A DNA stretch of 64,000 nucleotides from Minisyncoccota bacterium (GTDB lineage: Bacteria; Patescibacteriota; Minisyncoccia; Phycocordibacterales; Phycocordibacteraceae): positions 259,355-323,354 of the forward strand of contig DASPLI010000001.1 in the NCBI GenBank assembly GCA_035627655.1, given 5' to 3'. Positions 1 through 64,000 of this stretch are shown piece after piece; within the stretch, counting starts at the first letter, position 1, and each line of letters begins with the position of its first letter. Below the pieces are notes generated by a model. It searched no databases, had not been told where the DNA came from, and saw only the letters and a program-made list of their open reading frames with translations. The translations under genes were made by a program, and so were the position numbers.

Positions 1-3
1 GAG

Positions 4-1068
4 GTGCCTGCTGCGCCCCCGCCTCCACCACCTCCGCTAACACCAGCTCCTGTACCGACACCGACCGTTACGCTGCCTTCTGATCCTGAGAAGGAAGCGG
101 CGCTTACACGTATGAAAGCGCGGATGGTGCTTCCGCCAGAACCAAAGGCGCCAGAACCGATTGCGCCGTTGCCTCCGGTAAGCAAAGAGCCGCTTCCTCA
201 GCCTCCGCTTACTTCGTCACCAATTCATACCTACAAAACTGACTTTGCTGCGCATGTGCAAGGTTCAGGCGCTTCGCGCATTTCTATACTCGCTGCCCAG
301 CAAGACGCGTCCGCTGCGCCAGTCGTGCTTCCTGAAGTGAAGAAGAAGCGCTTCGGCATGATTGCGCTCAGCGTCTTCTTAATCGTTGTTGGTATTGTTG
401 GCGTTACAACCGCGTATCGCTATGCAACGCAGCAAGTTGTACCGCCGGAACTCTTTGTTCCGTCTCTTATTTTTGCTGACGAGCGCGTTGCTGTGTCTGG
501 AAGCGGGGAAGAACTGCGCCAGAAGCTTGGGAACCTTACTGAGGCGCGAGAGCTTTCTGATGGCGGCGTGGTTGTGACGTATATTACATACGCTTCAACC
601 ACCCCCGACGGAAAGACTGTCAATGTGCCAGCAAGCGGCGGCGCGCTCATAGAAGCACTCCGACTCTCGGCGCCAGATATTCTGCTTCGCAATATTGCTC
701 CAGAGAGCACGGTTGGCGTTGTGCGGGCGGGAAGTGAAACGCGACCGTTTTTCATACTACGCGTTACCTCATATGAACGTACGTATGCCGGCATGTTGTC
801 GTGGGAGTCGACGATGGAGCGCGATCTTGCCGTTCTTTATCCGCCCTATCCGGTCGAAGCGACGACTACGCCGCTTACGGAAACAGCATTCCGTGTCTCC
901 TTTATTGATGAGGTGATCGACAACCACGACGTGCGCGTGCTGCGCGACGCTGAAAACCGACCACTTATGCTCTACGGTTATCGCGATAAGGATACGCTGA
1001 TCATCGCCCGAGACGAGCAGGCGTTTCGAGAACTCCTCGCCCGCCTCGCTGCTACTCGCGCACGCTAG
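4..1068 (+). CDS. Proline-rich N-terminus, single TM segment, membrane-anchored hypothetical protein; ORF is open to window edge so 5' end may be truncated
   Basis: Long ORF with PPPPPPP tract, hydrophobic segment FGMIALSVFLIVVGIVGVTTAY, first codon at 4 is GTG with no upstream stop in window. Confidence 0.45.
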   Translation: MPAAPPPPPPPLTPAPVPTPTVTLPSDPEKEAALTRMKARMVLPPEPKAPEPIAPLPPVSKEPLPQPPLTSSPIHTYKTDFAAHVQGSGASRISILAAQQDASAAPVVLPEVKKKRFGMIALSVFLIVVGIVGVTTAYRYATQQVVPPELFVPSLIFADERVAVSGSGEELRQKLGNLTEARELSDGGVVVTYITYASTTPDGKTVNVPASGGALIEALRLSAPDILLRNIAPESTVGVVRAGSETRPFFILRVTSYERTYAGMLSWESTMERDLAVLYPPYPVEATTTPLTETAFRVSFIDEVIDNHDVRVLRDAENRPLMLYGYRDKDTLIIARDEQAFRELLARLAATRAR

Positions 1069-1089
1069 CGTGGTAGACTACTCGGTATT

Positions 1090-1443
1090 ATGAATACCGA
1101 TGCATATAAAAGCCGCCTGCTTGAGGAAAAAACCAATCTTGAAGCAGAGCTGCAGACCGTAGGCCGTAAGAATCCGTCGAATCCCGCAGACTGGGAAGCG
1201 GTTCCGGAAGAAACCGGACAGGAGGCAGATCAAGCAGATGCCGCTGACCTTATTGAAGGATACGAGTCGAATACGGCAATTCTCAAAGACTTGGAAATCC
1301 GTTACAACGATGTGCTTGGCGCTCTTTCACGCATTGAACAGGGAACGTATGGCACTTGTGAGGTTGGCGGGGAGCAGATTGAGGAAGACCGCCTCAGTGC
1401 AGATCCTGCAGCTCGTACCTGCAAGGCTCACCTTAACGCATAA
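1090..1443 (+). CDS. DksA/TraR-like (YteA-type) small acidic protein with C-terminal Cys pair
   Basis: 117 aa, coiled-coil N-term plus GTYGTCEVGG...ARTCKAH resembling DksA/TraR zinc-finger region (only two Cys). Confidence 0.45.
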   Translation: MNTDAYKSRLLEEKTNLEAELQTVGRKNPSNPADWEAVPEETGQEADQADAADLIEGYESNTAILKDLEIRYNDVLGALSRIEQGTYGTCEVGGEQIEEDRLSADPAARTCKAHLNA

Positions 1444-1448
1444 GATAT

Positions 1449-2036
1449 ATGTCTAATACTCTCTCGGTAAAAGAGTGCCTCAAGACCGGATGGCAGCTCT
1501 TTAAGGCGCGCCCATGGTTTTACGTCGGTATTACGCTTCTGGTGACGGTTATTCAGATGGTCATCAGCGGACTGCAGGCAGCAACGCCTGAACCGATCGC
1601 AACGCTTATTTCGTTTGTGTTCTCGACGCTTCTGTATGCCGGCATCTTGAACTTCTACCTCCGGGCGCACGAGGGAGCAGGGAAGGTGGGCGATCTCTGG
1701 AACCCAAAGCCATTTTGGAGCTATCTTGGCGTTTCGCTTCTCCTTCTGCTTATCGTTGGTATCGGCTTTCTCCTCCTTATCGTACCGGGCCTCATTCTTG
1801 CGATGATGTTCTTCTTCGCTGGCTACCTGGTGGTTGATCGTGGTCTCAATCCGATCGCAGCACTTAAGGAAAGCTACCGACTCACGAAAGGAAACCGCTG
1901 GAAACTCTTCCTGCTTACGCTTGCGGTTGCTGGTCTTGCTATCCTCGGCATGATCCCGCTGCTGCTCGGTCTTCTGATTGTCGTGCCGGTTACGGGACTT
2001 GCGAGTGTGCACGCATACCGAACGCTTTCTCGCTAA
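1449..2036 (+). CDS. Polytopic integral membrane protein, function unknown
   Basis: 195 aa, several hydrophobic helices; followed by hairpin terminator. Confidence 0.5.
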   Translation: MSNTLSVKECLKTGWQLFKARPWFYVGITLLVTVIQMVISGLQAATPEPIATLISFVFSTLLYAGILNFYLRAHEGAGKVGDLWNPKPFWSYLGVSLLLLLIVGIGFLLLIVPGLILAMMFFFAGYLVVDRGLNPIAALKESYRLTKGNRWKLFLLTLAVAGLAILGMIPLLLGLLIVVPVTGLASVHAYRTLSR

Positions 2037-2043
2037 GGTATTA

Positions 2044-2080
2044 AAACTACGCGAACCGGCCCCTCGGGTCGGTTCGTGTT
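2044..2080 (+). terminator. Intrinsic terminator (CGAACCG...CGGTTCG stem, then TGTTTGTATTAT)
   Basis: GC hairpin with CTCG loop followed by T-rich run immediately after stop of 1449..2036. Confidence 0.55.
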
Positions 2081-2234
2081 TGTATTATAAAAATAAGAAG
2101 TGAGAAGAGGGTGAAGGTTAGAGAGCGATCAGGCTCCATCTCGCTCGTGCCCACTGAATAATCGCACAACCGCTACCCCGGTAAAAGTCGGGGTCGTTTG
2201 TATATAAACTGTAGACGCTTGCTATCATTCCTGC

Positions 2235-3086
2235 ATGCGCCTCAAGAAATGGCACTACGTAATCTTGCTTATCGTAGTGCTTGCGATCAACGTACTGATT
2301 GCATTTCTCATTTTCTATACGCCAGACAAGCTTCGTGTTTCGTTTCTCGACGTCGGACAGGGAGATGCCATTTTGATCCAGGGACCGACTGGCATCGACA
2401 TGTTGGTAGATGCAGGTAAAGACCGCTCCGCGGTCCGGGAGTTGGGGAAGCAGCTGGGACCGCTCGACCGAACAATCGATATTGTTGTTGCAACACATCC
2501 AGATGCAGATCATATTGGCGGGCTTCCGGCAGTATTTGCGGGCTACCGCGTCCGTGCGTACCTCTCTCCATCTATAAAAAACGATACCGATCCAACGTAC
2601 GCGCTTGAAAGTGCGGTGGCACGCGAACAGGGGGTACGAATAGTGCCGGCACGCCGCGGTAGCAGAGTCGAACTTGGCGGCGGTGCGTACGCTGACATCC
2701 TCTTTCCAGATCGAGACGTAGATACTATTGAAACCAACACCGGTTCTGTCGTGCTGCGGGTGGTCTATGGCGACACCTCATTTCTCCTTACCGGAGACGC
2801 GCCTGATGATGTTGAGTCGTGGCTCGTCACGCTTGATGAGGGATCGATCAAAAGTGACGTGCTAAAAGCAGGACATCACGGATCTCGCACCTCGACCAGT
2901 GCTGCGTTTCTTGCAGCAGTTGACCCGAGCATCGTGGTTATTTCCGCGGGCAAAGACAATAGCTACGGTCACCCGCATCAGGAAGTAGTTGAGCGCATCC
3001 TCGCCTCCGGTGCAATTCTTGTTTCAACCATCGAAAAGGGAACCATAGTGTTTGAAAGCGATGGGGAAACCGTCATGGAGCGATAG
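2235..3086 (+). CDS. ComEC/Rec2-type metallo-beta-lactamase-fold hydrolase (stand-alone MBL domain with N-terminal TM anchor)
   Basis: Motifs DVGQGDA, HPDADHIGG, KAGHHGS, YGHP typical of ComEC C-terminal MBL domain. Confidence 0.7.
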   Translation: MRLKKWHYVILLIVVLAINVLIAFLIFYTPDKLRVSFLDVGQGDAILIQGPTGIDMLVDAGKDRSAVRELGKQLGPLDRTIDIVVATHPDADHIGGLPAVFAGYRVRAYLSPSIKNDTDPTYALESAVAREQGVRIVPARRGSRVELGGGAYADILFPDRDVDTIETNTGSVVLRVVYGDTSFLLTGDAPDDVESWLVTLDEGSIKSDVLKAGHHGSRTSTSAAFLAAVDPSIVVISAGKDNSYGHPHQEVVERILASGAILVSTIEKGTIVFESDGETVMER

Positions 3087-3148
3087 CTTGCAAATAATAA
3101 ATTACTGTGGGATAGTTTTATCTGGAAAGGCACGTCTATCGAACTGAC

Positions 3149-3718
3149 GTGAATGGGTACTACATGCTCTTAGAACTCGGAAGGAAGCCGGTTCGATCTG
3201 CACTCACTACCTTCATTCCGGTAGTGTTCGCAGTCGGGTGCTTTTGGTTGCTGCTTGCGACCTTTAAGGATCTTGGCGTTGCCGTCTACGGCACGCTTAT
3301 CGTTACCGCGCTTCTCGCTGTGGTTTCTTTCTTCATGCAGTTGTCGGTGTGGCCATCATTCGCACAGACCGTTGCCGTTGTCGGAGTCTTTCTCGGCTTT
3401 GTGTACGAAGGGGCGATTGAGACGCTTGTCGTCTGGCCGCCGCTTGCTGCAGCACTGGCTGGCGTTGCCGTCAGTGTTGCGAAGGGAGACAGGGAATCGG
3501 GGGACCGCACGATTGGTGTGATGTCGAAGTTCTTCTTCGATCTCGCGCTCTATTCGGGTGTGTTCCTCTCGGTACTCCTTCTGTTCTTCACGTATACGCC
3601 GGGAAGTCCCTACCAGTCGTACGGTCCGCCGCTTCTGGGCGTCCTGCTCACTATGGGATTCTGTCTCTGGTGGAGTATGAATGCTGCACGGAATCGGCCG
3701 CGTGACCCTCGGCGATAA
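3149..3718 (+). CDS. Integral membrane protein, hypothetical
   Basis: 189 aa hydrophobic ORF; start uncertain. Confidence 0.45.
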   Translation: MNGYYMLLELGRKPVRSALTTFIPVVFAVGCFWLLLATFKDLGVAVYGTLIVTALLAVVSFFMQLSVWPSFAQTVAVVGVFLGFVYEGAIETLVVWPPLAAALAGVAVSVAKGDRESGDRTIGVMSKFFFDLALYSGVFLSVLLLFFTYTPGSPYQSYGPPLLGVLLTMGFCLWWSMNAARNRPRDPRR

Positions 3719-3722
3719 CACA

Positions 3723-3756
3723 AAACGCGGGAGCTTGTTGCTCCCGCGTTTTTCGT
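3723..3756. terminator. Bidirectional intrinsic terminator between 3149..3718(+) and rpmB(-)
   Basis: AACGCGGGAGC-TTGTT-GCTCCCGCGTT hairpin followed by TTTTTCG. Confidence 0.7.
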
Positions 3757-3762
3757 ATTCGT

Positions 3763-4005
3763 TTAGATAACGCCTGCTTTCTTGAAGGTCTTGAAGGCGC
3801 CGTTCTTCTTGATGTGGCGCAGACCCTTGGCGCTGATGTCGACGAGGACAGACTTGCCGAGCTCAGGGACATAGACGCGGCGTTTCTGGAGATTTGCCTT
3901 GCGGCGAACCTTGCCCGTGTGGTTGTACTGCGTTGCGCGGGTACGGTTTGAATACCGCCCGCCAATCTGCGTGCTCTTTCCGGTAATGTCGCAAGCGCGT
4001 GCCAT
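3763..4005 (-). CDS. rpmB: 50S ribosomal protein L28
   Basis: MARACDITGKSTQIGGRYSNRTRATQYNHTGKVRRKANLQKRRVYVPELGKSVLVDISAKGLRHIKKNG matches L28; ATG at 4003-4005 (ORF-track upstream extension rejected). Confidence 0.85.
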   Translation of the reverse strand: MARACDITGKSTQIGGRYSNRTRATQYNHTGKVRRKANLQKRRVYVPELGKSVLVDISAKGLRHIKKNGAFKTFKKAGVI

Positions 4006-4128
4006 AGTGGGGGCATCGTAACACGGCCTATATAAACGGGCAACCAAGAGGAGGTTGACTTTATACATATGAAGTAGCATAATCATTCTTATATCGACGC
4101 AATAGTCGATGATTGGAAGGAGTTCCTC

Positions 4129-4353
4129 GTGTCTAGTTTGGGTCCGATGCTGATGTTGGCACTTACCTTCATCGGCAAATGTATCCTCTGGTTGGTATTG
4201 CTCGTGGTCTTCGTGATCTGCGCGCACTACTTTCCTGACCTTTGGAATATGGTCCGCGCCAGCTTCGGCGCCGGCCCAGCAGATCCATTCACCACGATCG
4301 TCTTTGCCTTCTCTGGGGGCATGGCGGGAGTCATCGTGTTTGGTTCACGCTGA
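4129..4353 (+). CDS. Small hydrophobic membrane protein, hypothetical
   Basis: 74 aa, two predicted TM helices; weak support. Confidence 0.3.
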   Translation: MSSLGPMLMLALTFIGKCILWLVLLVVFVICAHYFPDLWNMVRASFGAGPADPFTTIVFAFSGGMAGVIVFGSR

Positions 4354-4405
4354 AACAGCTCGAGGCCGTCGCGTCACTGCGGCGGCCTTTGCTATACTCC
4401 ATGCA

Positions 4406-5038
4406 ATGAATGATCCCGAACTGATGGTGTTTACGGTCGTTGTACTCATCTTCTCTGTGATTGTGCATGAGGTCGCGCACGGTTGGATCGCAAACGCGCT
4501 TGGCGATCCGACCGCCAAGCTTGCTGGACGACTCACGCTCAACCCGTTGCCGCACATTGATCCGATCGGCTCCGTACTCTTGCCGGGGCTTCTCGTTGCG
4601 TCGGGCTCCGGTTTTCTCTTTGGTTGGGCAAAGCCGGTTCCGTATAACCCGTATAACCTCAGAAATCAGCGATGGGGGGAGGCGATCGTTGGAGTGGCAG
4701 GCGTCGCGACGAATCTTGTGCTTGCAATTGTGTTTGCGCTTGTCGCTCGGTATGCCGCAAGTGTTGGTATGCTCGAATTCGCGTCGCTCGCTGCGATTGT
4801 GTGCTGGGTAAACCTCTTTCTCGGCCTCTTCAACCTGATTCCATTTCCGCCACTCGATGGTTTTACGGTGTTGCGCGGGCTCCTCCCGCTGCGTTTCTCC
4901 GTTCCGTTCCGCGCGGTTGAGGCGCAGCTTGGCGGATTTACCGGACTTCTTGTTTTCCTTTTGATATTCAACTTTGTTCTTGTTGAGCCGTTTGCCGCCT
5001 TCGCACAAAGCATCTTCTCGCTACTGCTCGGGAGTTGA
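4406..5038 (+). CDS. Site-2 protease family (M50) zinc metalloprotease
   Basis: HEVAHG (HExxH) inside first TM helix, multiple TM, LDG-like motif PLDGF; ATG at 4406 (ORF-track TTG start at 4304 rejected). Confidence 0.7.
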   Translation: MNDPELMVFTVVVLIFSVIVHEVAHGWIANALGDPTAKLAGRLTLNPLPHIDPIGSVLLPGLLVASGSGFLFGWAKPVPYNPYNLRNQRWGEAIVGVAGVATNLVLAIVFALVARYAASVGMLEFASLAAIVCWVNLFLGLFNLIPFPPLDGFTVLRGLLPLRFSVPFRAVEAQLGGFTGLLVFLLIFNFVLVEPFAAFAQSIFSLLLGS

Positions 5039-5098
5039 CTTTTATAGATTCTAGTTGTATAGATAATTGCCCTTGTTTGTAGGGTTGCACATTAGGAG

Positions 5099-5614
5099 GT
5101 GCACGTGACTTATGGTGCGGATGATTGGGAGGAAAACCCTCCCGCTCCACCACCGCGTCGTCGGCGCTTCAAGCTTCCCGAGAGCTCTCTCGGGAATGCC
5201 CTTGAAGCCGTCTTCACGTACGGGGTGAGCTTCTTCATCTATCTACCCATCAATGCCCTGCTCATCTTCGGTCCGTGGGAAATGAATCTCTCGTCTCCCA
5301 CGTTCTGGACGCTCTGGATCGGGCTGTCACTGGCGGTGGATGCGGGCAACCGCATCGCTGCCAATATCGGCATTCAGGAAAAGTTCGCCAGCAAGACGAT
5401 GCGTCTGTTCGCCGACCTCTTGTCGTCGGTGAGCCCGCTGCTGATCCCGCTCCTCATGATCATTCTGACCTTGACGGGCGTGTATCACGCGTCCTACGCG
5501 GACGGCGTGATCGCGATCCTCATGTCGTGGTTCTGCCTGAACGACGTGTTCGGCAACAGCAACATCGTCCATACGGCATTGCGTCGCGTCAACGAAGTCG
5601 CGCGCGATATCTGA
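5099..5614 (+). CDS. Integral membrane protein, hypothetical (probable start GTG 5105 after AGGAGG)
   Basis: AGGAGG at 5094-5099, hydrophobic helices. Confidence 0.45.
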   Translation: MHVTYGADDWEENPPAPPPRRRRFKLPESSLGNALEAVFTYGVSFFIYLPINALLIFGPWEMNLSSPTFWTLWIGLSLAVDAGNRIAANIGIQEKFASKTMRLFADLLSSVSPLLIPLLMIILTLTGVYHASYADGVIAILMSWFCLNDVFGNSNIVHTALRRVNEVARDI

Positions 5615-5730
5615 ATGACGGCAAACTCGAACGGCGCGCCTCTGGTGCGCCGTTTTGTTTTTATACCCACCCCCGTCTTGGCGTTCCACGATAAGTTTTA
5701 TACTTAAAGGGTTAGTACTAACGTTTCATC

Positions 5731-6120
5731 ATGCCCCTCACCATATTCCTTGCCCAAGTATTCGGTCTCTACATGATCATTGCTGGTATCGCTATCATTG
5801 CGAACCAGCGAAACATCATGCTTGCAGTTGCCGCTCTTGTTGAAGAGCGTTTCTCGCAGCTTCTTGTTGGCGTGCTCAGCCTCCTGCTCGGTCTCTTTCT
5901 CGTCAATTCGCATAACGATTGGTCCACGCTTCCAGCTGGCATCGTATCGCTCATCGGTTGGCTCTCGCTCGTAAAAGGTATCTTCTACCTCTTTACGCCT
6001 GAAAATTCCCTCACCAAGATCATCAGGAAGCTGAATCAGCGCAAGTGGTACATGATCGACGGAATCATCGCCATCCTCATCGGCGCGTATCTTGCCGGCT
6101 TTGGATACGGCTGGTTCTAA
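5731..6120 (+). CDS. Small polytopic membrane protein, hypothetical
   Basis: 129 aa hydrophobic ORF followed by strong terminator. Confidence 0.5.
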   Translation: MPLTIFLAQVFGLYMIIAGIAIIANQRNIMLAVAALVEERFSQLLVGVLSLLLGLFLVNSHNDWSTLPAGIVSLIGWLSLVKGIFYLFTPENSLTKIIRKLNQRKWYMIDGIIAILIGAYLAGFGYGWF

Positions 6121-6130
6121 CGTTCCATAC

Positions 6131-6165
6131 AAAAACAGCCCGCACGTGCGGGCTGTTTTTGTTTT
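6131..6165. terminator. Bidirectional intrinsic terminator (CAGCCCGCACGTGCGGGCTG + TTTTTGTTTT)
   Basis: Perfect 8-bp GC stem with T-run; also marks left edge of low-GC island. Confidence 0.8.
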
Positions 6166-6169
6166 CAGG

Positions 6170-6529
6170 TTATCGGTTTCGTAAGCTGGTCCAAGTAATT
6201 ACCACTATGCTGATGATGGAGAAGAGTCCGGCCATCAGCCACGTAACCATTTCTTTGGTAACCGAATAAAGCGGCATCCAGGTGTTGTTTGAATCAGGAG
6301 TAACTGCGATTAGAACAATTGAAAGTGGAAGCCACCACGCAGCAAGCTTTGCCCACGCCCCAAAGACCCCCTTCTTCTTTAGGAAAACTAGCAGAAGAGC
6401 AGGTATAAAAGTTGCTAAGCCAAGAATGTAGAGCGGTTCGCTTAACCAGGGATCATAAAGATCAAAATAATCAAAGATGTACCCAAGCGCACTTATTAAG
6501 ATTGTGGCGATTAGAATTTTTAATCTCAT
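6170..6529 (-). CDS. Membrane protein, hypothetical (within low-GC island)
   Basis: 119 aa, 3-4 TM helices, AT-rich codon usage. Confidence 0.45.
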   Translation of the reverse strand: MRLKILIATILISALGYIFDYFDLYDPWLSEPLYILGLATFIPALLLVFLKKKGVFGAWAKLAAWWLPLSIVLIAVTPDSNNTWMPLYSVTKEMVTWLMAGLFSIISIVVITWTSLRNR

Positions 6530-6534
6530 ATTTC

Positions 6535-9315
6535 CTAGAATATATTTTTGAACCAGGTAAGGATTTCTTTCATAATACTGTATAAGAGTCTAGGTAAATC
6601 GAAGAACCAATTTTGTGAATTTAGGGAGTCGTATATAGAGGCGGTTTGTGTACGTACCGAGCTAACCACTTCCTCGGTCGTTGTAGGTCCAGTCTCTAAT
6701 TCCATAGTGGTTGTTTGTGATACAGGTATCAGCCAGTTGAAAAATTCTGGAGTTGGAGGAGGTGTACTGGTGATAGTCGGGATTAAGTATTCGGGGGCGT
6801 CTTTCTCATCACTCTTTACAACTCGATTCGACCCTCTGCTGGAAGAAGATCCCGTTATTTCCTGAGGTTCGTAAGCGACAGTTTCCCCAGATGTCATAGC
6901 AATAAGAATCTCTGTTTCTCCGTCTCCATTTTCATCAATAGCGAGTGGTGTTGCATCTTCAATTCCATTGCTGATTGCAAAAGTTGCAAACGTATTAGGA
7001 GAAACAGGAAGGTTGGTTACAGTGCTTGTCTGGGTCACGTTCCCATCCTCCATCTCTTGAATATCGAGAGAAAAGGTACCTTCGTCTAATCCGTGTAACT
7101 CAACTCGGTACTCTGCTCCAGCCGGCGCAATAATGTATTGAACCTCTCCAAATCTTCCGTAGTGCGAGTCTGGAACATTTTCCTCTTCTGACCCATCGTC
7201 AACTGGTCCTGTTCGGTTCCCCCTGTTGTCGTGAAGTTCGAGAGTAAGAGGAGAGTGAAGGAAAAATATAAGTTTCTTAGTTTCTTGCTGTTGAATAACT
7301 GGAGAATCTTTTATAAATACAACTTCTCTGTCTTCTTGAAGAAGGAGATTGGAGATAAATGTTTGAACATCATCCATTTCCAAGAAGTTACCGTGGTCTC
7401 TGTCGGTATTGTCTTTATTGTGGTCCCGTATATTTACCCAAAAATTTTGTATGTTTAATATCTCTTCCTCCATCATAAGAGCACTGGCAACTGGAACAAC
7501 CCCATCACCGTCCTCTATAAATACTGGACGGTACTTTTTATTGCAGGACGTTCCACATTCCTCGTAGAACTCAATTCCAGAAATCGTGTCTTCACCCCAG
7601 CCAGCTATTTGATAAAGAGTGACTTCTCCAGGAGGAGTCCAGCTGTCTATTGAAGTATGTATCTGCTCTGCATAGCTGAGTAATGTTGAGTGAAGAACAT
7701 TTGCATTCTCGAAGTCAGAAGTGTCAGGCTTTGAACGCCCTCCCTCAGCTGCCTGAAGGAAGTCTTTAAGTTCAGCAAAGTTATCAATAGTTTCCCCGTA
7801 CATGTTTCGTTCAGCACTGTATGTTTCACTAAACCGGGCAACAGGATGCGTTCCACTATTCTTAGTGGATTCAAAATAGCGCTCTGTCGGGAGAAGGTGA
7901 TATCCCATGGGAGAGCGCTCTGCAAAATCGCGAGCAGTCGCTGGAGACACTAAAAATGGAAACCACCACGGCAGCCCTTCTTTGTAGCCGAACAAAAGAG
8001 CTCCAATAGCCTGCGGAGCACCGCTTTGTGGGACACCTACAAAAATCACATTATCGACAAGTTCTTCGGTTGCTTCAGGGCCAAGTTTCTCGAAAAGAGC
8101 TTTGGCAACCAATCCGCCATTTGAATGGGCAATGATAGTAACTTTCCCGGTCTTTGAGTTTGCAGCTAGTGAACGAAGTGTTTGTTCAATGTAAGGAGTA
8201 GATGTTGCTTCGCCGTAAAATATCCTTCCGTCGCGTTCAGCGCCCGTTTCAACAATGTCCTCAAGTGAGAGTCGCCAGTCATACGCTACTGGACGCCATT
8301 CGTTTATAGCTCCGTTCACTTGGAGATCATCCATATGCTCAATGAAGTCATCGTAGATATCGATGAACGACATGACTGAATCAATGACGTCGCCTTCTTT
8401 TGTATAAATCGCCTCCTGACTCTTCCCGTCTTCGTTTAGCAACAGCAGATTGATATCGTCTTCTCCTAATGGGTCCCACACTTTTTCTTCTGATCCGTTA
8501 TTGATATAGAGGCGACTCCCTTTAATTCCTGGTAAGAAAAGAACGTTTGATGCGCAAGGCGCTTCGCACACGGGTTCCGATTCTTCAAAATCACTAGCGG
8601 TTACCTGTAAGAATATCTCTGTCTCATTTGCGCCTTTTGTATAAATAACCCCATTAGTCCACCGCGGGTCTCCATTGACGCGGTACACAAGTGAAATTTC
8701 ATATTGCGCACCAGCTTCAAGCACGCAGTCGCTTTCTGGATGATCGAAAGTAATGAGCGCAACTGTCGACGCATCTCCAACCGGGATAGCGGCATAGTTT
8801 TCATGAGCATATCCGCTACCGTTTTCTTGTGCACTTAAGAGCCAACAAATATGCTCATGGGTTTCTGGCGACTTCAGTTCAATGGAAAGCCAGTTACCAG
8901 AAATGCGCGGCTCAGACGTGATGGTATTTTGCGCGAGATACAAACGCACTTTTGAAACATGACCGCTTGCGAGAGCGGTGTATATAGGACGAGGAGTAAG
9001 TTCGTGATATTCACCTCCAGCTGCTCCCGAGAATTCAATTTCATAAGAAGAATCGTCTTGCACTAGCAATAAGTCAGAGTCAGATCCAAGCGTAAGTATC
9101 TCAAAAGAAGATTCCGCTTCTGGAATTTCTCCAAGCGGAATATTTTCTGAGGAAATTTCTATTTCTGGAAGTGTTGGATCCTCAGGTTGAGAAATTATCT
9201 CGGGAAGTACTTTTTCAAGCGACCCGCCCAGCACCTCTTCCTCGGCGTGGGTAGTAATACCAAGTACCGGCAGCAACAGGGCCACCACTAGCGAGAGATA
9301 TGCTGCCCGCAGCAT
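6535..9315 (-). CDS. Large secreted alpha/beta-hydrolase (lipase/esterase-like, GxSxG = AHSNGG) with signal peptide and extended beta-rich N-terminal region
   Basis: 926 aa; signal peptide MLRAAYLSLVVALLLPVLGITTHA; lipase nucleophile elbow TIIAHSNGGLVA; Thr/Pro-rich C-terminal tail; low GC. Confidence 0.6.
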   Translation of the reverse strand: MLRAAYLSLVVALLLPVLGITTHAEEEVLGGSLEKVLPEIISQPEDPTLPEIEISSENIPLGEIPEAESSFEILTLGSDSDLLLVQDDSSYEIEFSGAAGGEYHELTPRPIYTALASGHVSKVRLYLAQNTITSEPRISGNWLSIELKSPETHEHICWLLSAQENGSGYAHENYAAIPVGDASTVALITFDHPESDCVLEAGAQYEISLVYRVNGDPRWTNGVIYTKGANETEIFLQVTASDFEESEPVCEAPCASNVLFLPGIKGSRLYINNGSEEKVWDPLGEDDINLLLLNEDGKSQEAIYTKEGDVIDSVMSFIDIYDDFIEHMDDLQVNGAINEWRPVAYDWRLSLEDIVETGAERDGRIFYGEATSTPYIEQTLRSLAANSKTGKVTIIAHSNGGLVAKALFEKLGPEATEELVDNVIFVGVPQSGAPQAIGALLFGYKEGLPWWFPFLVSPATARDFAERSPMGYHLLPTERYFESTKNSGTHPVARFSETYSAERNMYGETIDNFAELKDFLQAAEGGRSKPDTSDFENANVLHSTLLSYAEQIHTSIDSWTPPGEVTLYQIAGWGEDTISGIEFYEECGTSCNKKYRPVFIEDGDGVVPVASALMMEEEILNIQNFWVNIRDHNKDNTDRDHGNFLEMDDVQTFISNLLLQEDREVVFIKDSPVIQQQETKKLIFFLHSPLTLELHDNRGNRTGPVDDGSEEENVPDSHYGRFGEVQYIIAPAGAEYRVELHGLDEGTFSLDIQEMEDGNVTQTSTVTNLPVSPNTFATFAISNGIEDATPLAIDENGDGETEILIAMTSGETVAYEPQEITGSSSSRGSNRVVKSDEKDAPEYLIPTITSTPPPTPEFFNWLIPVSQTTTMELETGPTTTEEVVSSVRTQTASIYDSLNSQNWFFDLPRLLYSIMKEILTWFKNIF

Positions 9316-9364
9316 ATGGCTCTAGTATATAGCCCTAAAGCAACTTTAGCGGTAGGCTCATTGC

Positions 9365-10078
9365 ATGGAAGTCTGGCAGATCGTCGGTGTTGTGATGGTC
9401 CTTACGTACATTGCGTATTGGGGCGGGAATCTCTTTTTCAAAGCACGTGCCGCTCGTGCGCTCATGAGCGACGAGCGTCCGTTTACAGACGACACGGGAA
9501 ATTACGAGAAGACACTTCTTGTCTTGGGAGACTCAACCGGCTCAGGCGTTGGCGCAGCAGCTCCGGAAGAATCGGTTGCCGGACGACTCGCTACCTATAT
9601 AGGAGCAACGCATGTCGAGAACTATGCGGAATCCGGAGCAGAGGTGCGCGACCTGCCAGAGCAAATCGCAAAAGCGAAGCTTCCTCGGTACGATCTTATT
9701 CTCGTTCACATCGGCGGCAACGACATTCTTTGGTTCCATAACGCCAAAGCAACCGCTCATCGGCTCAAAGAGGTACTCGGAACCCTTCCGGACGCTGGCC
9801 AGGTTCTCCTAGTAACTGCGGGCAATGTCGGGGGCGCAACCCTCTTCCCACCAACCTTCCGGTACCTCCATATGTGGACGACCCTCCAGTTCCATAAGGA
9901 ATTTACGAAGGCGGCAAGCGTAGTCGGCGCGACCTACGTAAACCTCTACGAGGCGCCAAATGTCGATCCGTTTATGGACGAGCCCGAGCGCTACCTTGCC
10001 GAAGATGGCCTCCATCCCTCCTCAGAAGGGTACCGGCTCTGGTTTGAGAAGGTGAAGGCCGCCCTTAGGGCCATTTAG
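9365..10078 (+). CDS. SGNH/GDSL-family hydrolase with N-terminal TM anchor
   Basis: GDS(T)G block LGDSTGSG, GGNDI, DGLHP (DxxH) blocks. Confidence 0.7.
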   Translation: MEVWQIVGVVMVLTYIAYWGGNLFFKARAARALMSDERPFTDDTGNYEKTLLVLGDSTGSGVGAAAPEESVAGRLATYIGATHVENYAESGAEVRDLPEQIAKAKLPRYDLILVHIGGNDILWFHNAKATAHRLKEVLGTLPDAGQVLLVTAGNVGGATLFPPTFRYLHMWTTLQFHKEFTKAASVVGATYVNLYEAPNVDPFMDEPERYLAEDGLHPSSEGYRLWFEKVKAALRAI

Positions 10079-10079
10079 G

Positions 10080-10135
10080 TTGCATTCCGTAGGCCGCTCC
10101 TATATAGTCTCCCTATCCCGCAGGGCGGGATTTTC
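10080..10135 (+). promoter_or_regulatory. Putative sigma70-type promoter (TTGCAT-N15/16-TATATA) plus leader hairpin ATCCCGCAGGGCGGGAT-TTTT upstream of rpsL
   Basis: Hexamers at 10080-10085 and 10101-10106; hairpin 10116-10134. Confidence 0.35.
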
Positions 10136-10143
10136 ATTACCAC

Positions 10144-10554
10144 ATGCCAACTATCAATCAGCTCCAGAAGAAGCGCCGCAAGTCGCCCGCGAGGAAGTCC
10201 AAAGTCCTCGCTCTTGGTCGTGGTTTCAACCACCTGGAAAACCGCCCTACGTTCTACCCGTCTCCTTTTAAGCGTGGCGTCTGCGTCAAGGTAACCACCA
10301 AGACCCCTCGCAAGCCGAACTCCGCTATCCGCAAGATCGCTCGCGTACGCCTCACTAACGGCATGGAAGTCACCGCCTACATTCCGGGCGAGGGCCACAA
10401 CCTCCAGGAGCACTCAGTCGTTATGCTTCGCGGTGGTCGCGTGAAGGATATCGGTGTCCAGTACACGATCGTCCGTGGCCGCCTTGATACCGCCGGTATC
10501 GAGAAGCGCCGCCGTGGCCGCTCTCGCTACGGAGCTAAGAAGCCTAAGAACTAA
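10144..10554 (+). CDS. rpsL: 30S ribosomal protein S12
   Basis: [24 protein letters not shown]...PKKPNSA; canonical S12. Confidence 0.95.
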
Positions 10555-10556
10555 GC

Positions 10557-11018
10557 ATGCGTCGACCTATTAAAAAGCGTGCCCCGCGCGTTCCCGACAT
10601 TGAATACAAGTCGGAAGCTATTGCGCGCTTCATCAATACCGTCATGCTCGACGGTAAGAAGGATACTGCTCGTAAGGTAGTCTATGATGCCTTGAACATC
10701 ATCAAGAAGGATGCTGATCCGCTTGAAACCTTTGAGACTGCAATCCGCAACGTCTCTCCGCTTATGGAAGTCCGCTCTCGCCGCGTCGGTGGTGCAAACT
10801 ACCAGGTGCCGCGCGAGGTTCCCCAGCAGCGCCGCGTCTCTTTGGCCTACCGCTGGCTCATCAACGCAGCCCGCGCAAAGAAAGGGAAGCCAATGGCCGA
10901 GAAGCTTGCAAACGAAATCTTGATGGCCGCCAAGAACGAAGGCGAGGCAATCAAGAAGAAGGACGATATGCACCGCATGGCAGAAGCCAACAAGGCCTTC
11001 GCTCACTTCGCCTGGTAA
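10557..11018 (+). CDS. rpsG: 30S ribosomal protein S7
   Basis: Canonical S7 sequence, immediately after rpsL. Confidence 0.95.
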
Positions 11019-11033
11019 GACCGAATATACGAG

Positions 11034-11060
11034 AAAAAGCGCCCACCGGGGCGCTTTTTC
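11034..11060 (+). terminator. Intrinsic terminator after rpsG (AAAGCGCCC-ACCG-GGGCGCTTT + TTT)
   Basis: Hairpin plus T-run; separates rpsL-rpsG from fusA. Confidence 0.8.
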
Positions 11061-11142
11061 ATATATTGACCAACCGTATTATTTATGGTATTGTCAAGCC
11101 AGACTCGGGGTTGTCCCGAGCGTACTTGAAAAGGAGAAACAG

Positions 11143-11979
11143 ATGCAGCTTCGCAATCTCATCATTGCGATCCTCTGCGGCTTCCTGGTCGGCGCGATCG
11201 TGACCTACCACCCGCTTGCGCTCAACAACCCGGACTACTGGGCACTGGGAGCGATTGCGGGCGGCGTGATCGGCTGGATCGTCTACGACGTGAAGGCGTT
11301 TTTCGCCGCCGTCCAGCGTGCAGCGATGCGCACGTGGGCGGACCTGACGCGGGAGCGCGTTCGCGAGCCGAAAGAGCGCTTCGTGCTCTCGCGGCTTGAG
11401 CGCAGCTACGTGTTCTGGTGCGAAATGAAAAATTTCGCGATCAACTCGTCGTTCATGGCGTTGTTCTTCCTCGTCGTCGGCCTTGGCACCTACGAGCTCG
11501 CCGACGGCGAGATCCGCTTGTCTGCCTCGATGATGATGTCGTCCGTGATGTACGGATTCGTCATGACGCTCTACGCGCTGTCCGTCCTCTTTGCGCCGCT
11601 CTTCTCGGGCGGGCGCGAAGTTGTGCGGTCGGCTCGCCGGAACGAACTGAATCCCGAACAGCACCTCGCTGATCGGATCGCCATCCTCAAAAAGGAAGCG
11701 GGCGAATACAACGTCGTCGCGATCACCTACTTGCTCGTCGCGCACGGTATTCCGGCGGCGATCTTCTGGGTCGTCCGCGGAGCCTTCCTGCTGCTGAAGT
11801 ACACCTATCTCTTCTCGGCGTGCAACGGCCGCATGGCGTCCTTTATCGGCGTCACAGCCGGTCTCGCATCTGCCGCGTTCCTCAACAACCTACCGCTTGG
11901 TCTGGGCATCGGCCTCTTCACGGGGTTCGTGCTCTGGAGCATGCAGTTCGGCGTTGAGCGCGTGCGAGCCTGGAAGTAA
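11143..11979 (+). CDS. Polytopic membrane protein, paralog 1 of a duplicated module
   Basis: 278 aa; N-terminal region similar in pattern to 13319..14077 product; own promoter TTGACC-N17-TATTGT at ~11069-11097 and leader hairpin. Confidence 0.5.
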   Translation: MQLRNLIIAILCGFLVGAIVTYHPLALNNPDYWALGAIAGGVIGWIVYDVKAFFAAVQRAAMRTWADLTRERVREPKERFVLSRLERSYVFWCEMKNFAINSSFMALFFLVVGLGTYELADGEIRLSASMMMSSVMYGFVMTLYALSVLFAPLFSGGREVVRSARRNELNPEQHLADRIAILKKEAGEYNVVAITYLLVAHGIPAAIFWVVRGAFLLLKYTYLFSACNGRMASFIGVTAGLASAAFLNNLPLGLGIGLFTGFVLWSMQFGVERVRAWK

Positions 11980-11990
11980 TCCAACAAAAA

Positions 11991-12024
11991 GGGCGCGGAC
12001 ACACTAGTCCGCGCCCTTGATGCA
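11991..12024. terminator. Bidirectional terminator, GGGCGCGGAC...GTCCGCGCCC family (copy 1)
   Basis: 10-bp stem flanked by A-run (5') and T-rich (3'). Confidence 0.6.
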
Positions 12025-12025
12025 T

Positions 12026-12361
12026 TTATCGCCACGAGAAGTACACGAGTCCGTGACAAAGCGTCACCGATACCATCACCTCCGCACCCCAGCCGCGCGC
12101 ATCGACCCACTCTTTTATGAGCGATCGCACGTGATGTTCTTCAGCATGGTTGTGAAGCGCGAGAAGTGCGCTGTGGATCTGCTTGCACACTCGATGATCC
12201 ATTCCGTATCGGTAGCTGCGGTTATTTGCGCTTTCGATGACACCTTCCTCAAGGAGGTTGATTTCCTCATGAAAGGCTTTCTTCAGTGCTTGGATCTTCT
12301 TGCGCACTCGGCCGTTGTACAGTCGTCGGTTTCGCCGTATGGCTTCCAACACCTTCGACAT
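12026..12361 (-). CDS. Hypothetical helical protein (start MSKVLEAIRRNRR...)
   Basis: Convergent with upstream gene, shares bidirectional terminator; protein-like composition; no recognisable domain. Confidence 0.3.
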   Translation of the reverse strand: MSKVLEAIRRNRRLYNGRVRKKIQALKKAFHEEINLLEEGVIESANNRSYRYGMDHRVCKQIHSALLALHNHAEEHHVRSLIKEWVDARGWGAEVMVSVTLCHGLVYFSWR

Positions 12362-12456
12362 GTGGGACCTCCTTCCGGGTCGGACGATAGCACTTTTTGC
12401 GATATCGAGCACGACGCGTATACTCGCCAGAGAAGTTACTTATGGAGCGAGAAACC

Positions 12457-13203
12457 ATGCAAGTCATTGCAACTTCTACGGAGTTGCGCAAGGAACCGGA
12501 CTATTCTGCTTCGCTTGAAACAGAATTGTTAGCAGGCACATTGTTTGAGGTGGAGGGTGAACACCACCATCCTCTGGACAACAGCCGGTGGTACTTCGGG
12601 CGCTCTGCGTTTGATGGGTATGTTGGCTGGGTCAACAGTTCTGGACTCAGTCGCATCATCACGACGCCGACGCACCGTGTTTCGGTTGTGCGCACACCTG
12701 TGTATTTCGAACCCGACTTCAAGAGTCCGCGCCGTTCGATGCTCTCCATGAACGCACAGGTGTGCGTCGTAGAAGAGAAGGACGAATACGCGAAACTCGA
12801 CCACTTCGGATGGGTCTTTAAAGATCAATTGGTCTTGGCAGGGAAGCAGGCGACTGATTTTGTGGCGGAAGCTATGAAGCTGGTCGGTACGCCCTATTAC
12901 TGGGGTGGATTCGATACCAATCATGGTATCGACTGCTCGGCAGTGGTGCAGCATGCGCTCTTTGCTTGCGGCATCACGGTTCCGCGCAATAGCGGCGATC
13001 AGCAGAAAGCCATCGGGGTTGCCTGCGACGATCTTCCGTGTGAGCGTGGCCAGCTCTTGTTCTGGCCGGGGCATGTCGGGATCGTGGTAAGTTCTACCGA
13101 ACTCCTCCATGCCTCGATCTTCTGCCGGAACGTCGCGATCGAACCGCTTGAAAAAGCGATTGCCGAGCGCGGCGAGCCGACGGCTCGAAAGCGCATTGCG
13201 TAA
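12457..13203 (+). CDS. NlpC/P60-family cell-wall peptidase with N-terminal SH3b-like domain (YkfC/gamma-D-Glu-L-diamino acid endopeptidase-like)
   Basis: YYWGG, GIDCSAVVQ (Cys nucleophile), conserved His downstream; ATG 12457 with upstream GGAGCG. Confidence 0.7.
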   Translation: MQVIATSTELRKEPDYSASLETELLAGTLFEVEGEHHHPLDNSRWYFGRSAFDGYVGWVNSSGLSRIITTPTHRVSVVRTPVYFEPDFKSPRRSMLSMNAQVCVVEEKDEYAKLDHFGWVFKDQLVLAGKQATDFVAEAMKLVGTPYYWGGFDTNHGIDCSAVVQHALFACGITVPRNSGDQQKAIGVACDDLPCERGQLLFWPGHVGIVVSSTELLHASIFCRNVAIEPLEKAIAERGEPTARKRIA

Positions 13204-13210
13204 GTAGGAA

Positions 13211-13244
13211 GGGCGCGGACCAGCTCCGCGCCCTTTGACTTTTG
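13211..13244 (+). terminator. Terminator, GGGCGCGGA...TCCGCGCCC family (copy 2), overlapping -35 of next promoter
   Basis: 9-bp stem + TTTGACTTTTG. Confidence 0.6.
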
Positions 13245-13262
13245 TATAAATAGTTGTAGAAT
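13235..13262 (+). promoter_or_regulatory. Putative promoter TTGACT-N16-TAGAAT for paralog 2
   Basis: Near-consensus hexamers. Confidence 0.45.
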
Positions 13263-13318
13263 GCTTTTCAGACGCGGGCCCCTTCGGGCCCTTGTCGTTT
13301 GTGAGAAAGGAAACAGTT

Positions 13319-14077
13319 ATGAGTCTCTACCGGACTCTGATTGGCGTTATCTGCGGCTTTGCCGCGGGCGCCATTCTGACCTCGCTCTTGCTTGCGGGAA
13401 CGCACTGGGCCATCGGCGGACTATTCGGCGCTTTCGTCGGATGGGTTGCAGTGGATCCTGTTGCATTCTTCGTCGGCATCAAAGACGCGTTCGCAGCGAC
13501 GATTCGCAAATACCAGCAACGGCCGCAATGGACGAAGCTCCAGCGCGATCATCGGTTCTGGTACATCGCGGAAATGGCCGCGATGCAGCAATCGATCATC
13601 GTCTGGTTCGGCATCCCCTTCTCGTACTTCACCTTCACGGTGGCCGTGGATGGGATTACGCCGCTCGAAATCACGCTGTATATGATCGGCACGCTGAACG
13701 TCGTCTTCCTGATGATGAACACGAGCCTATTTTTCAGCGCGCCTCGCCATGAAGGTGAAGAATGGATGCAGAAATCGATCGCCGAGCGCAAGCAAATCGT
13801 GCGCGAATGGAATCCGATCGTGGCACCTGTGAGCTTCGTCCGCCTCGTGTGGCGATCTCGACATGCGGTCATTCACTTCGTGCAGGGCGTCTGGGACCGG
13901 ACGGTCTCCGATGCGCGGCTTATCGCTGCCATCGGCGCCTCTGCTGGCCTTGCGGCTGCGCACTTTGGCGGCGGAAACGCTGTCGCGCATGCACTCGGGC
14001 TCGGCTTCGGGCTTCTGCTTGCGACCGGATTTCACGTCGGCTACCGCCGGCGCCCGGTGAAGGTCAAGAACGACTAA
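13319..14077 (+). CDS. Polytopic membrane protein, paralog 2 of duplicated module
   Basis: ATG 13319 after GAGAAAGGAAACAGTT; N-term LIGVICGFAAGAIL.. resembles IIAILCGFLVGAIV.. of paralog 1. Confidence 0.5.
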   Translation: MSLYRTLIGVICGFAAGAILTSLLLAGTHWAIGGLFGAFVGWVAVDPVAFFVGIKDAFAATIRKYQQRPQWTKLQRDHRFWYIAEMAAMQQSIIVWFGIPFSYFTFTVAVDGITPLEITLYMIGTLNVVFLMMNTSLFFSAPRHEGEEWMQKSIAERKQIVREWNPIVAPVSFVRLVWRSRHAVIHFVQGVWDRTVSDARLIAAIGASAGLAAAHFGGGNAVAHALGLGFGLLLATGFHVGYRRRPVKVKND

Positions 14078-14088
14078 CCACAAACGAA

Positions 14089-14122
14089 AGGCGCGGACTA
14101 TCTTGGTCCGCGCCTTTTTGTA
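14089..14122. terminator. Bidirectional terminator, AGGCGCGGAC...GTCCGCGCCT family (copy 3)
   Basis: 10-bp stem + TTTTTG. Confidence 0.7.
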
Positions 14123-14123
14123 G

Positions 14124-14663
14124 TTATGACAGTAGTGGTGGCGGTGGGTGAGTGTATACCTTATCCACCACGAATCCTGCCGTCGGCATCACCGACTCTT
14201 CGTGATATTCCTGTGTTTCGCTTATGAGCAGCGCCGCGCATTTCGTTTCCTGGAAGGTCTCCAAGAATGCGTGCGCCCACGTGTTGCTCGCGTTTCCCGC
14301 GCTTTGCACCAGAAACTCAAACGGAACATCCTCAGCGGCATCTGTTGTCAGGTTCGCCATCAAGGGTCCGATCAGTTTCTTGAGCATCTGGCGTCCCGGC
14401 ATTGGAATGCGGAAGGCCACGATCAGTTCCGGATCCGGCGACTCAAGCTCCCAGAGATAGATCTCGGGTGAGAGCGTGTGGTCGCGCATGTAGGTGAAGC
14501 AGGGAGTCAGCTGCGCAAGATCAAGCAGGCGGTAGGCGAGCGTGACCGTCGGATAGAGCCGGGGAAGTCCCGGCACGCTTCCAAGGCCCACATTCGTAAA
14601 CGCAGGAGGGGCATCAAGAACAAGTCGATGTACGCCGGCGGCCACAATCCAGGCCAATTTCAT
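14124..14663 (-). CDS. Hypothetical cytoplasmic protein
   Basis: ATG at 14661-14663 preceded by GGAGG; 179 aa; no recognisable domain. Confidence 0.4.
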   Translation of the reverse strand: MKLAWIVAAGVHRLVLDAPPAFTNVGLGSVPGLPRLYPTVTLAYRLLDLAQLTPCFTYMRDHTLSPEIYLWELESPDPELIVAFRIPMPGRQMLKKLIGPLMANLTTDAAEDVPFEFLVQSAGNASNTWAHAFLETFQETKCAALLISETQEYHEESVMPTAGFVVDKVYTHPPPPLLS

Positions 14664-14783
14664 TGGGTACCTCCAGTGGTAATCAACGTCCAAGCGAAAC
14701 CGTAGCATACGTTGCGTTTTTCCTCGAGACTCAGTATTCTTCGAAGTAACGCTTCGGCGCCTTTTTATTTACTCTACCTATAT

Positions 14784-16931
14784 ATGAATCGCGATTATCC
14801 ACTAGAGCGAGTGCGCAACTTCGGTATCGTCGCCCACGTCGACGCCGGCAAGACCACCACGTCTGAGCGCGTCCTCTACTACACCGGTGCACAGCACAAG
14901 ATCGGCGAAGTGCACGAGGGTGAAACCACGACCGACTGGATGGAGCAGGAGCGCGAGCGCGGCATCACCATCACTGCAGCTGCTATTACCTGCTTCTGGT
15001 CCAAGTCCCAGGAAAAGGACAAGAAGGATCAGTCCAAGAAGTACCGCTTCAACATCATCGACACGCCAGGTCACATCGACTTCACCGCCGAAGTGAAGCG
15101 CTCCATGCGTGTCTTGGATGGCGCGATCGTCGTGTTCGACGGCGTTGCTGGCGTTGAGCCGCAGTCGGAGACCAACTGGCGCTACGCCGACGAGGCGAAC
15201 GTGCCGCGCGTTTGTTTCATCAACAAGCTCGACCGCACCGGCGCATCGTTCGAGGATTCCTACAAGTCCATCCTCGACCGCCTTTCAAAGAAGGCAGTGC
15301 GCGCACAGATCCCTATGGGCGCAGAGGGAAATTTCGAGGGTGTCGTCGACCTTCTTTCGATGAAGGCATACACCTTCTCCGGCAAGATGGGCGAGGAAGT
15401 TATTGAGGGCGAGATCCCAGCAGAATTCGTCGAAGAGGCGAAGAAGTATCGCGGGGAATTCGTCGAGCGCATCGTCTCGACTGACGAGAACGCAATGAAC
15501 GCATACCTTGAAGGCAATGAGCCGTCGCTTGAGGATCTTAAGGCGCTCCTCCGCAAGGCAGTTATTGCAAACGAAATCTTCCCGGTCTACACCGGTTCCG
15601 CACTCAAGAACAAGGGCGTGCAGCTCGTCTTGGACGCGGTCGTCGACTATCTCCCGTCTCCGCTCGATCTCCCGGCAGTGAAGGGAACCAACCCGAAGAC
15701 GAACGAAGAGATCACCCGTCAGGCGTCTGATAGCGAGCCGTTCACCGCGCTTGCGTTCAAGCTGCAGACCGACCCGTTCGTGGGTGCTCTTACCTTCTTC
15801 CGCGTATATGCAGGTTCGGTATCTGCCGGTTCTTACATCTATAACGCGAACACCGGATCAAAGGAGCGCGTCGGCCGCATCGTGCGCCTCCAGGCTGACA
15901 AGCGCGAAGAAGTGGAACAGGTCTTCACTGGTGAAATTGCCGCTTTCGTTGGTCTGAAAGATACGAAGACTTCCCATACGCTCTGCGACGAAAACAATCC
16001 GATCATCCTCGAGCAGATTAAGTTCCCTGAGCCAGTGGTGTCGCTTCGCATCGAGCCGGCAACCAAGGCTGACCAGGAAAAGATGGGCATGGCTATCAGG
16101 AAGCTTGCGGACGAAGATCCGACTTTCAAGGTTTCTTCTGACGAAGAGACGGCCGAGACGATCATCTCCGGCATGGGCGAGCTCCATCTTGAAATTCTCG
16201 TTGATCGCATGAAGCGCGAATTCAACGTCGTCGCAAACGTCGGTAAGCCGCAGGTGGCATACCGCGAGACGATTCTCGGCTCTGCAGATGCAGAAGGTAA
16301 GTACATCAAGCAGACGGGCGGTAAGGGTCAGTACGGCCACGTGAAGATCAAGATGAAGCATCTTGAACCGCTTGATCCGGAGGCAAAGATCGCGAAGAAC
16401 GTCACGCGCGAGGATCACTTCGAATTTATTAACAACATCAAGGGAGGTGCGATTCCGGGCGAATTCATCAACCCGATTGAGAAGGGTATTCGCGAGGCAA
16501 TGTCCCGCGGTATTCTCGCCGGTTATCCGGTCGTCGACGTGTCAGTCGACCTCTACGACGGCTCCTTCCACGATGTCGACTCCTCGGAAATCGCCTTCAA
16601 GATCGCAGCATCGATGGCCTTCCAGGACGGCGCCAACAAGGCAAAGCCAGTCATCCTTGAGCCGATCATGGCCGTTGAGGTTGTGGTTCCGGAGCAGTTC
16701 ATGGGTGATATCACCGGTTCGCTCTCGGGTAAGCGCGGTGCGATCGAGGGCATGGAAGATCGCGGCATGAATAAGGCCATCAAGGCCAAGGTGCCGCTCT
16801 CTGAAATGTTCGGCTACACCACCACACTTCGCTCCATGACGGAGGGCCGCGGTTCCATGACCATGGAATTCGACCACTACGAAGTGGTGCCGCAGAACGT
16901 CGCGAACGAAATCATCGCCGCGAGGAAATAG
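14784..16931 (+). CDS. fusA: Elongation factor G
   Basis: [19 protein letters not shown], full EF-G domain set; ATG at 14784. Confidence 0.95.
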
Positions 16932-16940
16932 CAGCACGCA

Positions 16941-16970
16941 AAAGCGCCCCTCTCGGGGCGCTTTTCGTAT
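16941..16970. terminator. Bidirectional intrinsic terminator after fusA
   Basis: AAAGCGCCCC-TCTC-GGGGCGCTTT + TCGTATT. Confidence 0.8.
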
Positions 16971-17407
16971 TAGCTTGTTTGTTCCAAGTCCTCCTCTGGG
17001 GGTTCGTAGAGGGCGTCCACCACAATGATGGTCGCCTTACAGTCGTTGTTACGGCATTGATACGCTTCGGGTTCAATAGTCTCAAATGCATCGCGGCGTT
17101 CGCGGCGCCAGCCGGGCGGTTTTGCGCCTGCTTTGAGCATGGGAGATCCGCACTGTGTGCAGATGCTGATGACCGGATAGCGAAGTTCCATCGGGCACTT
17201 CGAGCAGCGTTGCTCGATGTACGTGATGTACGACTTTTTGGTCGGATCGTGACCGGGGATTCTCGAGAAGTCTATTTCGACCGCGCGCCGTTGGGGCGGG
17301 TCGTACTTGTGGAGGCATTCGCTGTGCGCCTGCCGTACCAAGTCACGGAGTTCTCGGATCGGTCCTCGATCCTTGCTGGGATCAGTCGGTTGCGTCCGTG
17401 CGAACAT
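16970..17407 (-). CDS. Cys-rich zinc-ribbon protein, hypothetical
   Basis: CSKCP...CTQCGSP and CRNNDC motifs. Confidence 0.45.
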   Translation of the reverse strand: MFARTQPTDPSKDRGPIRELRDLVRQAHSECLHKYDPPQRRAVEIDFSRIPGHDPTKKSYITYIEQRCSKCPMELRYPVISICTQCGSPMLKAGAKPPGWRRERRDAFETIEPEAYQCRNNDCKATIIVVDALYEPPEEDLEQTS

Positions 17408-17517
17408 GTTCCCTCCAGAGGGGCTGGTTAAACAAAAAGAAAGGGCGTCTGGTCCCTCATAGTAGATACCACAGGTGAAGACAGAATGAGAAGAGGGGTG
17501 GGGTATACTACCTACAC

Positions 17518-18006
17518 ATGGCCTTTTTCGAACGAGGAAAGCAGGAAGCGCAGAAAGCGATGCTCAGAGAATATGTGGATTCCAAGTCGCTTGAATATGA
17601 CGCTGCAATGCAAAATGCAGAGCGAATCCAGTCAGAACTTTTGCTTGCCCAGACGCGTCTGAGTGAAATCGAGCATACAAATCAGGAGCGTGCGGTAACC
17701 AAGAAGCAGAAGGAGCACACCTCACTCTTCACTACTGCAAAAGACGCCTGCGTCGGACTCAAGGCATGGTTTGAAACGAAGGGTGGTCTCAAAGAACGTA
17801 ATCAAATGGCAGAAGGTGCCTATCGTGCACGCCGAGAGACGCGACAGATAGAACTCGATGGCTTAACTGAGCGTCGTGACGACCTCTCTCGCTCCCTTGA
17901 ACAGATGCGTATGGCGATGGGACGCATTCGCGAACGTCGTTCGCGCCTCTTTGCAGACAACAACACGCTGCTTGAAACCTCTCGCAGCATTCTTGCCGCC
18001 GCCTAA
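17518..18006 (+). CDS. Coiled-coil hypothetical protein
   Basis: 162 aa, charged helical composition. Confidence 0.4.
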   Translation: MAFFERGKQEAQKAMLREYVDSKSLEYDAAMQNAERIQSELLLAQTRLSEIEHTNQERAVTKKQKEHTSLFTTAKDACVGLKAWFETKGGLKERNQMAEGAYRARRETRQIELDGLTERRDDLSRSLEQMRMAMGRIRERRSRLFADNNTLLETSRSILAAA

Positions 18007-18008
18007 CT

Positions 18009-18254
18009 ATGAACCTACCCATTCTTAAACTCCTAGTAGAACGAAGCGCACTGAGCGACGAGCGTATGATTCAGGCGCGAGCTATCTTCGCCCGCGCGGA
18101 CGAACGAGGTTCCCTGGTTGGGGAGGAGCAGGCAGCGATCGCGAAACTCTTTGAGGAGGAGGTGCAGGAGAATACCCGGATGATCAAGGAGCTTGATGAG
18201 GCCGCCGCCATGCTTGATCGTGCGATGCGACCGCTTGCTATTGCGGTTCCCTAA
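18009..18254 (+). CDS. Small hypothetical protein
   Basis: 81 aa, adjacent/coupled to upstream ORF. Confidence 0.3.
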   Translation: MNLPILKLLVERSALSDERMIQARAIFARADERGSLVGEEQAAIAKLFEEEVQENTRMIKELDEAAAMLDRAMRPLAIAVP

Positions 18255-18291
18255 AAAGTGCTAGCATAGTCTCGGGAGTAGAGGAGGTTCT

Positions 18292-18762
18292 GTGATGACA
18301 GACCTTATTACATCTGAAGAAGCACTTGAAGTGTGCGCTGATTTTCTGGAGGAGTTTGAGTACTCGTTTTCGATGACTTCCAAGTCGATCGACCTTCGCT
18401 TGCGGACTGGGGTCTTCAACGACCATCACATCCGTATCCAAGCGTGCGACGACGAAAGCGTGTATGTCGGCACCATCCTCGCGCAAAGCGTCCCGGACGG
18501 GTTTGGCAGTTGGCTCTATGAGCTTGGCTGCTGGAGTTCTGGACGGGTCCAGTTGTTTGATGAGCAGCTTGCCTGGGGTGTGCGGCTTGAACCGCACGAA
18601 CTGGCAGACTTTGCGAGCGTTGATCAGGTCATCTCCTGGATTGAGCGTGAAAGCTTCATTGCTGAATGCGTCTTGGAACTCTACGAGAGAACCAAGCGCT
18701 TCTCCACGTCAGTTTTGTTCGTTGGCTTTGGCCAACACAGCGAATTTGACTGGCGGTGCTAA
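18292..18762 (+). CDS. Acidic cytoplasmic hypothetical protein
   Basis: 156 aa ORF, RBS GGAGG upstream. Confidence 0.4.
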   Translation: MMTDLITSEEALEVCADFLEEFEYSFSMTSKSIDLRLRTGVFNDHHIRIQACDDESVYVGTILAQSVPDGFGSWLYELGCWSSGRVQLFDEQLAWGVRLEPHELADFASVDQVISWIERESFIAECVLELYERTKRFSTSVLFVGFGQHSEFDWRC

Positions 18763-18767
18763 TACAA

Positions 18768-18800
18768 AAGCGCCCCGATTTGATTTCGGGGCGCTTGAAT
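18768..18800. terminator. Bidirectional hairpin terminator (AAGCGCCCCGA...TCGGGGCGCTT)
   Basis: T-run present in minus orientation (terminates 18804..19028), hairpin also follows plus gene. Confidence 0.6.
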
Positions 18801-18803
18801 TGG

Positions 18804-19028
18804 TCACGAGTTCTTGTCCGCGTGCCAATATTTATATGATTCGACCGTCCATACTGCGACGAAAATGACTCCTAGCAGAGAAAGCAGGAGCACGCCAAGC
18901 ATGAACATGACTGGTTCCCACCAGTTGGCCACAACGAACAGGAGGCCGCACATAAGCAGGACCGGGAAGATAGCCGTCTTGGACATGAACCCGAACGTGC
19001 TCGTGAAGCCCTTGAAGACATGGCGCAT
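18804..19028 (-). CDS. Small two-TM membrane protein
   Basis: ATG at 19026-19028 preceded by GGAGGTG. Confidence 0.45.
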   Translation of the reverse strand: MRHVFKGFTSTFGFMSKTAIFPVLLMCGLLFVVANWWEPVMFMLGVLLLSLLGVIFVAVWTVESYKYWHADKNS

Positions 19029-19148
19029 GTATCACCTCCGCCCCCACCTTCCTCCGAAAGGGGGTACCTGTCAACAGCGCTTGACCGCTCCACCAGCGCG
19101 CGCTACCTTGTAGCTAACGCGGATTTGCGCTCTTTTTATTTACCTCAC

Positions 19149-19220
19149 GGCCCTTGGGCCGGCGGGGGTGGTAAAAGGCGCTTCGCGGGCAATACGCAAA
19201 GCGCCTTTTGCTGTTTTTAG
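19149..19220 (+). promoter_or_regulatory. Structured leader upstream of tuf: palindrome CGGCCCTTGGGCCG and hairpin AAAGGCGCTT...AAGCGCCTTT followed by TGCTGTTTTT
   Basis: 10-bp stem and T-run ~50 nt before tuf ATG. Confidence 0.35.
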
Positions 19221-19264
19221 GCAAAGGCCGTTTATCACTAGTCTTACTGATAACTTAGAAACCT

Positions 19265-20464
19265 ATGGCAGATGCATTCGATCGCAGCAAGCCGCATATG
19301 AACGTGGGTACCATCGGTCACGTCGACCATGGTAAGACCACGCTCACGGCTGCAATCCTGAATGTCCTCAACCTCAACTCTGCTGCTGGCTACAAGGCCC
19401 GCGTCGAGAAGGTTGAGAACATCGACAACGCTCCTGAGGAAAAGGCACGCGGTATTACTATCGCGCTCCACCACTCGGAGTACGAGAGCCCGAAGCGCCA
19501 CTACGCGCACATCGACGCTCCTGGTCACGCTGACTACATCAAGAACATGATTACGGGTGCCGCCCAGATGGACGGCGCAGTTCTCGTGGTTGCCGCAACT
19601 GACGGCGCAATGCCGCAGACCCGCGAGCACATTCTTCTTGCAAAGCAGGTCGGTGTGCCTCGTCTCATTGTCTTCCTCAACAAGGTAGACATGGTAGATG
19701 ACAAGGACATGGTTGACCTCGTTGAAGAGGAAATCCGTGAGCTCCTTACGAAGCAGGGCTTCGATAAGGACACTCCTATGATCCGTGGTTCCGGTCTCAA
19801 GGCTCTTGAGGCATCGGATGCAAACGATGAGTGGGCCCTCAAGGTCAAGGAACTCGTCGACACCATGGACTCGTACTTCCCAGATCCGAAGCGCGAGACC
19901 GACAAGCCGTTCCTCATGGCAATCGAGGACATCTTCTCGATTGAAGGTCGCGGTACCGTCGTTACCGGCCGCATCGATCGCGGTGTGGTCAAGGTAGGTG
20001 AGGAAGTCGAAATCGTTGGTCTTCAGGACACGGCGAAGACGACCGTCACCGGTATCGAAATGTTCAACAAGCAGCTTCCGGAAGGTCAGGCTGGCGACAA
20101 CGCTGGTATTCTCCTTCGCGGTACCAAGAAGGAAGACGTGCATCGCGGTCAGGTGCTTGCCAAGGTAGGCTCTGTGACCCCGCACACCGATTTCGAGGCA
20201 GAGGTATACATTCTCTCCAAGGATGAAGGTGGTCGCCACACGCCGTTCTTCACTGGCTACAAGCCGCAGTTCTACATCCGCACGACGGACGTAACGGGCG
20301 AAGTAACCCTTCCTGAAGGAAAGGAAATGGTGATGCCGGGTGACACCGTGACCTTCAAGGTCAAGCTCACCGCACCGGTCGCCATGGAGGAGCAGATGCG
20401 CTTTGCTATCCGCGAGGGCGGCAAGACGGTCGGCGCCGGCGTTGTGACGAAAATCACTGCGTAA
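19265..20464 (+). CDS. tuf: Elongation factor Tu
   Basis: [22 protein letters not shown]; canonical EF-Tu. Confidence 0.97.
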
Positions 20465-20488
20465 GCACTAACCGCTTATCGTACTCGT

Positions 20489-20851
20489 ATGGCAACTGCA
20501 AAAGCGACCAAAAAAACTGCGAAAGCCGACTCGGCACCAGCTGGTGAAGCGAAGCTTCGCATCCGGGTCCGCGCCTACGAGCACAAGATCCTCGACCTCT
20601 CCGTCAAGCAGATCATGGATACTGCGAACCGATTTGAGGCGAAGATCGTTGGACCAGTGCCGCTTCCAACCGAAGTAAAGCGCTGGACCGTCAACCGCTC
20701 CACGTTCGTCCATAAGGACGCACGCGAGCAGTTCGAGATGCGCATCCACAAGCGCCTCATCGATATCCTTTCGCCGAATCCGAAGGTCATCGAGGCTCTC
20801 ACGAACCTCAACCTTCCGTCCGGCGTGACGATCGACGTGAAGATGGTCTAA
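20489..20851 (+). CDS. rpsJ: 30S ribosomal protein S10 with ~18-aa Lys/Ala-rich N-terminal extension
   Basis: IRVRAYEHKILD...GPVPLPT matches S10. Confidence 0.93.
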   Translation: MATAKATKKTAKADSAPAGEAKLRIRVRAYEHKILDLSVKQIMDTANRFEAKIVGPVPLPTEVKRWTVNRSTFVHKDAREQFEMRIHKRLIDILSPNPKVIEALTNLNLPSGVTIDVKMV

Positions 20852-20863
20852 CGACCACTAGCA

Positions 20864-20897
20864 AAACCGCCCCAGAGATGGGGCGGTTTTGTCTTTC
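20864..20897. terminator. Intrinsic terminator after rpsJ
   Basis: AAAACCGCCCC-AGAGAT-GGGGCGGTTTT + GTCTTTCC. Confidence 0.8.
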
Positions 20898-20898
20898 C

Positions 20899-21228
20899 CT
20901 AGTGCCGGGTTTCGTTCCCAGGCATTTGCGTAATGTTGTTTGGGGGTGGAGCGGTCTCTGGCATCGCGGCTACGATGCTTGCGCCAACAACAGCATCGCC
21001 AACCTGCTCGCGCTGAGCGACTGCTGCTTTGACCGAATCACCAAACTGCTGTTCGAGGTCCATGCTATGGCCGCTGCGAAACAGAATCTGGCCGTTGTAC
21101 TTGAGCGTGTCATGCATCACGTCGATGTTGCTTTTAGCAATAGCGGCAGGATCGCGAGTGATGGGAGCTGCTTCAGACTTTCGTTTCCAAAACATAGAGT
21201 ACGTATGGTTAGAGGGTACGTATTCCAT
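20899..21228 (-). CDS. Hypothetical protein
   Basis: 109 aa ORF in minus frame; the overlapping plus ORF is Cys/Trp-rich and less protein-like. Confidence 0.3.
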   Translation of the reverse strand: MEYVPSNHTYSMFWKRKSEAAPITRDPAAIAKSNIDVMHDTLKYNGQILFRSGHSMDLEQQFGDSVKAAVAQREQVGDAVVGASIVAAMPETAPPPNNITQMPGNETRH

Positions 21229-21313
21229 TGTTGCACGGGTATACCGGTGGGCAAGACAAGTTATTGCGTATTTTGAAACAAGTGTTTTACTGGTGCGAGG
21301 AAAGGAGGCCCGT

Positions 21314-21529
21314 ATGAAAGCATTGATCGGGTACCTGATGTTGGCAGTTTTTGGTTTGATCGGTCTGGCGCTTGCGGCAGCGGGGGTGCTGATGCTTATC
21401 TACAGCCCCCTCGATGTTCGCGGGTTCCTCTTCGATCTTTCCGAAACGGAACTGCACCGTTTTGCCTGGCTTCTGGTCGCGGGAGGGGGTTCCGTCCTCA
21501 TTCTGCTCCTGGTTGCCAGTCGAAACTAA
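21314..21529 (+). CDS. Small two-TM membrane protein
   Basis: ATG 21314 preceded by AAGGAGG. Confidence 0.45.
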   Translation: MKALIGYLMLAVFGLIGLALAAAGVLMLIYSPLDVRGFLFDLSETELHRFAWLLVAGGGSVLILLLVASRN

Positions 21530-21557
21530 GCTGAAGGGCTGCATAGTGCAGCCCTTC

Positions 21558-21670
21558 TTGCATATTCAGAGGTACCCCTGTATAGTGCCCGAGTCGCTAT
21601 GTCCTGCGGGACCACTAGCTCGGGAGAGGGAAGCCTCGAACGCGCCTAGTGAAGGCGCGCTTTATTTTTT
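21558..21670 (+). promoter_or_regulatory. S10-operon promoter (TTGCAT-N17-TATAGT) and structured leader ending in terminator-like hairpin CGCGCC-TAGTGAA-GGCGCG + TTTATTTTTT abutting the rplC ATG
   Basis: Hexamers 21558-21563/21581-21586; nested hairpins 21587-21660. Confidence 0.45.
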
Positions 21671-22282
21671 ATGAAATTCATTCTCGCGCGGAAAGACCGC
21701 ATGACCCAGATCTTCCAGGCGGACGGTCGGGTCAAGGCTGGCACGGTCCTCAAGACCGGCCCGATGACCGTTACCCAGGTAAAGGGTCCGGAGACCAAGG
21801 ACGGCTACAACGCCGTGCAGGTTGGTTTTGAAGCTAAGAAGCCTGAGAAGGTGAACAAGGCACAGCGCGCCACCAAACCATTTCGCGTACTCAAGGAATA
21901 CAAGGTAGAAAACCCAGCTGATTTCTCCGTCGGCTCCCCGGTTTCGCTTGATACCTTCGCCGTGGGCGATGAGGTTCGTGTTGTTGGTACCTCAAAGGGT
22001 AAGGGCTTTACGGGCGTCGTGAAGCGCTACAACTTCAAGGGCGGTCGCCGCACGCACGGTCAGAAGCACTCTGAGCGCGAGCGTGGTTCCTCCGGCGGCG
22101 GTCCAGGCCGTGCTGGCGGTCGTGTCGCACTTGGTATGCGCATGGCAGGTCGTGCTGGTACCGATCGCGTTACCGTGAAGAACCTTCGCGTGCTTCACAT
22201 TGATGCTGCAGCGGGCGAGATCATCATCTCAGGTGCCGTTCCAGGCGCACGTGGCTCCTTGGTCGAGATTATCGCTGCGTAA
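21671..22282 (+). CDS. rplC: 50S ribosomal protein L3
   Basis: Canonical L3. Confidence 0.95.
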   Translation: MKFILARKDRMTQIFQADGRVKAGTVLKTGPMTVTQVKGPETKDGYNAVQVGFEAKKPEKVNKAQRATKPFRVLKEYKVENPADFSVGSPVSLDTFAVGDEVRVVGTSKGKGFTGVVKRYNFKGGRRTHGQKHSERERGSSGGGPGRAGGRVALGMRMAGRAGTDRVTVKNLRVLHIDAAAGEIIISGAVPGARGSLVEIIAA

Positions 22283-22292
22283 TTATTTTCGT

Positions 22293-23051
22293 ATGGCAAC
22301 TACTAAAAAAGCACCGGCAAAGAAGAAGGCAGCCAAGAAGGCAGTCGCTCCGAAGGCAGCGAAGAAGGAGGTCGTCGCAGCAAGCGGCGAGGCGGTCGTC
22401 TACGGCATGAACGGTGCAAAGAGTGGTACCATCGCTCTTCCGGCCGAGCTCTTCGGCGCAAAGTGGAACGCTGACCTCGTACACCAGGTCGTCGTTGGCA
22501 TGCAGGCAAATGCTCGCCCGACGGTCGCACACACTAAGTTCCGCTCGGAGGTATCCGGCGGCGGTAAGAAGCCGTGGAAGCAGAAGGGTACCGGCCGCGC
22601 ACGCCACGGCTCGACGCGCTCTCCGATCTGGGTCGGCGGTGGTACGACGCACGGTCCTCGCGCTGAGCGCGACTACACCGTGAAGATCAATCGCAAGATG
22701 CGCGCTCGCGCCCTTGCTTCGCTTCTCTCAAAGAAGCTTGCTGATGGCGAAGTGATTTTTGTGGAGAAGCTCGCCTTCTCAAAGCCAGCAACCAAGGAGG
22801 CAAAGGCAGCGCTCGTTGCAATTGCAAAGGGTGCAGGCGCAGACATGCTTGCGACCAAGCGCCAGAACGCTGCAGTCATCGCGCTTTCTTCGAAGGATCG
22901 CAATGCCGAGCGCTCGTTCCGCAACATTGGCAGCCTCATCACGGAAGAGGTGCGCAACCTCAACCCGGTTGATCTCGTAACGAAGAAGTACATCGTTATC
23001 GAGAATCCGGTAGACGCGCTTCCGGTACTCGTTTCCCGTCTCACCAACTAG
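22293..23051 (+). CDS. rplD: 50S ribosomal protein L4 with Lys/Ala-rich N-terminal extension
   Basis: ATG 22293; canonical L4 core. Confidence 0.92.
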   Translation: MATTKKAPAKKKAAKKAVAPKAAKKEVVAASGEAVVYGMNGAKSGTIALPAELFGAKWNADLVHQVVVGMQANARPTVAHTKFRSEVSGGGKKPWKQKGTGRARHGSTRSPIWVGGGTTHGPRAERDYTVKINRKMRARALASLLSKKLADGEVIFVEKLAFSKPATKEAKAALVAIAKGAGADMLATKRQNAAVIALSSKDRNAERSFRNIGSLITEEVRNLNPVDLVTKKYIVIENPVDALPVLVSRLTN

Positions 23052-23054
23052 CGT

Positions 23055-23417
23055 ATGGCACTCTTTTCTAACAAAACCAAGAAGTCCGAGAAGAAGGCAG
23101 CTTCAAAGGCTCCGGCTCCTGCAAAGGCGCTTGAGAACTCAAAGCTCGAAGTCGCACTCGCTGCTCCGTGGATGAGCGAGAAGGCGCTTATCGGTACCGA
23201 GCGCGGTGTCTACGTCTTTGCTGTTCCGGCTGACGTCACCAAGACTGACGTTGCGCAGGCAGTCGAGCGCATCTACAAGGTCGTGCCGACGAAGGTGAAC
23301 ATTGCGAATCTTCCGGCTAAGCGCAAGGCGCTCCGCACTCGCCGCGGCTTTGGTGTTCGCGCACGTCGCCACAAGGCCTACGTCTACCTCAAGAAGGGCG
23401 AGACCCTCGAGTTCTAA
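23055..23417 (+). CDS. rplW: 50S ribosomal protein L23 with N-terminal extension
   Basis: Canonical L23 core. Confidence 0.92.
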   Translation: MALFSNKTKKSEKKAASKAPAPAKALENSKLEVALAAPWMSEKALIGTERGVYVFAVPADVTKTDVAQAVERIYKVVPTKVNIANLPAKRKALRTRRGFGVRARRHKAYVYLKKGETLEF

Positions 23418-23427
23418 TGCAATTCAT

Positions 23428-24270
23428 ATGAAAACCTACAAGCCATACACCAAGAGTCGTCGCAACATGACCACGCTTCCGTACCGGGAGCTCCTCTCTG
23501 GCGATCGCCCAATGAAGTCTCTCTTGAAGTCCAAGAAGGCGCAGGCAGGCCGCAACTCGCAGGGTCGCGTCACGACGCGCCATCAGGGCGGCGGGCATAA
23601 GAAGCGCTACCGCGATGTCGACTTCGTTTATAACAAGAAGGACATTCCGGCACGCGTCGAGACCGTTGAGTACGATCCGTACCGCACCGGCTTTATTGCG
23701 CGCGTTGTCTACGCAGACGGCGAGCGCCGCTACGTCCTTGCACCGAAGGACCTCAAGGTTGGCAGCACCTTCGTCGTCTCTGAAAACGCGCCGGTGAAAG
23801 TTGGTAACCGCCTTCCGCTTGGAAAGATTCCGACCGGCACCTTTGTCTACAACATTGAGCTCAAAGCAGGCGCAGGCGCAAAGCTTGCACGCTCTGCTGG
23901 TAACTACGCAGAAGTCGTCGCACATGACGCCGGATTCGCGCAGCTCAAGATGCCATCGACCGAAGTTCGCAAGATCACGGACAAGGCATGGGCATCCGTT
24001 GGCGCTGTGGGCAACGAAGAGTCCCGCCTCGTGAAGTTTGGTAAGGCTGGCCGCTCTCGCTGGCACGGCATTCGCCCGACCGTTCGCGGTACTGCCATGA
24101 ACCCGGTAGATCATCCGCACGGCGGCGGCGAAGGACGCCAGGGCCGCGGCCTCCGACGCGCAAAGTCCATGTGGGGCAAGCCAACCGGCAAGGGCCAGAA
24201 GACTCGCACCCCAAAGAAGTACTCGAACGTTTTCATCGTCTCGAGGCGTAAAGTGGGCAAGAAGGGCTAA
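23428..24270 (+). CDS. rplB: 50S ribosomal protein L2
   Basis: ATG 23428; PVDHPHGGGEG motif. Confidence 0.95.
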   Translation: MKTYKPYTKSRRNMTTLPYRELLSGDRPMKSLLKSKKAQAGRNSQGRVTTRHQGGGHKKRYRDVDFVYNKKDIPARVETVEYDPYRTGFIARVVYADGERRYVLAPKDLKVGSTFVVSENAPVKVGNRLPLGKIPTGTFVYNIELKAGAGAKLARSAGNYAEVVAHDAGFAQLKMPSTEVRKITDKAWASVGAVGNEESRLVKFGKAGRSRWHGIRPTVRGTAMNPVDHPHGGGEGRQGRGLRRAKSMWGKPTGKGQKTRTPKKYSNVFIVSRRKVGKKG

Positions 24271-24279
24271 TAAAGAACA

Positions 24280-24310
24280 AGCTCCGCAATCGCGGGGCTT
24301 TTTCTTTTCT
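24280..24310 (+). terminator. Intrinsic terminator directly after rplB (unusual position: S10 operon normally continues into rpsS)
   Basis: AGCTCCGC-AATC-GCGGGGCT + TTTTCTTTTC. Confidence 0.7.
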
Positions 24311-24349
24311 TGTATACTGCCGGCAGACTTGTACGAAAGGAAACAAGCA

Positions 24350-25192
24350 ATGACCGCGATACGCATCAAAGAGCTCGCGGAGATCGGACTGGTGTACATC
24401 AGTTACCCGCCCGAGCTGCGTGCTGCCATGGCAAAAGCAATGGAGTCCTGGAGAGTGTTCTACGCGCTCCCGGATGAGCAGAAGCTTCGCTTCGGCTATA
24501 TTCCTGACGCCAAGACGAGCGGCAACGGCTACGAACTCAAAGGCAAGGCCGGCGATGTGGACCGTAAAGAGAACATTCACCTGCGCCCCATCGTTCGCGA
24601 CGAGCTTATGGAGGCAGCGCATCGCGTTGACTCGGTGATCGCTCCGCGGTTCATCGAAGACGCGCTTGCCTTGAATCCGCTCATCGCTCCGCTCTTGCGA
24701 GCGTTTGGTGAAGCGGTTGAACGCGAGTACGACGTGCCCGGGTTCGCCGACGACATTATGGCCAAGCAGTCCGAATGGTTGCTGCGGTTCCTGCACTATC
24801 CGGGAGGCCGCAAGGTGGGCGAGGTGATCGCGCATCCGCATGTCGACAAAGGAGGATTCTCACTTCACCTCGACGAAAGTCATGGTGGCGTGCAGCGCCT
24901 CTCCTACGGCACGCGGGAGTGGGAACCGATGCCGCTCTCTCACAAGGAGACGGCCATCTTCACCGGTACCGGACTTCAGCATCGTTCGCAATGTCGCTTG
25001 CGTGCACTCAGCCACCGCGTGGTGGCGGTGCCGGGTGCTGCTGAAGAAGGTCGGGATTCCGCTGTCTGCTTCGTCGACTTTGCGCATCGCCGCTACTTCA
25101 ACAAAGAGAAGTTCGGCTCGCAGCAAGACTGGGCGCCAGGCGCGTTCTACGACATGCCGTTTGAAGAATACGACAAGCTCTTCATTGACTAA
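24350..25192 (+). CDS. 2-oxoglutarate/Fe(II)-dependent oxygenase superfamily protein (isopenicillin-N-synthase-like)
   Basis: HPHVDKGGFSLHLD (HxD) ... LSHRVV (distal His) pattern; ATG 24350 after GAAAGGAAACAAGCA. Confidence 0.55.
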   Translation: MTAIRIKELAEIGLVYISYPPELRAAMAKAMESWRVFYALPDEQKLRFGYIPDAKTSGNGYELKGKAGDVDRKENIHLRPIVRDELMEAAHRVDSVIAPRFIEDALALNPLIAPLLRAFGEAVEREYDVPGFADDIMAKQSEWLLRFLHYPGGRKVGEVIAHPHVDKGGFSLHLDESHGGVQRLSYGTREWEPMPLSHKETAIFTGTGLQHRSQCRLRALSHRVVAVPGAAEEGRDSAVCFVDFAHRRYFNKEKFGSQQDWAPGAFYDMPFEEYDKLFID

Positions 25193-25195
25193 GGA

Positions 25196-25233
25196 AACGG
25201 CCCGGGATACTCCCCGGGCCGTTCTCTCGTTTA
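25196..25233. terminator. Bidirectional hairpin terminator
   Basis: AACGGCCCGGG-ATACTCC-CCGGGCCGTT. Confidence 0.6.
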
Positions 25234-25240
25234 TGACAAG

Positions 25241-26041
25241 TTAGCGGTAGCGAGTCTTGAGAAGATCAGCAAGATCGCTTCGCGAGATGCGTGCTTCCTG
25301 GGTGCCGAGCGCCCATGGGCCAACCTGATACGGCGGGAAGATAAGGACGAGATCGGCACCATCAAGATAGAACGTGGTGAAGTTGCTTATCTGAGCCTCG
25401 GTTCCCGCATCAATCATACTGGTGTCCATCTCCGACTGCGGGATGTTCATCGCCTGCGCAATCTTTGGATAAAGGATGGCACGGGAAGTTTCGGAGAGTA
25501 CAGGGAGGAAGTTTGCGCCCGGGGTAAACAAGTCGTCGATCGTCAGTTCTTCGCCGCTCATGCGGTCAAACGTAAACGTCTTGTAGTAGGCATTCGGATG
25601 CGCACCCATCGTATCGGCATAGATGAGGTAAATGTAAGAGAGCGTTACGGGTGACGTTCGTGTTTCGTACTCCATGCCGAATGCGAACTTCCGATCTCCG
25701 CCAAGACCCATCATATCGATGTCTGCTTGAGTGAGCGTCGCAAGACCGCTGTCCGTCTTGAATTGCGCGATCTGCGCTTCAGCAAAGGTTTTCATGAGTG
25801 CGACGGCAGCTGCATCGGCTTGTGCGCCCGCAGTCGCGCGAAGTGGGGTGTCGCCCGGGTAGGTGACGGCAATTTCGTGGTACTGGCCGTCCTCGGTGAT
25901 GTACTGAGGGCCGGAAACGGAGCTTCCCTCAGGGGCAAGCTCGATACCTGGGGAAGGGCGGGAGAGTACATACCAGAGCACGCCTCCAGCAAGGGCAAGA
26001 ACGACGACTGCAGCAACGACAGGCAAGGGTTTAAGTTCCAT
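25241..26041 (-). CDS. N-terminally membrane-anchored protein with DUF3298/DUF4163-like (RsiV C-terminal-like) domain
   Basis: GAHPNAYYKTFTFDRMSGEELTIDDLF pattern typical of DUF3298. Confidence 0.5.
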   Translation of the reverse strand: MELKPLPVVAAVVVLALAGGVLWYVLSRPSPGIELAPEGSSVSGPQYITEDGQYHEIAVTYPGDTPLRATAGAQADAAAVALMKTFAEAQIAQFKTDSGLATLTQADIDMMGLGGDRKFAFGMEYETRTSPVTLSYIYLIYADTMGAHPNAYYKTFTFDRMSGEELTIDDLFTPGANFLPVLSETSRAILYPKIAQAMNIPQSEMDTSMIDAGTEAQISNFTTFYLDGADLVLIFPPYQVGPWALGTQEARISRSDLADLLKTRYR

Positions 26042-26111
26042 ATACGTTCCATCATAGCCTACCTTGACTTTGTCTTGAAAATGTCGTAAACCGCGGACAG
26101 CACTTGCTTTT

Positions 26112-26130
26112 TCTGTCTACTTAGTGTACA
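26112..26130. promoter_or_regulatory. Palindromic candidate operator TAGTGT-N7-ACACTA in divergent promoter region upstream of PP2C gene
   Basis: Same half-sites and spacing as site upstream of pnuC (49709-49727). Confidence 0.45.
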
Positions 26131-26218
26131 AATGACACTAGGTAGCGAAATGGCGCTGCAGTTCCTTGAAAGGACCCATAACCCATTGCATCTAATCAAT
26201 TGAAAGGGGGTTGATCCC

Positions 26219-27052
26219 ATGGAGCTACTTCCGTTCTCGGTCGCCGGCGGTTCAGTCCCCGGTACCGAGCACACCAAGCCAGGGCAACCCGGCTGGACCA
26301 ACAACCAAGACGCATTCGCATGGTCGCAGGTACCAGGCGCACTTGCCGCTGTCGTTTGTGACGGCTGCGGAGGCGCGCCAAAGAGCGAAGTTGGGTCGCA
26401 GCTCGCTGCACCCTTCATCGCCTTGCGGCTCGCAGAACTGTGTCGAAGCATGAGCGTCGATGAGGCGCTCCTACTCGTCAATCTTCAGTTGAAGAATTTC
26501 TTGAGTGCGACCGCCAACCACTTGGCGCACAGCGTTCATGATGTTCCCAACATCGCAGGTGACTACTTCCTGTTCACGGTGCTCGGCGTCGTCATGACGC
26601 CCGAGCGTACCGTGATCTTTGAAGCGGGGGATGGCGTCTACGCCGTAAATGGCGAAGTCGTATGCATCCCGCCTTATCCCGATAACGCGCCGCCCTACTT
26701 GGGGCATCGTCTGACGGGGTGGTATCCGCAAGAGAAGATCGGTATTCGCATCCGTGCGGATCTGCCGACAGCGAAGGTCAACACCATTCTTATCGGCACC
26801 GACGGAGTCGCAGACGCGATAGCCGTCGCCGATGAGTTACTTCCCGGCAAACGACAGGGAGAGGTTTTCGGACCGATCCAACAATTTGTCGAGAACGATC
26901 TCTTCGTTCGTAATCCAGACGCAATTCGTCGGCGCCTCGCGCTTGCGAATCGCGAGCTGGTAGACGGAGAACATATCAAGAAAGGTCTGCTGCCAGACGA
27001 CACGACTCTCGTTGTCGTGCAGCGGCGGATCGAAGGAGGCAGCAATGCCTGA
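26219..27052 (+). CDS. PP2C-family (PPM) Ser/Thr protein phosphatase
   Basis: GxxHxxNQD, VCDGCGG, GTDGV, DDTTLVVV blocks; RBS AAGGGGG. Confidence 0.75.
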   Translation: MELLPFSVAGGSVPGTEHTKPGQPGWTNNQDAFAWSQVPGALAAVVCDGCGGAPKSEVGSQLAAPFIALRLAELCRSMSVDEALLLVNLQLKNFLSATANHLAHSVHDVPNIAGDYFLFTVLGVVMTPERTVIFEAGDGVYAVNGEVVCIPPYPDNAPPYLGHRLTGWYPQEKIGIRIRADLPTAKVNTILIGTDGVADAIAVADELLPGKRQGEVFGPIQQFVENDLFVRNPDAIRRRLALANRELVDGEHIKKGLLPDDTTLVVVQRRIEGGSNA

Positions 27053-28910
27053 CTATGTCATCAACGGCAGAACGCTTACGCTTCGGCCAAAAGACGCAGT
27101 CGGGAAGGGAGGAGAAGCGGACGTCTTCATCGAAGGCGGACGCGCGATCAAGATCTACAAGTCGCCGCGTCACCCGGACTTTACGGGCGACCCTGAAGCG
27201 CAAGCTGCGGCGCGCGATCGGATCGAAGAGCATCAGCGAAAACTCCCCGCATTCCCGCGCGGGCTTCCGGGGCGAGTCATCGTCCCGTCGGAGCTCGTGT
27301 ACGACACACACGGTCGCATTGCCGGCTACAGCATGAAGCCCCTCTTGGGTGCTGAAGTACTGTATCGGTACGGCGAACGTTCCTTCCGCGATGCCGGCGT
27401 CAAAGACGAAACGGCGGTCGCGGTTCTTGCCGACCTTCGCGGCACGGTAGAAGCCGTGCATAACGCGAATGTCGTCATCGGCGATTTCAACGACCTCAAC
27501 GTACTCGTCCTCGGACGAAACGCGCATCTGATTGACGCAGACAGCATGCAGTTCGGATCGTTCTATACGCGCGTGTTCACGACGAAATTCGTGGACCCGC
27601 TCATCTGCGATCCGAGAGCGAAGGCGCTCATCATGCGGGAGCCGCACAACAAAGCTTCCGACTGGTACGCCTACGCTGTCATGCTGATGCAGACACTACT
27701 GTTCGTAGGACCCTATGGCGGCGTGTATGCGCCGCAGGATCCTACCAAGCGGATTCCGCACGATCTGCGGCCGCTTCGGCGGGTGACGGTGTTTGACGGA
27801 GACGTCAGATATCCGAAACCTGCACGCCACTACCGCATCCTTCCGGATGACCTTCTCGAGTACTTCAAAAAAACCTTCGAGAAGGACGAACGCGTCGTGC
27901 CGCCTGCGCGCCTCGTCGAGAGCCTCCGGTTCACGACGTGTGCAAAGTGTGGCACCAATCATGCGCGGGCTCACTGCCCGTCCTGCGTGCACGTTACGGC
28001 GCCCATGCAGAAGGAAGTCCATAAAGGAGGCATCTCTGCCTTCAAGGAATTCTCGACTGACGGCGTCATACTGCATGCAGTGCTTGATCGCGATACGTTG
28101 CGGTTCGTTTATCACGACACGCAGATGTATCGGCGGGAGGATGGTTCTGAGCTCGCTTCTGGCGCGCTTGATCCACACTTCCGTTACCGCATTAGCGGCA
28201 CCAAAACGATCATGGGTCGCGGCGAACACGCCATCGTCTTTGACGGTGGGCGTCGCGATCAACTTGCAGTTGAGTCCTACGGACTCTTGCCCCTCTTCGA
28301 CGCCAACGCGAAGAACGTGTTCTTCGTGCGCGACGGAGGGTTGTGGCGTATCGGCACGCTCGGGATCTCGTATCCTGAGCGCTACGGAGACGTGCTTTCC
28401 GGCCAGACGCTGTTCTGGGTCGGAGAGCAACTTGGTTTCGGTTTGTATCGGGCGGGGGAGCTCTCACGCTTCTTCGTCTTCGATGCGAATCGAGCGGGTA
28501 TCAACGATTCGGTCAAACTTCCGCCGCTACGGGGGAAGATCGTCGATGCGACTTGTTCCTTCGGCGATGATCGGATCTGGTTCCTTGTCTCGACCGCTTA
28601 CGGCGGGAAGACGACGAACTACTGCTACGTCCTCGACGGACGAGGCGCACTCCTTGGACAGGCCGAAGCAGAAGCCGGAGACGGCAGCTGGCTCTCGACT
28701 CTCCGAGGCAAGTGCGCAACGAAAGGATTTCTCCTTGCGGCGACGGACGAGGGCGTAACGCGGATTGAATCCGCTAACGGTCTTGTTCAAGTCGCGAAGG
28801 AGTTTCCTGCGACTGCTGAGTTTGTCGACGCCGAAACGCGGTTGCTCCTTGGTTCCCAAGGGCTCTATGCGATTCGGCGCGGCGAAATCTGGAAACTAGT
28901 CCTCAAATAG
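27045..28910 (+). CDS. Protein-kinase-like (PKL/APH-type fold) protein with central CxxC...CxxC zinc ribbon and C-terminal beta-rich domain
   Basis: VGKGGEADVF...AIKIYK (Gly loop + Lys), HNANVVIGDFNDLNVLV and IDADS catalytic-like blocks; ATG overlaps PP2C stop (ATGCCTGA) after GAAGGAGG. Confidence 0.6.
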   Translation: MPDYVINGRTLTLRPKDAVGKGGEADVFIEGGRAIKIYKSPRHPDFTGDPEAQAAARDRIEEHQRKLPAFPRGLPGRVIVPSELVYDTHGRIAGYSMKPLLGAEVLYRYGERSFRDAGVKDETAVAVLADLRGTVEAVHNANVVIGDFNDLNVLVLGRNAHLIDADSMQFGSFYTRVFTTKFVDPLICDPRAKALIMREPHNKASDWYAYAVMLMQTLLFVGPYGGVYAPQDPTKRIPHDLRPLRRVTVFDGDVRYPKPARHYRILPDDLLEYFKKTFEKDERVVPPARLVESLRFTTCAKCGTNHARAHCPSCVHVTAPMQKEVHKGGISAFKEFSTDGVILHAVLDRDTLRFVYHDTQMYRREDGSELASGALDPHFRYRISGTKTIMGRGEHAIVFDGGRRDQLAVESYGLLPLFDANAKNVFFVRDGGLWRIGTLGISYPERYGDVLSGQTLFWVGEQLGFGLYRAGELSRFFVFDANRAGINDSVKLPPLRGKIVDATCSFGDDRIWFLVSTAYGGKTTNYCYVLDGRGALLGQAEAEAGDGSWLSTLRGKCATKGFLLAATDEGVTRIESANGLVQVAKEFPATAEFVDAETRLLLGSQGLYAIRRGEIWKLVLK

Positions 28911-28939
28911 GTTGAGGACCATCACAACGGAGACGTAAC

Positions 28940-30028
28940 ATGGCTCAATCTGTAGCCAGACAACTTCCCACCCCGCCGCTCTTCAATCCGAAGAACGCGG
29001 GCAACTGGGGCTATCGCCCCGACCAGCGTGCAATCTTCGAAACCGCCGCTGCCTGGAAAGGCCAACACGGTCTCAAGGCAGCGCGGCTCGATGGACAAAA
29101 AGTCATGCTGCTGCTGATCGACGTGCAGAAGGACTTCTGCCATCCGGAAGGCGCCCTCTACGTGGGCGGCCGGTCGGGTCGCGGTGCGATCGACGACTCG
29201 GCGCGCATTGCCGAGTTCATCTATCGCAATCTGAACGTCGTCTCCGACATCGCGACGACCTTGGATACGCACTTCGCGTACCAGATCTTCTCGCCGTCAT
29301 TCGTCGTCGACGAGAGCGGACAGCCGCTCAAGCCGTTCGACGTCGTGCTTGAAAACTGCGACATCATGCGCGCGGGCGTGTGCGTCGGGAAGGCTTCGGT
29401 CAGCCCGGCCGCCGCCGCGGTCGTCGCCAACGGCGACTACGCGACGCTGCAAAAGCAGTTCGAGTATTACTGCAAGACGCTTGGCCAAGGCGGCAAATAC
29501 AACCTCATCATGTGGCCCGAGCACTGCTTGCTCGGGTCCGAGGGCCACACCCTGGTCGGCGTCATTCACGAAGCGCGTCTCTTCCACGCGTACGCCCGCG
29601 CCTCGCAGTCGCACTGCGAGATCAAGGGCGGCAGCCCGTACACCGAGAACTACTCGGTGCTACAGCCGGAAGTGATGACCACGTTCGACGGCAAAGCCCT
29701 CCCGGGCGTGCAGAAGAACGCGCGATTCATCAAAATGCTGCTCAACTACGACCGCGTTATCGTCGCGGGCCAGGCGGGCAGTCACTGCGTGAAGAGTTCG
29801 ATCGACGACTTCCTCGCGGAAATCGTCGTGCAGGACCCGGCGCTTGCGCGCAAGGTCTACGTGCTCGAAGACTGCATGTCCGCAGTCACCGTGCCTGACG
29901 GCAAGGGCGGTTTCATCGCCGACTACACGCCGGACATGGACGCCGCGCTCGCCAAATTCGGCAACGCCGGCATGCATGTCGTGAAGTCCACAACGCCAGT
30001 CTCCGACTGGCCGGGCTTCCTGCAGTAA
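28940..30028 (+). CDS. pncA: Nicotinamidase (isochorismatase-fold), long form
   Basis: LLLIDVQKDFC, DTH metal site, IVAGQAGSHCVKSS catalytic Cys block closely parallel to E. coli PncA motifs. Confidence 0.7.
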   Translation: MAQSVARQLPTPPLFNPKNAGNWGYRPDQRAIFETAAAWKGQHGLKAARLDGQKVMLLLIDVQKDFCHPEGALYVGGRSGRGAIDDSARIAEFIYRNLNVVSDIATTLDTHFAYQIFSPSFVVDESGQPLKPFDVVLENCDIMRAGVCVGKASVSPAAAAVVANGDYATLQKQFEYYCKTLGQGGKYNLIMWPEHCLLGSEGHTLVGVIHEARLFHAYARASQSHCEIKGGSPYTENYSVLQPEVMTTFDGKALPGVQKNARFIKMLLNYDRVIVAGQAGSHCVKSSIDDFLAEIVVQDPALARKVYVLEDCMSAVTVPDGKGGFIADYTPDMDAALAKFGNAGMHVVKSTTPVSDWPGFLQ

Positions 30029-30102
30029 CGGTCATCCGGGCGTGTGCGGCGAGAGTAATCTCGCCGCATGGGCCCATCACATCAACCAGGGAAGGACATC
30101 CC

Positions 30103-30888
30103 ATGAACTCAACTGACGTTGGCGCTCTATTTAGCGCCGCAGGTAAAGACGGAACGCTCTCCAAAGGAGCGCTCTCGGTGCTCGACGCCGAAGACATCGG
30201 CGCCGTGATCAACCAAGGACTCGGCATCACACCCGACGACATCACTGCAAGCGAGGTCAACAACGTGTTCATGCTGCTCGACGACTCCAGTTCGATCGAG
30301 CATGCGGGCAACACGCAGCATGTTCGCGACGGGCACAACCTGATCGTGGACTCGCTACTGAAGACCAAGCAGGCGGATGCCATCATCATGTGCGGTCGCG
30401 CCCTCAATCGCGGGCAGATCTACCCGTGCGTTCGCCTCCCGGATGTGCCGCGTCTTGACGCGAGCAACTACAATCCGTCGGGCGGCACGCCGTTGTATGA
30501 CGAATCGACGATCATTCTCGGCATGGCGGCCGCCAAGCATCAGCAGTTTGCTGACAATGGCGTGCCGTGCCGGACGATCGTGCCGATCATCACCGACGGC
30601 GCCGACGTGGGCTCCCGCAAGCAGCGGCCAGACCACGTGCGGACCATCGTGCAAGATCTTCTGCGCACCGAGCAGTTCATCGTGATCGGCGTCGGCATCG
30701 ACGACGGCGTGACGAACTTCCGGTCGGTGTTCCAAAGCATGGGCATCGACGACCGCTGGATCCTGACCCCAGGCAATTCGCCAAGCGAAATTCGCAAGGC
30801 GTTTGCGATGGTGTCCCAGTCGGTATCGCGTGCGAGCCAGAACGCGCAAGCGTTCAGCACGGCTGCAATGGGCGGGTTTGCGGGGTAA
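30103..30888 (+). CDS. von Willebrand factor A (vWA) domain protein, TerY-like
   Basis: MIDAS DxSxS (LLDDSSSI), GGTPL, ITDGAD. Confidence 0.75.
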   Translation: MNSTDVGALFSAAGKDGTLSKGALSVLDAEDIGAVINQGLGITPDDITASEVNNVFMLLDDSSSIEHAGNTQHVRDGHNLIVDSLLKTKQADAIIMCGRALNRGQIYPCVRLPDVPRLDASNYNPSGGTPLYDESTIILGMAAAKHQQFADNGVPCRTIVPIITDGADVGSRKQRPDHVRTIVQDLLRTEQFIVIGVGIDDGVTNFRSVFQSMGIDDRWILTPGNSPSEIRKAFAMVSQSVSRASQNAQAFSTAAMGGFAG

Positions 30889-30921
30889 GATCCGCAGACC
30901 TCGGGTCCTGTTCTTTACAGG

Positions 30922-30946
30922 AAGCAGGAGGAGCATGATGCTCCTC
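30922..30946. repeat. Near-perfect 25-bp palindrome CAGGAGGAGCAT-G-ATGCTCCTCCTG
   Basis: 12-bp inverted arms around single central base. Confidence 0.6.
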
Positions 30947-30960
30947 CTGCAATCCTCGCT

Positions 30961-31024
30961 GAGATTCCTTCGGGAATCTCCTTTATAGGAGGCTTGAATC
31001 CTTCGAGCCTCCTTCAAGGAGAGA
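30961..31024 (+). promoter_or_regulatory. Structured leader element copy A (outer TCTCCTT/AAGGAGA helix enclosing GGAGGCT...AGCCTCC hairpin; 3' arm overlaps ARH RBS)
   Basis: Paralogous to 32039-32088 with compensatory stem substitutions. Confidence 0.5.
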
Positions 31025-31029
31025 GTTCT

Positions 31030-31992
31030 TTGCAACAACAGATCTCGCTCATCGAACGCTATCGCGGCGCGATGATTGGCGTACATGTCGGAGATGCGCT
31101 TGGGGCACCATACGAAACGTGGCCCGAAGAACGTATTCTCGCGGACATGCAGGCGCGCGACGGGCTCGTGCTCTTCGACTACGAAGACCCGTGGGGTAAG
31201 GACGGCCTCTTTCCGGCCGGATGCCCGACGGACGACTCGGAGTTGACCGCCGTACTCGCCGAACATCTTATTGAGAACCCAGAAGATCTTGAAGATCTCT
31301 ACGCACGCTTTCGCAGCTGCGTGGTGGATCGCAAGAGCCGCTTGTGCGCGCTTCCAGCATATGGATTTGGCGGCACAACGCGACGGGCGCTCAAGGAGCC
31401 GACGTATCGGGAAGCAGTTCAGCAGCCTAATACGCGGCCGCCGATTCCAAGCAACGGAGCGTTGATGCGGGCAGTGCCGATACCGCTTCGGTTCTTCGGT
31501 AGTCCGCGACAGGTCTCCGACTGCGCGTACGTTACATCGCTTATGACGCACCGGCATCCGCAAGCCATCGACGCATCCGTCGTCTATGCGCATCTGCTCT
31601 ATGGCGTTCTCGAACACGGGAACTACGAGCAGGCGGTCGCACGACTCGTCGGCATGTTGCCCGGTCTCACTGTCGACCAGGCGATTATCGACATCTTCCA
31701 TTCGCCGGCTCAAAAACCGGTGTTTGAAGGAAAGTTCGGCGGCGGCGCGCTCCATACACTTTGTGTGGTGCATTGGGCCGTCTCGACATCCACTTCCTTT
31801 GAAGAGGGGATGACGAAAGCAATCACGATCGGTAGTGATACCGATACGTACGGCGCGGTCGCTGGCGGTCTCCTCGGCGCCACCTACGGTGTACGAGGGA
31901 TCCCAGCCAAGTGGAAACATGGATTGCTTGGCGGCGTTCGTATGTGGCAGCTTGCTGAGAAGCTGCATGCGCTCGCCAATCCAGCGTCGTAA
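31030..31992 (+). CDS. ADP-ribosylglycohydrolase family protein (DraG/ARH-like)
   Basis: IERYRGAMIGVHVGDALGAPYE N-terminal signature, DDSELT, GSDTDTYGAVAGGLLGATYG C-terminal signature; likely TTG start at 31030 after AAGGAGAG (ORF-track start 30994 also TTG). Confidence 0.75.
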   Translation: MQQQISLIERYRGAMIGVHVGDALGAPYETWPEERILADMQARDGLVLFDYEDPWGKDGLFPAGCPTDDSELTAVLAEHLIENPEDLEDLYARFRSCVVDRKSRLCALPAYGFGGTTRRALKEPTYREAVQQPNTRPPIPSNGALMRAVPIPLRFFGSPRQVSDCAYVTSLMTHRHPQAIDASVVYAHLLYGVLEHGNYEQAVARLVGMLPGLTVDQAIIDIFHSPAQKPVFEGKFGGGALHTLCVVHWAVSTSTSFEEGMTKAITIGSDTDTYGAVAGGLLGATYGVRGIPAKWKHGLLGGVRMWQLAEKLHALANPAS

Positions 31993-31996
31993 TGCG

Positions 31997-32024
31997 TGGT
32001 GTGCGGGCCTTCGGGCCTGCACAC
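31997..32024 (+). other. GC hairpin with UUCG loop (GTGTGCGGGCC-TTCG-GGCCTGCACAC) after ARH gene
   Basis: 10/11-bp stem, no T-run. Confidence 0.4.
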
Positions 32025-32038
32025 TCCGCTTGTTCTAG

Positions 32039-32088
32039 CGAGATCTCCTTTATGGAGCGTTTGAGTTTCTCGAACGCTCCTCAAGGAA
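32039..32088 (+). promoter_or_regulatory. Structured leader element copy B upstream of nadE
   Basis: GAGATCTCCTTTATGGAGCGTTTGA...TCGAACGCTCCTCAAGGAAA; stem GGAGCGTT/AACGCTCC. Confidence 0.5.
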
Positions 32089-32142
32089 ATTGTGATCTTT
32101 GAGAACTATCGAACTCACCACTTCTAACAGAAGGAGGACTAC

Positions 32143-34014
32143 ATGCTTGGTTCACCGGTCCGGATCGTCGTCGCGCAAGTGGGGGCGGTTCCGGGTGATG
32201 TTGCGACCAACTTCGCAAACATATTCGACACGATTGCGACTGCGCGACGCGCGGCCGCCGATATCGTGGTGTTGCCGGAGCTTGCAACCACGGCATATGT
32301 GCTCGGCGATCGCTGGGAATACGACGCGTTCATTCGCGAAACCCAAGAAATCAACGAGCGGATCCGCGAAGCCTCCCGAGGACTCACTGTCATCTGGGGC
32401 TCGATCAAAGCGGATTTCGGCAAGATGGGCGAAGACGGTCGCGTGCGAAAATACAACGCCGCCTTCATCGCATCTCACGGCCGCTGGATCTCAAACGGCA
32501 CGCTGGACGGGTTCGTTCCCAAGACGAATCTGCCTAAGTACCGCATCTTCGACGATGCGCGCCACTTCTACCCGGCGGGGAAACTCGCCGCGGAAATGCA
32601 GACGCGTCTTGAAACGCTGCTCGCACCCTTCCCGCTGGTCATCAAAGGCAAGCGCTACAACATTGCGCTCTCTGTCTGCGAAGACCTCTGGCAGGACGAG
32701 TACAACGAGAAACCGGCGCAGATCTACAGTGCGCACGACTCCGATCTCATCATCGACATCTCGTGCTCGCCGTGGACGTACGGCAAGTGGCATGCGCGCG
32801 AAAATATGCTGAAGCGCCGCGTGAAGGACACGGGCATCCCGATCCTCTACGTGAACGCGATCGGCCTCGAAAACAACACCAAGAACTTGATTTGGTTCGA
32901 TGGCGACTCAGCGCTCATCGACGCCGAAGGACGGTTCCGGTGGCGCGGCCAACAGCACAAAGAGCAGATCCACATCCTCGATCTCGATGATCTCGACGGC
33001 CCACTCCCTGAGCGGACCTATACGGGTATCAAAGAGATTCACGACGCGACAGTCGCGGCAATGAAAGCCTTCTACGCTCCGTTCGCACGGGTCGTCGTCG
33101 GGCTTTCAGGCGGCATCGATTCGGCGCTCGCGCTCGCGCTTCTCACCGAAGCGCTCGGCGCCAAGCGACTGCTTGCGGTCAACATGCCGACCGAGTTCAA
33201 CTCGGAAACTACCCGAGGACTCGCAGCGCTCTGCGCTCGGAACCTCGGTGTCGAGTACGTCATCTCTCCGATCCAAGAAGCGTACGAGGAAGAACTTCGT
33301 GCGCTTCAAAAGCTCGGCATGACGCCGTCCGCACTCGATCGGGAAAACATCCAGGCAGTCTTGCGCGGCACGCGTCTCAACGCGATCGCCAAAGCGCAAG
33401 GCAGTATGCATGGCGGCGCCGGCGCATTCACCTGCAACGGCAACAAGACCGAGATGGCCCTCAACTACTTCACCCTCTATGGGGACGGAGCGGGCGCTGC
33501 GGCCTTTCTAGCCGATCTCTGGAAGGGTCAGATCTACGAGCTTGCACGCTACATCAACGAGCGTGCGGGCCGCGAGCTGATCCCGCAAGGGATTCTCGAC
33601 ATCGTGCCGTCGGCGGAACTCTCGAAGGATCAAGCGGTCGATGAGGGGAAGGGAGATCCTATCTTCTTCCCGTATCACGACCAGCTCCTGCGGGCGTTCA
33701 CCGAACTGCGCTGGGATCCGACCACGGTGCTCGAGCACTTGTGCGAAAGCAACGAGGCGCTCGAGCAGAAGCTCGGCTGTGCTCCCGGCACCGTCGCTCG
33801 GTACTTCAACTCGCGCCGCACGCTCGTCGATAACCTCGAATGGGCGTGGCGCCAGTACAACACCGAGTTCAAGCGCGGACAGACGCCGCCGGTCTTCCTC
33901 ACGTCGCGCCGAGCCTTCGGGTTCGACCGACGCGATACGATCGCCGCGGGATACCTGACGAAGCGCTACCAAGAACTCAAGCAAGCGTACTTGGCCGGCG
34001 AACTCGTCGCGTGA
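32143..34014 (+). CDS. nadE: Glutamine-dependent NAD+ synthetase (N-terminal CN-hydrolase/nitrilase domain + C-terminal NAD synthetase domain)
   Basis: 623 aa; nitrilase-type N-domain; GLSGGIDSAL PP-loop in C-domain; RBS AGGAGG. Confidence 0.88.
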   Translation: MLGSPVRIVVAQVGAVPGDVATNFANIFDTIATARRAAADIVVLPELATTAYVLGDRWEYDAFIRETQEINERIREASRGLTVIWGSIKADFGKMGEDGRVRKYNAAFIASHGRWISNGTLDGFVPKTNLPKYRIFDDARHFYPAGKLAAEMQTRLETLLAPFPLVIKGKRYNIALSVCEDLWQDEYNEKPAQIYSAHDSDLIIDISCSPWTYGKWHARENMLKRRVKDTGIPILYVNAIGLENNTKNLIWFDGDSALIDAEGRFRWRGQQHKEQIHILDLDDLDGPLPERTYTGIKEIHDATVAAMKAFYAPFARVVVGLSGGIDSALALALLTEALGAKRLLAVNMPTEFNSETTRGLAALCARNLGVEYVISPIQEAYEEELRALQKLGMTPSALDRENIQAVLRGTRLNAIAKAQGSMHGGAGAFTCNGNKTEMALNYFTLYGDGAGAAAFLADLWKGQIYELARYINERAGRELIPQGILDIVPSAELSKDQAVDEGKGDPIFFPYHDQLLRAFTELRWDPTTVLEHLCESNEALEQKLGCAPGTVARYFNSRRTLVDNLEWAWRQYNTEFKRGQTPPVFLTSRRAFGFDRRDTIAAGYLTKRYQELKQAYLAGELVA

Positions 34015-34159
34015 CGTTCGATGTGCAGGAGGGTTTCGGCCCTCCTGCATACCGTCCTTTCCTCGGGAAAGGACTTCGTATGGGGCGCCTAAGCAGATGC
34101 TTGGACGCCGCAACGGAGTTACAGATCTTTTTCACCTATAGACAACAGAAAGGAAACCA

Positions 34160-35527
34160 ATGACTGACTTCGTGGGGCGCGTACTGCGTCCTGAAAAAGA
34201 CGATTGGGTAATCCGGTCGCTTCTCGACGTGGACTTTTACAAGTTCACGATGGGGCTCTTTATCTTCCTGCTGCATCGCGGCGTGGAGGTGGAGTTCTGC
34301 CTGATCAACCGAAACCTAAAGCTTCCCCTCGCCGATATCGTCGACGAGGAGGAGCTTCGGCGACAGCTCGATCACGTGCGTACGCTGTGCCTCTCGCGCA
34401 CGGACGTCGTGTACTTGCGTGGCCAGGATGTGTACGGGCACAACATGTTCCCGGAAAACTATCTGGCGTTCTTGCGGCAGCTCGCGCTGCCCGAGTACAC
34501 GCTTCGGCGCGTCGGCAATCAGTATGAGCTGAAGTTCAAGGGTTCGTGGGAAACGGTGACGTTTTGGGAAACCATCGCGCTCGCCATCATTTCGGAACTC
34601 TTCTACCGCGCGCTCATGCAGTCGATGCCTGAGCACGAATTGCGCGTGCTATTTGGCCGCGCGATTGATCGCCTCTATCGGAAGCTCGAGAAGCTCAAGA
34701 CGCGTCCCTGGATTCGGTTCGCCGATTTCGGGCAGCGTCGCCGCTTCAGCTTCCTCTGGCAGCGGTTCGTTGATCAGACGTGTCGCGAGGTCGTGCCGCA
34801 GCAATTTGTGGGGACCAGTAACACCTGGATGGCCTTCAATCAGGACTTGGTGCCCATCGGTACCAATGCGCACGAGCTTCCCATGGTCCTCACCGCGCTT
34901 GCGGAGGGGGACGAAGCGAAGCGGTACGCGCAGTATCAGGTGCTCAGGGAGTGGGGAGGCATGTTCCCGCAAAACGCCCTGCGCATCATGCTGCCGGATA
35001 CCTACGGCTCCGAGCAGTTCTTCCAGAACATGCCGGCCGATCTTGCCGAAGAAGTTGCCGAAACCTGGCGCGGCCAGCGTCAGGATTCGGGCGATCCGAT
35101 CACGGAATGCCGCCGCTACACATCGTGGCTGCGCGGTTATATCCAGCCGGCACGCATTCGTTCAGAGCGCCTCAACATCTTTTCCGACGGCCTCGACATC
35201 GATCCCATCTTTGAGTTCGATGACCAGGTCAGAGACGAGATCCTCATCTCAAACGGGTGGGGTACGACGCTCACGAACGACTTCATCGATTGCCATCCGC
35301 GACCAGACGACCGTGCGGTCGTGCGCGGCAAAACGCTCGAGCTGACGAACCGTCAGTTGTGGCGTGGGCACTCGATCGTCTGCAAAGTCGAGTACGCCAA
35401 CGGGCGTCCGGCGGTAAAACTTTCAAACAACATTAACAAGGCGACCGGTCCTTCCAAGGAAGCGATCGCCGAGTACGTGCGCATCTTTGGCAACGAAGGT
35501 CGCGCAGCGCAGGATGTTGTCGTCTAA
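34160..35527 (+). CDS. pncB: Nicotinate phosphoribosyltransferase
   Basis: SLLDVDFYKFTMG, FGQRRRFS, GTSNTW, QDSGDP blocks align with E. coli PncB. Confidence 0.88.
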   Translation: MTDFVGRVLRPEKDDWVIRSLLDVDFYKFTMGLFIFLLHRGVEVEFCLINRNLKLPLADIVDEEELRRQLDHVRTLCLSRTDVVYLRGQDVYGHNMFPENYLAFLRQLALPEYTLRRVGNQYELKFKGSWETVTFWETIALAIISELFYRALMQSMPEHELRVLFGRAIDRLYRKLEKLKTRPWIRFADFGQRRRFSFLWQRFVDQTCREVVPQQFVGTSNTWMAFNQDLVPIGTNAHELPMVLTALAEGDEAKRYAQYQVLREWGGMFPQNALRIMLPDTYGSEQFFQNMPADLAEEVAETWRGQRQDSGDPITECRRYTSWLRGYIQPARIRSERLNIFSDGLDIDPIFEFDDQVRDEILISNGWGTTLTNDFIDCHPRPDDRAVVRGKTLELTNRQLWRGHSIVCKVEYANGRPAVKLSNNINKATGPSKEAIAEYVRIFGNEGRAAQDVVV

Positions 35528-35574
35528 AAATACTTGAACCCCCTACGCGAACATGTTCGCGTAGGGGGTTCTTT

Positions 35575-36462
35575 TTATGGTCGTGTGCGAGTCAGGAGTC
35601 GATGACCAAGCGTGTGGTGCCAGGGCACCAAGCGCTCGATCAGCGCATCGCGCTTCACCCAGTGGACGCTATCCGCGTCGTCTGCCGCAGTGGGCGTACC
35701 GGAGAGGTACGTGCCACGGAAGAAGGTGGTCGTGATGCCGTCCGTGCTGTTGCGATAGCGAGGATCGTTGATCGGGTCTGACCCCAACCACGTGAGTTCG
35801 CTGATCTCAACGCCCGGCACTTCTTCGCCAAACTCGCGCGGAGCGGCGTCTTCGTCGCGTTCGCCGACATTGACGTGTCCGCCCGGGAAGGACAACAGAC
35901 CTTCGTGCCGATTCTTGCCGATGAGAAGTACCTCATCGGTCGACGGCCGTTCGATCGCGATGTCGACCGTGCGGAACGCAATCGGATACCGACTGTTTAC
36001 CTGCCAGATCGCCGCGTCGCGCGCGTCCCGGGTATTCATGAGTCGCGCCGACTTCCGCAGGGCGGTGCCGCTTTCGCGCGCATCTTCCGACGCAAGCTCA
36101 ACGGTCGGGAATGTGCCCGAGTAGAGCGGTAGGAAGCTGTCGCGCGATCCGTAGAGGGTGATCGGGTTGAATGGAAATTCTTTCCGGATCAGTGCATCCA
36201 GATCGCGCGACCAGAAGGTCGGGTTGATCGGATGATCGAAGATCTCAAGGATCTTCGCCCGCGGATACGCGGATTTCATCATGTCCCGCCGCGCTTCGAA
36301 GGGAAGCGGGTTTTCCCGCGTCGCCTGACCTCCGGTAGAGGCAAGGACGACGAGCAGGTAGGCATGATTGTCGCGAGCGGTGTTGAGCACATGCAAATGG
36401 CCGCGGTGAAGATAGGGCACTTGGAAGCGTCCTACCACCACCCCAACCGATGGCAGTCCCAT
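35575..36462 (-). CDS. nadM: Bifunctional nicotinamide/nicotinate mononucleotide adenylyltransferase - Nudix (ADP-ribose pyrophosphatase) fusion, NadM-Nudix type
   Basis: N-term GVVVGRFQVPYLHRGHL (HxGH nucleotidyltransferase), C-term Nudix box GGHVNVGERDEDAAPREFGEEVPGV; ATG 36460-36462 after AAGGAGA. Confidence 0.75.
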   Translation of the reverse strand: MGLPSVGVVVGRFQVPYLHRGHLHVLNTARDNHAYLLVVLASTGGQATRENPLPFEARRDMMKSAYPRAKILEIFDHPINPTFWSRDLDALIRKEFPFNPITLYGSRDSFLPLYSGTFPTVELASEDARESGTALRKSARLMNTRDARDAAIWQVNSRYPIAFRTVDIAIERPSTDEVLLIGKNRHEGLLSFPGGHVNVGERDEDAAPREFGEEVPGVEISELTWLGSDPINDPRYRNSTDGITTTFFRGTYLSGTPTAADDADSVHWVKRDALIERLVPWHHTLGHRLLTRTRP

Positions 36463-36475
36463 GGCATTTCTCCTT

Positions 36476-36491
36476 TTCTTGCTAGAAAGAA
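36476..36491. promoter_or_regulatory. 16-bp palindrome TTCTTGCTAGAAAGAA abutting nadM Shine-Dalgarno
   Basis: 7/8 matched inverted half-sites. Confidence 0.35.
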
Positions 36492-36495
36492 CGGA

Positions 36496-36524
36496 TGAAA
36501 AAAGGCAGGCTGGAATGCCTGCGC
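36496..36524 (-). terminator. Hairpin + U-run (minus orientation) between nrtR-like gene and nadM (terminator or attenuator)
   Basis: GCAGGC-ATTCCA-GCCTGC followed by TTTTTTCAT on minus strand. Confidence 0.55.
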
Positions 36525-36562
36525 TTTCTGTATTCAATCGTAAAAAAGGGGGAGTGTCAATG

Positions 36563-37249
36563 TTACAGCACCTCGATTTCCTTCACGTCCTTGGATGCAA
36601 ACGTATAGAGCTGGGCAGGGCGGGAACGGCCCCCGCGACGCTTTTTCGGGAGTTCCTTCAGGATCCCGAGCTTGAGGATTTTCTTGCGGAAGTTTCGCTT
36701 GTCGAGATCGCGCTCCAAAATGCATTCATAGGTGCGCTCAAGCTCGGTGAGCGTGAATTCCTCAGGCATCAGCTGTGCGATGAGGGTGGTGTACGTGATG
36801 CGCGAGCGCAGGCGCGCCCGGGCCGCTGCAAGCACTTCGTTGTGATCGTAGGCGAGGGTTGTCTTTTCGTGTGCCGGGCTCCACCAGGAATCGTCTGTGT
36901 CTTTGCGCTCCTCCTCCGTCAGGGCATCCCAGGGGACGCAGGCGATATAAGCGACCGCAACCGCCCGGCTGCGGGGGTCTCGATTCACTGCGCTGAAGGT
37001 CGCCAGCTGCTCCATATAGATGTGGGAGGAGGAAATGCCGGTACGACCCTTCAGGTGGCGAATAGCGGCCTCTTCAGCCGTTTCTGTGGCATCCAGGAGA
37101 CCTCCGGGAAGGCCGGGGACCCCCGGGAAGTGGGGTGGGCGGTTCACCCGGATGAGGCGGACCAAGAGGGTCGCCTCCCGAATCGTAAAGAGCGCGATGT
37201 CCGCAGCAAGGACCGCAAACCGCAACGGCTCCGGATTTTGAGGGGTCAT
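36563..37249 (-). CDS. nrtR: Nudix-related transcriptional regulator (NrtR-like: degenerate Nudix domain + C-terminal winged-helix)
   Basis: Degenerate Nudix box GLPGGLLDATETAEEAAIRHLKGRTGI (catalytic Glu positions altered), basic helix-rich C-terminus; gene context with NAD salvage genes. Confidence 0.55.
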   Translation of the reverse strand: MTPQNPEPLRFAVLAADIALFTIREATLLVRLIRVNRPPHFPGVPGLPGGLLDATETAEEAAIRHLKGRTGISSSHIYMEQLATFSAVNRDPRSRAVAVAYIACVPWDALTEEERKDTDDSWWSPAHEKTTLAYDHNEVLAAARARLRSRITYTTLIAQLMPEEFTLTELERTYECILERDLDKRNFRKKILKLGILKELPKKRRGGRSRPAQLYTFASKDVKEIEVL

Positions 37250-37292
37250 ATGGACACTATAGCAAGGCGCCAGGCCGAATGATACGAAAAGT

Positions 37293-37347
37293 TTGACATA
37301 CCTTCGCGTTTCCTATAGATTTTGCGTATCCGCCTCAGGCGGCTTTT
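37293..37347 (+). promoter_or_regulatory. Promoter TTGACA-N17-TAGATT and leader hairpin CCGCC-TCA-GGCGG + CTTTT upstream of rpsS
   Basis: Consensus hexamers 37293-37298 / 37316-37321. Confidence 0.55.
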
Positions 37348-37355
37348 GACTACTC

Positions 37356-37694
37356 ATGTCCCGCTCACTCAAGAAAGGACCCTACGTCGACGTCAAGTTG
37401 ATGAAGAAGGTTAAAGACAAGAAACCCGCATCCGCTGGGGTTATTCGAACATGGGCGCGCCAGTCGCAGATTGCGCCTGAGTTCGTCGGCTTTACCTTTG
37501 GCGTCCATAACGGCAAGACGCACGTGGATGTCCTCGTCACCGAGGATATGGTCGGCCACAAGCTTGGCGAATTCTCGCCAACCAAGAAGTTCCTCCGTCA
37601 CGGCGGAAAGATGCAGAAGGAGCTTGAGCAAAAGAAGAAGGAGGCTGAGATTGCCGCTGCAAAGGCGTCAAAGTCAGAGCCGGCTAAGAAATAA
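37356..37694 (+). CDS. rpsS: 30S ribosomal protein S19 with Lys-rich C-terminal extension
   Basis: Canonical S19 core. Confidence 0.93.
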
Positions 37695-37696
37695 GT

Positions 37697-38014
37697 ATGA
37701 AAGCGTCGCTCAAGAGTCATAATCAGGCACCGCGCAAGGTTCGCCTTGTCACGGACCTCGTAAAAGGGAAGACCGTTCCCGAGGCACTTGCTGCGCTCTC
37801 GTTCCTTCCGAAGCGCGCTGCAGAGCCAATCAAGAAGCTCATTGCTTCTGCTGCGGCAAACGCAAAGGCAAAGGGCGAGAATCCTGACACGCTTCGCGTG
37901 AAGTCGATCACTGTCGACTCTGCAGGCATGATGGTGAAGTACATGCCGCGCGCTATGGGCCGGGCAACCCCGATTCGCCGCCGCAAGAGCCAAGTGCACG
38001 TTGAGCTTGCCTAA
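37697..38014 (+). CDS. rplV: 50S ribosomal protein L22
   Basis: Canonical L22. Confidence 0.93.
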   Translation: MKASLKSHNQAPRKVRLVTDLVKGKTVPEALAALSFLPKRAAEPIKKLIASAAANAKAKGENPDTLRVKSITVDSAGMMVKYMPRAMGRATPIRRRKSQVHVELA

Positions 38015-38022
38015 CTTTTTAT

Positions 38023-38709
38023 ATGACACACACCGTACATCCTTACGCACACCGCCTCGGCATCATCCGTGATTGGAAGAGCCGCTGGTTCGCGCTTGAT
38101 AAGAAGAGCTACCGCGAGAACCTCAAGGTCGACGCGTCTATTCGCGCATTCCTCAAGAAGAAGCTCCGCTCTGCCTACCTTGCAGACGTTGAGATCGAGC
38201 GCTCGCAGACCGAGCTTCGCGTCATCGTTTCTACCGCACGTCCTGGTCTGGTGATCGGCCGCTCGGGCGAGAACGCCGCAAAGCTTCGCAAGGAGCTCTC
38301 TGACCTCGTACGCTCTGTTGCGCCGAAGCATAACCGCCAGGTAAAGCTTGATATCGTCGAGATCCGCCAGCCGGAAACCAACGCCGCAGTCGTCGGCTAC
38401 ATGGTTGCTGAAGGTCTTGAGAAGCGCCTTCCGTTCCGCCGCGTCCTCAAGAGCACGGTTGAGAAAGTCATGGCCGTCCGCGAAGTGATCGGTGTCCGCA
38501 TCGTCATTTCCGGTCGTCTTGGCGGCGCAGACATGTCCCGCATCGAGCAGATCAAGCGCGGCCGCATTCCGCTGCAGACTTTCCGTGCAAACATCGATTA
38601 CGCACACACCGAGGCGCACCTGCCATACGGCCAGATCGGCATCAAAGTATGGATCTACCTTGGCGACACGTACGCTGAGCGCGAGAAGCCGGCAGCCCGC
38701 ACCCGATAA
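38023..38709 (+). CDS. rpsC: 30S ribosomal protein S3
   Basis: Canonical S3 (KH + S3-C domains). Confidence 0.95.
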   Translation: MTHTVHPYAHRLGIIRDWKSRWFALDKKSYRENLKVDASIRAFLKKKLRSAYLADVEIERSQTELRVIVSTARPGLVIGRSGENAAKLRKELSDLVRSVAPKHNRQVKLDIVEIRQPETNAAVVGYMVAEGLEKRLPFRRVLKSTVEKVMAVREVIGVRIVISGRLGGADMSRIEQIKRGRIPLQTFRANIDYAHTEAHLPYGQIGIKVWIYLGDTYAEREKPAARTR

Positions 38710-38715
38710 ACGAGT

Positions 38716-39135
38716 ATGCTATTCCCGAAAAAAGTTAAGCACCGCAAGTGGCAGACTGGACGCAAGAGTCCGGAGCGCCTCGCGCGCCCTGATACCCGTG
38801 GCACCACTGTCGCGTTCGGTTCCCATGGCATGAAGGCAACCACGCCTGCACGCGTCACCTCAAACCAGATTGAGGCGGCTCGTAAGGTGCTTACGCGCGC
38901 AACCGGCAAGGGCGGCAAGCTCTGGATCCGCATCTTCCCAGACCGTCCGGTCACCAAGAAGCCGGCGGAAGTGGGCATGGGTTCGGGTAAGGGTAATCCG
39001 GAGTTCTTCGTCTTCGAGGTGCGCCCGGGTCGCGTGCTCTTCGAGCTTGATGGTGTTGAAGACGCTGTTGCGCGCGATGCAATGCGCCGCGCTGGCTCCA
39101 AGCTCCCGGTGAAGACCACCGTCATCACCCGCTAA
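38716..39135 (+). CDS. rplP: 50S ribosomal protein L16
   Basis: Canonical L16. Confidence 0.95.
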   Translation: MLFPKKVKHRKWQTGRKSPERLARPDTRGTTVAFGSHGMKATTPARVTSNQIEAARKVLTRATGKGGKLWIRIFPDRPVTKKPAEVGMGSGKGNPEFFVFEVRPGRVLFELDGVEDAVARDAMRRAGSKLPVKTTVITR

Positions 39136-39138
39136 TTT

Positions 39139-39330
39139 TTGAGTATGGCAAAGAAGACCTCATTGAATGAAAAGTCGAAGGCGGAGCTCACCAAGCTCTT
39201 GGCTGAGAAGCGCGAGGAGCTGCGCAAGCTTCGCTTTGAAGCTGCAGGCGCCCGGGTGAAAGACACCAACGCTCCTTCGAAAGTGCGCAAGGATATTGCA
39301 CGCATCATGACCGCGCTTGCGAACGTATAA
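39139..39330 (+). CDS. rpmC: 50S ribosomal protein L29
   Basis: Canonical L29. Confidence 0.9.
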   Translation: MSMAKKTSLNEKSKAELTKLLAEKREELRKLRFEAAGARVKDTNAPSKVRKDIARIMTALANV

Positions 39331-39334
39331 CACC

Positions 39335-39574
39335 ATGACTACCACTACTACCAAACCCCAGAGCTTCCGCGGCGTCGTCGTCAAGACGGCAATGAAAGAC
39401 ACGGCTACCGTTGCGGTTTCCCGCTACGTGAAGCATCCGAAGTACAAGAAGTACCAGACGCGCACGAAGAAGTACCTCGTCCACGATCCGGGCAACACCG
39501 CCCAGGTAGGGGACAAGGTCACGATCGTCGCATGCCGCCCGCTTTCTAAACTGAAGCGCTTTAAGCTTGCCTAA
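39335..39574 (+). CDS. rpsQ: 30S ribosomal protein S17
   Basis: ATG 39335 after rpmC stop; FRGVVVKTAMKDTATVAV core. Confidence 0.9.
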   Translation: MTTTTTKPQSFRGVVVKTAMKDTATVAVSRYVKHPKYKKYQTRTKKYLVHDPGNTAQVGDKVTIVACRPLSKLKRFKLA

Positions 39575-39583
39575 TACACGCGT

Positions 39584-39961
39584 ATGATCCAGGACCGTTC
39601 CATCGTCACGATTGCAGATAACACCGGCGCCAAGGTCGGACGCGTGTTCAAGGTGCTTGGTGGCTCAAAGCGCCGCTACTCCGAGCTTGGCGATGTCGTC
39701 GTGATTTCCATTCAGACCGCCGAGCCGCGCAAGGCCGTGAAGAAGAAGGATGTCGTCCGCGCGGTCGTTGTTCGCCAGCGAAAGCCGTATCGCCGTGCAA
39801 ACGGCTCGTACATCCGCTTTGACGACAACGCCGTCGTTATTATTGAGAAGCAGGGTAAGGAGATGGGTCCGAAAGGAAACCGCGTCTTCGGTCCGGTTGC
39901 TCGCGAACTTACCGAAAAGGGGTGGCAGAACATTGCGTCTCTAGCACCAGAAATCGTCTAG
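39584..39961 (+). CDS. rplN: 50S ribosomal protein L14
   Basis: MIQDRSIVTIADNTGAK canonical. Confidence 0.95.
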   Translation: MIQDRSIVTIADNTGAKVGRVFKVLGGSKRRYSELGDVVVISIQTAEPRKAVKKKDVVRAVVVRQRKPYRRANGSYIRFDDNAVVIIEKQGKEMGPKGNRVFGPVARELTEKGWQNIASLAPEIV

Positions 39962-39964
39962 CGT

Positions 39965-40288
39965 ATGAGGAAATACACCGACACACAGCAGAAGTCCTAC
40001 ACTGCCGGCCGCCGCAAGCGAAATGCGCGCAAGCCGCTTCCGGTCCGCGTGATCAAGATGAAGGTCAAGCGCGGCGACACCGTTGAGGTGATCACCGGCA
40101 AGGACAAGGGCAAGAAGGGCGAGGTAAGCCGCGTACTCCCGAAGGAGAACCGCGTCGTGATTGATGGCGTCAACGTCGTCAAGCGCAGCCTCCGCCGCAC
40201 CGGCACCCGCCAGTCTGGCCGCATTATCGAGCGCCCGGCGCCGATCCACGCATCAAACGTGCGCGTCGTAACGAAGAAGTCTAAGTAA
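39965..40288 (+). CDS. rplX: 50S ribosomal protein L24 (possibly with 31-aa basic N-terminal extension; alternative start ATG 40058)
   Basis: KVKRGDTVEVITGKDKGKKGEV core. Confidence 0.88.
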   Translation: MRKYTDTQQKSYTAGRRKRNARKPLPVRVIKMKVKRGDTVEVITGKDKGKKGEVSRVLPKENRVVIDGVNVVKRSLRRTGTRQSGRIIERPAPIHASNVRVVTKKSK

Positions 40289-40295
40289 TACTCGT

Positions 40296-40829
40296 ATGAT
40301 GCTTTCCAAACAAAAACAGCAGACCTCCTTCGAAGCGCTTGCGCCTTCCTTGGGCTACACCAACCGCATGGCGGCTCCCCGCATCATGAAGGTGGTAGTG
40401 TCTTCCGGCGTCGGCAAGAAGCGCGACAAGGCACAGCTTGCGCTTGTGGCTGACCGCCTTGCAAAGATTACCGGCCAGAAGGCGTCTCCGCGCGCGGCAC
40501 GCCTCTCCATTGCGCAGTTCAAGATGCGCGAAGGCGATATCGTCGGCTACCAGGTGACGCTTCGCGGCTCCCGCATGTTCGACTTCCTCGACAAGCTCAT
40601 CCACATCGCGCTTCCGCGCACCCGCGACTTCCGCGGTATCAATGAGAGCGCCGTCGACGAAATGGGCAATCTCACGATCGGTATCCGCGAGCACACCATT
40701 TTCCCGGAGACTGCCGATGAGGACCTCAAGGACGTGTTCGGTCTTGCCATCACGGTCGTCACGACCGCTAAGACCAAGGAGGAAGCGTCCGCATTCTTCC
40801 GCCACCTCGGCGTTCCCTTCAAGAAGTAG
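40296..40829 (+). CDS. rplE: 50S ribosomal protein L5
   Basis: Canonical L5. Confidence 0.95.
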   Translation: MMLSKQKQQTSFEALAPSLGYTNRMAAPRIMKVVVSSGVGKKRDKAQLALVADRLAKITGQKASPRAARLSIAQFKMREGDIVGYQVTLRGSRMFDFLDKLIHIALPRTRDFRGINESAVDEMGNLTIGIREHTIFPETADEDLKDVFGLAITVVTTAKTKEEASAFFRHLGVPFKK

Positions 40830-40838
40830 GAAAACAAC

Positions 40839-40872
40839 AAAGGCCCGAGCGAGAGCTCGGGCCTTTTTGCGT
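40839..40872. terminator. Bidirectional terminator after rplE
   Basis: AAAGGCCCGAGC-GAGA-GCTCGGGCCTTT + TTGCGTTT. Confidence 0.8.
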
Positions 40873-41163
40873 TTAGGGGAAGGGAATAAAGAAGAAGCCC
40901 AGGCCGCCACCGATGAAAATCCCAGCGAAAAGCGCCTGGATGGAGCCAATACAGAGGCAGTAGAATATCGAGTCATCGATCATGGTCACGTAGAACGTGT
41001 CCGTGGATCGACGCCTCGAGACTAATGCGGCCGCCAGCTCCTCTTCAAAGAGGCGAGCTTCCTTAAAGGACGTTCGAGCCCATTTCAGCATCAGGATACC
41101 GGCCAGTATCCCGCAGATCGCGACGAGCAGCTTTATTCCCAGAATGCCCAGTAGCGCATCCAT
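40873..41163 (-). CDS. Small membrane protein (inserted between rplE and rpsN)
   Basis: ATG 41161-41163 preceded by AGGAGA; hydrophobic. Confidence 0.45.
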   Translation of the reverse strand: MDALLGILGIKLLVAICGILAGILMLKWARTSFKEARLFEEELAAALVSRRRSTDTFYVTMIDDSIFYCLCIGSIQALFAGIFIGGGLGFFFIPFP

Positions 41164-41300
41164 GTACCTATCTCCTATCGTTGCCGTCTGCCGCAACAGT
41201 ACACGCAACAAAGACTGCGTCAAGGATTCGCACACTCGCGTCTATTGACTTCCCCTAGGACAGGCATAGGGTATTAAGTACCCCAAGAAAGGAGGGGTCG

Positions 41301-41681
41301 ATGAAACAGTTACTCATCATCGCCGCAGCGCTTGCTCTCGGGTGGTTCACCCCAGAAGCACGAGCGCAGGAGTACTTGCACCTTGATACACCGCCGCTTG
41401 CCCAGGAGGAGAAAGAACTTCCTCTTGAGCTTTCGTACACGCAAGACCGCCAGCAGTCCTTCGGCATCTTCTCGCCACTCGTTGAGAATGATGTAGAGAG
41501 CGACCGCTTGGTTTTGGTCTCGCCGGAAGTCCGGTTTGCCGAGGGAATCACTGGTTCCTTCTATGAGATTCGGGTTTCATGCCCGGTCTCGCGCCAGGAC
41601 TATCCAGCTGGCTGTCCGCCGGCGTACGAAAGCGTGAAAGCATACGGCGTGGTACTCCGCATACGCCTACCATTTCGGTAA
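41301..41681 (+). CDS. Small secreted protein with signal peptide
   Basis: MKQLLIIAAALALGWFTPEARA signal; RBS AAAGGAGGGG. Confidence 0.5.
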   Translation: MKQLLIIAAALALGWFTPEARAQEYLHLDTPPLAQEEKELPLELSYTQDRQQSFGIFSPLVENDVESDRLVLVSPEVRFAEGITGSFYEIRVSCPVSRQDYPAGCPPAYESVKAYGVVLRIRLPFR

Positions 41682-41686
41682 GGCGA

Positions 41687-41729
41687 AGGGGCGGACCCAT
41701 CCAAAAGACGGGCCCGCCCTTTTGTTTGA
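41687..41729 (+). terminator. Intrinsic terminator
   Basis: GGGGCGGACCC...GGGCCCGCCC + TTTTGTTTG. Confidence 0.7.
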
Positions 41730-41783
41730 CACCCCCCTCCGGCATTGATAGTATGTCGACACGCGAAACGCGGCTTTTTTATT

Positions 41784-42053
41784 ATGGCTAAACGATCCCA
41801 ACTGGCACGAAATGCCAAGAAGGCAAAACTCGCCGAGCGCTTCAAGGAGAAGCGCGCGGCTCTTAAGGCTGCCGGGGACTACGAGGGCCTCCAGAAGCTC
41901 CCTCGCAACTCCTCCCCGGTCCGCATCAAGAACCGCTGCGCCATCTCTGGCCGTGGTCGGGGCTATATCCGTGCCTTTGGCCTCTCCCGCATCCAGTTCC
42001 GCGAGCTTGCTCGCGAGGGTAAGATCCCGGGCGTTAAGAAGGCTTCCTGGTAA
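41784..42053 (+). CDS. rpsN: 30S ribosomal protein S14 (long, non-zinc type)
   Basis: ATG 41784; [16 protein letters not shown]... [15 protein letters not shown] core. Confidence 0.9.
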
Positions 42054-42063
42054 TACTTTTCAT

Positions 42064-42456
42064 ATGATTAGCGACCGCGTCGGCGATTTCATCATCCGTC
42101 TCAAGAATGCAGGTGCCATTGGGCAGGAGTCTATTACCTTGCCGCACTCAAACCACCTCGAGGCTATTGCGAAGAAGCTTAAGGAGCTTGGCTTTGTTGC
42201 TGACGTCTCCGTTTCCAAGAAGGACCCGAAGCAGCTTGAAGTTGCGCTTGCGTACGACGCGCAGGGCAACCACAAGATCAACGACGTGAAGCGCATTTCA
42301 AAGCCGGGCCGCCGTCTCTACGCTGGCGCCAAGGACGCACACAACGTGAAGAATGGTGCAGGTGCTCGCATCCTCTCAACGCCGAAGGGCATCCTCTCTG
42401 ACGCTGAGGCACGCAAGGTGCGCGCCGGCGGCGAAACCCTCTTTGAGGTCTGGTAA
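42064..42456 (+). CDS. rpsH: 30S ribosomal protein S8
   Basis: ATG 42064; MISDRVGDFIIRLKNA canonical. Confidence 0.93.
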   Translation: MISDRVGDFIIRLKNAGAIGQESITLPHSNHLEAIAKKLKELGFVADVSVSKKDPKQLEVALAYDAQGNHKINDVKRISKPGRRLYAGAKDAHNVKNGAGARILSTPKGILSDAEARKVRAGGETLFEVW

Positions 42457-42462
42457 TCCTAT

Positions 42463-42996
42463 ATGTCACGCCTTGCAAAAAAACCGATTCCCGTCCCGCC
42501 GAAGGTCCAGGTGACCGCGGCTGATGGCGTGCTTACGGTCAAGGGTGCCAAGGAGACCCTGACGCGCTCGGTGCATTCCTCGGTTGATATCACCGTTGAA
42601 TCTGAGGGTGTTGTCATCAAGCCAAAGAACACCTCCCGTCTCGCACGCGCGCTCACCGGCACCTTTGCCGCACACGTTCGCGCCATGATGCAGGGCGTCG
42701 AGACGCCATTTAAGAAGGTCTTGGTCCTCAACGGCGTCGGGTACCGCGTCGAGCTCAAAGGCAAGGATCTTGTCTTTGCCGTTGGTTTCTCGCATCCGGT
42801 TACGCTCCCTATTCCGGAGGGCATCACTGCCACCGTCGCAAAGAACGTCATCACGATTGAAGGCGCTGACAAGCAGCAGGTTGGTCAGTTTGCCGCTGAG
42901 GTTCGCGGCGTGAAGCCGCCGGAGCCGTATCTCGGCAAGGGTATCAAGTACGAGGACGAGGTCATCCTCCGTAAGCAGGGCAAGAAGGCCGTCTAG
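42463..42996 (+). CDS. rplF: 50S ribosomal protein L6
   Basis: Canonical L6. Confidence 0.95.
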   Translation: MSRLAKKPIPVPPKVQVTAADGVLTVKGAKETLTRSVHSSVDITVESEGVVIKPKNTSRLARALTGTFAAHVRAMMQGVETPFKKVLVLNGVGYRVELKGKDLVFAVGFSHPVTLPIPEGITATVAKNVITIEGADKQQVGQFAAEVRGVKPPEPYLGKGIKYEDEVILRKQGKKAV

Positions 42997-43005
42997 TAAT
43001 TTCGT

Positions 43006-43350
43006 ATGCCAACTCTCTCTAAAGCAGCATCTCGTGTTCGCCGCCATAAGCGCGTTCGCGCAAAGATCAAAGGTACTACCGAGCGTCCTCGTCTTGCGGT
43101 GTACCGTTCCAATCGCTTCATCAGCGTGCAGGTTATCGATGATGTGAAGGGTGCAACGCTCGCAAGCGCGCATGGTCGCGAATTCCCGGGTTCTCTCGGC
43201 AAGCAGGCTGCTGCTATCGGCAAGGCAATTGCTGAGCGCGCAAAAAAGGCAGGCGTCTCTGCGGTCGTGTTTGATCGTGGTGGCTATGCCTATGCCGCAC
43301 AGGTGAAGTCGATTGCAGATGCAGCACGCGAGGGCGGACTTACTTTCTAA
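43006..43350 (+). CDS. rplR: 50S ribosomal protein L18
   Basis: Canonical L18. Confidence 0.93.
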
Positions 43351-43356
43351 ACTTTT

Positions 43357-43914
43357 ATGGCTGAAACTACGACCGTTATGGATACTCCAAAGACAGACGC
43401 TCCGCGCGGGGGTCGTGGACCGGCACGTGGCCGTGGCGGACAGCGCTCGGGCGGACGTCCTCGTGAGCGTGCTCCCCGCGAGCGCAGCGAGTTCGATCAG
43501 GTGAACATCGAGGTTCGCCGTGTGGCTCGCGTTATGGCCGGTGGTCGCCGCTTCTCCTTCAGCGTTGCGGTGGTGATCGGTGATCGCAAGGGCCGCGTCG
43601 GCGTTGGTCTTGGTAAGGGTGCGGACACCGCGCTTGCTATCGATAAGGCAGTCCGCGATGCGCGCCGCAACCTCATTACGGTGCCGCTCACCAAGGACCG
43701 CTCGATTGCGCACGATGTTTCTGCTTCCTACGCATCAACCACGCTCACGATTATCCCGAGCCCGGGCCGCGGTCTCGTTGCAGGATCTGCTATGCGCACC
43801 GTGCTTGAATACGCCGGTATCGGAAACGTCGTCGGCAAGATTCTTACCCGCACGAAGAACAAGCTCACGATTGCTCGTGCGACCGTTGCCGCTCTCAAGA
43901 AGCTTTCCAAATAA
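43357..43914 (+). CDS. rpsE: 30S ribosomal protein S5
   Basis: Canonical S5 with Gly/Arg-rich N-term. Confidence 0.95.
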   Translation: MAETTTVMDTPKTDAPRGGRGPARGRGGQRSGGRPRERAPRERSEFDQVNIEVRRVARVMAGGRRFSFSVAVVIGDRKGRVGVGLGKGADTALAIDKAVRDARRNLITVPLTKDRSIAHDVSASYASTTLTIIPSPGRGLVAGSAMRTVLEYAGIGNVVGKILTRTKNKLTIARATVAALKKLSK

Positions 43915-43916
43915 GT

Positions 43917-44363
43917 ATGCAGTCAAACACTCTCGCTCCGAAGAATGCCCGCATCAAGAGCCCGCGCGTTGGTCGCGGTGGCAAGCGTGGTAAGACCTCT
44001 GGTCGTGGTACCAAGGGTCAGAAGGCTCGCTCAGGTCGCAAGATGCGCCCGGAGATGCGCGACCTTATCAAGAAGCTTCCGAAGCTTCGCGGTCATGGTA
44101 AGAACCGCAGCCGCACGGTCCGCAACCGCGCTGGCTTTGTGCCAGTAAATCTCGCTGCGCTTGAGGCAATCTTCGATAACGGCGCAACCGTCACTCCGGC
44201 AGTGCTCGTTGATAAGGGTCTTGCTCGCGTTCGCGGTGGTCGCATGCCGCGCGTGAAGATTCTTGGCACGGGCGAACTCACGAAGGCGCTCTCGGTCTCG
44301 GGCTGCGCAGCATCAGACAGCGCAAAGGCAGCCATTGAGAAGGCAGGGGGTTCCGTCCTCTAG
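43917..44363 (+). CDS. rplO: 50S ribosomal protein L15 (directly follows rpsE; no rpmD/L30 gene)
   Basis: Canonical L15. Confidence 0.93.
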   Translation: MQSNTLAPKNARIKSPRVGRGGKRGKTSGRGTKGQKARSGRKMRPEMRDLIKKLPKLRGHGKNRSRTVRNRAGFVPVNLAALEAIFDNGATVTPAVLVDKGLARVRGGRMPRVKILGTGELTKALSVSGCAASDSAKAAIEKAGGSVL

Positions 44364-44370
44364 GCGATCA

Positions 44371-45642
44371 ATGAATGCCCTCATCCACAAGCTAAAGCTT
44401 ATCTTCGGGGACCCGGTGCTTCGCATGCGTCTCCTCTTCGTGCTTGCCGCGTTTGCGGTCTACCGCCTCCTGGCTGCTATTCCGATTCCGGGCGTCAACG
44501 AGTTCGCACTCGCGCAGTTTTTCCAGAATAACCAGTTCCTCGGACTGCTCTCCGTCTTCTCCGGCGGCGGTTTCGCAACGCTTTCGTTGGTGATGCTTGG
44601 CGTCGGTCCGTACATTACTGCATCGATCTTGATGCAGCTTCTGACCGTGATCTTCCCGGCGGTAAAGCGCATGTATACCGAAGAAGGGGAGGCGGGCCGC
44701 ACTAAGTTCATCGCGTGGGGTCGCATGCTCACCATTCCGTTTGCTATTTTGCAGGCGGTCGCGTTCCTTTCGCTTCTGGAGACCCAGGGCGTGGTCGCAG
44801 CACTCTCTCCGTTTGAGTTTGCGGTCAACGTCTTTCTCGTAGCCGGAGGCTCCGTACTCCTTATGTGGATCGGCGAGTTGATTACGGAATTTGGTATTGG
44901 CAATGGCGTCTCGCTCATTATCTACGCCGGTATCATTGCCTCCATTCCATCCGCAATCTCGCAGATTCTCTTTACGGCAAGCGCACAGAACATTCCGTCC
45001 TACCTCGGCTTCCTCGTGCTTGCGCTTGCAACCATCTACGCCGTGGTGACGGTCTCCGAAGCTGAGCGCTCAATTCCGATTGCCTATGCACGCCAGGTGC
45101 GCGGCGCTGCGTCTGCAGCAGGTGCTGCAACCTACCTCCCGATCCGCCTTCTACAGGCTGGCGTGATTCCAATCATCTTTGCGCTCTCGCTCCTCCTCTT
45201 GCCGCAGATGGCGCTTACCGCGCTTGCAGCGGTCGGGGTAACCTGGGCAGTTTCAGCAAACCTCGCCTACGCTGCGTTTGCGGCAAACCCGCTTGCGTAC
45301 GGCGCCGTCTACTTCGTGCTCGTCGTGATGTTCACGTACTTCTATACCTCCATCACGTTTGAGCCGCACCGCGTCGCGGAGAATCTTCAGAAGACGGGTG
45401 CGTTTGTGCCAGGCGTTCGTCCGGGTCGCGAGACGGAGAAGTATGTCGGAAACGTTGTTTCGCGCGTGACGCTCCCAGGCGCGCTCTTCCTCGGCTTGGT
45501 TGCCGTGATTCCATTCGTCGTGCAGGGACTGACCGGCATCTCCGCAATTCTCGTTGGCGGTACGGCGCTTCTTATTGCCGTTACCGTGCTGCTTGATCTT
45601 ATCCGTAAGGTGGATGCGCAGGCGTCACTTCGCGAATACTAA
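44371..45642 (+). CDS. secY: Preprotein translocase subunit SecY
   Basis: ATG 44371; 10 TM, canonical SecY. Confidence 0.93.
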   Translation: MNALIHKLKLIFGDPVLRMRLLFVLAAFAVYRLLAAIPIPGVNEFALAQFFQNNQFLGLLSVFSGGGFATLSLVMLGVGPYITASILMQLLTVIFPAVKRMYTEEGEAGRTKFIAWGRMLTIPFAILQAVAFLSLLETQGVVAALSPFEFAVNVFLVAGGSVLLMWIGELITEFGIGNGVSLIIYAGIIASIPSAISQILFTASAQNIPSYLGFLVLALATIYAVVTVSEAERSIPIAYARQVRGAASAAGAATYLPIRLLQAGVIPIIFALSLLLLPQMALTALAAVGVTWAVSANLAYAAFAANPLAYGAVYFVLVVMFTYFYTSITFEPHRVAENLQKTGAFVPGVRPGRETEKYVGNVVSRVTLPGALFLGLVAVIPFVVQGLTGISAILVGGTALLIAVTVLLDLIRKVDAQASLREY

Positions 45643-45668
45643 AAGGCCCTTTGAGGGCCTTTTTGGTC
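45642..45668 (+). terminator. Intrinsic terminator after secY
   Basis: AAAGGCCC-TTTGA-GGGCCTTT + TTGG. Confidence 0.7.
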
Positions 45669-45686
45669 GCGGTACACTCTGTTTAC

Positions 45687-46250
45687 ATGACTCCGAGAAC
45701 TATTTTCTTTATTGGTAAGCCAGGCTGCGGCAAGGGTACGCAGGCGCGGCTCTTGTCTGAGCATACCGGCTGGCCAATCATCGGCGCGGGCGCGCAGTTT
45801 CGCCAGATCGCTGCAGAGGAAACGCCGGCAGGTGAGCGCACGAAGCGGGATATCGACCAGGGACTTCTCATGCCGCACTGGTTTGCTATGTATCTCTACC
45901 TGAAGGGACTCTTCTCGCTTCCGGGGAATGCGTCAGTCATTTTCGATGGCTTCAACCGCAAACTTGCCGAAGCAGAACTTATCGTCGCATCGCTCACCTG
46001 GCTTGAGCGCCCGTTTGATGTTGTGCATATCGCCGTCTCTGACGAGGAGGTGCGCCGCCGCCTTGAAGGACGCAAATCTGAGGGTCGTGCAGACGATCAT
46101 TCGGTCGATACACGGCTGACCGAGTACGAGACCTACACCACCAAGGCCATCTCTCTGTTTGAGACACATGGCGTACTCAAGACCGTCAACGGCGAGCAAC
46201 CGCCAGAAGCAATTGCCAAGGATGTGCTTGCCGTCCTCAATCTTGCATGA
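45687..46250 (+). CDS. adk: Adenylate kinase (short type lacking zinc LID)
   Basis: P-loop FFIGKPGCGKGTQA; position after secY. Confidence 0.8.
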   Translation: MTPRTIFFIGKPGCGKGTQARLLSEHTGWPIIGAGAQFRQIAAEETPAGERTKRDIDQGLLMPHWFAMYLYLKGLFSLPGNASVIFDGFNRKLAEAELIVASLTWLERPFDVVHIAVSDEEVRRRLEGRKSEGRADDHSVDTRLTEYETYTTKAISLFETHGVLKTVNGEQPPEAIAKDVLAVLNLA

Positions 46251-47023
46251 CCGTACGAAACACTCTAGAGCGTGGGCGTATCGTTGAGGCCGGCCGCCGG
46301 CTTGGCGTGGTGCTTGAAGCAGTGTCGCAGAAGGTTGCGCCCGGGGTAACGACCCGTGAGCTTGATCAGCTTGCCGAGCAGTTGATTCGTGCAGAGGGTG
46401 ATGTGCCGGCCTTTAAGGGCTACACCCCAGAAGGCGCACCTCGGCCGTACCCGGCAGCGCTTTGTGTGTCGGTAAACGACGAGGTTGTGCACGGCATTCC
46501 AGGAGATCGTAAGCTCGTGGAAGGCGATATCGTGTCACTTGATCTTGGCCTCGTGCACGAAGGGCTGATCGTGGATTCGGCTGTCACGGTGCCTGTTGGG
46601 AAGGTGAGTGAGACGTCGCTCAAACTTATGCGAGCAACCGAAGCGGCGCTCGCTGCAGCAATTGCCGCTGCGCGCCCGGGCGGGTATGTCGGTGATATTG
46701 CACACGCAACAGAAACGGCATTTTCCGGTACCGGATTTTCCGTCGTGAAGGTGCTTGGTGGACACGGTGTTGGCACTGCAGTACACGAGGAGCCGTACAT
46801 TCCAAACGCTGGCAGGGCAGGCACGGGAGAGAAGTTAGTTGAAGGCATGGTGCTTGCGCTTGAGCCGATTGCAAACGAAGGAAAAGCGGGAGTCGTGCTT
46901 GCAAGCGACGGCTATACGTATCGCGCGAAGGACGGATCGCGTTCCGCGCATTTTGAGCACACGATTCTCCTTGAGGGGGATGGCGCCATCATCTTGACGC
47001 GTCGTCCGAGCGAAGTGGCGTAA
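46247..47023 (+). CDS. map: Methionine aminopeptidase type I
   Basis: Pita-bread fold metal ligands; ATG overlaps adk stop. Confidence 0.9.
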   Translation: MTVRNTLERGRIVEAGRRLGVVLEAVSQKVAPGVTTRELDQLAEQLIRAEGDVPAFKGYTPEGAPRPYPAALCVSVNDEVVHGIPGDRKLVEGDIVSLDLGLVHEGLIVDSAVTVPVGKVSETSLKLMRATEAALAAAIAAARPGGYVGDIAHATETAFSGTGFSVVKVLGGHGVGTAVHEEPYIPNAGRAGTGEKLVEGMVLALEPIANEGKAGVVLASDGYTYRAKDGSRSAHFEHTILLEGDGAIILTRRPSEVA

Positions 47024-47078
47024 GGAACGGCTTTCCGCTATACTCCGGACATATAAGAGCCTTAGGGCTATTTTTCGT

Positions 47079-47687
47079 ATGGTACATCCACACCCGGCAA
47101 CCGAGCGTACGTTCGTCATTCTGAAGCCTGATGCGGTCCAGCGCGGACTCATCGGCGAGATTATCAAGCGCTTTGAGCGCGTGGGCCTCAAGGTCACGCA
47201 CCTCTCATTTCAAATGCTTGACCAGAAGCGCGTAAACGAGCATTACGGCAAAGAAGACGAGTGGTATTTGCGTAAAGGAAACGGCATTATCGAGAACCGC
47301 AAGGCGCACGGCCTCCCAGTGGAGAAGGATGCGCTTGAGTACGGCAAGGACATCATCCGCGTCGTCGAGGCGTACATGATCTCTGGTCCGGTAGTCATCC
47401 TCGTATTGCAGGGGAATCAGGCGGTTGCGGTGGTGAAGAAGCTGGTTGGTTCAACCGAACCGACGACCTCAGACGTTGGTACGATCCGCGGTGATTTTAC
47501 GCTCGACTCGTACAGCATCTCTGCGCTTGATGATCGCGGTATCCGCAACCTGATTCACTGCTCGGACTCTCCGGAGGAAGCAGAGCGCGAGATCAAGCTC
47601 TGGCTTACGGAAGACCAGATCCTCAAGTACCGCCTCGTCTCCGAACAGATTCTCTACGACGTGAACCTCGACGGGATCATGGAGTAA
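47079..47687 (+). CDS. ndk: Nucleoside diphosphate kinase with ~45-aa insertion
   Basis: FVILKPDAVQRGLIGEII, NLIHCSD (catalytic His). Confidence 0.8.
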   Translation: MVHPHPATERTFVILKPDAVQRGLIGEIIKRFERVGLKVTHLSFQMLDQKRVNEHYGKEDEWYLRKGNGIIENRKAHGLPVEKDALEYGKDIIRVVEAYMISGPVVILVLQGNQAVAVVKKLVGSTEPTTSDVGTIRGDFTLDSYSISALDDRGIRNLIHCSDSPEEAEREIKLWLTEDQILKYRLVSEQILYDVNLDGIME

Positions 47688-47690
47688 GGA

Positions 47691-47720
47691 AAACGGCCTG
47701 AAATCGGGCCGTTTTTCGTA
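47691..47720 (+). terminator. Intrinsic terminator after ndk
   Basis: AAACGGCC-TGAAATC-GGGCCGTTT + TTCGTAT. Confidence 0.75.
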
Positions 47721-47941
47721 TCCACACGACCTTCATAGCTGCGCGGTATACTAAGTGTAGGCCGCTTCGTATAAACGCAACTTGCTCTCTTTCAGGGAAT
47801 CCTACATTCAGGCGTCTCGGGTGAACATTTCATGCTCTAACGGGCGCCATGCGGATACCCACGTGGCATACAAAAGTTGCCACACGCGGAGCGGCTCTGA
47901 GACATCCCGCCTTAGAAAAGGGCGGGATTTCTCATGCTAGG

Positions 47942-48313
47942 ATGATCCTATCTATGCGTTTTCCGTGGCTTATTGCGGCGCTCTTGTTCGCCGCACTCCT
48001 CTCACTGTTGCAGCATTGGGCGCTCGCCGATTTTCTGTACTGGCGCTATGTCTGGTTTGACGTGCCGATGCACTATCTTGGTGGCGTGGCGCTCGGCTCA
48101 TTCTTGATCGCGCTTTCGCCGCAGTTTCGGCCGCGTGTGTACTTGCTTGGCATCATCATTTTGATTATCGGATGGGAGGTGTTCGAGTACATTTTTGGTC
48201 TTCCGCGCGAGCATAACTACGTACTTGATACGTCGATCGACCTTCTTATGGGAACCCTGGGAGCGCTGACGACTTATATCATCGCCCGTCGAACGTTATG
48301 GCGCTCCGTCTAA
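47942..48313 (+). CDS. Small polytopic membrane protein
   Basis: ATG 47942; hydrophobic. Confidence 0.4.
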   Translation: MILSMRFPWLIAALLFAALLSLLQHWALADFLYWRYVWFDVPMHYLGGVALGSFLIALSPQFRPRVYLLGIIILIIGWEVFEYIFGLPREHNYVLDTSIDLLMGTLGALTTYIIARRTLWRSV

Positions 48314-49689
48314 CGACTTACGGAGGAGCCGAGACAGTCACCGGCTCCAACTTTCTTGTCGAAGGAAGTCACGGCAAGGTGTTGGTTGATTGCGGTATTG
48401 AACAGGGGAAAGAGTATGCGGAGCGGCGAGCGTATGAGCCGTTTCCCTACGATGTCTCATCTATCGACGCGCTTGTGATTACGCACGCGCACCTTGATCA
48501 TGTCGGGCGTGCGCCGCGACTCGTGCGCGAGGGATTTCGCGGCAAAGTGTACATGACCGCGCCAACGCGCGATCTTACCGCTGCCATTCTTCATGACAGC
48601 ATTGCAATTCTTGCAGATAACGCTCGCAAGCATAACCTTCCGGTGCTCTATGAAGCGCATGACGTAGAAACCTTGCTCTCGCATATCGTGGTCGTGCCGT
48701 ATCGCAAGGAGACGGAAATAGCGCCAGGACTGACGATGCTTCTTCGCGACACCGGGCACATTCTTGGATCAGCGAGTGTTCGCTTGCGTGACGAGGATGG
48801 GAGTACGCTTGCTATCACGAGCGACATCGGCAATTCGCCTGCGCTCCTCCTGCCGGATGCAGAGCCGGTAACTGATGCGAGCGTCGTGCTCATGGAGAGT
48901 GTGTACGGAGACCGGGAGAACCCGGAGAAGGCGCATCGGGAAGAGAAGCTTCGAGATACACTCAAGGCTGCGATTGCGCGCGGCGGCACCATTCTCATGC
49001 CAGCGTTCTCCATAGAGCGCACGCAGCTCATGCTCTACGAGATTTCGCGCATGTTTACGGAAGGCCAGCTGCCGAAAGTTCCGGTCTTTCTGGACTCGCC
49101 GCTTGCGATTTCCGTTACCGATATCTATCGATCGTGGGGAGGGGAGTATTTCAATACTGAGGCGAAAAACGAAATGCATGCCCATGACCTGTTCTCGTTT
49201 CCGTTTCTGCATATGACGCGTTCGCGCGAAGAATCGCAAACCATCGGCCACGAGCCGGATCCAAAGATCATCATCGCGGGGGCGGGCATGAGCCACGGCG
49301 GTCGGATAGGGAGGTGGGAAGTGCGCTACCTGCCCGACCCAAAGACGACGCTCATTTTGGTTGGGTACCAGGCGCCGGGAAGTCCGGGACGCATGATGCA
49401 GGATGGGGCGAAGAAGGTACGAATTGACGGCAAGGAGGTAAAGATCCGAGCGACAATTGAAACCCTGCACGGATGGTCTGGACACGCAGACCGTGACGGA
49501 CTCCTCCGGTTTGCCGAAGCGTGTACGGGCGCGAAAGCATTCATTGTCGGAATAGGGGAGCCGTCCTCTGCCCGGTTTCTCGCCCAAAGAATCCATGATT
49601 TTGTAGGAAAAAAGGCCGTAGTTCCCGTCTCTGGCGAGACGTTCGAGATCACCCCGGCCGGTCTGGTTCGAGGAGAGTTCCGTGCTTGA
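48298..49689 (+). CDS. beta-CASP family MBL-fold RNA-metabolising hydrolase
   Basis: THAHLDHVG (HxHxDH), beta-CASP motifs, C-terminal RMMBL-like region. Confidence 0.75.
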   Translation: MALRLTTYGGAETVTGSNFLVEGSHGKVLVDCGIEQGKEYAERRAYEPFPYDVSSIDALVITHAHLDHVGRAPRLVREGFRGKVYMTAPTRDLTAAILHDSIAILADNARKHNLPVLYEAHDVETLLSHIVVVPYRKETEIAPGLTMLLRDTGHILGSASVRLRDEDGSTLAITSDIGNSPALLLPDAEPVTDASVVLMESVYGDRENPEKAHREEKLRDTLKAAIARGGTILMPAFSIERTQLMLYEISRMFTEGQLPKVPVFLDSPLAISVTDIYRSWGGEYFNTEAKNEMHAHDLFSFPFLHMTRSREESQTIGHEPDPKIIIAGAGMSHGGRIGRWEVRYLPDPKTTLILVGYQAPGSPGRMMQDGAKKVRIDGKEVKIRATIETLHGWSGHADRDGLLRFAEACTGAKAFIVGIGEPSSARFLAQRIHDFVGKKAVVPVSGETFEITPAGLVRGEFRA

Positions 49690-49727
49690 CAGCCTCTTCC
49701 CTATCAGTTAGTGTAGATTATACACTA
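49686..49727 (+). promoter_or_regulatory. pnuC promoter (TTGACA-N17-TAGTGT) overlapped by 21-bp palindrome TTAGTGTAgATtATACACTAA
   Basis: TAGTGT-N7-ACACTA at 49709-49727 overlapping -10. Confidence 0.55.
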
Positions 49728-49740
49728 ACAAATAAGGCTT

Positions 49741-50436
49741 ATGACTATCCGCGCACTTCTGGGAACCAAGCACGATGTCCTCGAGCAGACCTATGTTGCC
49801 CTTGCCATGCTCGTGGTGACGTTTCTCTACGAGGGCATCACCGCTTACGCCATTCCTGGCTTTACGTTCAACATCTATGAAGCAGTCGGTACCTGGACAG
49901 GTCTCGTCTGTGTCTGGCTTTCACGGACGCGTAACATCCTGTGCTGGCCGTGGGGGATTGTGAGTGCGCTCTCGCTCGGGTTCTTCTTCTCCCAGATTGG
50001 TCTTCCTGGGCAGCAGTGGCTCAACTGGGTCTACTTCATGATCATTCAGCTGTGGGCATGGCCGCACTGGGCCTTTGGCGGAGCGGATAAGACCGAACTT
50101 CCGGTAACAGAGCTCTCCTGGAAAGGGAAGGTGCTGACAGTTCTCGCGATCCTCGCTGGTACCGCACTCGTCTACTACGCGATCGGCTACTTTGCGCCAG
50201 GTTCCTTCCATCCGCTGCTCGACGCTCTGGTCGTCGCCTCAAGCGTGGTTGCGCAGTACCTGCTTGGTAAGAAGAAGGTGGAGAGTTGGATTCTCTGGCT
50301 GGGACCGGTGAACCTGGTTTCGATCGTGCTCTTTGCGATGGCAGGCGCGTATACAGTTGCCGCCCTCTACCTCGCATTCTTTATCCATGCGATCTTCGCG
50401 CTTGGTGCGTGGACGAAGGCGAAGAGCCATGTATAA
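49741..50436 (+). CDS. pnuC: Nicotinamide riboside transporter PnuC
   Basis: Blocks YEAVGTWTGLVCVWLS, QIGL...WLNW, VESWILWLGPVNLVSIVLFAMAGAY align with E. coli PnuC. Confidence 0.85.
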   Translation: MTIRALLGTKHDVLEQTYVALAMLVVTFLYEGITAYAIPGFTFNIYEAVGTWTGLVCVWLSRTRNILCWPWGIVSALSLGFFFSQIGLPGQQWLNWVYFMIIQLWAWPHWAFGGADKTELPVTELSWKGKVLTVLAILAGTALVYYAIGYFAPGSFHPLLDALVVASSVVAQYLLGKKKVESWILWLGPVNLVSIVLFAMAGAYTVAALYLAFFIHAIFALGAWTKAKSHV

Positions 50437-51400
50437 GCGCGGCCTCGTCATCGGCAAGTTCTATCCGCCGCATCGCGGGCATAAGTACCTTATCGATACC
50501 GCAGTCTCAAAGTGTGAGACGGTCACCGTCATCGTCTGCTGGAAGAAGAACGAGGTAATTCCAGGACCGCTTCGTGCCGACTGGATCCGAAAGATTCACC
50601 CGGGCGTCGAGGTGAAGGTAGTCGTCGACGACCATCTGTCCGATGACGACTCCAAGGGATGGGCGGAGGAGACTATTAAAGTGCTTGGGTATGTACCAGA
50701 CGCGGTGTTTACGTCAGAAGCGTATGGAGACCCCTACGCTTCCTATATGGGTTGCGTGCATGTGCTCGTTGATAAAGAGCGAGCAACCGTTCCCATCTCC
50801 GGCACGATGGTGCGAAGCGACCCGCAGCGCCATGGAGCGTTTCTCGAGCCGATCGTCCGTGCGTATTTCGCTAAGCGCGTCTGCGTACTTGGTGCAGAAT
50901 CAACCGGCACCACAACGCTTGCTCGCGCGCTTGCCGAGCACTACAAGACCGTTTGGGTGCCCGAATACGGGCGCTTCTACTCGGAAGGGAAGTTGTATGG
51001 CGGGGAAGAGGCTGCGTGGCGGAGCGAAGAGTTTACGGCCATTGCCGAAGCTCAGTGCGCACTTGAGGATTCGCTTGCAGAGGCAAGCACTGGCCTGGTG
51101 ATCTGCGATACGGACGCCTTTGCCACCAGTCTCTGGCACGAGCGGTATATGGGCACCCGCTCTCCTGCAGTCGAGGAGATCGCAGCCAAGCGGCAGTACG
51201 ACCTCTACCTTCTCACAGGGGATGAGATTCCATTTGAACAAGATGGAACCCGAGACGGGGAGCACATTCGCCACGACATGCATGCGCGGTTTATCGAGCG
51301 GCTCACGGAGGAGGGGAAACCGTACCTTCTAGTAACAGGAAGTAGGGAAGAGCGGCTTGCAGCAGCAGTTGCGGCGATAGATAAACTCCGAGCGGGCTAG
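50429..51400 (+). CDS. nadR: Bifunctional NMN adenylyltransferase / ribosylnicotinamide kinase NadR, lacking N-terminal HTH domain
   Basis: GKFYPPHRGHKYLID (HxGH) then Walker A VCVLGAESTGTTTLARALAEHY; overlaps pnuC stop. Confidence 0.85.
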   Translation: MYKRGLVIGKFYPPHRGHKYLIDTAVSKCETVTVIVCWKKNEVIPGPLRADWIRKIHPGVEVKVVVDDHLSDDDSKGWAEETIKVLGYVPDAVFTSEAYGDPYASYMGCVHVLVDKERATVPISGTMVRSDPQRHGAFLEPIVRAYFAKRVCVLGAESTGTTTLARALAEHYKTVWVPEYGRFYSEGKLYGGEEAAWRSEEFTAIAEAQCALEDSLAEASTGLVICDTDAFATSLWHERYMGTRSPAVEEIAAKRQYDLYLLTGDEIPFEQDGTRDGEHIRHDMHARFIERLTEEGKPYLLVTGSREERLAAAVAAIDKLRAG

Positions 51401-51415
51401 TGCTACTATGTGCAG

Positions 51416-51634
51416 ATGTTTGGCATCTTCAAAGGGCTCGATACCTTCCAGGGGGAGGATGAACATAAGAAACGTGTCGCCCGATCAACGCTGGGGGAGG
51501 CGGATGAGATTCTCCGCCGGGCCATTGCGGCAGGAGATCGCGGCGCAACCCTGACCCAACTCGAACGCGATATTCTCAAACATCATCACGGCGACGTGTT
51601 TGAAGAGGGCGGAGAAGGGAACAAGGCAGCATAA
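51416..51634 (+). CDS. Small hypothetical protein
   Basis: 72 aa helical ORF followed by terminator. Confidence 0.35.
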   Translation: MFGIFKGLDTFQGEDEHKKRVARSTLGEADEILRRAIAAGDRGATLTQLERDILKHHHGDVFEEGGEGNKAA

Positions 51635-51636
51635 CG

Positions 51637-51664
51637 AAAAAGGCCCCGTACGGGGCCTTTTCGC
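51637..51664. terminator. Bidirectional terminator (AAAAGGCCCCGTACGGGGCCTTTT)
   Basis: Perfect hairpin between convergent genes. Confidence 0.8.
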
Positions 51665-52011
51665 TAACCAACCTTGTCTGTGATCCGCTTGAAGACGGTG
51701 GGGTGCTTGGCGGCAACGGTTGCGAGAACCTTGCGATCAAGTACGACGCCCTGCTTCTTTAGCTTTGATACAAACGTGCTGTAGGACTTCTGTCCGTTCT
51801 CGCGGACCGCAGCGTTGAGGCGGACGATCCAGAGCTGGCGGAAGTCGTTCTTCTTATCGCGGCGGTGCGCAAAGGCATTGCGGCCTGCATGCACGAGCGA
51901 CTCCTTTGCGGCACGCTCCTTCTTCGAGCGGCCGTGGCGGTAGCCCTTGGCGCGCTTGAGCACGTTGCGGCGGCGCTTCAACGATATAACTCCTCCTTTG
52001 ACGCGTGGCAT
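51664..52011 (-). CDS. rplT: 50S ribosomal protein L20
   Basis: Canonical L20. Confidence 0.93.
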   Translation of the reverse strand: MPRVKGGVISLKRRRNVLKRAKGYRHGRSKKERAAKESLVHAGRNAFAHRRDKKNDFRQLWIVRLNAAVRENGQKSYSTFVSKLKKQGVVLDRKVLATVAAKHPTVFKRITDKVG

Positions 52012-52022
52012 ATGAAATTAGA

Positions 52023-52208
52023 TTACTTGCCCGGAAGGAAACGGCGGGTAAGGCGCTTGTTGAGCGTAAGGCTAACCGAGCGCTTCTTGGCGCCCTTCGT
52101 CCTGCCGCGTTCCTTGGCATTGAAATGGTCCTGACCCGACTTGCGAGCGATAAGCTTGCCGTTTCGGGTGACGCGGATCCTCTTGCTGAATGACTTATTG
52201 GTTTTCAT
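52023..52208 (-). CDS. rpmI: 50S ribosomal protein L35
   Basis: MKTNKSFSKRIRVTRNGKLIARKSG...; internal Met start. Confidence 0.85.
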   Translation of the reverse strand: MKTNKSFSKRIRVTRNGKLIARKSGQDHFNAKERGRTKGAKKRSVSLTLNKRLTRRFLPGK

Positions 52209-52800
52209 CGGTGTGTGTCGGTTTCTTCGCGGCCGCGGCATCACGCTCGATGATTCCGGCAAATCCCTTAGGAGACTTGGTAACCGGTTCGGCGATCTTG
52301 TACGCGTACGGTATGAGGAGCAGGAACTTCTCGAGCCGCTGCTTTAGGAAGGCTTCGTCCATGCCCTTGTAGCGCCCCTTGAGGAATAGCTCGGCACGCA
52401 CCCGATGCCCTTCGGCAAGCCATTCGGCCGCCTTTTTGGCTTTGAGGCGCATGTCGTTCTCCCCGGTGCCTACCTTGATCTGGACCTCCTTGGTCTCAGA
52501 AACCTTGGCTTTAGCCCTAGCAGCCCGTTCTTTCTTGCTTCGCTCGTACTCGAATTTACCATAATCAGCCACTTTAGCAACGGGCGGGACAGCATTCGGA
52601 GAAATCTCAATGAGGTCAAGCCCCTTATCCTGGGCGATTTTAAGGGCCTCATCAAAGGAAATGACTCCGAGGTTCTCTCCCTCAGAGCCAATAACGCGCA
52701 ACTCGGTTGCGCGGATCTCTCGATTGATACGGGTCTTATCAGTAGTCAAAGCGGTGTTGTGATGGACTGTAGCACGTAAATAGGTGTGCAGCAATAACAC
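52195..52800 (-). CDS. infC: Translation initiation factor IF-3 (start codon uncertain, likely non-AUG near TTDKTRINREIRA)
   Basis: INREIRATELRVIG...VISFDEALKIAQDKGLDLIEISPNAVPPVAKVADYGK canonical IF-3. Confidence 0.88.
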   Translation of the reverse strand: MLLLHTYLRATVHHNTALTTDKTRINREIRATELRVIGSEGENLGVISFDEALKIAQDKGLDLIEISPNAVPPVAKVADYGKFEYERSKKERAARAKAKVSETKEVQIKVGTGENDMRLKAKKAAEWLAEGHRVRAELFLKGRYKGMDEAFLKQRLEKFLLLIPYAYKIAEPVTKSPKGFAGIIERDAAAAKKPTHTDENQ

Positions 52801-52836
52801 CTGCCCTCGAATCGAGAGCAGGTGTTTGCTTTTTCG

Positions 52837-53136
52837 TTACTGCGGAGTCGGTGGGGTGGTGGTGGCGCTTGAGGTTGCCGCCGTTACGTCCTCACGGAAC
52901 TCTTCAAGCACATCCGCAAGCTCTTCAAGCGCATCCTGGCAAGCGTCTTCGTTCATTTCAGGGCCTTCGCACTTCTTTTCAATCTCCGCACGAACATCAA
53001 TCAGGTTTTCACGACCTTCTTCAAGCACCTGGTTCAGATCCTTGTTGTTGGCGTCGTTCCACATCATGCCAAGGAGCACGAGAATAACGACGGCCAACAG
53101 GGCCGCAATAATCCATCCGGTTCGATTTTGATTCAT
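52837..53136 (-). CDS. Small N-terminally anchored acidic protein
   Basis: 99 aa; one TM then acidic helical region. Confidence 0.4.
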   Translation of the reverse strand: MNQNRTGWIIAALLAVVILVLLGMMWNDANNKDLNQVLEEGRENLIDVRAEIEKKCEGPEMNEDACQDALEELADVLEEFREDVTAATSSATTTPPTPQ

Positions 53137-53258
53137 AGCTATGGTTAGTGAATAAACCTAGGATCGGTTCTACAGAATGGTGCATGAATCGGACATGAAG
53201 CATCTTTCATCATCTATGGTATTGTGCCCTCGGCTTGTTATTTGAAAGGAGCCAACCA

Positions 53259-54341
53259 ATGCCAACGGACGTAACGACTATCGTCCTGACCGGCGGCCCT
53301 TGTGGCGGGAAAACAACAGCGCTTGCACACCTTGAATGGGAACTACCGCGCCATGGCGTCCGGGTCATTACTGTCCCGGAGGCGGCACGGATGCTGATGT
53401 CTTCCGGCCTCATTCCGGCGCAGGTCGGATGGGGTGCATTTCAGGAAGCCATACTTCGTACCCAGCTTGCGCATGAGGATACGTTTCGCTCGCTTGCGTC
53501 TCGGTACGAGAGCGGGCCGACCGTCATGCTCTGCGACCGCGGAGCCATAGACAACCGGGCGTATGTTTCCGAAGAAGTGTTCCAGAATCTCTTGGACCAC
53601 GTCGGCGTGAAGCTTACGGAAGTGCGCGACAATCGCTACGACGCCGTGCTGCATCTGCTGACGGCGGCAAGTGGTGCGGAAGCGCACTATGTGCAGGACA
53701 ATGAGCGACTCGAGTCGCTCGAGGATGCGCGCCGTCTTGATCAGGCGACGCAGCATGCATGGGTCGGCCATCCGCACTTGCGGGTGATCGACAACTCAAC
53801 CGACTTTGAAGGCAAGAAGCAGCGCGTCCTTGATGAAGTGTTGCGCATTCTCGGGCTGCCCGTGCCGCTTGAGATCGAGCGTAAGTACATCATTGAACGC
53901 TGGGTCTTAAAGAAGCTTCCAGCGCATGCGCAGATGGTTGAAGTCGAGCAGTACTATCTCGACGGCAGCGGAGATGCGTATCAAGAGCGCATTCGCAGAC
54001 GCACGCAGCATGGCTGCTCCGTCTTCTATCGCACGTACAAAGTAAAAGTTGGTACCGGGGTCAATGAGGAGCGCGAATGGCGTATCACGGAAGAGGAGTT
54101 CAACCTTGAACGAGATACGCGCGCACTCACGCGGGTGTGCAAGAATCGCTGGTGCTTCCTCTATGAGCATCAGTACTTCGAGCTCGACGACTTCTCGCCG
54201 ATGGGACGCGATCTGTGCCTCATGGAGCTTGAACTAACCCACGAGCAGCAGACGCCCGTGTTTCCCGACTGGATGGGGAAGGTGATTGATGTCACCGATA
54301 ACCCGAGCTACGGGAATTACGCGCTCGCGTTTCCGGTCTAA
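53259..54341 (+). CDS. P-loop NTPase (NadR-kinase-like AAA_28-type) fused to C-terminal CYTH (triphosphate tunnel metalloenzyme) domain
   Basis: Walker A TIVLTGGPCGGKTTALAHL; CYTH signature EIERKYII at domain start; ATG 53259 after AAGGAG. Confidence 0.55.
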   Translation: MPTDVTTIVLTGGPCGGKTTALAHLEWELPRHGVRVITVPEAARMLMSSGLIPAQVGWGAFQEAILRTQLAHEDTFRSLASRYESGPTVMLCDRGAIDNRAYVSEEVFQNLLDHVGVKLTEVRDNRYDAVLHLLTAASGAEAHYVQDNERLESLEDARRLDQATQHAWVGHPHLRVIDNSTDFEGKKQRVLDEVLRILGLPVPLEIERKYIIERWVLKKLPAHAQMVEVEQYYLDGSGDAYQERIRRRTQHGCSVFYRTYKVKVGTGVNEEREWRITEEEFNLERDTRALTRVCKNRWCFLYEHQYFELDDFSPMGRDLCLMELELTHEQQTPVFPDWMGKVIDVTDNPSYGNYALAFPV

Positions 54342-54346
54342 GACTG

Positions 54347-54380
54347 AAGCCCGCACCGCAAAGGTGCGGGCTTTTCTTTG
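54347..54380 (+). terminator. Intrinsic terminator
   Basis: AAGCCCGCACC-GCAAA-GGTGCGGGCTT + TTCTTTG. Confidence 0.8.
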
Positions 54381-54397
54381 GGCTATACTTAAACCGA

Positions 54398-55153
54398 ATG
54401 AATATCTTCAAGAAGATCAACTCCATTACGGGAAAGTTGCCGCTTGCGGGTAATGAAGCGACGCGCGGCGTTATGCGCGAGGGCATCATCCGGGAGCCTG
54501 ATATAGAGAAGCGCATGAAGCGCATGGGGTTTGCGATGGGTTTTACGTCGGTCATGGTCATCTTCCATGCCTTTCAGGCGGATATGGGAGCTGAGAAGGG
54601 CCGCGAGCTCATGGAAGATTCGTACGAGCAGTTTCTCCAAGATGGCACGATCGATACTTCCGACCTGTCACAAGAAGCTGCAGCCGCATTCGCCTACATC
54701 TACGCGCTCGTCAATATCATGGTGGTCATTTCGCAGCTGTACGTGGCGTATCGCGCAGTCGCTGGCACTCGTTCACTGCTTGAAGAGAAGCAGCGAGCGT
54801 TTTTCGCAGAAATTGGTATTCATCCGGAGGGAAACAGCGACGTGGATACGCAGAAGTTGGTGCAGTATGTACTTGCGGCTGCTCGCGGAGATAAGCAGAA
54901 GCAGGACGTGCTCAAGATTGCGGTAGGGGAGAAGCCCATGCGACGACTGCTTGATGCGCTTACGCAGTCAGATCAGTGGGACACGCTTTCCATGTCTTAC
55001 GAAGAATTTGAAGCGATCATCGACCGTTTGTATAAGAACCAATGTCCGATCTATAACACCTACCCGCCCGGCAAGCCTCCCCGGATAGGCCTTCGCAATG
55101 CCGTAGAGCTTCTGGTTACTGGAGCTGCACAGGCCGTGATGCTCTCGATTTAG
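54398..55153 (+). CDS. Hypothetical protein
   Basis: 251 aa ORF with good coding appearance. Confidence 0.45.
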   Translation: MNIFKKINSITGKLPLAGNEATRGVMREGIIREPDIEKRMKRMGFAMGFTSVMVIFHAFQADMGAEKGRELMEDSYEQFLQDGTIDTSDLSQEAAAAFAYIYALVNIMVVISQLYVAYRAVAGTRSLLEEKQRAFFAEIGIHPEGNSDVDTQKLVQYVLAAARGDKQKQDVLKIAVGEKPMRRLLDALTQSDQWDTLSMSYEEFEAIIDRLYKNQCPIYNTYPPGKPPRIGLRNAVELLVTGAAQAVMLSI

Positions 55154-55223
55154 TCCAATTGTCGGTTTGCCTATTTGTTGTATAGTCCGCTCACGTTCTT
55201 TCTAATTAAAGGAGGTTGTACAC

Positions 55224-55763
55224 GTGAAGAAATTCTTTACGGACATGCTCGGGGTTCTTGCCCTGGTCGCGCTCCTAAGCCCCTACCTTGCGCTTATACT
55301 CGGGCTTTCGCTCATCGCGACAGGAGCTGCGGCACTTCTTGGGGTCTCAGCTGTGGCAGGGTATTTCTCCGTCGGCGTGATTGTCTACGGAGTATTCGCG
55401 ATCTTCACGTTCGCGTATCTCGTGACATTCGCCTATCTGCAGTGCTGTGTTGGTCTGGACTCGTTCTGGAACCATCTGCGGCATCGCGGGTGGCAAGAAA
55501 CGGGTTTCGACCTGCTTGGCGCAGTGATCTGGCCGTGGGTGTGGTTTGTGTTCGATCGGAACCTTCACGCCTTCAGGCTGACTTTCGCTGATAGCGTACT
55601 CCACGTACTGCAACAGTGGTTTGTTGGTTCGTGGCGTGGCACATCGCTCACGGTCTTCAATCCGGCAACCGGCGAAACGAAGACAGTGTACGTGAAGTCC
55701 GGCGAGCAATCTTCTGCGATGATTGCAAAAGAGATCCTGCACAAGGACGAAAAGCTGCACTAG
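55224..55763 (+). CDS. Polytopic membrane protein (GTG start after AAAGGAGG)
   Basis: Hydrophobic helices. Confidence 0.45.
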   Translation: MKKFFTDMLGVLALVALLSPYLALILGLSLIATGAAALLGVSAVAGYFSVGVIVYGVFAIFTFAYLVTFAYLQCCVGLDSFWNHLRHRGWQETGFDLLGAVIWPWVWFVFDRNLHAFRLTFADSVLHVLQQWFVGSWRGTSLTVFNPATGETKTVYVKSGEQSSAMIAKEILHKDEKLH

Positions 55764-55775
55764 CCGTATAACGGC

Positions 55776-55806
55776 AGAGCCGCCTCGATGAGAGGCGGCT
55801 CTTTCC
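55776..55806 (+). terminator. Intrinsic terminator
   Basis: AGAGCCGCCTC-GATGAG-AGGCGGCTCT + TTCC. Confidence 0.7.
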
Positions 55807-55814
55807 TATATATA

Positions 55815-56172
55815 GGTGGAGGTGGGGAGAATTGAACTCCCGTCCGAATCCGTCTTTGAGAGCGAGTCTACGACGCGTAGTCCTGATTAGGTGCTAGGGC
55901 AGGGTGCGAGGAATCGGGACGAAACCACTCCTGCCTGATCCCGATTATCTAGGCATTCCGTTCGGGAAGACGGATGCCGATCTCGTAGAAGATTCCGCCC
56001 ATATCAACCGCTACGAGAACCGGAAGATATGAACGTCGCGAAGGCGAAAACCCGGAGGTTACGCGTAGGCGAACGCAAAGTCCTTCATACCGAAGTACGG
56101 GGACTTAACGCTTGCAAAGGTATTCTTGGCAAGTTTGGGTGTGTACGTTGGTAAAGCGGTCAGCACACCTCC
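55815..56172 (-). ncRNA. ssrA: tmRNA (SsrA)
   Basis: tRNA-like 3' end on minus strand ...GGACGGGAGUUCAAUUCUCCCCACCUCCACC (T-arm + acceptor, cf. E. coli ...GGACGCGGGUUCAACUCCCGCCAGCUCCACCA); 5' GGAGGUG pairs 7/7 with 3' CACCUCC; adjacent to smpB; candidate tag ORF ...(M)KDFAFAYA-UAA. Confidence 0.7.
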
Positions 56173-56265
56173 GCTGCGTCGCACGTCTCTCAAAGAACAG
56201 ACCGTCAAAGCCGGTCACCCCCAGGAAGAAGACGATACACCGATCATCTGCTTACGGCGAGCTTC

Positions 56266-56715
56266 CTACTTTCGCTTCAGGATGCGCGCAACTTCGCGCT
56301 CCGCATCCTTCTTTTTCAGGTCTTCACGCTTGTCCGCTTTTCCTTTGCCGCGGACAACCGCGACGCGAACCTTTAGATATCTATCATTATACACCTCAAA
56401 AGGCACTATTGTCAAGCCTTTCTTCGACTCCGCATCAGCAAGTTCCGCCACTTCTTCCTTCTTAAGAAGAAGTTTTCGCGGACGCTCAGGGTCGTAGCCC
56501 TTGCCGGCGTTTGCAACCTGGTAAGGAGGGATGGTCGCGCCGATGAGATATGCCTCGCCGCCGCGCACCACAACACGCGCACCATCAAGCGATCCCTGCT
56601 TCTGGCGAAGAGACTTTGCTTCACTTCCGGTAAGCTCAATGCCCGCCGAATATGATTCGACGGTGAAAAAGCGAAGCTTGGCCTTTTTGTTCTCGAGGAG
56701 AACCATAATTCGCAT
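56266..56715 (-). CDS. smpB: SsrA-binding protein SmpB
   Basis: Canonical SmpB sequence. Confidence 0.9.
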   Translation of the reverse strand: MRIMVLLENKKAKLRFFTVESYSAGIELTGSEAKSLRQKQGSLDGARVVVRGGEAYLIGATIPPYQVANAGKGYDPERPRKLLLKKEEVAELADAESKKGLTIVPFEVYNDRYLKVRVAVVRGKGKADKREDLKKKDAEREVARILKRK

Positions 56716-56754
56716 TGTCCTACAGGAGCCTCCTACTGTATAGTGCTTGTATCT

Positions 56755-58692
56755 ATGGCACCAAAACGGGAACCGGTAAAAAAACCGGTAATAAAAAACG
56801 GTAAGAAGGGAGCACCGAAGACGCCGCGCGGACTTGTACCGGGTGGCGGCATTGGCGGCAACCTCCTCTACGTCATCATTGTGTTCTTGCTCATCATGAG
56901 CGTGTACACGCTCATTACGGGAAACAAGCCGACCGAAGAGATTGCACTCTCGCAGGTTGCCGGAGACGTGCGCGCTGGTCTTGTGACAACGGTTGAGGTG
57001 TCCGGAGACGAACTTACCCTCACGTACGTTGATGGCGCGACCAAGACATCTATGAAGGATCCGGATGCAGCGCTCACCGAGACGCTGGCATCCTATGGCG
57101 CAACTGCTGAAGAGCTTTCTAAAGTAACGATCAACATCAAGGGTCGCGGCGGATTTGAATTCTGGTTTGCAACGCTTGCGCCAATTATCCTGCCGATCAT
57201 CTTCCTGGCAGTCCTATTCTGGTTCCTCGCGCGCCAGGTACGGGGTGCCGGCATGCAAGCCTTTACGTTTGGCCAGTCCAAGGCGCGCATGATTGATCCG
57301 AAGGACACGGCGCAGCGCGTCGTGTTCGCTGATGTTGCAGGCGCGAAAGAAGCAAAGGAAGAGCTTTTGGAGATTGTCGACTTCCTCAAGAACCCGAAGA
57401 AGTTTCTTGATATTGGTGCTCGCATCCCGAAGGGCATCATTCTCATGGGTGCGCCTGGTACGGGCAAGACCCTGCTTGCGCGCGCAGTAGCTGGAGAGGC
57501 GGGCGTGCCGTTCTTCTCCATTTCCGGTTCTGAGTTCGTAGAAATGTTCGTCGGTGTGGGCGCATCTCGCGTACGCGACCTCTTCCAGATGGCAAAGCGT
57601 GCCGCGCCATCGATTATCTTCGTCGACGAAATTGATGCGGTGGGACGCGTGCGCGGATCGGGTATTGGTGGTGGTAACGACGAGCGCGAGCAGACCCTCA
57701 ACCAGATTCTCGTTGAGATGGACGGCTTTGATCCAGCTGAAAAGGTGATCATTATGGCTGCTACAAACCGCCCAGACGTGCTTGATCCGGCCCTGCTTCG
57801 CCCTGGACGCTTTGACCGCCGCGTGACGATTGACCTGCCGGACCGCAAAGACCGCGAGGATATTCTCATGATTCATGCGCGCAAGAAGCCGCTTGGACCG
57901 GATGTCGACCTCTCCGTTATCGCTGAGCGCACACCGGGCTTCTCGGGCGCCGAGCTCTACTCGCTTATGAACGAGGGCGCGATTCTCGCAGCACGCGAAA
58001 ACCGTAAAGAGGTAACGCAATACGACCTCATCCGCTCAATCGAGAAGGTGATGCTTGGCCCTGAGCGCAAGAGCCACCTCCTTTCGAAGAAGGAGAAGAA
58101 GGTAACGGCGTATCACGAAGCGGGGCATGCGCTCGTCTCGTCGGTGCTGCCGAACTCCGATCCGGTCCACAAGATTTCCATTATTAGCCGCGGCCGAGCA
58201 GGCGGCTACACGCTCAAGCTTCCGTTTGAGGACCGCAAGATGCAGTCGCGCAAGGAATTCCTCGATGACATTGCAACGACGCTTGGCGGCTACGTAGCGG
58301 AAGAGATGATCTTCGGCGACATTACGACCGGCCCTTCAAACGATCTTGCCGTGCTCACCTCGCTTGCGCGCAATATGGTTGCTCGCTACGGCATGTCTGA
58401 CACGCTTGGTCCGGTTGCCTTCGTCACCGATCGCGGCCTTGAAGCGGGCGAGCAGGTATCGCAGGAAGTTGCGGCAAAGATTGATGCGGAAGTGTCGCGC
58501 ATCATCGCCGAGGCGCGCGAGCGCGCAAAGAAAGTGCTTCTTGATCACCGGGGTGCGCTTGATGCGATCGCCAACCGCTTGGTGGAAGTAGAGACGGTAG
58601 AGCGTGCAGAGTTTGAAGATCTGCTTCGTGCAAACGGCATTACGCCAAAGAAGCGGGAAGAGTACGAAGAAGCAGTCACTATCACTGACTAA
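56755..58692 (+). CDS. ftsH: ATP-dependent zinc metalloprotease FtsH
   Basis: AAA Walker [20 protein letters not shown]. Confidence 0.93.
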
Positions 58693-58696
58693 AGAA

Positions 58697-58734
58697 GAGA
58701 CGCCGCGGCACGAAACCGCGGCGTCTTTCGTTTT
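58697..58734. terminator. Bidirectional terminator
   Basis: AGACGCCGCGG-CACGAAA-CCGCGGCGTCT + TTCGTTTT. Confidence 0.8.
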
Positions 58735-59662
58735 AGATGAGCAGGAACTCAAGGAGTGCCATGCGAACGAAGAGTCCGTTTTGCATCTGGATGAAGTAGC
58801 CGGCGCGCGGATCGGCGTCGATTGAGCGCGGCAGTTCATCGTTTCTAGGGAAGGGGTGCATGATGATCGCGTTTTTCGGAAGCTGATTTTTCATCTCTTC
58901 CGTAAACACGAGCACGTTCGTGATCTTCTTCTCGCCGCCCGTAACCCGGTACTCGTCTTGTGCGCGGGTGACGTACACCAGATCGAAGTCTCGGAAGTTT
59001 GGCGGGCGCGAGAGGTCGAAGCTGTGCGTGATTCCCGAGTTCAAGACCTGGTCCTGCACGTCGGGCGGTGGCACACCAGCTCCTTCCGGTCCGTAGTAGC
59101 ACAGCTGCTGCGGATGGATCTGCAGCTCAGCGCCATAGGACACCAAGAGTTTCGTGAGCGAGCGCACGGTTCTGCTTTGGTTGTTATCGCCAAAGAAGAG
59201 AATGCGCGGACTGCTCGGCAGCCGGCGACGCTCCATGAACCGCCAGATCGTGTAGAGATCGATATACGCCTGCGTCGGGTGTTCGTTATTTCCATCGCCG
59301 GCGTTGATGATCGGTACGGGAGATACGGCTGCTGCGCGCGCTGCCGCGCCCGACCTGTCGTGCCGAAGCACGATACAGTCGGCGTAACAGGCTTCCGTGA
59401 GGATCGTGTCTTCAAGCACCTCGCCCTTCACTTCGGACGAATAGTTCTTCATTTCCGGCATCTTGAGGACGCCGGCCCCGAGCCGCTTGGCCGCAGCATC
59501 GAATGAGTCGATGGTGCGGGTCGACGGCTGGTAGAAGAGAAGCGAGACGATGCGATCCGTGAGCACGTCGTAGCGCTGCTTCTTGTACTCGGTTGCCCGC
59601 CAGAAGACCTTCCGCAGCTCGATGGCTGAGAGGTCAGTGACGCTCACTATGTGTCTCACCAT
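58733..59662 (-). CDS. pyrB: Aspartate carbamoyltransferase catalytic subunit
   Basis: PSTRT, HPTQ, MHPFPR (HPLPR-type) motifs. Confidence 0.75.
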   Translation of the reverse strand: MVRHIVSVTDLSAIELRKVFWRATEYKKQRYDVLTDRIVSLLFYQPSTRTIDSFDAAAKRLGAGVLKMPEMKNYSSEVKGEVLEDTILTEACYADCIVLRHDRSGAAARAAAVSPVPIINAGDGNNEHPTQAYIDLYTIWRFMERRRLPSSPRILFFGDNNQSRTVRSLTKLLVSYGAELQIHPQQLCYYGPEGAGVPPPDVQDQVLNSGITHSFDLSRPPNFRDFDLVYVTRAQDEYRVTGGEKKITNVLVFTEEMKNQLPKNAIIMHPFPRNDELPRSIDADPRAGYFIQMQNGLFVRMALLEFLLI

Positions 59663-59781
59663 GTGAATTCTCCTTCTTGTAAGGTGCGACTGAGCGAAAC
59701 TGTAGACCTGGAAAGGATAAAAAGCAAAGACGCTTGTCGTTGCTTTGCAATTGGGTCTGCGCCCGCTACCATGCTCTATAT

Positions 59782-59994
59782 ATGGATCCGTCCTCGCACA
59801 ACATAGAGCAGTTGCTTGCAGAAAATCTTCGCATCGCTTCAGAAAACGCAGAAGAACTGAAGCGTATCCGGAAAGAACTTATGTGGATGAGTATTTTGCG
59901 CATCGTGGTGTGGCTTATCCTTGCCGGCGTCCCGGTGTTCGTTTACCTCCATCTCGTGAAGCCACCGCTTCAAAATATCTTCGGCCTTTCATGA
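59782..59994 (+). CDS. Small C-terminally anchored membrane protein, translationally coupled to next gene (ATGA overlap)
   Basis: 70 aa; ATG 59782. Confidence 0.4.
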   Translation: MDPSSHNIEQLLAENLRIASENAEELKRIRKELMWMSILRIVVWLILAGVPVFVYLHLVKPPLQNIFGLS

Positions 59995-60803
59995 TCCGAA
60001 CGATCGTCGCGTTTCTTGTGCTTGCGCTCGTAACAGGAGGGGTACTGGTGGTCTTGTTTCGCCAGCCGTCCAACGAAAAGACTTGGAAGGACTATCTCGC
60101 CGTACCAACAAACGTGACCTTCTCCGAAGACGGTGAGTCTGTGACGCTTAGCAGCGTGCGCGACTGGACCTACAACGAGGAAGAAGCGGTCTCGCGCACA
60201 TACGTGGACCGCACGTATGACCTCGGTTCCGTTTCAGGGCTCTGGTTTGTCGTCGAGCCGTTCCCGGACATGCCATCGTTCGGGCACACCTTGCTGGTAT
60301 TTGAGTTTACGGACGCGCCGCCAATCGCGTTCTCCGTCGAAGCGCTGCTTGAGGAAGGGGAGAACTACTCAGCATGGAAAGGACTCTTCAACGAATATGA
60401 GCTTGCCTATACGTGGGGCACGGAGCGAGACTTCCTTACGCGCCGGGCGGTGATGCTTGGCCATGAGATTTACCGGTACCAGCTGGCCGTCTCGCCAGAA
60501 GTCGCACGCGAAGTATTCGTTTCTTTCCTCAAGGGAACGCAGACGCTCGCTGAGCGCCCCGTCTTTTACAACACCCTCCTTCATAACTGCACGAACGAAC
60601 TCGCACATCTCATAAACGAACGCACGCCAGGTGCGCTTCCGTGGGATTGGTCGCGCGTGTTTACGGGCACGGCTGATCAGTATCTGTATAAGCTTGGATA
60701 CATCACCGGATCTTCTTTCAAAGAGGCGCAGGCAGCCGCACGCATCACTGAGCGCGTACGGGAACTTTCCTTGGATCCGGCATTCTCTGAGAAACTTCGT
60801 TAG
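59991..60803 (+). CDS. DUF4105 (Lnb N-terminal-like) domain protein with N-terminal TM anchor
   Basis: PSFGHTLLVFEF ... YNTLLHNCTNE pattern. Confidence 0.5.
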   Translation: MIRTIVAFLVLALVTGGVLVVLFRQPSNEKTWKDYLAVPTNVTFSEDGESVTLSSVRDWTYNEEEAVSRTYVDRTYDLGSVSGLWFVVEPFPDMPSFGHTLLVFEFTDAPPIAFSVEALLEEGENYSAWKGLFNEYELAYTWGTERDFLTRRAVMLGHEIYRYQLAVSPEVAREVFVSFLKGTQTLAERPVFYNTLLHNCTNELAHLINERTPGALPWDWSRVFTGTADQYLYKLGYITGSSFKEAQAAARITERVRELSLDPAFSEKLR

Positions 60804-60877
60804 TCCACCCGCTTGGACTCGAACCAAGGACCGCCGAGGTATAAGCTCGGAGCTCTAACCAACTGAGCTACGGGTGG
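60804..60877 (-). tRNA. tRNA with anticodon UAU (reads AUA; tRNA-Ile(UAU)-like), CCA not encoded
   Basis: rc = CCACCCG UA GCUC AGUUGGUUAG AGC U CCGAG CUUAUAC CUCGG CGGUC CUUGG UUCGAGU CCAAG CGGGUGG A; all four stems pair. Confidence 0.75.
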
Positions 60878-60922
60878 CTCCCTGCACTGTAGCGCAGGGA
60901 AGAAGGGAAGGCGACCCCTGGT

Positions 60923-61816
60923 ATGATGACCTACATGCTTGAAATACCGTGGTATGTCTTTGCGCTCCTTGGCGCACTGTTCGTATCCTTTGCGTCGGTG
61001 TTTGAGAAGAAAGTGCTCATCCACGACGAGCCGCTCCATTTCTCCGCCTCTTCTTCCGCGCTCATCGGCATCCTCTCGCTTCCGTTTCTGTTTTTCGTGG
61101 ACTGGAGTGCGATTCCTTCGATCGCGTTTCTTATCATGTACGGCGTTTCCATTCTTGCGATGCTCGCGTTTTGTTTGGTCGCCTTCTCGCTTCGAGCGCT
61201 CGAAGCAGGGGAGCAAACGCTGATTCTTGCGCTGACGCCTGCCGTTACCGCGCTCTTCGGGTTTTTATTTTTGGGAGAGACGCTTTCCACGCAAGCGTTT
61301 CTCGGTCTCATACTGATTGTGGTTGGACTGATCGTGCTTGAGTTTCCAAGCGCAAAAGCAGGATTGCACTCCCACGCCTTTCGCAAGAAGCTCGTGCCGA
61401 TATTTCTCGCCTTCGGTGCGGTGGTGGTCTACTCCCTCAGTGCCGTCGGCGACCGCATCGTACTCGGGCACTACGACGTCGACATCATCGACTTTCTGAT
61501 GATCGTGCAAGTTATGGCGCTTGCGAACTTCCTGGTGCTGAGCTGGTTTGATCGATCGCACAAGAAGTTGCTCACCTCCTCGTTCCGCCGGCACCCAATG
61601 CAGGTTGCCACGTTCTCGATCTTGCTGATCCTCTCGCGCCTTATGCACTCCCAGGCAGTATCCATGGCATACGTTGCGCTTGCCGCTGCCATCAAGCGAA
61701 GCGGCGCGCTTTTTACGATCGTGATCGCCCGCACGTATCTCAAAGAGCGCAGCGTCGGACATAAGCTGCTTGCCGGAGGCATTATTCTTGCAGGCGTCTT
61801 GTCCATCATTCTCTAA
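60923..61816 (+). CDS. EamA/DMT-family transporter
   Basis: 10 TM, two EamA-like repeats. Confidence 0.65.
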   Translation: MMTYMLEIPWYVFALLGALFVSFASVFEKKVLIHDEPLHFSASSSALIGILSLPFLFFVDWSAIPSIAFLIMYGVSILAMLAFCLVAFSLRALEAGEQTLILALTPAVTALFGFLFLGETLSTQAFLGLILIVVGLIVLEFPSAKAGLHSHAFRKKLVPIFLAFGAVVVYSLSAVGDRIVLGHYDVDIIDFLMIVQVMALANFLVLSWFDRSHKKLLTSSFRRHPMQVATFSILLILSRLMHSQAVSMAYVALAAAIKRSGALFTIVIARTYLKERSVGHKLLAGGIILAGVLSIIL

Positions 61817-61820
61817 ATTA

Positions 61821-61848
61821 AAAAAGCTCGCCCCCGGGAGGGGGCGAG
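61821..61848. terminator. Hairpin terminator (U-run in minus orientation)
   Basis: GCTCGCCCCC-GGGA-GGGGGCGAG preceded by AAAAAA on plus. Confidence 0.6.
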
Positions 61849-61868
61849 GATAGGCGAGGGGTTGTTTG

Positions 61869-62177
61869 TCAGTGGTGGCGCAGATACTGCGCCGGGCGCT
61901 TCGTCTGCCCCTTCCACGAACGATCCTTCCACGAAGAAGGGTAGCGGTCCTGCTCCCAGCCCTTCAAGGGGCGCTGGCGCGGGCTGAGGCTACGTGCGAG
62001 ACGGGACGGGAGCGCGAACTCCGGGCCCACGTCGAACACTTCGTCCGCGAGCGTCCGTTGGTTTGGACGACGCAGGGCCGACGCGACGCGGCCGTGAGGC
62101 GGGCGACCGATCGTCTTTTCATAGACGGTACGGCCGTCGCGGATCACGAACACCGGAATTGCGTTGACGTTGAACAT
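61869..62177 (-). CDS. Hypothetical protein
   Basis: ATG after GGGGAGA; competing plus-strand ORF is Arg-rich and rejected. Confidence 0.35.
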   Translation of the reverse strand: MFNVNAIPVFVIRDGRTVYEKTIGRPPHGRVASALRRPNQRTLADEVFDVGPEFALPSRLARSLSPRQRPLKGWEQDRYPSSWKDRSWKGQTKRPAQYLRHH

Positions 62178-62238
62178 GCACATTCTCCCCTGGCTGTTCC
62201 AAGGGCAATGGTACCATATACTGGACAAATTGTCAATA

Positions 62239-63039
62239 CTATCGCGGGAAGATGTCCAGGAGGAGGTCGGAGTTATAAAAGTCAGCTGCTAGGCCGCCAA
62301 AACTATAGGTCGTACCGCCTATTTCGATGGCCGCCCCGCCTGGTTTCGGGTCGGGTTTCGGTTTTGAGCGCTCAAATCCGATGTTATAGAGGGTCGAGAG
62401 AATAGCGACTTCGCCTTCAATCGGGAAACCGGCTCGGCTCCACTGCGCTTCAATCTGCTTGAGGTACAGGCCGGCATAGAGGTAGCTCCAGTAGTGGTTG
62501 TGTTGGTCGGTCATGCGTACAAACCGCTCCGTCTTGCTGTCGGTTGTGGTTGCAGGGAAATCGAGCAGGTGTTCGTAGCGGGGCCCAAGGTAAAACGGGG
62601 AAGCAGGGTCCTTGAGATGCATCTCAACCGGGATCGCCGTCTCTTCCTTCATGCCCATGACGCCCCAGGAGAACTGTGTTTGCGGCCCGAGAATCTTGAG
62701 CGGATAGAAAAACTGCTTGTAGGCTTCGCGCTCGGTAAAGAAAAGACGCAACTGCTCGGCAACGAGGTTTGCGACAATGAGGCGCGCGGGCACCCCTGCG
62801 TCCGTCGCTGCTCGCTTGATCACGTCTTCGTCGCGACGAATCGCTTCTTCGAGCACTGCCCACTCCTCAGTATCTTCCCAAGTCACTACCTGTCCGCCTT
62901 CGATAAAGGATTCGCGCTGCTCGTCGATGATGCCGGTTTCATTCGTTAGTCCAATGCGGACGGCAACATACCCGGCGACCAGAAAGAAGCCGATGGCAGC
63001 AAAAATATAGAGAAAGACGGTAAAGATCCGTTTCAGCAT
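62239..63039 (-). CDS. N-terminally anchored hypothetical protein
   Basis: 266 aa; TM then soluble domain. Confidence 0.45.
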   Translation of the reverse strand: MLKRIFTVFLYIFAAIGFFLVAGYVAVRIGLTNETGIIDEQRESFIEGGQVVTWEDTEEWAVLEEAIRRDEDVIKRAATDAGVPARLIVANLVAEQLRLFFTEREAYKQFFYPLKILGPQTQFSWGVMGMKEETAIPVEMHLKDPASPFYLGPRYEHLLDFPATTTDSKTERFVRMTDQHNHYWSYLYAGLYLKQIEAQWSRAGFPIEGEVAILSTLYNIGFERSKPKPDPKPGGAAIEIGGTTYSFGGLAADFYNSDLLLDIFPR

Positions 63040-63083
63040 TATCTCCGGAGTATGCCGGGAGACATGAAAAGGCGCAATGAAGC

Positions 63084-64000
63084 CTATTCGCTGTAGAGGT
63101 GCTCGGCCAACAGTTGCACGCGCGCGGCAAGCAGCGGATGCGTCTTGAGTTCCGGATCCTGATCAATAATGTTTCGCGCCGCGTCTCGCGCAGCCTCTAC
63201 CATTTTGAGATTCTTGAGCGCTTCCATGGCGATATCTGAGATGCCCCACTGGCGCGCGCCATACAGTTCGCCAGTGCCGCGAAGCGCCAGATCTTCCTCA
63301 GCAAGCGCAAAGCCGCTAGCAGATGTTGTGAGCGCTTTGAGGCGCGCAACAGTCGCGTCTGATTTTGATTCGGACTGCAAAAAGCAGTACGACTGGTGCG
63401 TCGAGCGAATGACGCGCCCGCGAAGCTGATGTAGTTGGGCAAGTCCGAAACGCTCCGCGCCCTCAATGAGGATCACGGTTGCATTCGGTACGTTGACGCC
63501 TACTTCAACCACCGACGTTGCAACAAGCACTTGAATTTCGTTTGCGGCAAACTTGCGCATTTCGTCTTCCTTCTCCGCAGGCGTCATCTTGCTGTGGAGG
63601 AGGCCGACCACATAGTCTTTGAACTCAGTCTTCTGAAGACGATCGCGCTCTGCCTTGGCAGACTTTGCTTGGAGCGCGAACTCTTTGCGTGGATCCGGCT
63701 CGTCAATGCGCGGACAGATGACGTAACACTGCCGTCCCGCCTTTAGCTCCTCATGCATGCGAGCATAGGCTTTCTTTCGAAGCGCTTCCGTTACGACTTC
63801 CGTAATGACCGGCTTTCTTCCGGCAGGCATCTCATCGAGTACCGTCAGATCAAGGTCGCCGTAGATCGTGAGTGCGAGCGTGCGCGGAATTGGAGTTGCG
63901 GTCATAGAAAGGAGGTGTGGTTCCTTGCCGTCCTTGCGCGCAAGCTTCTTACGCTGCACTTTGCCGAAGCGGTGCTGCTCGTCAATGATGGCAAGCGCTA
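63084..64000 (-). CDS. recG: ATP-dependent DNA helicase RecG (C-terminal part; gene continues beyond window end)
   Basis: MTATPIPRTL helicase motif; upstream in-frame sequence to window edge reads ...IIDEQHRFG (DEQH motif II). Confidence 0.85.
   Translation of the reverse strand, partial: ALAIIDEQHRFGKVQRKKLARKDGKEPHLLSMTATPIPRTLALTIYGDLDLTVLDEMPAGRKPVITEVVTEALRKKAYARMHEELKAGRQCYVICPRIDEPDPRKEFALQAKSAKAERDRLQKTEFKDYVVGLLHSKMTPAEKEDEMRKFAANEIQVLVATSVVEVGVNVPNATVILIEGAERFGLAQLHQLRGRVIRSTHQSYCFLQSESKSDATVARLKALTTSASGFALAEEDLALRGTGELYGARQWGISDIAMEALKNLKMVEAARDAARNIIDQDPELKTHPLLAARVQLLAEHLYSE

Follow-up and report, generated by a model that had tools for sequence, protein, structure and literature searches.

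The low-GC stretch at positions 6131-9320 of the window (the whole 64-kb stretch of DNA that was analysed, from the GC-rich genome of an ultrasmall bacterium of the Paceibacteria, CPR/Patescibacteria) is interpreted here, with a probability of roughly 0.55, as one ancestral transcription unit for a surface lipase and its partner, which has been maintained AT-rich and is not an inserted island. The gene pair has long been resident at one spot in related genomes and is not newly inserted foreign DNA. Moreover, comparison of sequences indicates that the AT-richness of the silent sites is a lasting compositional state specific to the genes of this operon, and not what is left of a single transfer now wearing away. 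The original prediction had taken the compositional contrast as an indication of horizontal acquisition, which is not supported in view of the syntenic operon of the relatives, the congruent trees and the lack of repeats, tRNA and integrase genes around the operon.

Operon layout and gene products

The stretch is filled, as had been predicted, by two minus-strand genes (ORFs 6535-9315 and 6170-6529, coding for 926 and 119 aa, respectively). The features of the operon and of its borders are the following:

6129..6162, no strand: bidirectional intrinsic terminator, a perfect 17+17-nt palindrome (ACAAAAACAGCCCGCAC/GTGCGGGCTGTTTTTGT, 100% complementary)
6170..6529, minus strand: second operon gene, membrane protein of 119 aa, four transmembrane helices predicted; start 5 nt past the lipase stop
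6535..9315, minus strand: predicted exported LCAT/LPLA2-like serine hydrolase, 926 aa, VEB18_01435 (ORF, Pfam and predicted fold)
6541..6609, minus strand: C-terminal amphipathic helix WFFDLPRLLYSIMKEILTWFKNI, aa 903-925 (helix in the AlphaFold2 model, after the family motif TQTASxYD)
6610..6858, minus strand: disordered Thr/Ser/Pro-rich stalk, aa 820-902 (pLDDT < 50; T 17%, S 16%, P 10%)
6871..7278, minus strand: conserved beta-sandwich domain (FFLHSPLTLEL...GTFSLDIQE), aa 680-815 (pLDDT ~90)
7336..8568, minus strand: catalytic LCAT/LPLA2-like alpha/beta-hydrolase domain, aa 250-660 (Pfam, AlphaFold2 pLDDT ~90, Foldseek)
7393-7395, minus strand: His641 of the motif DHGN, catalytic domain
7504-7506, minus strand: Asp604 of the motif GDGVVP, catalytic domain
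8122-8124, minus strand: nucleophile Ser398 of the motif AHSNGG (aa 396-401), catalytic domain
aa 345-349, minus strand: motif YDWRL, catalytic domain
aa 257-270, minus strand: motif NVLFLPGIKGSRLY, catalytic domain
8596..9066, minus strand: N-terminal beta-rich domain, aa 84-240 (AlphaFold2 strands, pLDDT 40-80)
9244..9315, minus strand: Sec-type signal peptide MLRAAYLSLVVALLLPVLGITTHA, aa 1-24 (lone N-terminal hydrophobic segment; helix 2-18)
9316..9364, no strand: divergent intergenic region of 49 nt between the lipase and GDSL genes, upper low-GC boundary
9365..10078, plus strand: SGNH/GDSL hydrolase, 237 aa, with an N-terminal hydrophobic segment, outside the low-GC stretch

The terminator lies between a convergent 129-aa gene (plus strand) and the operon, and marks the low-GC boundary. 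Its folding energy is -27.5 and -26.5 kcal/mol on the two strands (z = -7.0 and -6.2), and it has A5/T5 arms; the strong bidirectional terminator proposed as a border is thus corroborated. At the other end, the promoters are presumably located in the intergenic region 9316..9364. The GDSL gene, of normal GC3 (0.61), is also divergently paired with the lipase gene in the closest relatives (loci L001, L082 and L085). Its homologues are named lysophospholipase L1-like in some annotation sources.

The assignment of the 926-aa protein as an exported LCAT/LPLA2-type alpha/beta hydrolase is supported by sequence profiles and by the modelled fold. The Pfam family PF02450 (LCAT; cut-off 21 bits) matches aa 321-641 with 54.6 bits (E = 1.3e-14), covering positions 66-385 of its 392-position profile, and the same family is precomputed for 120/120 of the homologues listed (the best 120 of >1,287). 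In the Foldseek search against the PDB, all 11 matches with E <= 1e-3 are LPLA2 (4x97, 4x92, 4x90, 4x95) or LCAT (5bv7, 5txf, 4x96, 6mvd, 4xx1, 4xwg), with E-values from 1e-10 to 4e-6 and TM-scores of 0.62-0.69 over ~375 aa; the best ones, at E = 1e-10, have TM-scores of 0.63-0.69. Ser398, Asp604 and His641 are invariant in 42 homologues. In an hhalign comparison with an LCAT reference sequence, S398 falls on LCAT Ser181 and YDWRL is aligned as well.

The closest known systems are LPLA2/PLA2G15 and LCAT, given the same catalytic fold and a Pfam match above threshold; the motifs PGxxGSxL, YDWR, (G/A)HSxG and GDxxV and the Ser-Asp-His triad are common to them and to the window protein. However, the latter is bacterial, has 926 aa instead of ~400 aa and is only ~15% identical; its additions are a variable beta domain at the N-terminus and, on the C-terminal side, a beta-sandwich, a Thr/Ser/Pro stalk and an amphipathic helix, and it is accompanied by a membrane protein encoded in the same operon. 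It is a member of an uncharacterised Patescibacteria family ('lipase/acyltransferase domain-containing protein'), with which it shares invariant residues, beta-sandwich, tail motif and downstream small membrane gene, whereas its N-terminal domain is its own and its partner is devoid of a Cys-pair loop.

The signal peptide is probably cleaved after THA. Residues 1-96 are unalignable even to the nearest orthologue (the alignment begins at aa ~91-97) and the beta-rich domain is poorly conserved; other family members have beta-helix or Ig-like modules (PF13229, PF05048, PF16403) at this position, where the window protein may carry a target-recognition or adhesion module. The invariant residues of the beta-sandwich include F684, L686-L690, Y719 and G720, and this domain weakly resembles CBM/Ig-like sandwiches (CBM3a, CBM32 and DUF4425, at E ~5e-3 in Foldseek). 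The C-terminal helix has a hydrophobic moment of 0.68, the highest among all 909 18-residue windows of the protein, and follows the TQTASxYD motif kept across most of the family; it could act as an in-plane membrane or surface anchor. The original prediction agrees with these results in its lipase-like hydrolase with an AHSNGG elbow, its signal peptide, its extended N-terminal beta-rich region and its Thr/Pro-rich tail, and the term 'adhesin-enzyme fusion' is a fair description of the architecture.

The small membrane protein, also anticipated, belongs to an unnamed family of proteins, 130-150 aa long, and most loci of the lipase family have such a gene directly 3' of the lipase gene. In 64/81 loci an ORF of 80 aa or more, coding for a small multi-helix membrane protein, lies downstream at -19 to +29 nt. 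The 119-aa protein has no Pfam or NCBIfam match. Alignment of the partner family gave no conserved catalytic or binding motif, and the Cys-pair loop present in most members is absent from the 119-aa copy.

Composition and conservation of the locus

The GC content of the stretch is 44.7%, against 56.8% for the remaining window; the predicted contrast (42-44% against ~59%) is consequently real, though its figures were slightly overstated. It is the lowest-GC 3.19-kb segment of the 64 kb, and no 1-kb segment below 0.49 GC was found outside it. The low-GC extent coincides with the single minus-strand operon and its limits are sharp at the operon edges. In the 926-aa gene (GC 0.448) GC1, GC2 and GC3 are 0.559, 0.399 and 0.387, the last being the lowest among the 71 ORFs of the window (mean 0.65; z = -3.3); GC3 is 0.458 in the 119-aa gene and 0.59-0.84 in the neighbour genes. 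Since the deficit sits at third codon positions, amino-acid composition is not the explanation, as it might have been. GC3 is normal in other genes of the window that evolve fast or lie on the minus strand, so that neither evolutionary rate nor orientation alone explains the low value.

Codon choice in the lipase gene resembles, for each amino acid, the usage of a genome with ~42-44% GC, and rare codons are enriched (ATA 0.31 vs 0.07, TTA 0.17 vs 0.02, AGA 0.17 vs 0.05). This usage, together with a GC3 below the intergenic GC (0.527), is contrary to what would be expected if the gene had simply relaxed to the neutral state of its host. The dinucleotide signature, normalised for GC, is likewise atypical (delta* 0.096, exceeding 109/109 host windows of the same size).

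In the closest relatives the operon has GDSL/rpsL-rpsG on one side and M50/rpmB on the other, and it occupies this same site in some 20 Paceibacteria that are more distant. L001, L082, L084 and around 18 other loci preserve the order S7-S12-(GDSL)-lipase-small gene-...-M50-L28-MBL, and in L001, L082, L084 and L085 the site is filled by the orthologous operon, with no empty site among them. Locus L086 is ambiguous: its GDSL gene is adjoined by a gene for a secreted nuclease, unlike the lipase and with a low GC3 (0.33), and the contig ends at that point.

L001 is the nearest orthologue (62% identical); across the family, identity over the core ranges from 40 to 62%. The alleles of the window and of L001 are mutual closest relatives among the 5.8 billion proteins searched. 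The next closest alleles (L082, L085 and L084) are also syntenic and their hosts are high-GC. The family is large (>1,287 database homologues), and all the named homologues among the best 120 of these are from Patescibacteria. Flank and lipase trees both give (window, L001), L082, with bootstraps of 98% and 99%, and the lipase/flank distance ratio (2.17-2.26) is typical of the family (median 2.48); resolution is weak in the NJ tree of the whole family (support of the syntenic clade 0.53). Neither flanking direct repeats, for which a search had been recommended, nor tRNA genes were found around the operon (the sole tRNA of the window is at 60803-60877). There are no integrase or mobility genes near it, the neighbours being GDSL, rpsL, rpsG, M50 and small membrane proteins, and the viral contigs searched contained no relatives or phage-borne copies.

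Origin of the AT-rich state

The skew is shared by homologues in relatives, an outcome that the original prediction had named, together with an explanation by amino-acid composition, as contrary to acquisition. In L001 the lipase GC3 is 0.379, against 0.6-0.73 in its own flanks, and L082, L084 and L085 show an offset of the same sign, milder in L082 and L085 (GC3 0.52-0.56). The two copies, of the window and of L001, have GC4 values of 0.33 and 0.37; however, their four-fold sites at conserved residues are only 28.3% identical, with 27.2% expected by chance (n = 233). Because these silent sites are randomised between two alleles that are equally AT-rich, a single old, fading transfer is excluded; in an F81 model, a single import into the ancestor that then ameliorated would have had to start from a negative GC. 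The persistence of the compositional state is deduced from the same observation. Related to this, both copies have a core GC1+2 of 0.475, which fits their own GC3 (z = -0.3) and is below the host-based prediction (z = -1.9 and -1.6), so the AT-rich regime must be old.

The lipase is below its flanks in GC3 at 82% of 71 family loci (Wilcoxon p = 1e-8), and it remains a little under them even where the host GC is lowest, which argues for some gene-specific AT bias without transfer. Nevertheless, the window lipase shows the largest GC3 deficit relative to its flanks among 76 loci, comparable only in the nearest orthologue; at -0.25 it is a family outlier (z-scores of -3.7 and -3.3 when compared with the other syntenic loci). 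As the deficit is outlying and that of L082 and L085 far milder, a lineage-specific event must be assumed.

The preferred explanation is that the AT-rich state has been maintained in place, over its renewal by allele swapping from lower-GC relatives. The favoured cause would be that the force raising GC elsewhere in the lineage (biased gene conversion or selection) spares this divergent surface-protein operon; alternatively, rare A/T-ending codons may have been selected to throttle a self-hazardous lipase.

A serious though less probable possibility is that the resident lipase and small-gene cassette was replaced by homologous alleles of lower-GC relatives through recombination within the conserved flanks; this may have happened more than once, and separately in the lineages of the window and of L001. 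In that case the low GC would be the signature of the donors, and the transfer would have occurred inside the family at a fixed locus, which is not the arrival of a new gene. Enterobacterial O-antigen and capsule cassettes are low-GC and occupy fixed chromosomal loci, and allele replacement has been proposed for them. The likeness consists in a surface-related cassette between housekeeping genes that is AT-rich across lineages, and in the histories of cassette and flanks, which can be decoupled. Such decoupling is seen in other pairs of the family, namely in L002/L004, where identity at four-fold sites reaches 0.82-0.96 in the flanks but 0.55 in the lipase and 0.37 in the small gene, and in L003/L062, where the lipase is more similar than the flanks. 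Replacement would also agree with the foreign-like codon usage and the GC3 below host intergenic GC, the sharp limits, the dinucleotide signature beyond all host windows, the nuclease at the same junction in L086, and GC1+2 and GC3 both implying a 'host' GC3 of ~0.37-0.39. The slope of gene GC3 on flank GC3 (0.8, below 1) points the same way, as does the silent divergence between window and L001, greater in the lipase than in the flanks (excess identity 0.011 vs ~0.11; z ~2.6, computed from four-fold values), which would equally fit a deeper coalescence of alleles.

However, two separate, recent and unameliorated imports would be required, given that the alleles are saturated at silent sites and equally AT-rich. 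The window and L001 alleles are each other's nearest, the next ones are syntenic in high-GC hosts, the enzyme tree equals the flank tree with no inflated distance ratio, no donor is known, and the offset seen in the lowest-GC hosts arises even without transfer. Unlike O-antigen and capsule loci, this is a two-gene operon for one enzyme and not a biosynthetic cluster, and its nearest alleles co-diverge with the flanks.

A recent genomic island, that is, a new lipase gene from an unrelated low-GC donor, would account for the GC contrast, the sharp edges and the atypical codon and dinucleotide usage; it is very improbable, being contradicted by the synteny of the nearest relatives and about 20 distant genomes, by the exclusively patescibacterial named homologues (within the best 120 of >1,287), by the congruent lipase and flank trees, and by the lack of integrase, tRNA, flanking repeats and phage-borne copies. 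Finally, the source is a metagenome-assembled genome in which conserved flanks could mis-join a piece of a lower-GC organism, an artefact that is scarcely credible because L001, an independent assembly of another sample (SRR29476917), repeats both the arrangement and the GC3 contrast although its sequence differs, and because the edges fall exactly at the terminator and the start codon.

Possible function of the putative surface enzyme

According to published work (PMC7242380), lipid synthesis is missing in CPR bacteria, which are enriched in lysolipids. A plausible candidate role is that of a host-lipid harvesting enzyme. The protein would be exported by Sec and held at the cell surface by the Thr/Ser/Pro stalk and the C-terminal amphipathic helix, while the fast-evolving N-terminal beta domain and the beta-sandwich would aim it at its target. 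Acting on phospholipids in the membrane of a neighbour or host, it would then remove or transfer acyl chains and so supply lysolipids and fatty acids to a cell unable to produce them; the lyso-products may be processed by the adjacent GDSL hydrolase.

It is less likely, though compatible with any origin of the operon, that the enzyme is instead an offensive membrane-damaging effector that lyses host or competitor cells, with the four-helix protein as immunity or handling factor and rare codons limiting expression. The tight and consistent pairing with the small membrane protein and the strong enrichment in ATA, TTA and AGA codons would suit such a role, and there is a weak similarity (E = 0.32) to the Tle4 effector entry 4r1d. 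Phospholipase attack on host envelopes has indeed been proposed for Patescibacteria (PMC11665869). On the other hand, secretion-system genes are absent from the vicinity, the partner shows no conserved catalytic or binding motif (the 119-aa copy lacks even the Cys loop), the C-terminal tether suggests a cell-bound and not an injected enzyme, and attack and nutrient harvest can coexist.

The T6SS Tle/Tli pairs were also considered, as they combine a GxSxG-type lipase with an adjacent small gene and faint similarity to 4r1d exists. Unlike them, the window enzyme carries a Sec signal peptide as well as a putative surface tether, and its partner is a polytopic membrane protein and not a periplasmic immunity protein. 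No T6SS components were found among the neighbours at the window locus or at the syntenic loci; this candidate was rejected for lack of T6SS linkage and for a four-helix partner without family match.

The broader proposal, namely a vertically inherited operon actively kept AT-rich whose enzyme and partner form, with the GDSL hydrolase, the host-lipid harvesting machinery of lipid-auxotrophic Patescibacteria, is tentative and, taken as a whole, rather improbable. If it were true, the AT-rich transcript or the rare A/T-ending codons may throttle or gate a self-hazardous surface phospholipase. If the operon escapes a recombination-linked force that raises GC, its silent sites would be a readout of the true mutational equilibrium of the lineage.

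Composition and edges of the AT-rich operon

The original prediction described a low-GC island at 6131-9320, and this is confirmed: the GC content of the stretch is 0.447 against 0.568 in the rest of the window, with the deficit in GC3. It is the lowest-GC 3.19-kb window of the 64 kb, in which all other 1-kb windows have at least 0.49 GC. The stretch and its edges contain the following features:

6129-6162: lower edge, perfect 17+17-nt palindrome between the operon and a convergent 129-aa gene (about -27 kcal/mol on either strand)
6170-6529 (-): small membrane gene, 119 aa, 5 nt from the lipase ORF
6535-9315 (-): lipase ORF, 926 aa
Upper edge: lipase start codon and a 49-nt divergent spacer before the GDSL hydrolase gene

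The palindrome was overlooked by the terminator scan and was found through folding and a repeat finder; Rfam gave no RNA families in the low-GC stretch. Close to this edge, a strong terminator-like hairpin (5629-5655 (+); 12 pairs, 8 of them G-C, then a T-run) sits 3' of a 171-aa gene and immediately upstream of the 129-aa gene.

GC1, GC2 and GC3 of the lipase gene are 0.559, 0.399 and 0.387, and those of its neighbours roughly 0.53-0.65, 0.35-0.47 and 0.59-0.84. The deficit thus sits at third codon positions, uniformly over the length of the gene, and amino-acid composition is rejected as its cause because GC1 and GC2 are close to the values of the neighbours. Lipase GC3 is the lowest among the 71 ORFs of the window (z = -3.3) and lies below intergenic GC (0.527). 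A/T-ending codons are favoured for every amino acid, for instance ATA (0.31 vs 0.07 in the rest of the window), TTA (0.17 vs 0.02), AGA (0.17 vs 0.05) and AAA (0.69 vs 0.24).

A single tRNA occurs in the 64 kb, a tRNA-Ile with anticodon UAU (60803-60877 (-)), which reads ATA directly; this codon accounts for 31% of the lipase Ile codons and 7% of those elsewhere in the window. A full-length tmRNA (55814-56222 (-)) was matched by Rfam with 94.8 bits, and ARAGORN on the window returned one tRNA and zero tmRNA; it is perhaps an unusual CPR form, or a permuted one. With regard to other genes of low GC3, a 111-aa ORF at 50042-50377 (-) (GC3 0.43, GC2 0.70) is probably a non-coding shadow frame rather than a second low-GC gene. 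The metallo-beta-lactamase (MBL)-fold gene (2235-3086 (+) in the window, 8683-9534 in the nearest relative, L001) is a milder instance of gene-specific GC3 depression, with values of 0.53 in the window, 0.43 in L001 and 0.59 in the relative L082.

The exported hydrolase and its membrane partner

The sequence of the 926-aa protein exactly matches VEB18_01435, encoded on a 742,741-bp contig of a Candidatus Paceibacterota MAG, so the window comes from a CPR/Patescibacteria genome. The protein belongs to the Pfam family LCAT (PF02450) by a match over aa 321-641 (E = 1.3e-14; 54.6 bits, cut-off 21), and neither it nor the 119-aa protein is matched by any NCBIfam model. In an alignment of 42 of more than 1,287 homologues, the residues S398 (AHSNGG), D604 (GDGVVP) and H641 (DHGN) are invariant, and the family motifs PGIKGSRLY and YDWRL are also present. 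Profile comparison with human LCAT aligned YDWRL and placed S398 on Ser181. AlphaFold2, run on the 42-homologue alignment, gave a mean pLDDT of 71.9, distributed as follows:

aa 18-101: disordered linker, low confidence
aa 84-240: N-terminal beta-rich region, weak confidence
aa 250-660: catalytic core, pLDDT about 90
aa 680-815: beta-sandwich, pLDDT about 90
aa 822-902: disordered linker, low confidence
aa 903-925: terminal helix, pLDDT 62-85

A fold search was needed because searching the PDB by sequence yielded zero matches with the family profile and only weak lipase matches with the core alone. Among PDB structures at E <= 1e-3, Foldseek recovered LPLA2 and LCAT only (E from 1e-10 to 4e-6, with a target TM-score of 0.62-0.69); its weak CBM/Ig-like matches are probably to the sandwich domain.

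The protein begins with a typical Sec leader. At the other end, a Thr/Ser/Pro-rich segment (aa 820-902) and the family-wide tail motif TQTASxYD...VYNGL...LKKFF precede the terminal helix; no other helix in the protein is as amphipathic as this one, which takes up the last 23 residues. The secreted alpha/beta-hydrolase that had been proposed is therefore borne out by the Pfam match, the LPLA2/LCAT fold, the intact triad and the Sec leader: the protein is an exported serine hydrolase of the LCAT/LPLA2 type, and it also carries accessory beta domains, a stalk that is disordered and an amphipathic helix at its end. It adds to a large branch of the LCAT/LPLA2 family in Patescibacteria, annotated in databases and experimentally uncharacterised; a literature search found no paper describing this LCAT-like family in CPR.

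Two mutually exclusive tail types were observed at the lipase C-termini of loci L001-L081. In the first, QTASxYDASQQP leads into an amphipathic helix (...VYNGLxxxWxxLKKFF); in the second, RPxKxxLPGMVIPYxxTEKGSxxIxY comes after an acidic stretch. The small membrane gene comes next in either case, and the tails may be CPR-specific surface-sorting signals.

Four transmembrane helices are predicted in the 119-aa protein, which has no Pfam or NCBIfam matches and returned only itself in a word-indexed homologue search. Its family was consequently assembled from the ORFs located downstream of the lipase. An ORF of at least 80 aa lies directly 3' of the lipase in 64 of the 81 family loci (spacing -19 to +29 nt), usually with 130-150 aa and three to five helices, so lipase and small gene constitute a conserved pair. 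The window copy is about 20 aa shorter than those of the relatives and lacks the first external loop carrying a conserved Cys pair, which L001 and most members of the small-protein alignment have.

Synteny and the origin of the AT-rich state

The closest lipase homologue (P0002, 62% identical) is encoded on L001, an independent Logan contig (SRR29476917) collinear with the window, where the order is NlpC/P60, S7, S12, GDSL, lipase, small gene, 132 aa, 167 aa, M50, L28 and, further on, MBL. The next closest homologues, P0003 on L082 and P0005 on L084, are syntenic too, as is L085, a locus found through the GDSL gene. Replacement from non-syntenic low-GC genomes as the closest pairwise matches is thus not supported, the three homologues being all syntenic; an NJ tree groups the window with the syntenic clade, with weak support. 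S7/S12 and M50/L28/MBL still bracket, from opposite sides, about 18 of the 80 loci from species-representative genomes. That L001 shows the same pattern in a different sequence makes an assembly chimera unlikely.

Between the window and L001, flank proteins are 69-99% identical, excluding two fast-evolving genes, and the lipase core 62%. Over 16 syntenic loci lipase divergence is about 2.5 times flank divergence, and the ratios of the window's nearest pairs are ordinary (2.17 and 2.26). Both flank and lipase trees recover the grouping of window and L001, then L082, in 98-99% of bootstraps. Direct repeats, tRNA and mobility genes were sought beside the operon, including the check for flanking direct repeats that had been advised, and none was found. 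No relatives appeared in the scan of viral contigs or in that of JGI metagenome contigs made with a single protein. The horizontal acquisition read from the compositional contrast is accordingly not supported as stated: synteny is conserved, the flanks co-diverge, mobility marks are absent and the anomaly is common to relatives. The operon is not an inserted island; it is old, syntenic and co-diverging.

Surface-protein content varies at a second place in the same neighbourhood, between rpsL and GDSL. In L082 (1470-6411), L085 (3572-7573) and L086 (1982-8159) this gap contains a CAP-domain protein and a surface protein of 1,300-1,700 aa (Big_13, DUF4114 or SpaA-like); these genes are absent in the window and L001, where GDSL adjoins rpsL.

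GC3 of the lipase gene and its flanks in the window and syntenic relatives
Window: lipase 0.387; flanks 0.59-0.84
L001: lipase 0.379, small gene 0.452; flanks 0.57-0.73, MBL 0.43
L082: lipase 0.52; flanks about 0.63
L084: lipase 0.43; flanks 0.51-0.71
L085: lipase 0.555; flanks 0.72-0.745

Lipase GC3 falls under flank GC3 in 82% of 71 family loci (mean offset -0.05; Wilcoxon p = 1e-8), and the offset averages -0.09 over syntenic loci. Against a regression on the other syntenic loci, the window (-0.25; z = -3.7) and L001 (-0.23; z = -3.3) are outliers; the offset of L082 is ordinary. The key test compared window and L001 at four-fold degenerate sites, taking only residues conserved in both (n = 233). 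Lipase identity at these sites is 28.3%, with 27.2% expected from composition, so they are fully randomised; GC4 is 0.33 and 0.37 in the window and L001 copies and 0.52-0.80 in the flanks. Under an F81 model, a single import by the common ancestor with later amelioration needs a negative ancestral GC; this is so even when residual identity is put at its upper 97.5% bound, and also when the family-typical equilibrium is taken as the target. Core GC1+2 is 0.475 in both lipase genes, which matches the prediction from their own GC3 (z = -0.3) and lies below that from their hosts (z = -1.9 and -1.6); this makes the AT-rich regime an old one.

Maintenance of the AT-rich state in place is the favoured explanation, with a probability of about 0.55. 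The GC-raising force of the lineage would bypass the operon, or A/T-ending codons would be selected. Synteny, co-divergence, equilibrium values that are identical in the two lineages, and a GC3 offset that is slightly negative even in low-GC hosts argue for it; its cause is still a proposal, which counts against it. Fast protein evolution alone fails as a cause because GC3 is normal in NlpC/P60 (50% identity) and in a 197-aa gene (33% identity). Head-on orientation alone fails too, since other minus-strand genes have normal GC3 and the correlation between offset and co-orientation across loci is weak (rho 0.26, p = 0.03).

The second surviving reading, a less probable one, is that alleles were swapped in from lower-GC relatives by recombination in the conserved flanks. 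The donor-like codon usage of the lipase, under intergenic GC, and a silent divergence between window and L001 greater in the lipase than in the flanks speak for such exchange. Its dinucleotide signature is likewise atypical, yet lipase genes depart from their own flanks family-wide (mean 0.066), which makes the signature uninformative for discriminating native from foreign genes. In the pair L002/L004, four-fold identity is 0.82-0.96 in the flanks, 0.55 in the lipase and 0.37 in the small gene, whereas in L003/L062 the lipases are more similar than their own flanks; from this decoupling in both directions it follows that cassette exchange occurs in the lipase family. For the window, however, swapping would require that two alleles, each the other's nearest relative, had been imported recently and independently, and no donor is known. 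L002 (9065-12759) and L004 (1905-5341) belong to nearly identical genomes, and their lipases share 80% and their small membrane proteins 56% aa identity. A low-GC gene adjoining GDSL in L086 also points to swapping: this secreted nuclease has a GC3 of 0.33, with flanks at 0.65-0.72. It is a staphylococcal-nuclease-like protein with an Excalibur-like C-terminus (118-960 of CAZTMV010000015.1, GCA_964615225.1), the GDSL beside it is 68% identical, the contig stops 117 nt beyond, and the window and other loci contain no homologues of it. The GDSL junction may be a hotspot for low-GC secreted-enzyme genes. A simple recent island is very improbable, given the conserved synteny and co-diverging flanks.

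Proposed function and implications

CPR bacteria lack lipid synthesis and have membranes rich in lysolipids, and CPR-sized cells are enriched in lysolipids for which phospholipase A has been suggested as the source (PMC7242380). A lysophospholipase acquired by HGT has been noted in a Paceibacteria MAG (PMC12455944). In the closest relatives a lysophospholipase-like GDSL neighbour is transcribed divergently from the lipase. The enzyme would be tethered at the cell surface and would deacylate or transacylate phospholipids of an adjacent cell, its variable N-terminal domain conferring target specificity. The family is a plausible candidate for host-lipid harvesting. Alternatively, the enzyme could serve to attack and damage membranes, the small protein then acting as a protective partner; this is compatible with lipid harvesting.

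These results are a caution for genome scanning: a sharp-edged region atypical in GC, codons and dinucleotides mimics a textbook island, and here it is an old operon, syntenic and co-diverging. The window and L001 carry two orthologues with randomised silent sites and equal AT-rich composition inside GC-rich genomes, a natural experiment on which of mutation bias, biased gene conversion and selection sets bacterial GC; the pair also shows that an anomalous composition can last in the absence of recent transfer. What is still of interest is that an operon passed on vertically keeps its AT bias at silent sites, and that the lipase family is a candidate for host-lipid harvesting. For CPR biology, a widespread, presumably surface-tethered LCAT/LPLA2-like enzyme with a conserved membrane partner, accompanied in the window's clade by the GDSL neighbour, is a testable candidate.

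Follow-up and report, generated by a model that had tools for sequence, protein, structure and literature searches.

Does the ribosomal protein gene cluster of this Candidatus Paceibacterota genome, which is split at five junctions by other genes, record a recent invasion of one organism or an architecture shared by its lineage? The window, a stretch of 64,000 nucleotides from a 743-kb contig of a metagenome-assembled genome (MAG), keeps the canonical gene order from rpsL to ndk (10144-47687), all on the forward strand according to ORF listing, translation and Pfam, with fusA, tuf, secY, adk, map and ndk likewise oriented and in canonical position among the ribosomal protein genes (Table 1). 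The five interruptions claimed in a previous, sequence-only reading are present at the junctions it named, with gaps of 3765 bp (rpsG/fusA), 2333 bp (fusA/tuf), 819 bp (rpsJ/rplC), 13085 bp (rplB/rpsS) and 954 bp (rplE/rpsN); every other junction in the window measures at most 55 bp. That reading was also right that the cluster ends with adk-map-ndk, after which no infA, rpmJ or alpha operon is found in the window, and its placement of the DNA in the CPR/Patescibacteria is supported.

Only 2 nt separate the end of rpsE (43914) from the start of rplO (43917), so L30 (rpmD) is absent from the operon, as had been claimed. In the window, tblastn queries from E. coli and B. subtilis gave no match for L30, IF1, L36, S13, S11, S4 or L17, and rpsE adjoins rplO without rpmD in all 39 relatives assessed (spacing 1-131 nt). 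Loss of L30 is described as CPR-wide in a passage of Tsurumaki et al. 2022 (bioRxiv 10.1101/2022.01.07.475337) that cites Brown et al. 2015; the window has the same rpsE-rplO adjacency without rpmD and differs in nothing, and its missing L30 is this already known loss, not a new one.

Table 1. Features of the cluster, its boundaries and its inserts in the window (SD, Shine-Dalgarno motif; a point marks features assigned to neither strand).
Feature	Position	Strand	Remark
Promoter-like TTGCAT-N17-TATAGT	10080-10108	+	rpsL block head
Leader hairpin ATCCCGC-AGG-GCGGGAT	10115-10131	+	rpsL head, then U-rich SD-less leader
rpsL	10144-10554	+	block 1
rpsG	10557-11018	+	block 1, 2 nt after rpsL
Intrinsic-terminator hairpin AAAAAGCGCCC-ACC-GGGGCGCTTTTT	11034-11059	+	3' of rpsG
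Insert 1 cargo	11143-14708	.	rpsG/fusA
Membrane protein TMa	11143-11979	+	insert 1
128-aa ORF	12026-12412	-	insert 1
NlpC/P60+SH3 protein	about 12442-13203	+	insert 1
Membrane protein TMb, TMa paralogue	13319-14077	+	insert 1
194-aa ORF	14124-14708	-	insert 1
Weak hairpin plus U-tract	14741-14770	+	5' of fusA
fusA (EF-G, 715 aa)	14784-16931	+	block 2
Bidirectional terminator hairpin	16940-16965	.	between fusA (+) and zinc-ribbon ORF (-)
Insert 2 cargo	16970-19028	.	fusA/tuf
CxxC zinc-ribbon ORF	16970-17407	-	insert 2
162-aa ORF	17518-18006	+	insert 2
81-aa ORF	18009-18254	+	insert 2
155-aa ORF	18295-18762	+	insert 2
74-aa membrane ORF	18804-19028	-	insert 2
tuf	19265-20464	+	block 3 (19265-20851)
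rpsJ	20489-20851	+	block 3, 24 nt after tuf
Terminator hairpin AAAACCGCCCC-AGAGAT-GGGGCGGTTTT	20863-20890	+	3' of rpsJ
71-aa membrane ORF with SD-like motif	21314-21529	+	insert 3 (rpsJ/rplC)
Hairpin	21533-21557	+	3' of insert 3 ORF
Promoter-like TTGCAT-N17-TATAGT	21558-21586	+	rplC block head
Leader hairpin plus U-tract	21641-21659	+	rplC block head
rplC, rplD, rplW, rplB	21671-24270	+	block 4
Intrinsic terminator	24279-24300	+	3' of rplB
Insert 4, NAD island	24350-37249	.	rplB/rpsS
2OG-Fe(II) oxygenase-like		+	insert 4, first gene
DUF3298	25241-26041	-	insert 4
Candidate NrtR operator TTAGTGTA-N5-GACACTAA	26122-26140	.	cassette head
PP2C	26219	+	insert 4
Kinase-like, 621 aa			insert 4, after PP2C
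Nicotinamidase-like, 362 aa			insert 4, after kinase-like gene
261-aa protein			insert 4, after nicotinamidase-like gene
ADP-ribosylglycohydrolase			insert 4, before nadE
nadE	32143-34014		insert 4
pncB	34160-35527		insert 4
NMNAT-Nudix	35575-36462	-	insert 4
NrtR	36563-37249	-	insert 4
Promoter-like TTGACA-N17-TAGATT	37293-37321	+	rpsS block head
5' hairpin CCGCC-TCA-GGCGG, then U-tract	37330-37342	+	rpsS block head
rpsS, rplV, rpsC, rplP, rpmC, rpsQ, rplN, rplX, rplE	37356-40829	+	block 5
Bidirectional terminator	40839-40866	.	3' of rplE
Insert 5 cargo	40873-41681	.	rplE/rpsN
96-aa membrane ORF	40873-41163	-	insert 5
126-aa signal-peptide ORF	41301-41681	+	insert 5
Promoter-like TTGACA-N17-TAGTAT	41726-41754	+	rpsN block head
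Hairpin CGCG-AAA-CGCG, then U-tract	41762-41772	+	rpsN block head
rpsN, rpsH, rplF, rplR, rpsE, rplO, secY	41784-45642	+	block 6
Cluster tail	45641-47687	+	terminator-like secY hairpin to ndk
Terminator-like hairpin	45641-45664	+	3' of secY
adk	45687-46250	+	cluster tail
map	46247-47023	+	cluster tail
ndk	47079-47687	+	cluster tail, after hairpin-plus-U-tract leader
Candidate NrtR operator, second copy	49709-49727		upstream of pnuC

Motifs located computationally coincide with the edges of the blocks. Terminator hairpins in the window follow rpsG, fusA, rpsJ, rplB, rplE and secY and none of the 21 other genes. Both promoter strings quoted in the sequence-only reading were found, TTGCAT-N17-TATAGT before rplC and TTGACA-N17-TAGATT before rpsS, with zero matches to be expected by chance, and these predicted motifs support its proposal that terminators end the upstream blocks and promoters restart the downstream ones. 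Starts of cargo genes are led by Shine-Dalgarno motifs; those of the cluster genes are not. A stabilising role for the 5' hairpin is a guess, and a hairpin plus U-tract immediately after a promoter also resembles a terminator or attenuator.

The positions of the junctions, their conservation and the turnover of their cargo were compared computationally across the class Paceibacteria, with E. coli as the sole outside lineage. The sample comprised the loci of 80 species, the best L2 matches among the candidates listed, in which gene ends are extrapolations of tblastn alignments, with a possible error of a few codons. A junction was called open at a gap of at least 250 bp, and because the loci share phylogeny the following percentages of measured loci do not count independent events: rpsG/fusA 52%, fusA/tuf 85% (never below 110 nt), rpsJ/rplC 31%, rplB/rpsS 86% (never below 78 nt), rplE/rpsN 65% and secY/adk 35%. 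The remaining junctions are open in 0-8% (adk/map in 8%, n=13), and in 0-2% for the 19 junctions with at least 26 measurable loci. The gaps are real coding DNA, since ORFs on both strands cover 73-78% of them and they hold only 69 N bases. The interruptions of the window, which the sequence-only reading had allowed might be shared by relatives, recur in position but hardly in content, 330 of 412 gap ORFs being singletons. In the closest relatives, whose EF-G is 92-94% identical, the cargo at the same junctions still differs; only NlpC/P60, a 156-aa ORF and DUF3298 are shared, at 29-55% identity. Because the same five junctions hold different, unrelated genes across 80 species, the splitting is best read as an architecture shared by the lineage, not as the result of a recent invasion, although not all five boundaries are ancestral, since rpsJ/rplC and rpsG/fusA are tight in many species.

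Promoter-like sites, defined by at least 9 of 12 consensus matches within 200 nt upstream and inflated in number by AT-richer intergenic DNA, occur in relatives before rpsS (91%), rpsN (71%), tuf (66%), fusA (41%), rplC (35%) and rpsL (30%), in small samples before adk (33%, n=21) and map (23%, n=13), and before all remaining genes in 2-17%. Terminator hairpins lie within 100 nt 3' of rplB in 54%, rplE in 42%, rpsG in 37%, rpsJ in 36% and fusA in 35% of relatives, compared with 11% for secY and 0-6% for other genes. Since promoter-like sites are similarly frequent with and without cargo at four of the five junctions (for rpsS, at 8 of 9 tight and 50 of 55 gapped junctions), the boundary appears to have come first and the cargo later at the most consistently open junctions. 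The exception is rplE/rpsN, where the site is commoner when the junction is occupied (27/32 gapped versus 8/17 tight, Fisher p=0.009), so that this order does not follow there. A leader hairpin precedes rpsS in 44 of 45 leaders (mean MFE z=-2.4) with at least 25 distinct stems; its structure is conserved and its sequence is not.

The cargo of rpsG/fusA, fusA/tuf and rplE/rpsN agrees with its earlier description (Pfam, BLASTP, ORFs). TMa and TMb are 26% identical (BLASTP, E=3e-17), and a common stem, GGCGCGGAC, recurs in three hairpins of insert 1 (11989-12018, 13208-13236 and 14087-14117). NlpC/P60 genes also occupy rpsG/fusA in three relatives (L089, L010, L020), and the 155-aa ORF of insert 2 shares 29% identity with a gene that occupies fusA/tuf in L088. 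At rplB/rpsS, DUF3298 is probably an older resident, beside which a NAD-salvage cassette was received. This cassette has its own conserved 21-bp candidate operator, its nadE homologues are found in Parcubacteria/Paceibacterota, and the same nine genes lie at rplB/rpsS in L083 and L084, away from the ribosomal protein cluster in Parcubacteria C7867-001, and in part (NrtR with NMNAT-Nudix) at rpsJ/rplC in L007; it is Parcubacteria-native and portable, and predicted to be NrtR-regulated. It resembles the NrtR regulons that control NAD metabolism (Rodionov et al. 2008, PMC2330246) in grouping a Nudix plus winged-helix regulator with pncB, nadE, NMNAT-Nudix and pnuC, and in having, upstream of target operons, a 21-bp palindromic operator whose core is GT-N7-AC; unlike those regulons, it lies inside a ribosomal protein cluster and its operon adds PP2C, a kinase-like gene, the 261-aa module and ADP-ribosylglycohydrolase. 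No description of such a cassette in Parcubacteria was found in the literature searched. Outside the region, an LCAT-like gene has a clearly atypical GC3 (0.39).

A genome-specific hotspot, in which foreign islands recently invaded an intact essential operon of this organism, is improbable. It could draw on the rplB/rpsS gap of the window, which at 13,085 bp is the largest of 65 loci assessed (maximum otherwise 7,346), on most of the cargo in the window (TMa, TMb, the zinc-ribbon gene and the 162- and 81-aa ORFs), for which no relative has a homologue at these junctions, and on IS200-like transposases at rplB/rpsS in six relatives. However, 31-86% of the 80 Paceibacteria species have these junctions open as well, promoter-like sites occur at empty junctions too (those of rpsS and tuf with or without cargo), the NAD cassette is Parcubacteria-native and its identity gradient resembles that of ribosomal proteins, and most cargo has GC3 values of 0.6-0.84 (0.52 in one ORF), as in core genes. 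Nesting of cargo phylogenies within Paceibacteria, with branch lengths resembling those of core genes, and cargo-free boundaries in outgroup genomes are also largely seen. Integration hotspots and genomic islands likewise place variable content between strictly conserved core genes at few recurrent positions; unlike them, the window yielded no integrase, tRNA target, flanking direct (att) repeats or defence-family match for its inserts, and its cargo is lineage-native and not detectably atypical in composition. These results do not support the sequence-only reading insofar as it implies recent acquisition, or acquisition of foreign DNA, as a peculiarity of this locus; its view of the junctions as sites of gene-content turnover is upheld, the cargo being nearly all species-specific.

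Cargo functionally coupled to the ribosome and sited for co-regulation with translation genes seems unlikely as well; on that view NrtR, which senses NAD/ADP-ribose, could for instance regulate the divergent rpsS promoter, or ribosomal proteins could be modified by the 2OG oxygenase. NrtR does lie divergently beside a block head in two contexts, that of rpsS (the window, L083) and that of rplC (L007), further NAD genes (pnuC, nadR-like) are just downstream of ndk, and DUF3298 and 2OG oxygenase recur beside rplB, but the window has two full NrtR operators, one at the cassette head and one at pnuC, and only a half-site in the 106-bp NrtR-rpsS spacer. Moreover, the rpsS promoter and leader are unchanged in relatives without nearby NrtR, the cassette of C7867-001 is elsewhere, the Shine-Dalgarno-led starts set cargo apart from cluster genes, and cargo functions across species are miscellaneous (DAG kinase, pyrF, pyrD, pilin, MS-channel, IS200-like transposase). 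Chimeric joins in assembly or binning are extremely improbable: the source is a MAG contig and L083 has an apparently truncated L2, but a 742,731-bp contig in ENA and a Logan contig from SRR7003767 carry the same arrangement, the latter with an identical rplB-island-pncB gene string. Because these assemblies are independent, the arrangement is no assembly artefact; further copies exist, the pattern repeats in 80 independently assembled species, and terminators and promoters fall exactly at the boundaries.

The cluster of the window is a variation on operon-cluster invasion, known from a 2019 paper (PMC6735719) and Brandis 2021 (PMC8046335). Both concern a co-oriented, conserved translation-gene supercluster that keeps its gene order while small to multigene insertions of ordinary cellular genes (there bfd-bfr, tusDCB and nrdHEF) enter between transcription units. 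Whereas the known sites are canonical inter-operon borders (rpoBC/str, str/S10 and so on), in the window the str/S10 border (tuf/rpsJ, 24 nt) and the S10/spc border (rpsQ/rplN, 9 nt) are tight, and the open sites interrupt the canonical str, S10 and spc operons from within. Five sites are open together, with 31-86% of the species in the class affected. The partition of E. coli K-12 is complementary: the five junctions measure 14-70 nt, tufA/rpsJ 16.9 kb and rpsQ/rplN 164 nt.

Most probably, a re-partitioning of the supercluster has produced autonomous transcription units, and the boundaries between them are permissive insertion sites class-wide. The str-S10-spc supercluster retains the universal gene order yet would form at least six predicted units (rpsL-rpsG; fusA; tuf-rpsJ; rplC-rplB; rpsS-rplE; rpsN-secY; then adk-map and ndk), with transcription starts and stops inferred from consensus patterns. 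Each would close at an intrinsic-terminator hairpin, and a sigma-70-like promoter of its own would stand at the head of the next. A short GC hairpin comes about 7 nt after that promoter, and then a U-tract and a start that lacks a Shine-Dalgarno motif. Within a unit, genes 2-10 nt apart are presumably co-transcribed and also coupled in translation, so insertions there would be selected against; between units insertion would cost nothing, a predicted neutrality that would make the boundaries permissive across Paceibacteria. Ordinary lineage-native genes may arrive at, move among and leave these boundaries, and rplB/rpsS in this organism would have taken in a complete, self-regulated NrtR cassette for NAD salvage.

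The cluster keeps the canonical str-S10-spc order on the forward strand: ORF listing, translation and Pfam identify rpsL, rpsG, fusA, tuf, rpsJ, rplC, rplD, rplW, rplB, rpsS, rplV, rpsC, rplP, rpmC, rpsQ, rplN, rplX, rplE, rpsN, rpsH, rplF, rplR, rpsE, rplO, secY, adk, map and ndk, with rpmD the sole gene missing. This order is a textbook case of deep synteny, and CPR lineages are placed with syntenic ribosomal protein marker sets that depend on its contiguity. Contiguity is broken in the window by five gaps of 0.8-13 kb inside canonical operons, and the five insertions proposed in a sequence-only reading agree with the measured gaps in size and cargo. That reading was also right that L30 is absent from the operon (rpsE and rplO are 2 nt apart) and that the spc block ends with adk-map-ndk instead of passing through infA and rpmJ into the alpha operon (rpsM-rpsK-rpsD-rpoA-rplQ). 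Probes from E. coli and B. subtilis for L30, IF1, L36, S13, S11, S4 and L17 gave no tblastn match within the 64-kb window, and those for infA, rpmJ, rpmD, rpsM, rpsK, rpsD and rplQ gave none in 80 loci of relatives, most of which end at map. On the 3' side of ndk are a membrane ORF, a beta-CASP (aCPSF1/Cas14-like) nuclease, pnuC and a nadR-like gene, followed by rplT and infC on the opposite strand. The ndk product, at 202 aa, is longer than typical NDKs (140 aa); Pfam matches the NDK family in two separate parts of it, so that it has an insertion within. Loss of L30 is the part of the finding already known, as all CPR are reported to lack L30, the S5 gene being next to that for L15 (Tsurumaki et al. 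2022, bioRxiv 10.1101/2022.01.07.475337).

The proposed CPR/Patescibacteria lineage is supported by the core proteins. The best 80 L2 loci in species-representative genomes (60-86% identity) all belong to MAGs named Patescibacteria, Parcubacteria, Kaiserbacteria, Nomurabacteria or Paceibacterota, and the exact NadE and EF-G proteins carry the NCBI name "MAG TPA: Candidatus Paceibacterota bacterium". A 742,731-bp ENA contig also encodes this exact NadE, and the gene string from rplB to pncB recurs in an independent Logan assembly.

Cluster genes were located by tblastn in these 80 L2-nearest loci, all of Paceibacteria, and every junction was measured, a gap of at least 250 bp being counted as open. 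The five junctions interrupted in the window are those most often open in the relatives, apart from secY/adk.

Junction gaps in the window and in related loci (medians in nt)
Junction	Gap in window (bp)	Relatives with gap >=250 bp	Loci	Median gap
rpsG/fusA	3765	52%	29	518
fusA/tuf	2333	85%	40	1021
rpsJ/rplC	819	31%	61	78
rplB/rpsS	13085	86%	64	914
rplE/rpsN	954	65%	49	711
secY/adk	<=55	35%	20	52
adk/map	<=55	8%	13	8
map/ndk	<=55	0%	1	14
19 other junctions	<=55	0-2%	26-79	up to ~76; several negative as an effect of extrapolated gene ends

The smallest gaps in the survey were 78 nt at rplB/rpsS and 110 nt at fusA/tuf, and the largest rplB/rpsS gap is that of the window. The gaps of the relatives are real coding DNA: ORFs cover 73-78% of them and lie on both strands, a hydrophobic segment occurs in about one third of the ORFs, and just 69 bases are N. 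The comparison with relatives, called for by the sequence-only reading, thus places the interruptions at lineage-wide positions, not positions peculiar to this genome.

In E. coli K-12, the same five junctions measure only 14-70 nt, and the open sites are the canonical str/S10 border (tufA/rpsJ, 16.9 kb with chiA, bfd, bfr and gsp genes) and the S10/spc border (rpsQ/rplN, 164 nt). In the window, by contrast, these two borders are tight (tuf/rpsJ, 24 nt; rpsQ/rplN, 9 nt). Invasion of the inter-operon regions by a few genes has been described in Gammaproteobacteria and Bacilli (Brandis 2019, PMC6735719; Brandis 2021, PMC8046335); the process is of the same kind, but here the cluster is partitioned in another way and the process is far more frequent. 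In the literature searched, which left most subscription-journal papers outside, there was no specific description of interrupted ribosomal protein operons in CPR.

Judged by matches to consensus patterns for promoters, terminators and hairpins, and by how far these are conserved, the block boundaries appear to behave like transcription-unit boundaries. The scan for terminator hairpins also took in those with the U-tract paired to an A-tract on its 5' side; among the cluster genes of the window, it found them only after rpsG, fusA, rpsJ, rplB, rplE and secY, and after none of the other 21 genes. In relatives, they follow the first five of these genes in 35-54% of cases, secY in 11% and other genes in 0-6%. 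Promoter-like sites stand upstream of both rpsL and rplC (TTGCAT-N17-TATAGT), rpsS (TTGACA-N17-TAGATT) and rpsN (TTGACA-N17-TAGTAT). In both respects the earlier reading, which had intrinsic terminators closing the upstream blocks and promoters regained by the downstream ones, was borne out by these pattern matches. Counted within 200 nt upstream of the gene, promoter-like sites in relatives precede rpsS in 91%, rpsN in 71%, tuf in 66%, fusA in 41%, rplC in 35% and rpsL in 30% of cases, adk and map (small samples) in 33% and 23%, and the remaining genes in 2-17%. At four of the five junctions the site is about equally frequent with or without cargo (at rpsS, 8/9 tight and 50/55 gapped), which argues that at the junctions open most consistently the boundary would have come first and the cargo landed later. 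The exception is rplE/rpsN, with 27/32 gapped versus 8/17 tight (p=0.009).

The block heads share a conserved module, seen in relatives upstream of rpsS, rpsN and tuf as well, in which a GC hairpin of 4-7 bp begins about 7 nt beyond the -10 box and leads into a U-tract. The hairpin was found in 44 of 45 rpsS leaders, with at least 25 distinct stem sequences and a mean MFE z of -2.4 against shuffles (per-sequence folding); it is also present upstream of rpsN and about 100 nt before the tuf start codon. MAFFT misaligned the rpsS leaders, whose stems are unlike in sequence, and RNAalifold therefore gave no consensus structure on that alignment. Across the whole window, Rfam at gathering threshold reports tmRNA and one tRNA only, and no known ribosomal protein leader. 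With its U-tract, the hairpin resembles a terminator set right at the mRNA 5' end; it is read here as a putative 5'-terminal stabiliser, but may instead act as an attenuator or insulate the block from transcripts running through from cargo. In the window, a Shine-Dalgarno motif precedes one of the 28 cluster genes versus 17 of 24 cargo genes (Fisher p=2e-7); among 784 ribosomal protein gene starts in the 80 related loci, the share is 4%. Most cargo genes have AGGA or GGAG, whereas cluster starts are preceded by U-rich ...YGT ATG or ...TAT ATG, and the genes without the motif include those for ribosomal proteins, EF-G, EF-Tu, secY, adk, map and ndk.

Positions of features in the window, and in related loci where an L number (L083 is GCA_964615225.1) is given
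Feature	Position	Strand	Remarks
rpsL to ndk	10144-47687	+	cluster
rpsE end, rplO start	43914, 43917	+	
ndk	47079-47687	+	
Block-head hairpins	10115-10131, 21641-21659, 37330-37342, 41762-41772		
Terminator hairpin after rpsG	11034-11059		
Terminator hairpin after fusA	16940-16965		
Terminator hairpin after rpsJ	20863-20890		
Terminator hairpin after rplB	24279-24300		
Terminator hairpin after rplE	40839-40866		
Terminator hairpins in rpsG/fusA cargo	11989-12018, 13208-13236, 14087-14117		stem GGCGCGGAC/GTCCGCGCC
Candidate operator	26122-26140		TTAGTGTACAAATGACACTA, upstream of NAD cassette head
Candidate operator	49709-49727		TTAGTGTAGATTATACACTAA, upstream of pnuC
Candidate operators at cassette heads	L083:4308, L084:4061, L086:3944, L007:7229, L007:7294		
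NrtR	36563-37249	-	PF21906 (winged-helix), E=3.6e-25; PF00293 (Nudix), E=8e-9
Partial L2 gene	L083:571-1101		
beta-CASP nuclease	48298-49689		
pnuC	49741-50436		
nadR-like gene	50333-51400		NMNAT + ribosylnicotinamide kinase
Second AAA_28 protein	53235-54341		
tmRNA and smpB	55814-56222 and 56266-56715	-	tmRNA, Rfam 94.8 bits
tRNA-Ile	60803-60877	-	anticodon TAT (UAU)
LCAT/alpha-beta-hydrolase-like gene and 119-aa ORF	6170-9315	-	

The sequence-only reading took the locus for a hotspot of gene acquisition within an essential operon. Content does turn over at the junctions, 330 of 412 gap ORFs being singletons in an all-against-all BLASTP, but the same junctions are open in 31-86% of relatives, so the property is not specific to this locus, and the cargo is native. 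Of the features of a genomic island, only variable content between conserved flanks was found. Mobility genes (integrase, transposase) are absent from the window cargo; no att-like repeats border the 13-kb insert at rplB/rpsS (the NAD island), where the repeat search gave short chance repeats only; the sole tRNA of the window lies at 60.8 kb; PADLOC found no defence system among ten cargo proteins; and cargo GC3 is mostly core-like (0.6-0.84, with one ORF at 0.52). The only compositionally foreign segment seen in the window is outside the cluster, comprising a 926-aa LCAT/alpha-beta-hydrolase-like gene and an adjoining 119-aa ORF with a G+C content of ~0.44 (GC3 0.39-0.46) versus ~0.57 for the window; homologues adjoin ribosomal protein clusters in two relatives (L005 and L024).

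The rpsG/fusA cargo of the window comprises five genes, among them an NlpC/P60+SH3 protein and two membrane proteins paralogous to each other (TMa and TMb, E=3e-17). The fusA/tuf cargo has a CxxC zinc-ribbon ORF on the reverse strand and four small ORFs, rpsJ/rplC a small membrane ORF, and rplE/rpsN a membrane ORF and a signal-peptide ORF; most small cargo ORFs have no match or sub-threshold matches in Pfam and NCBIfam. Three terminator hairpins in the rpsG/fusA cargo, one 3' of each forward-strand gene, have a common stem and, with the TMa/TMb paralogues, may be the trace of a local duplication. GGCGCGGAC was rejected as a REP family: its 40 matches across the window, versus 36 expected, are no over-representation, which makes the three hairpins a local feature.

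Among genomes with 92-94% identical EF-G, the rpsG/fusA cargo differs: a Mur ligase and two small ORFs in L088, NlpC/P60 and one ORF in L089, and a single reverse ORF in L090. The few cargo genes common to the window and its closest relatives (NlpC/P60, 46% identity; a 155-aa ORF at fusA/tuf, 29%; DUF3298, 49-55%) are far more diverged than the flanking ribosomal proteins (83-95%), which suggests that each junction holds an old, fast-evolving resident and quickly changing additions. DUF3298 recurs in nine loci, invariably at rplB/rpsS and on the reverse strand; other recurrent cargo includes diacylglycerol kinase, pyrF, pyrD, type IV pilin, MS-channel-like, DUF5674 and PaaX-like proteins, and an IS200-like Y1 transposase (PF01797, RayT-like), found at rplB/rpsS in six relatives including L019. 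This transposase family acts on DNA hairpins, which are abundant at the junction boundaries of the cluster.

The NAD island encodes, from rplB to rpsS, a 2OG-oxygenase-like protein, DUF3298 (reverse strand), PP2C, a 621-aa kinase-like protein, a 362-aa nicotinamidase-like protein, a 261-aa protein, an ADP-ribosylglycohydrolase, nadE, pncB, and NMNAT-Nudix and NrtR (both on the reverse strand). The NrtR protein has an N-terminal Nudix and a C-terminal winged-helix domain, and a hallmark of NrtR regulons is that DNA binding is relieved by ADP-ribose. A candidate operator, the 21-bp palindrome TTAGTGTA-N5-TACACTAA with a GT-N7-AC core, has the published form (Rodionov et al. 2008, PMC2330246), and eight of its nine matches in 1.49 Mb of loci are at NrtR-linked cassettes. 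Given its position upstream of the PP2C-led cassette, kept in relatives, the predicted NrtR regulon would include the PP2C, kinase-like, 261-aa and ADP-ribosylglycohydrolase genes. The NrtR-rpsS spacer has no full operator site, and NrtR is probably no regulator of rpsS. The entire PP2C-to-NrtR cassette is at rplB/rpsS in GCA_964615225.1 (ribosomal proteins ~75-95% identical to those of the window) and in one JGI contig, but elsewhere in the genome of Parcubacteria C7867-001; L007 has NrtR and NMNAT-Nudix at rpsJ/rplC, and four relatives with 81-86% identical L2 have no cassette, only DUF3298 (in one case also a 2OG-oxygenase homologue). NadE homologues are Parcubacterial (76, 69, 68, 62% identity and so on). 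By identity, the left half of the cassette is nearest to that of C7867-001 and the right half to that of GCA_964615225.1, which hints at a mosaic history. With its own candidate operator, such homologues and other locations in relatives, the island is a predicted self-contained, lineage-native regulon moved into a permissive junction, not foreign DNA. The L2 gene of GCA_964615225.1, the closest relative, matches residues 1-177 of 280 only, and an HD-domain gene comes next on the opposite strand, so that L2 has been either truncated or misassembled there. More NAD-related genes (pnuC, the nadR-like gene and a second AAA_28 protein) lie just 3' of the cluster, within 47849-54341. Farther along, tmRNA directly adjoins smpB, an ordinary arrangement, and the tRNA-Ile has a UAU anticodon, unusual in bacteria, most of which read AUA with a lysidine-modified CAU tRNA.

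It is likely, from these patterns, that Paceibacteria keep the universal gene order as about six predicted autonomous units, the five boundaries being old permissive sites, common to the class, at which native cargo turns over rapidly. A fuller reading is tentative and rather doubtful as a whole: that the class re-partitioned the cluster at five fixed points, fused the canonical borders, acquired an undescribed head module (promoter, 5'-terminal GC hairpin, U-tract and start without Shine-Dalgarno motif) and uses hairpin-marked boundaries as sites of gene exchange, with turnover perhaps driven by hairpin-recognising IS200/RayT-type Y1 transposases, a recurrent cargo at rplB/rpsS.

The survey shows a whole class that opens five specific internal junctions while keeping gene order, a pattern complementary to the openings of E. 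coli. This offers a natural experiment on the cohesion of ribosomal operons, in which the effect of co-transcription and translational coupling inside a block can be weighed against that of simple co-location from block to block. For organisms without genetics it supplies candidate cis-elements: block-head promoters, 5' hairpin leaders, starts without Shine-Dalgarno motifs and a Parcubacterial NrtR operator. Annotation and binning pipelines should allow for unrelated genes that separate L2 from S19 by as much as 13 kb in such genomes.

Follow-up and report, generated by a model that had tools for sequence, protein, structure and literature searches.

The genes rplB and rpsS are separated by about 13.1 kb and 11 genes (from the rplB end at 24,270 to the rpsS start at 37,356) in a 64,000-nucleotide stretch, here called the window, from a metagenome-assembled genome of Candidatus Paceibacterota, a member of the CPR with a tiny genome. 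The question is how a set of NAD and ADP-ribose genes came to lie inside the S10 ribosomal operon, and what these genes do there. The explanation that we regard as probable is a composite one, in which a permissive ribosomal break holds an acquired or relocated 11.1-kb NrtR block that acts in NAD salvage.

The rplB-rpsS junction and its ancestral genes

The two ribosomal genes, their boundary elements and the first two genes of the gap are the following:

23,428 to 24,270, plus strand: rplB (L2; Pfam Ribosomal_L2_N/C), final gene of the upstream ribosomal transcription unit
24,279 to 24,300, plus strand: terminator-like hairpin and T-run, 3' of rplB
24,371 to 25,192, plus strand: 2OG-Fe(II) oxygenase-like gene (Pfam 2OG-FeII_Oxy 5e-4, under the gathering cutoff)
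25,241 to 26,041, minus strand: gene for a DUF3298/RsiV-like membrane-anchored protein (Pfam DUF3298 1.8e-12)
37,293 to 37,342, plus strand: rpsS promoter-like element TTGACA-17-TAGATT with leader hairpin CCGCC-tca-GGCGG and CTTTT
37,356 to 37,694, plus strand: rpsS (S19; Pfam Ribosomal_S19), opening the downstream ribosomal transcription unit

The start of rplB was read from the sequence as M43 of the listed ORF. The terminator after rplB and the consensus promoter of rpsS, as described in the original prediction, are both present (24,279-24,300 and 37,293-37,321), and TTGACA-17-TAGATT is the sole 10/12 sigma70-like match in a scan of 20-39 kb. Promoter-like and terminator-like matches are not enriched across the region as a whole. 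What supports the rpsS promoter is its retention in relatives, which keep both the promoter and the leader hairpin, with compensatory changes in the stem.

Across 64 related Paceibacterota genomes, the median distance between rplB and rpsS is 921 bp; the gap reaches at least 500 bp in 53 of them and stays within 200 bp in just 8. The promoter-like element is found 5' of rpsS in 48 of these 64 loci, versus a background of 1.9%, including loci in which the two genes are only about 100 bp apart. The adjacency had been considered exceptional to lose, which does not hold for this clade. The S10 operon of Paceibacterota is made of two transcription units, with a terminator after rplB and an own promoter and leader hairpin for rpsS, and the break is permissive, since inserted genes are tolerated clade-wide. 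The contents of the gap differ among relatives, with unrelated genes occupying the junction in some.

Two genes of the gap, those for the 2OG oxygenase and the DUF3298 protein, are ancestral there and stand outside the NAD block. DUF3298 orthologs (35-48% identity, minus strand) are present in the gap of the nine closest relatives, and an ortholog of the oxygenase, 50% identical, lies within the gap of relative L020; PDB matches of the oxygenase are thymine dioxygenase and AdaV (2e-4). The break in this family would have held the DUF3298 gene anciently, with or without the oxygenase gene. The 13 kb are thus not a single island, as had been proposed, and only the 11.1 kb from PP2C to NrtR are specific to this genome. 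Comparison of synteny shows that the PP2C-to-NrtR block is missing from the junction in all 64 relatives having both flanking genes, and that the junction itself is commonly split.

Genes of the 11.1-kb block

The block occupies 26.1-37.25 kb and is composed of PP2C-kinase-PncA-vWA-ARH-NadE-PncB and of NadM-NrtR on the opposite strand:

26,219 to 27,052, plus strand: PP2C-type Ser/Thr phosphatase, cassette gene 1 (Pfam PP2C_2 1.7e-17)
27,045 to 28,910, plus strand: Ser/Thr protein kinase, 621 aa, with a CxxC...CPxC Zn ribbon and a C-terminal beta-propeller
28,940 to 30,028, plus strand: predicted long-form nicotinamidase PncA, 362 aa, cassette gene 3 (catalytic and metal motifs)
30,103 to 30,888, plus strand: vWA-domain protein, cassette gene 4 (complete MIDAS motif; conserved Ser-rich C-terminal tail)
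30,994 to 31,992, plus strand: ADP-ribosylglycohydrolase ARH, DraG/Tri1-like (Pfam ADP_ribosyl_GH 1.7e-55; start codon uncertain)
32,143 to 34,014, plus strand: NadE, glutamine-dependent NAD synthetase (Pfam CN_hydrolase and NAD_synthase)
34,160 to 35,527, plus strand: PncB, nicotinate phosphoribosyltransferase (Pfam NAPRTase_N and NAPRTase)
35,536 to 35,571, no strand: bidirectional terminator with a 16-bp stem, between the convergent pncB and nadM
35,575 to 36,462, minus strand: NadM-Nudix, adenylyltransferase with an ADP-ribose pyrophosphatase-like domain (Pfam CTP_transf_like and NUDIX)
36,563 to 37,249, minus strand: NrtR, Nudix-related ADP-ribose-responsive transcriptional repressor (Pfam NUDIX and NrtR_WHD 3.6e-25)

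The NAD/ADP-ribose theme and the gene identities of the original prediction were borne out, with nearly all enzyme calls confirmed by profile searches. Pfam calls are firm for PP2C_2, ADP_ribosyl_GH, NadE, PncB, NadM-Nudix, NrtR and DUF3298, whereas those of the 2OG oxygenase, nicotinamidase, kinase and vWA protein are weak by Pfam yet corroborated.

The kinase, which has no Pfam match and more than 1600 homologs, has as invariant residues G20xGG, K36/K39, D147xxxxN152, D164 and C299/C302/C311/C314. Its AF2 model (pLDDT 88.8) matches STK17B, PknG and CASK in Foldseek, and the propeller matches that of acylaminoacyl-peptidase. The PP2C gene runs 8 nt into the kinase gene at its 3' end, and L081 has the same 8-nt overlap. 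The vWA protein, also without a Pfam match, has the MIDAS residues D60xS62xS64, T129 and D165/D168, and Foldseek matches of its AF2 model (pLDDT 88.2) include integrin I domains, the A domains of vWF, and TFIIH and Rpn10 through their vWA domains. The 362-aa protein is probably a nicotinamidase, judging from its motifs (invariant D61, D109/H111, H195 in WPxHC, K229 and C283) and from weak matches to PF00857 and PRK11609; this is corroborated by the NCBI name, nicotinamidase, and by the family profile, which at the DxQxDF and WPxHC motifs matches PDB chain 3r2j, a Leishmania nicotinamidase.

PDB matches of ARH are 2cwc (1.6e-22), Tri1 and DraG. The probable start of nadM is the ATG at 36,462, which has an RBS, while the ORF runs to 36,537; the protein has a weak NCBIfam match, to the PRK05379 family. 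NrtR matches the NCBIfam model "ADPR responsive transcriptional repressor" at 3.9e-42, under the equivalog cutoff.

NrtR operators, predicted regulon and origin of the block

Three candidate NrtR sites, given without strand, and a second transport and salvage locus are found in the window:

26,121 to 26,141: predicted NrtR operator TTAGTGTacaaatgACACTAG, 78 nt 5' of PP2C
36,552 to 36,570: weak candidate NrtR site gAGTGTcaatgttACAgca, 3 mismatches from the consensus, lying between nrtR and nadM and sharing bases with a TTGACA
49,708 to 49,728: predicted NrtR operator TTAGTGTagattatACACTAA, overlapping the pnuC promoter, outside the rplB-rpsS segment
49,741 to 51,400, plus strand: pnuC (NMN/NR transporter; Pfam NMN_transporter 7e-38) and a nadR-type NMN adenylyltransferase/ribosylnicotinamide kinase (AAA_28 and CTP_transf_like; TIGR01526 7.6e-64), second arm of the predicted regulon

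The window contains just two perfect copies of TAGTGT-N7-ACACTA, one 5' of PP2C and one 5' of pnuC-nadR; by our estimate, an exact palindrome with 12 specified bases is expected about 0.004 times per 64 kb by chance. The two operators have the 21-bp palindrome and GT-N7-AC core of most NrtR motifs (PMC2330246). In relative L007, copies of this motif lie beside nrtR-nadM-nadV. The site between nrtR and nadM is a weak candidate, whose core is identical to an nrtR-adjacent site in L120 and whose position is equivalent to that of the two strong nrtR-nadM sites of L007. From the operators, the block and pnuC-nadR are predicted to form an NrtR regulon, and NAD homeostasis or salvage, one of the functions originally offered, is the best-supported reading.

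ADP-ribose is the product of NAD consumption and, as established for NrtR repressors, frees them from their operators. We infer that NrtR binds the 21-bp palindrome TTAGTGT-N7-ACACTAA before PP2C and pnuC-nadR, and perhaps weakly before nadM, and that induction by ADP-ribose would turn on the recycling of nicotinamide to NAD through the Preiss-Handler route. PncA would convert nicotinamide to nicotinate, PncB nicotinate to NaMN, the adenylyltransferase domain of NadM NaMN to NaAD, and NadE NaAD to NAD, while PnuC-NadR, induced as well, would allow uptake and use of nicotinamide riboside and NMN. The Nudix domain of NadM, by hydrolysing ADP-ribose, and ARH, by freeing it from conjugates, may both exert feedback on the inducer. 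A single strong operator serves the plus-strand genes, which span about 9 kb and have GC hairpins without U-tracts between them, and for this reason ARH, nadE and pncB may escape co-transcription or NrtR control.

The whole block, with its order kept, is found at a non-ribosomal locus of Parcubacteria C7867-001 (52-76% protein identity). Its position at the junction may reflect an insertion in this genome, or else the relatives may have lost or relocated it; in the explanation that we favour, the source genome would have acquired it, or relocated it, into the rplB-rpsS break. A recently acquired mobile island (an integrative element) or an assembly chimera is improbable. Either would be consistent with the absence of the block from all 64 relatives, with a metagenome-assembled source and with the somewhat higher GC3 of pncA, vWA, nadE and pncB (0.76-0.83), but the difference is mild (0.64-0.83 for the block, 0.64-0.73 for ribosomal genes) and overall GC is near that of the neighbours. 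No integrase, transposase or tRNA was found at the borders, nor were flanking direct repeats found in a search. Both junctions are cleanly intergenic and leave the ancestral DUF3298 gene and the rpsS promoter undamaged, and the closest homologous block belongs to a related Parcubacterium. NrtR and its sites appear native to the lineage, because pnuC, 12 kb from the block, and L007 have the same operator sequence.

The location also suggested reversible ADP-ribosylation of ribosomal or translation components, with a placement in the S10 operon that would serve functional coupling, which is very unlikely. The block carries an ARH gene and lies between rplB and rpsS, nrtR is divergent from the rpsS promoter at 106 bp, and nrtR-nadM-nadV is located between rpsJ and rplC in a second relative. 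However, no ADP-ribosyltransferase was found in the block, where every intergenic gap is at most 150 nt, and the same block is non-ribosomal in C7867-001; for these two reasons a translation target is unsupported. Furthermore, none of 80 other cassette loci has a match to the ribosomal protein queries beside the cassette, other relatives fill the junction with unrelated genes, and the nrtR-rpsS intergenic region holds no strong NrtR site (best, 3 mismatches).

The PP2C-kinase-PncA-vWA cassette

Neighbours were counted in 46 metagenome loci of at least 8 kb with a kinase homolog. vWA (42 loci), PP2C (41), PncA (41) and NrtR (19) are the frequent ones, and PncB (8), NadE (6), ARH (6) and NadM (4) the less frequent, so that ARH is an accessory gene of the block. 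The order of the core genes is invariably PP2C-kinase-PncA-vWA, which is a fixed four-gene cassette across phyla, found in CPR, cyanobacteria and myxobacteria, and together with NrtR in Leptolyngbya and Stigmatella hybrida. The PP2C/kinase/vWA triad recognized earlier is real, but the nicotinamidase had been overlooked as its fixed, integral partner. NrtR-type palindromes within 250 bp 5' of PP2C number 21, against 1.5 expected (14-fold, Poisson P ~2e-17), with motif variants that co-vary with lineage, although by our criteria a palindrome lies directly 5' of PP2C in just 15 of 51 loci. No published description of the cassette was found in the literature. The novelty of the locus lies in this widely conserved, apparently undescribed kinase/phosphatase/nicotinamidase/vWA cassette, with its predicted control by NrtR, rather than in the ribosomal junction.

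Nicotinamidase catalyses the committing step in nicotinamide salvage. The cassette may be a reversible-phosphorylation switch that gates nicotinamidase activity. In such a switch the propeller would act as sensor, and the adaptor or substrate would be the MIDAS-vWA protein with its Ser-rich tail.

Alternatively, the block, or the cassette with ARH and NrtR, could be an anti-phage conflict system rather than housekeeping salvage, which we consider unlikely. NAD cleavage or ADP-ribosylation by a phage or toxin would turn on the module through the ADP-ribose-sensing repressor, the TerY-P-like triad would be the trigger, and ARH would remove ADP-ribose from host proteins. The nicotinamidase would deplete nicotinamide, which would either withhold it from Nampt-type NAD reconstitution by phages or relieve the inhibition of NADase and sirtuin defences by nicotinamide. 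In agreement with such a role, the ARH has no partner ADP-ribosyltransferase here, and the cassette occurs patchily in phyla that are far apart, at 50% identity or higher, a pattern suggestive of horizontal transfer. However, PADLOC gives no match for PP2C, kinase, vWA, PncA or ARH, ARH is optional (6/46 loci), and the proteins are strongly conserved and not fast-evolving. IMG/VR matches are all on cellular-looking contigs of 42-545 kb, and one duplicates a metagenome match. Unbiased clustering of neighbours in 61 kinase-bearing loci (the metagenome loci with IMG/VR, L081, L083 and L164) gave solely NAD-metabolic and signalling families (NadE, PncB, NAD kinase, NMNAT, ARH and HAMP histidine kinases) and no defence effectors.

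Two kinds of known system speak for a conflict role. ARG-centred operons that include Nudix-HTH regulators together with phosphatases and vWA proteins are comparable to the block, and a function against viral ADP-ribosylation was predicted for them (PMC9503650, section 3.8). TerY-P and TerY-P-like triads, formed by vWA, PP2C and Zn-ribbon kinase proteins, are found alongside restriction systems, and one variant acts in defence by itself (PMC10542128, PMC11090510). The cassette shares all three components with these triads and resembles the TerY-P-like ones linked to phage defence (PMC11090510), but, rather than nucleases, TIR, SIR2 or other effectors, its recurring neighbours are NadE, PncB, NAD kinase and NMNAT.

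Layout of the ribosomal protein cluster

The proteins of the window are identical to the NCBI entries HYD93116 to HYD93135, on a contig of 742,741 bp from a Candidatus Paceibacterota (CPR) MAG, and its ribosomal genes match Pfam models in the usual order: tuf, rpsJ, rplC, rplD, rplW and rplB, followed by rpsS, rplV and rpsC. The rplB-rpsS pair is among the best-conserved gene adjacencies of bacteria, and here the two genes are 13 kb apart with eleven genes between them. A hairpin with a T-run lies 3' of rplB and a TTGACA-17-TAGATT element just 5' of rpsS, which confirms the gap, the rplB terminator and the rpsS promoter of the original prediction.

Features of the ribosomal cluster (window positions)
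20852-21670, break between rpsJ and rplC (820 bp)
20864-20889, rpsJ terminator
23428-24270, rplB
24279-24300, hairpin and T-run 3' of rplB
37293-37321, TTGACA-17-TAGATT just 5' of rpsS
37356-37694, rpsS

The original prediction also held an insertion at this junction to be unusual, an argument from location that collapses among the relatives. The sample comprises 80 rplB loci of GTDB species representatives with L2 identity of 61-86%, mostly labelled Paceibacterota, Parcubacteria or Patescibacteria, and some with other automated labels. The median rplB-rpsS gap is 921 bp in the 64 loci that show both genes; it is at most 200 bp in only 8 of them, exceeds 1.5 kb in 19 and reaches a maximum of 7.4 kb, while in four further loci rpsS was not found less than 10 kb from rplB. 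The contents of the gap vary: a minus-strand DUF3298 gene in the nine closest relatives, to which one locus (L020) adds a 2OG gene, and elsewhere a small membrane protein, an uncharacterised 220-230-aa protein or even rplJ-rplL. A TTGAC-N17-20-TAnnnT element is present within 120 nt 5' of rpsS in 48/64 loci, including those with gaps of only ~100-160 bp, against a background of 1.9% of 120-nt windows (binomial P ~1e-68). From the gap sizes, the varied occupants and the frequent promoter-like element, rplB|rpsS in Paceibacterota is therefore an insertion-tolerant boundary of two transcription units. No description of this clade-wide break was found in the literature searched. A separate rpsS promoter-like element across the clade bears on the coordination of ribosomal protein synthesis in CPR bacteria, and the broken junction matters to phylogenomic pipelines that presume a contiguous ribosomal block.

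The genes 2OG and DUF3298 belong to the ancestral contents of the gap, and those for PP2C, kinase, PncA, vWA protein, ADP-ribosylglycohydrolase (ARH), NadE and PncB are absent from it in 64/64 relatives. Thus, of the 13-kb island first proposed, the part that stands as lineage-specific is the 11.1-kb block from ~26.1 to 37.25 kb.

Downstream of the rpsS promoter-like element, the family of the window has a GC hairpin, whose stem changes are compensatory, and behind it a CTTTT run. A hairpin of this kind is found in 27/64 Paceibacterota loci and may serve the rpsS unit as a 5' leader or attenuator. The rpsS leader (window 37293-37342, and the relatives' loci L002-L011) carries the GC hairpin and U-run at a distance of 11-18 nt from the start of rpsS; it has no Rfam match, and a permissive scan gave chance-level matches only. 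At the gathering threshold, Rfam matches in the whole window are tmRNA and one tRNA and nothing else.

Several other observations concern this cluster and the rest of the window. In three Paceibacterota loci (L054, L057 and L077) rplJ and rplL, which encode L10 and L7/L12, lie with two other conserved ORFs inside the rplB-rpsS gap. The rpsJ|rplC gap of the window holds a 109-aa ORF (20899-21228, minus strand) and a small membrane-protein-like ORF (~21311-21529, plus strand), neither with a Pfam match, and the two flanking genes are 0.8-4.8 kb apart in many relatives also. The genes fusA (14712-16931) and tuf (19265-20464) are separated by ~2.3 kb (16932-19264) with ORFs such as 17518-18006 and 18292-18762, which lack Pfam matches, and the translation-gene cluster may be interrupted once more here. 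The segment 6001-9400 has a GC content of 0.44-0.46 against ~0.57 for the window and may be foreign DNA; it contains a gene for a 926-aa LCAT-like lipase/acyltransferase (6535-9315, minus strand) with a GDSL lipase gene adjoining (9365-10078). A tRNA-Ile with anticodon TAT (UAU) is located at 60803-60877 on the minus strand, which is unusual for bacteria, since AUA is read in most of them through a lysidine-modified CAT tRNA.

Gene identities and the NrtR regulon

The enzyme identities of the original prediction hold, by profiles for most proteins and through motifs, structure models or weak matches for the 2OG oxygenase, nicotinamidase, kinase and vWA protein. PP2C_2, glutamine-dependent NadE, PncB, NadM-Nudix and DUF3298 have firm profile support, and the 2OG oxygenase assignment is weak but consistent. 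ARH matches its Pfam model at 1.7e-55, and its closest structures are 2cwc, Tri1 and DraG. NrtR, the Nudix-type repressor, combines a Pfam NUDIX domain (8.4e-9) with a C-terminal winged-helix NrtR_WHD domain (3.6e-25) and matches NCBIfam NF050029 at 3.9e-42 and 144 bits, which is under the 400-bit equivalog cutoff.

The 362-aa protein is a probable nicotinamidase (PncA) of the isochorismatase-like cysteine hydrolases, with predicted hydrolysis of nicotinamide to nicotinate. Its whole-protein scores are under the Pfam and NCBIfam cutoffs; the triad D61, K229 and C283 and the metal site D109, H111 and H195 (WPxHC) are invariant in 26 homologs, and these motifs align with PDB chains 3pl1 (PncA) and 3r2j. 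The 621-aa kinase has no Pfam match; its kinase catalytic residues are present, and four invariant cysteines (299-314) form a Zn ribbon that follows the kinase domain immediately. The 261-aa vWA protein has no Pfam vWA or TerY match and carries an invariant and complete MIDAS motif, DxSxS...T...D. Single-sequence PDB searches gave only weak kinase matches for the former (E ~0.02) and no meaningful match for the latter, so structure prediction was needed for both. The AF2 model of the kinase (pLDDT 88.8) has an N-terminal protein kinase fold and a C-terminal beta-propeller, placed behind the Zn ribbon, and that of the vWA protein (pLDDT 88.2) resembles the I domains of integrins and the A domains of vWF in its fold (Foldseek E ~3e-7).

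Two perfect copies of the palindrome TAGTGT-N7-ACACTA, and no more, are present in the 64 kb.

Predicted NrtR operators and related features
26122-26140, window, predicted operator 78 nt 5' of PP2C
49709-49727, window, predicted operator 13 nt 5' of pnuC, overlapping the -10 position of a TTGACA-17 promoter
4842-8109, minus strand, relative's rplB locus L007: nrtR, nadM-Nudix and nadV (Nampt), between rpsJ and rplC
7229-7247 and 7294-7312, L007: TAGTGT-N7-ACACTA, between nrtR and nadM-nadV

A nadR-type gene for NMN adenylyltransferase / ribosylnicotinamide kinase comes after pnuC. Both window operators extend to 21-bp palindromes with a GT-N7-AC core, as described for most NrtR motifs (Rodionov et al. 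2008, PMC2330246), and a draG-like ARH gene beside nrtR has already been noted in Streptomyces (PMC2330246). The nrtR-nadM spacer has a degenerate site, and no further strong site with at most 2 mismatches was found before ARH, nadE or pncB, or in the nrtR-rpsS spacer. The block together with pnuC-nadR is an NrtR regulon, in which NrtR binding and release by ADP-ribose are predicted. The relative L007 (L2 78% and NrtR 60% identical) has its own NrtR-controlled operon at another junction and for another pathway; NrtR-controlled salvage operons thus fill gaps of the S10 cluster at two different junctions in the family.

Other elements were seen around these genes. From pncA to nadE, one or two GC-rich perfect hairpins without U-tract lie 3' of each gene (spacers 30029-30102, 30889-30993, 31993-32142 and 34015-34159), and short TCTCCTTTAT(A)GGAG-like elements recur 5' of ARH and nadE; they may act in RNA stability, in partial termination or as internal promoters. 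A 368-aa AAA_28 protein, with a domain that is also that of the ribosylnicotinamide-kinase part of NadR, is encoded 2 kb 3' of pnuC-nadR (53235-54341, plus strand), and no NrtR site was seen near its gene.

Conservation and origin of the cassette

Kinase homologs with 26-55% identity are present in 80 metagenome loci, and the gene order is alike in all of them: PP2C, kinase, a ~350-aa nicotinamidase and a ~265-aa vWA protein. This four-gene cassette is accompanied by other genes to different degrees, counted in the 46 kinase-bearing loci of at least 8 kb.

Genes beside the kinase in metagenome loci
vWA, 42/46
PP2C, 41/46
PncA, 41/46
NrtR, 19/46
PncB, 8/46
NadE, 6/46
ARH, 6/46
NadM, 4/46

ARH, found in so few loci, is therefore an optional accessory, and the core is formed by kinase, PP2C, PncA and vWA. 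The cassette is found with NrtR in Leptolyngbya sp. 'hensonii' and Stigmatella hybrida, and the homolog lists include Planctomycetota, Myxococcales and several CPR groups. NrtR-type palindromes are concentrated 5' of PP2C (1.58 per kb vs 0.11 per kb elsewhere; 21 observed vs 1.5 expected) and have two lineage-specific variants, TTAGTGT-N7-ACACTAA and AAAGAGT-N7-ACTCTTT. PP2C and kinase genes overlap by 8 nt both in the window and in Parcubacteria bacterium C7867-001, which suggests translational coupling. In the Leptolyngbya locus (L083), two extra NrtR-type palindromes are located directly 5' of the kinase gene (9854-9966) besides the PP2C site, ARH and an 86-aa ORF separate PP2C from the kinase, and the cassette is broken up by Uma2-family genes. 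No description of a PP2C/kinase/nicotinamidase/vWA cassette was found in the literature searched.

Unbiased clustering of neighbour ORFs in 61 kinase-bearing loci adds nothing beyond NAD kinase, an NMNAT-like gene, HAMP histidine kinases and unrelated genes, and no nucleases or other defence effectors are among the clustered neighbours. One 19-locus ORF cluster, whose representative (L134) runs antisense to the vWA gene, was dismissed as a likely artefact. A scan of viral contigs with the kinase profile gave 15 IMG/VR loci (L165-L179), all on contigs of 42-545 kb, the contig of L165 being identical to that of a metagenome locus (L089); they are probably cellular contigs flagged for proviruses, and not phage-borne cassettes.

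The closest kinase homolog, with 77% identity, is that of C7867-001, where one strand carries PP2C-kinase-PncA-vWA-ARH-NadE-PncB and the opposite strand NadM, one extra gene and NrtR. This block is outside the ribosomal cluster, near ligA and gatCA, with a histidine kinase gene on one side and an MtN3-like gene on the other. The original prediction had offered, on location only, a reversible ADP-ribosylation of the translation machinery; it is contradicted by this non-ribosomal site, by the 80 cassette loci without ribosomal neighbours and by the absence of an ADP-ribosyltransferase. The borders of the block lack an integrase, a transposase and a nearby tRNA, a direct-repeat search across the island gave short chance-like matches only, none of them flanking, and the GC content of the block is close to that of neighbouring genes. 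On these grounds a mobile genomic island is unlikely, as is a MAG misassembly; the block is read as relocated or transferred within the lineage into a permissive site.

Possible mechanism and comparison with known systems

NAD salvage is a lifeline of the ultra-small symbiotic CPR bacteria. The Preiss-Handler route consists of PncA, PncB, NaMN adenylyltransferase and NadE, nicotinamide riboside is salvaged by PnuC with NadR, the Nudix domain of NadM hydrolyses ADP-ribose, and NrtR is a repressor released by ADP-ribose. The mechanism proposed here builds on the observed gene identities, the fixed cassette and the placement and conservation of the operators. Consumption of NAD would raise ADP-ribose, which would take NrtR off its operators, and nicotinamide riboside would then be taken up and nicotinamide recycled to NAD. 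The kinase/PP2C pair may add post-translational control over the nicotinamidase step, with the propeller as a possible sensor and the MIDAS-vWA protein, which has a conserved, Ser-rich SQS...ASQ tail, as a possible adaptor or substrate. The target of this phospho-switch, which we infer, is the weakest link of the mechanism. The widely conserved kinase/phosphatase/vWA module is hard-wired to the nicotinamidase behind an ADP-ribose-sensing repressor, and this arrangement suggests that many bacteria control nicotinamide recycling post-translationally at its committing step; the papers searched on NAD regulation in bacteria describe no control of this kind. The idea is directly testable, since the cassette is present in the culturable Stigmatella and Leptolyngbya.

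A joint reading, offered tentatively and with low confidence, is that the cassette is an unrecognised signalling device, placed under ADP-ribose by NrtR, that would switch nicotinamide clearance reversibly by phosphorylation and has spread horizontally among CPR bacteria, cyanobacteria, myxobacteria and planctomycetes. A second part of it is that in Paceibacterota a terminator/promoter break systematically takes the place of the universal rplB-rpsS adjacency and would act as a landing pad for accessory genes. NAD and ADP-ribose are the currency of many phage-defence systems, and in the boldest version of this reading the cassette would take part in conflicts of phage and host over NAD: it might, for instance, clear nicotinamide while NADase-based immunity is active, or withhold it from NAD reconstitution by a phage Nampt.

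A defence or conflict role for the cassette or block is possible. TerY-P-like triads work in or beside defence systems, one of which was reportedly described by Gao and colleagues in 2020, and operons with ARH, a Nudix transcription factor and vWA are predicted to act against viral ADP-ribosylation (PMC9503650). Against it stand the metabolic neighbours, the optional ARH, the strong sequence conservation and a PADLOC scan of ten island proteins, whose sole match, a weak Nudix PDC-S07 on NadM, leaves the triad, PncA and ARH blank, so that a catalogued defence system is unsupported.

Compared with the canonical S10 operon (rpsJ-rplC-rplD-rplW-rplB-rpsS-...), the window keeps the order of the ribosomal genes but is broken at rplB|rpsS (13 kb) and rpsJ|rplC (0.8 kb), and the former break, with its rpsS promoter-like element, is clade-wide in Paceibacterota.

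The phage systems NARP1 and NARP2 are phage-carried pairs of Adps and Namat or of Nampt and Nmnat, which rebuild NAD after its cleavage to ADP-ribose and nicotinamide. The window shares this goal, whereas its route is PncA-PncB-NadM-NadE (Preiss-Handler), cellular and repressor-controlled, and no convincing phage-borne copies are among the IMG/VR matches. A pair of NadV and NadM is present in L007, but it is chromosomal and NrtR-controlled.

The TerY-P triad (Anantharaman et al. 2012, in the summary given by PMC11090510) combines a TerY-like vWA protein with a PP2C and a Ser/Thr kinase that carries a Zn ribbon at its C-terminus. The cassette has the same three domain types, including the kinase with the Zn ribbon directly behind it, but its order is PP2C-kinase-X-vWA, in which X is the nicotinamidase, its kinase has an extra C-terminal beta-propeller, and its setting is NAD salvage with NrtR and not Ter, restriction or CoCoNuT systems. 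Its PP2C, kinase and vWA have no PADLOC match at E <=0.01 that would place them in the TerY-P family, the PADLOC models presumably including TerY-P. For the ARG-centric Nudix/WYL-regulated systems, where ARG stands for ARH, a role against viral ADP-ribosylation is predicted (Iyer, Burroughs, Anantharaman, Aravind 2022, PMC9503650, section 3.8). As that section presents them, they have an ARH that lacks a cognate ADP-ribosyltransferase, a repressor of the Nudix-HTH (NrtR-like) type, a phosphatase and a vWA protein. Such genes are also in the window, where ARH, present in 6/46 cassette loci, is an accessory outside the core of kinase, PP2C, PncA and vWA; the phosphatases listed there are rhodanese-type, calcineurin-like, HD or HAD, whereas the only one of the window is PP2C_2, and the section describes no kinase or nicotinamidase.

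The NrtR regulons of Rodionov et al. 2008 (PMC2330246) have in common with the window the Nudix and winged-helix repressor and targets of the pncA, pncB, nadE, nadM-Nudix and pnuC-nadR type. The window differs in that a PP2C phosphatase and a Ser/Thr kinase are the first genes behind the operator, pncA is locked with PP2C, kinase and vWA in a four-gene cassette, and the regulon block is inside a ribosomal protein cluster; the cassette was not found in PMC2330246, where 'protein kinase' and 'phosphatase' have 0 occurrences each. The block is an NrtR regulon, a known kind of system, with ordinary NAD enzymes, and the new parts are the conserved cassette and the systematic operon break.
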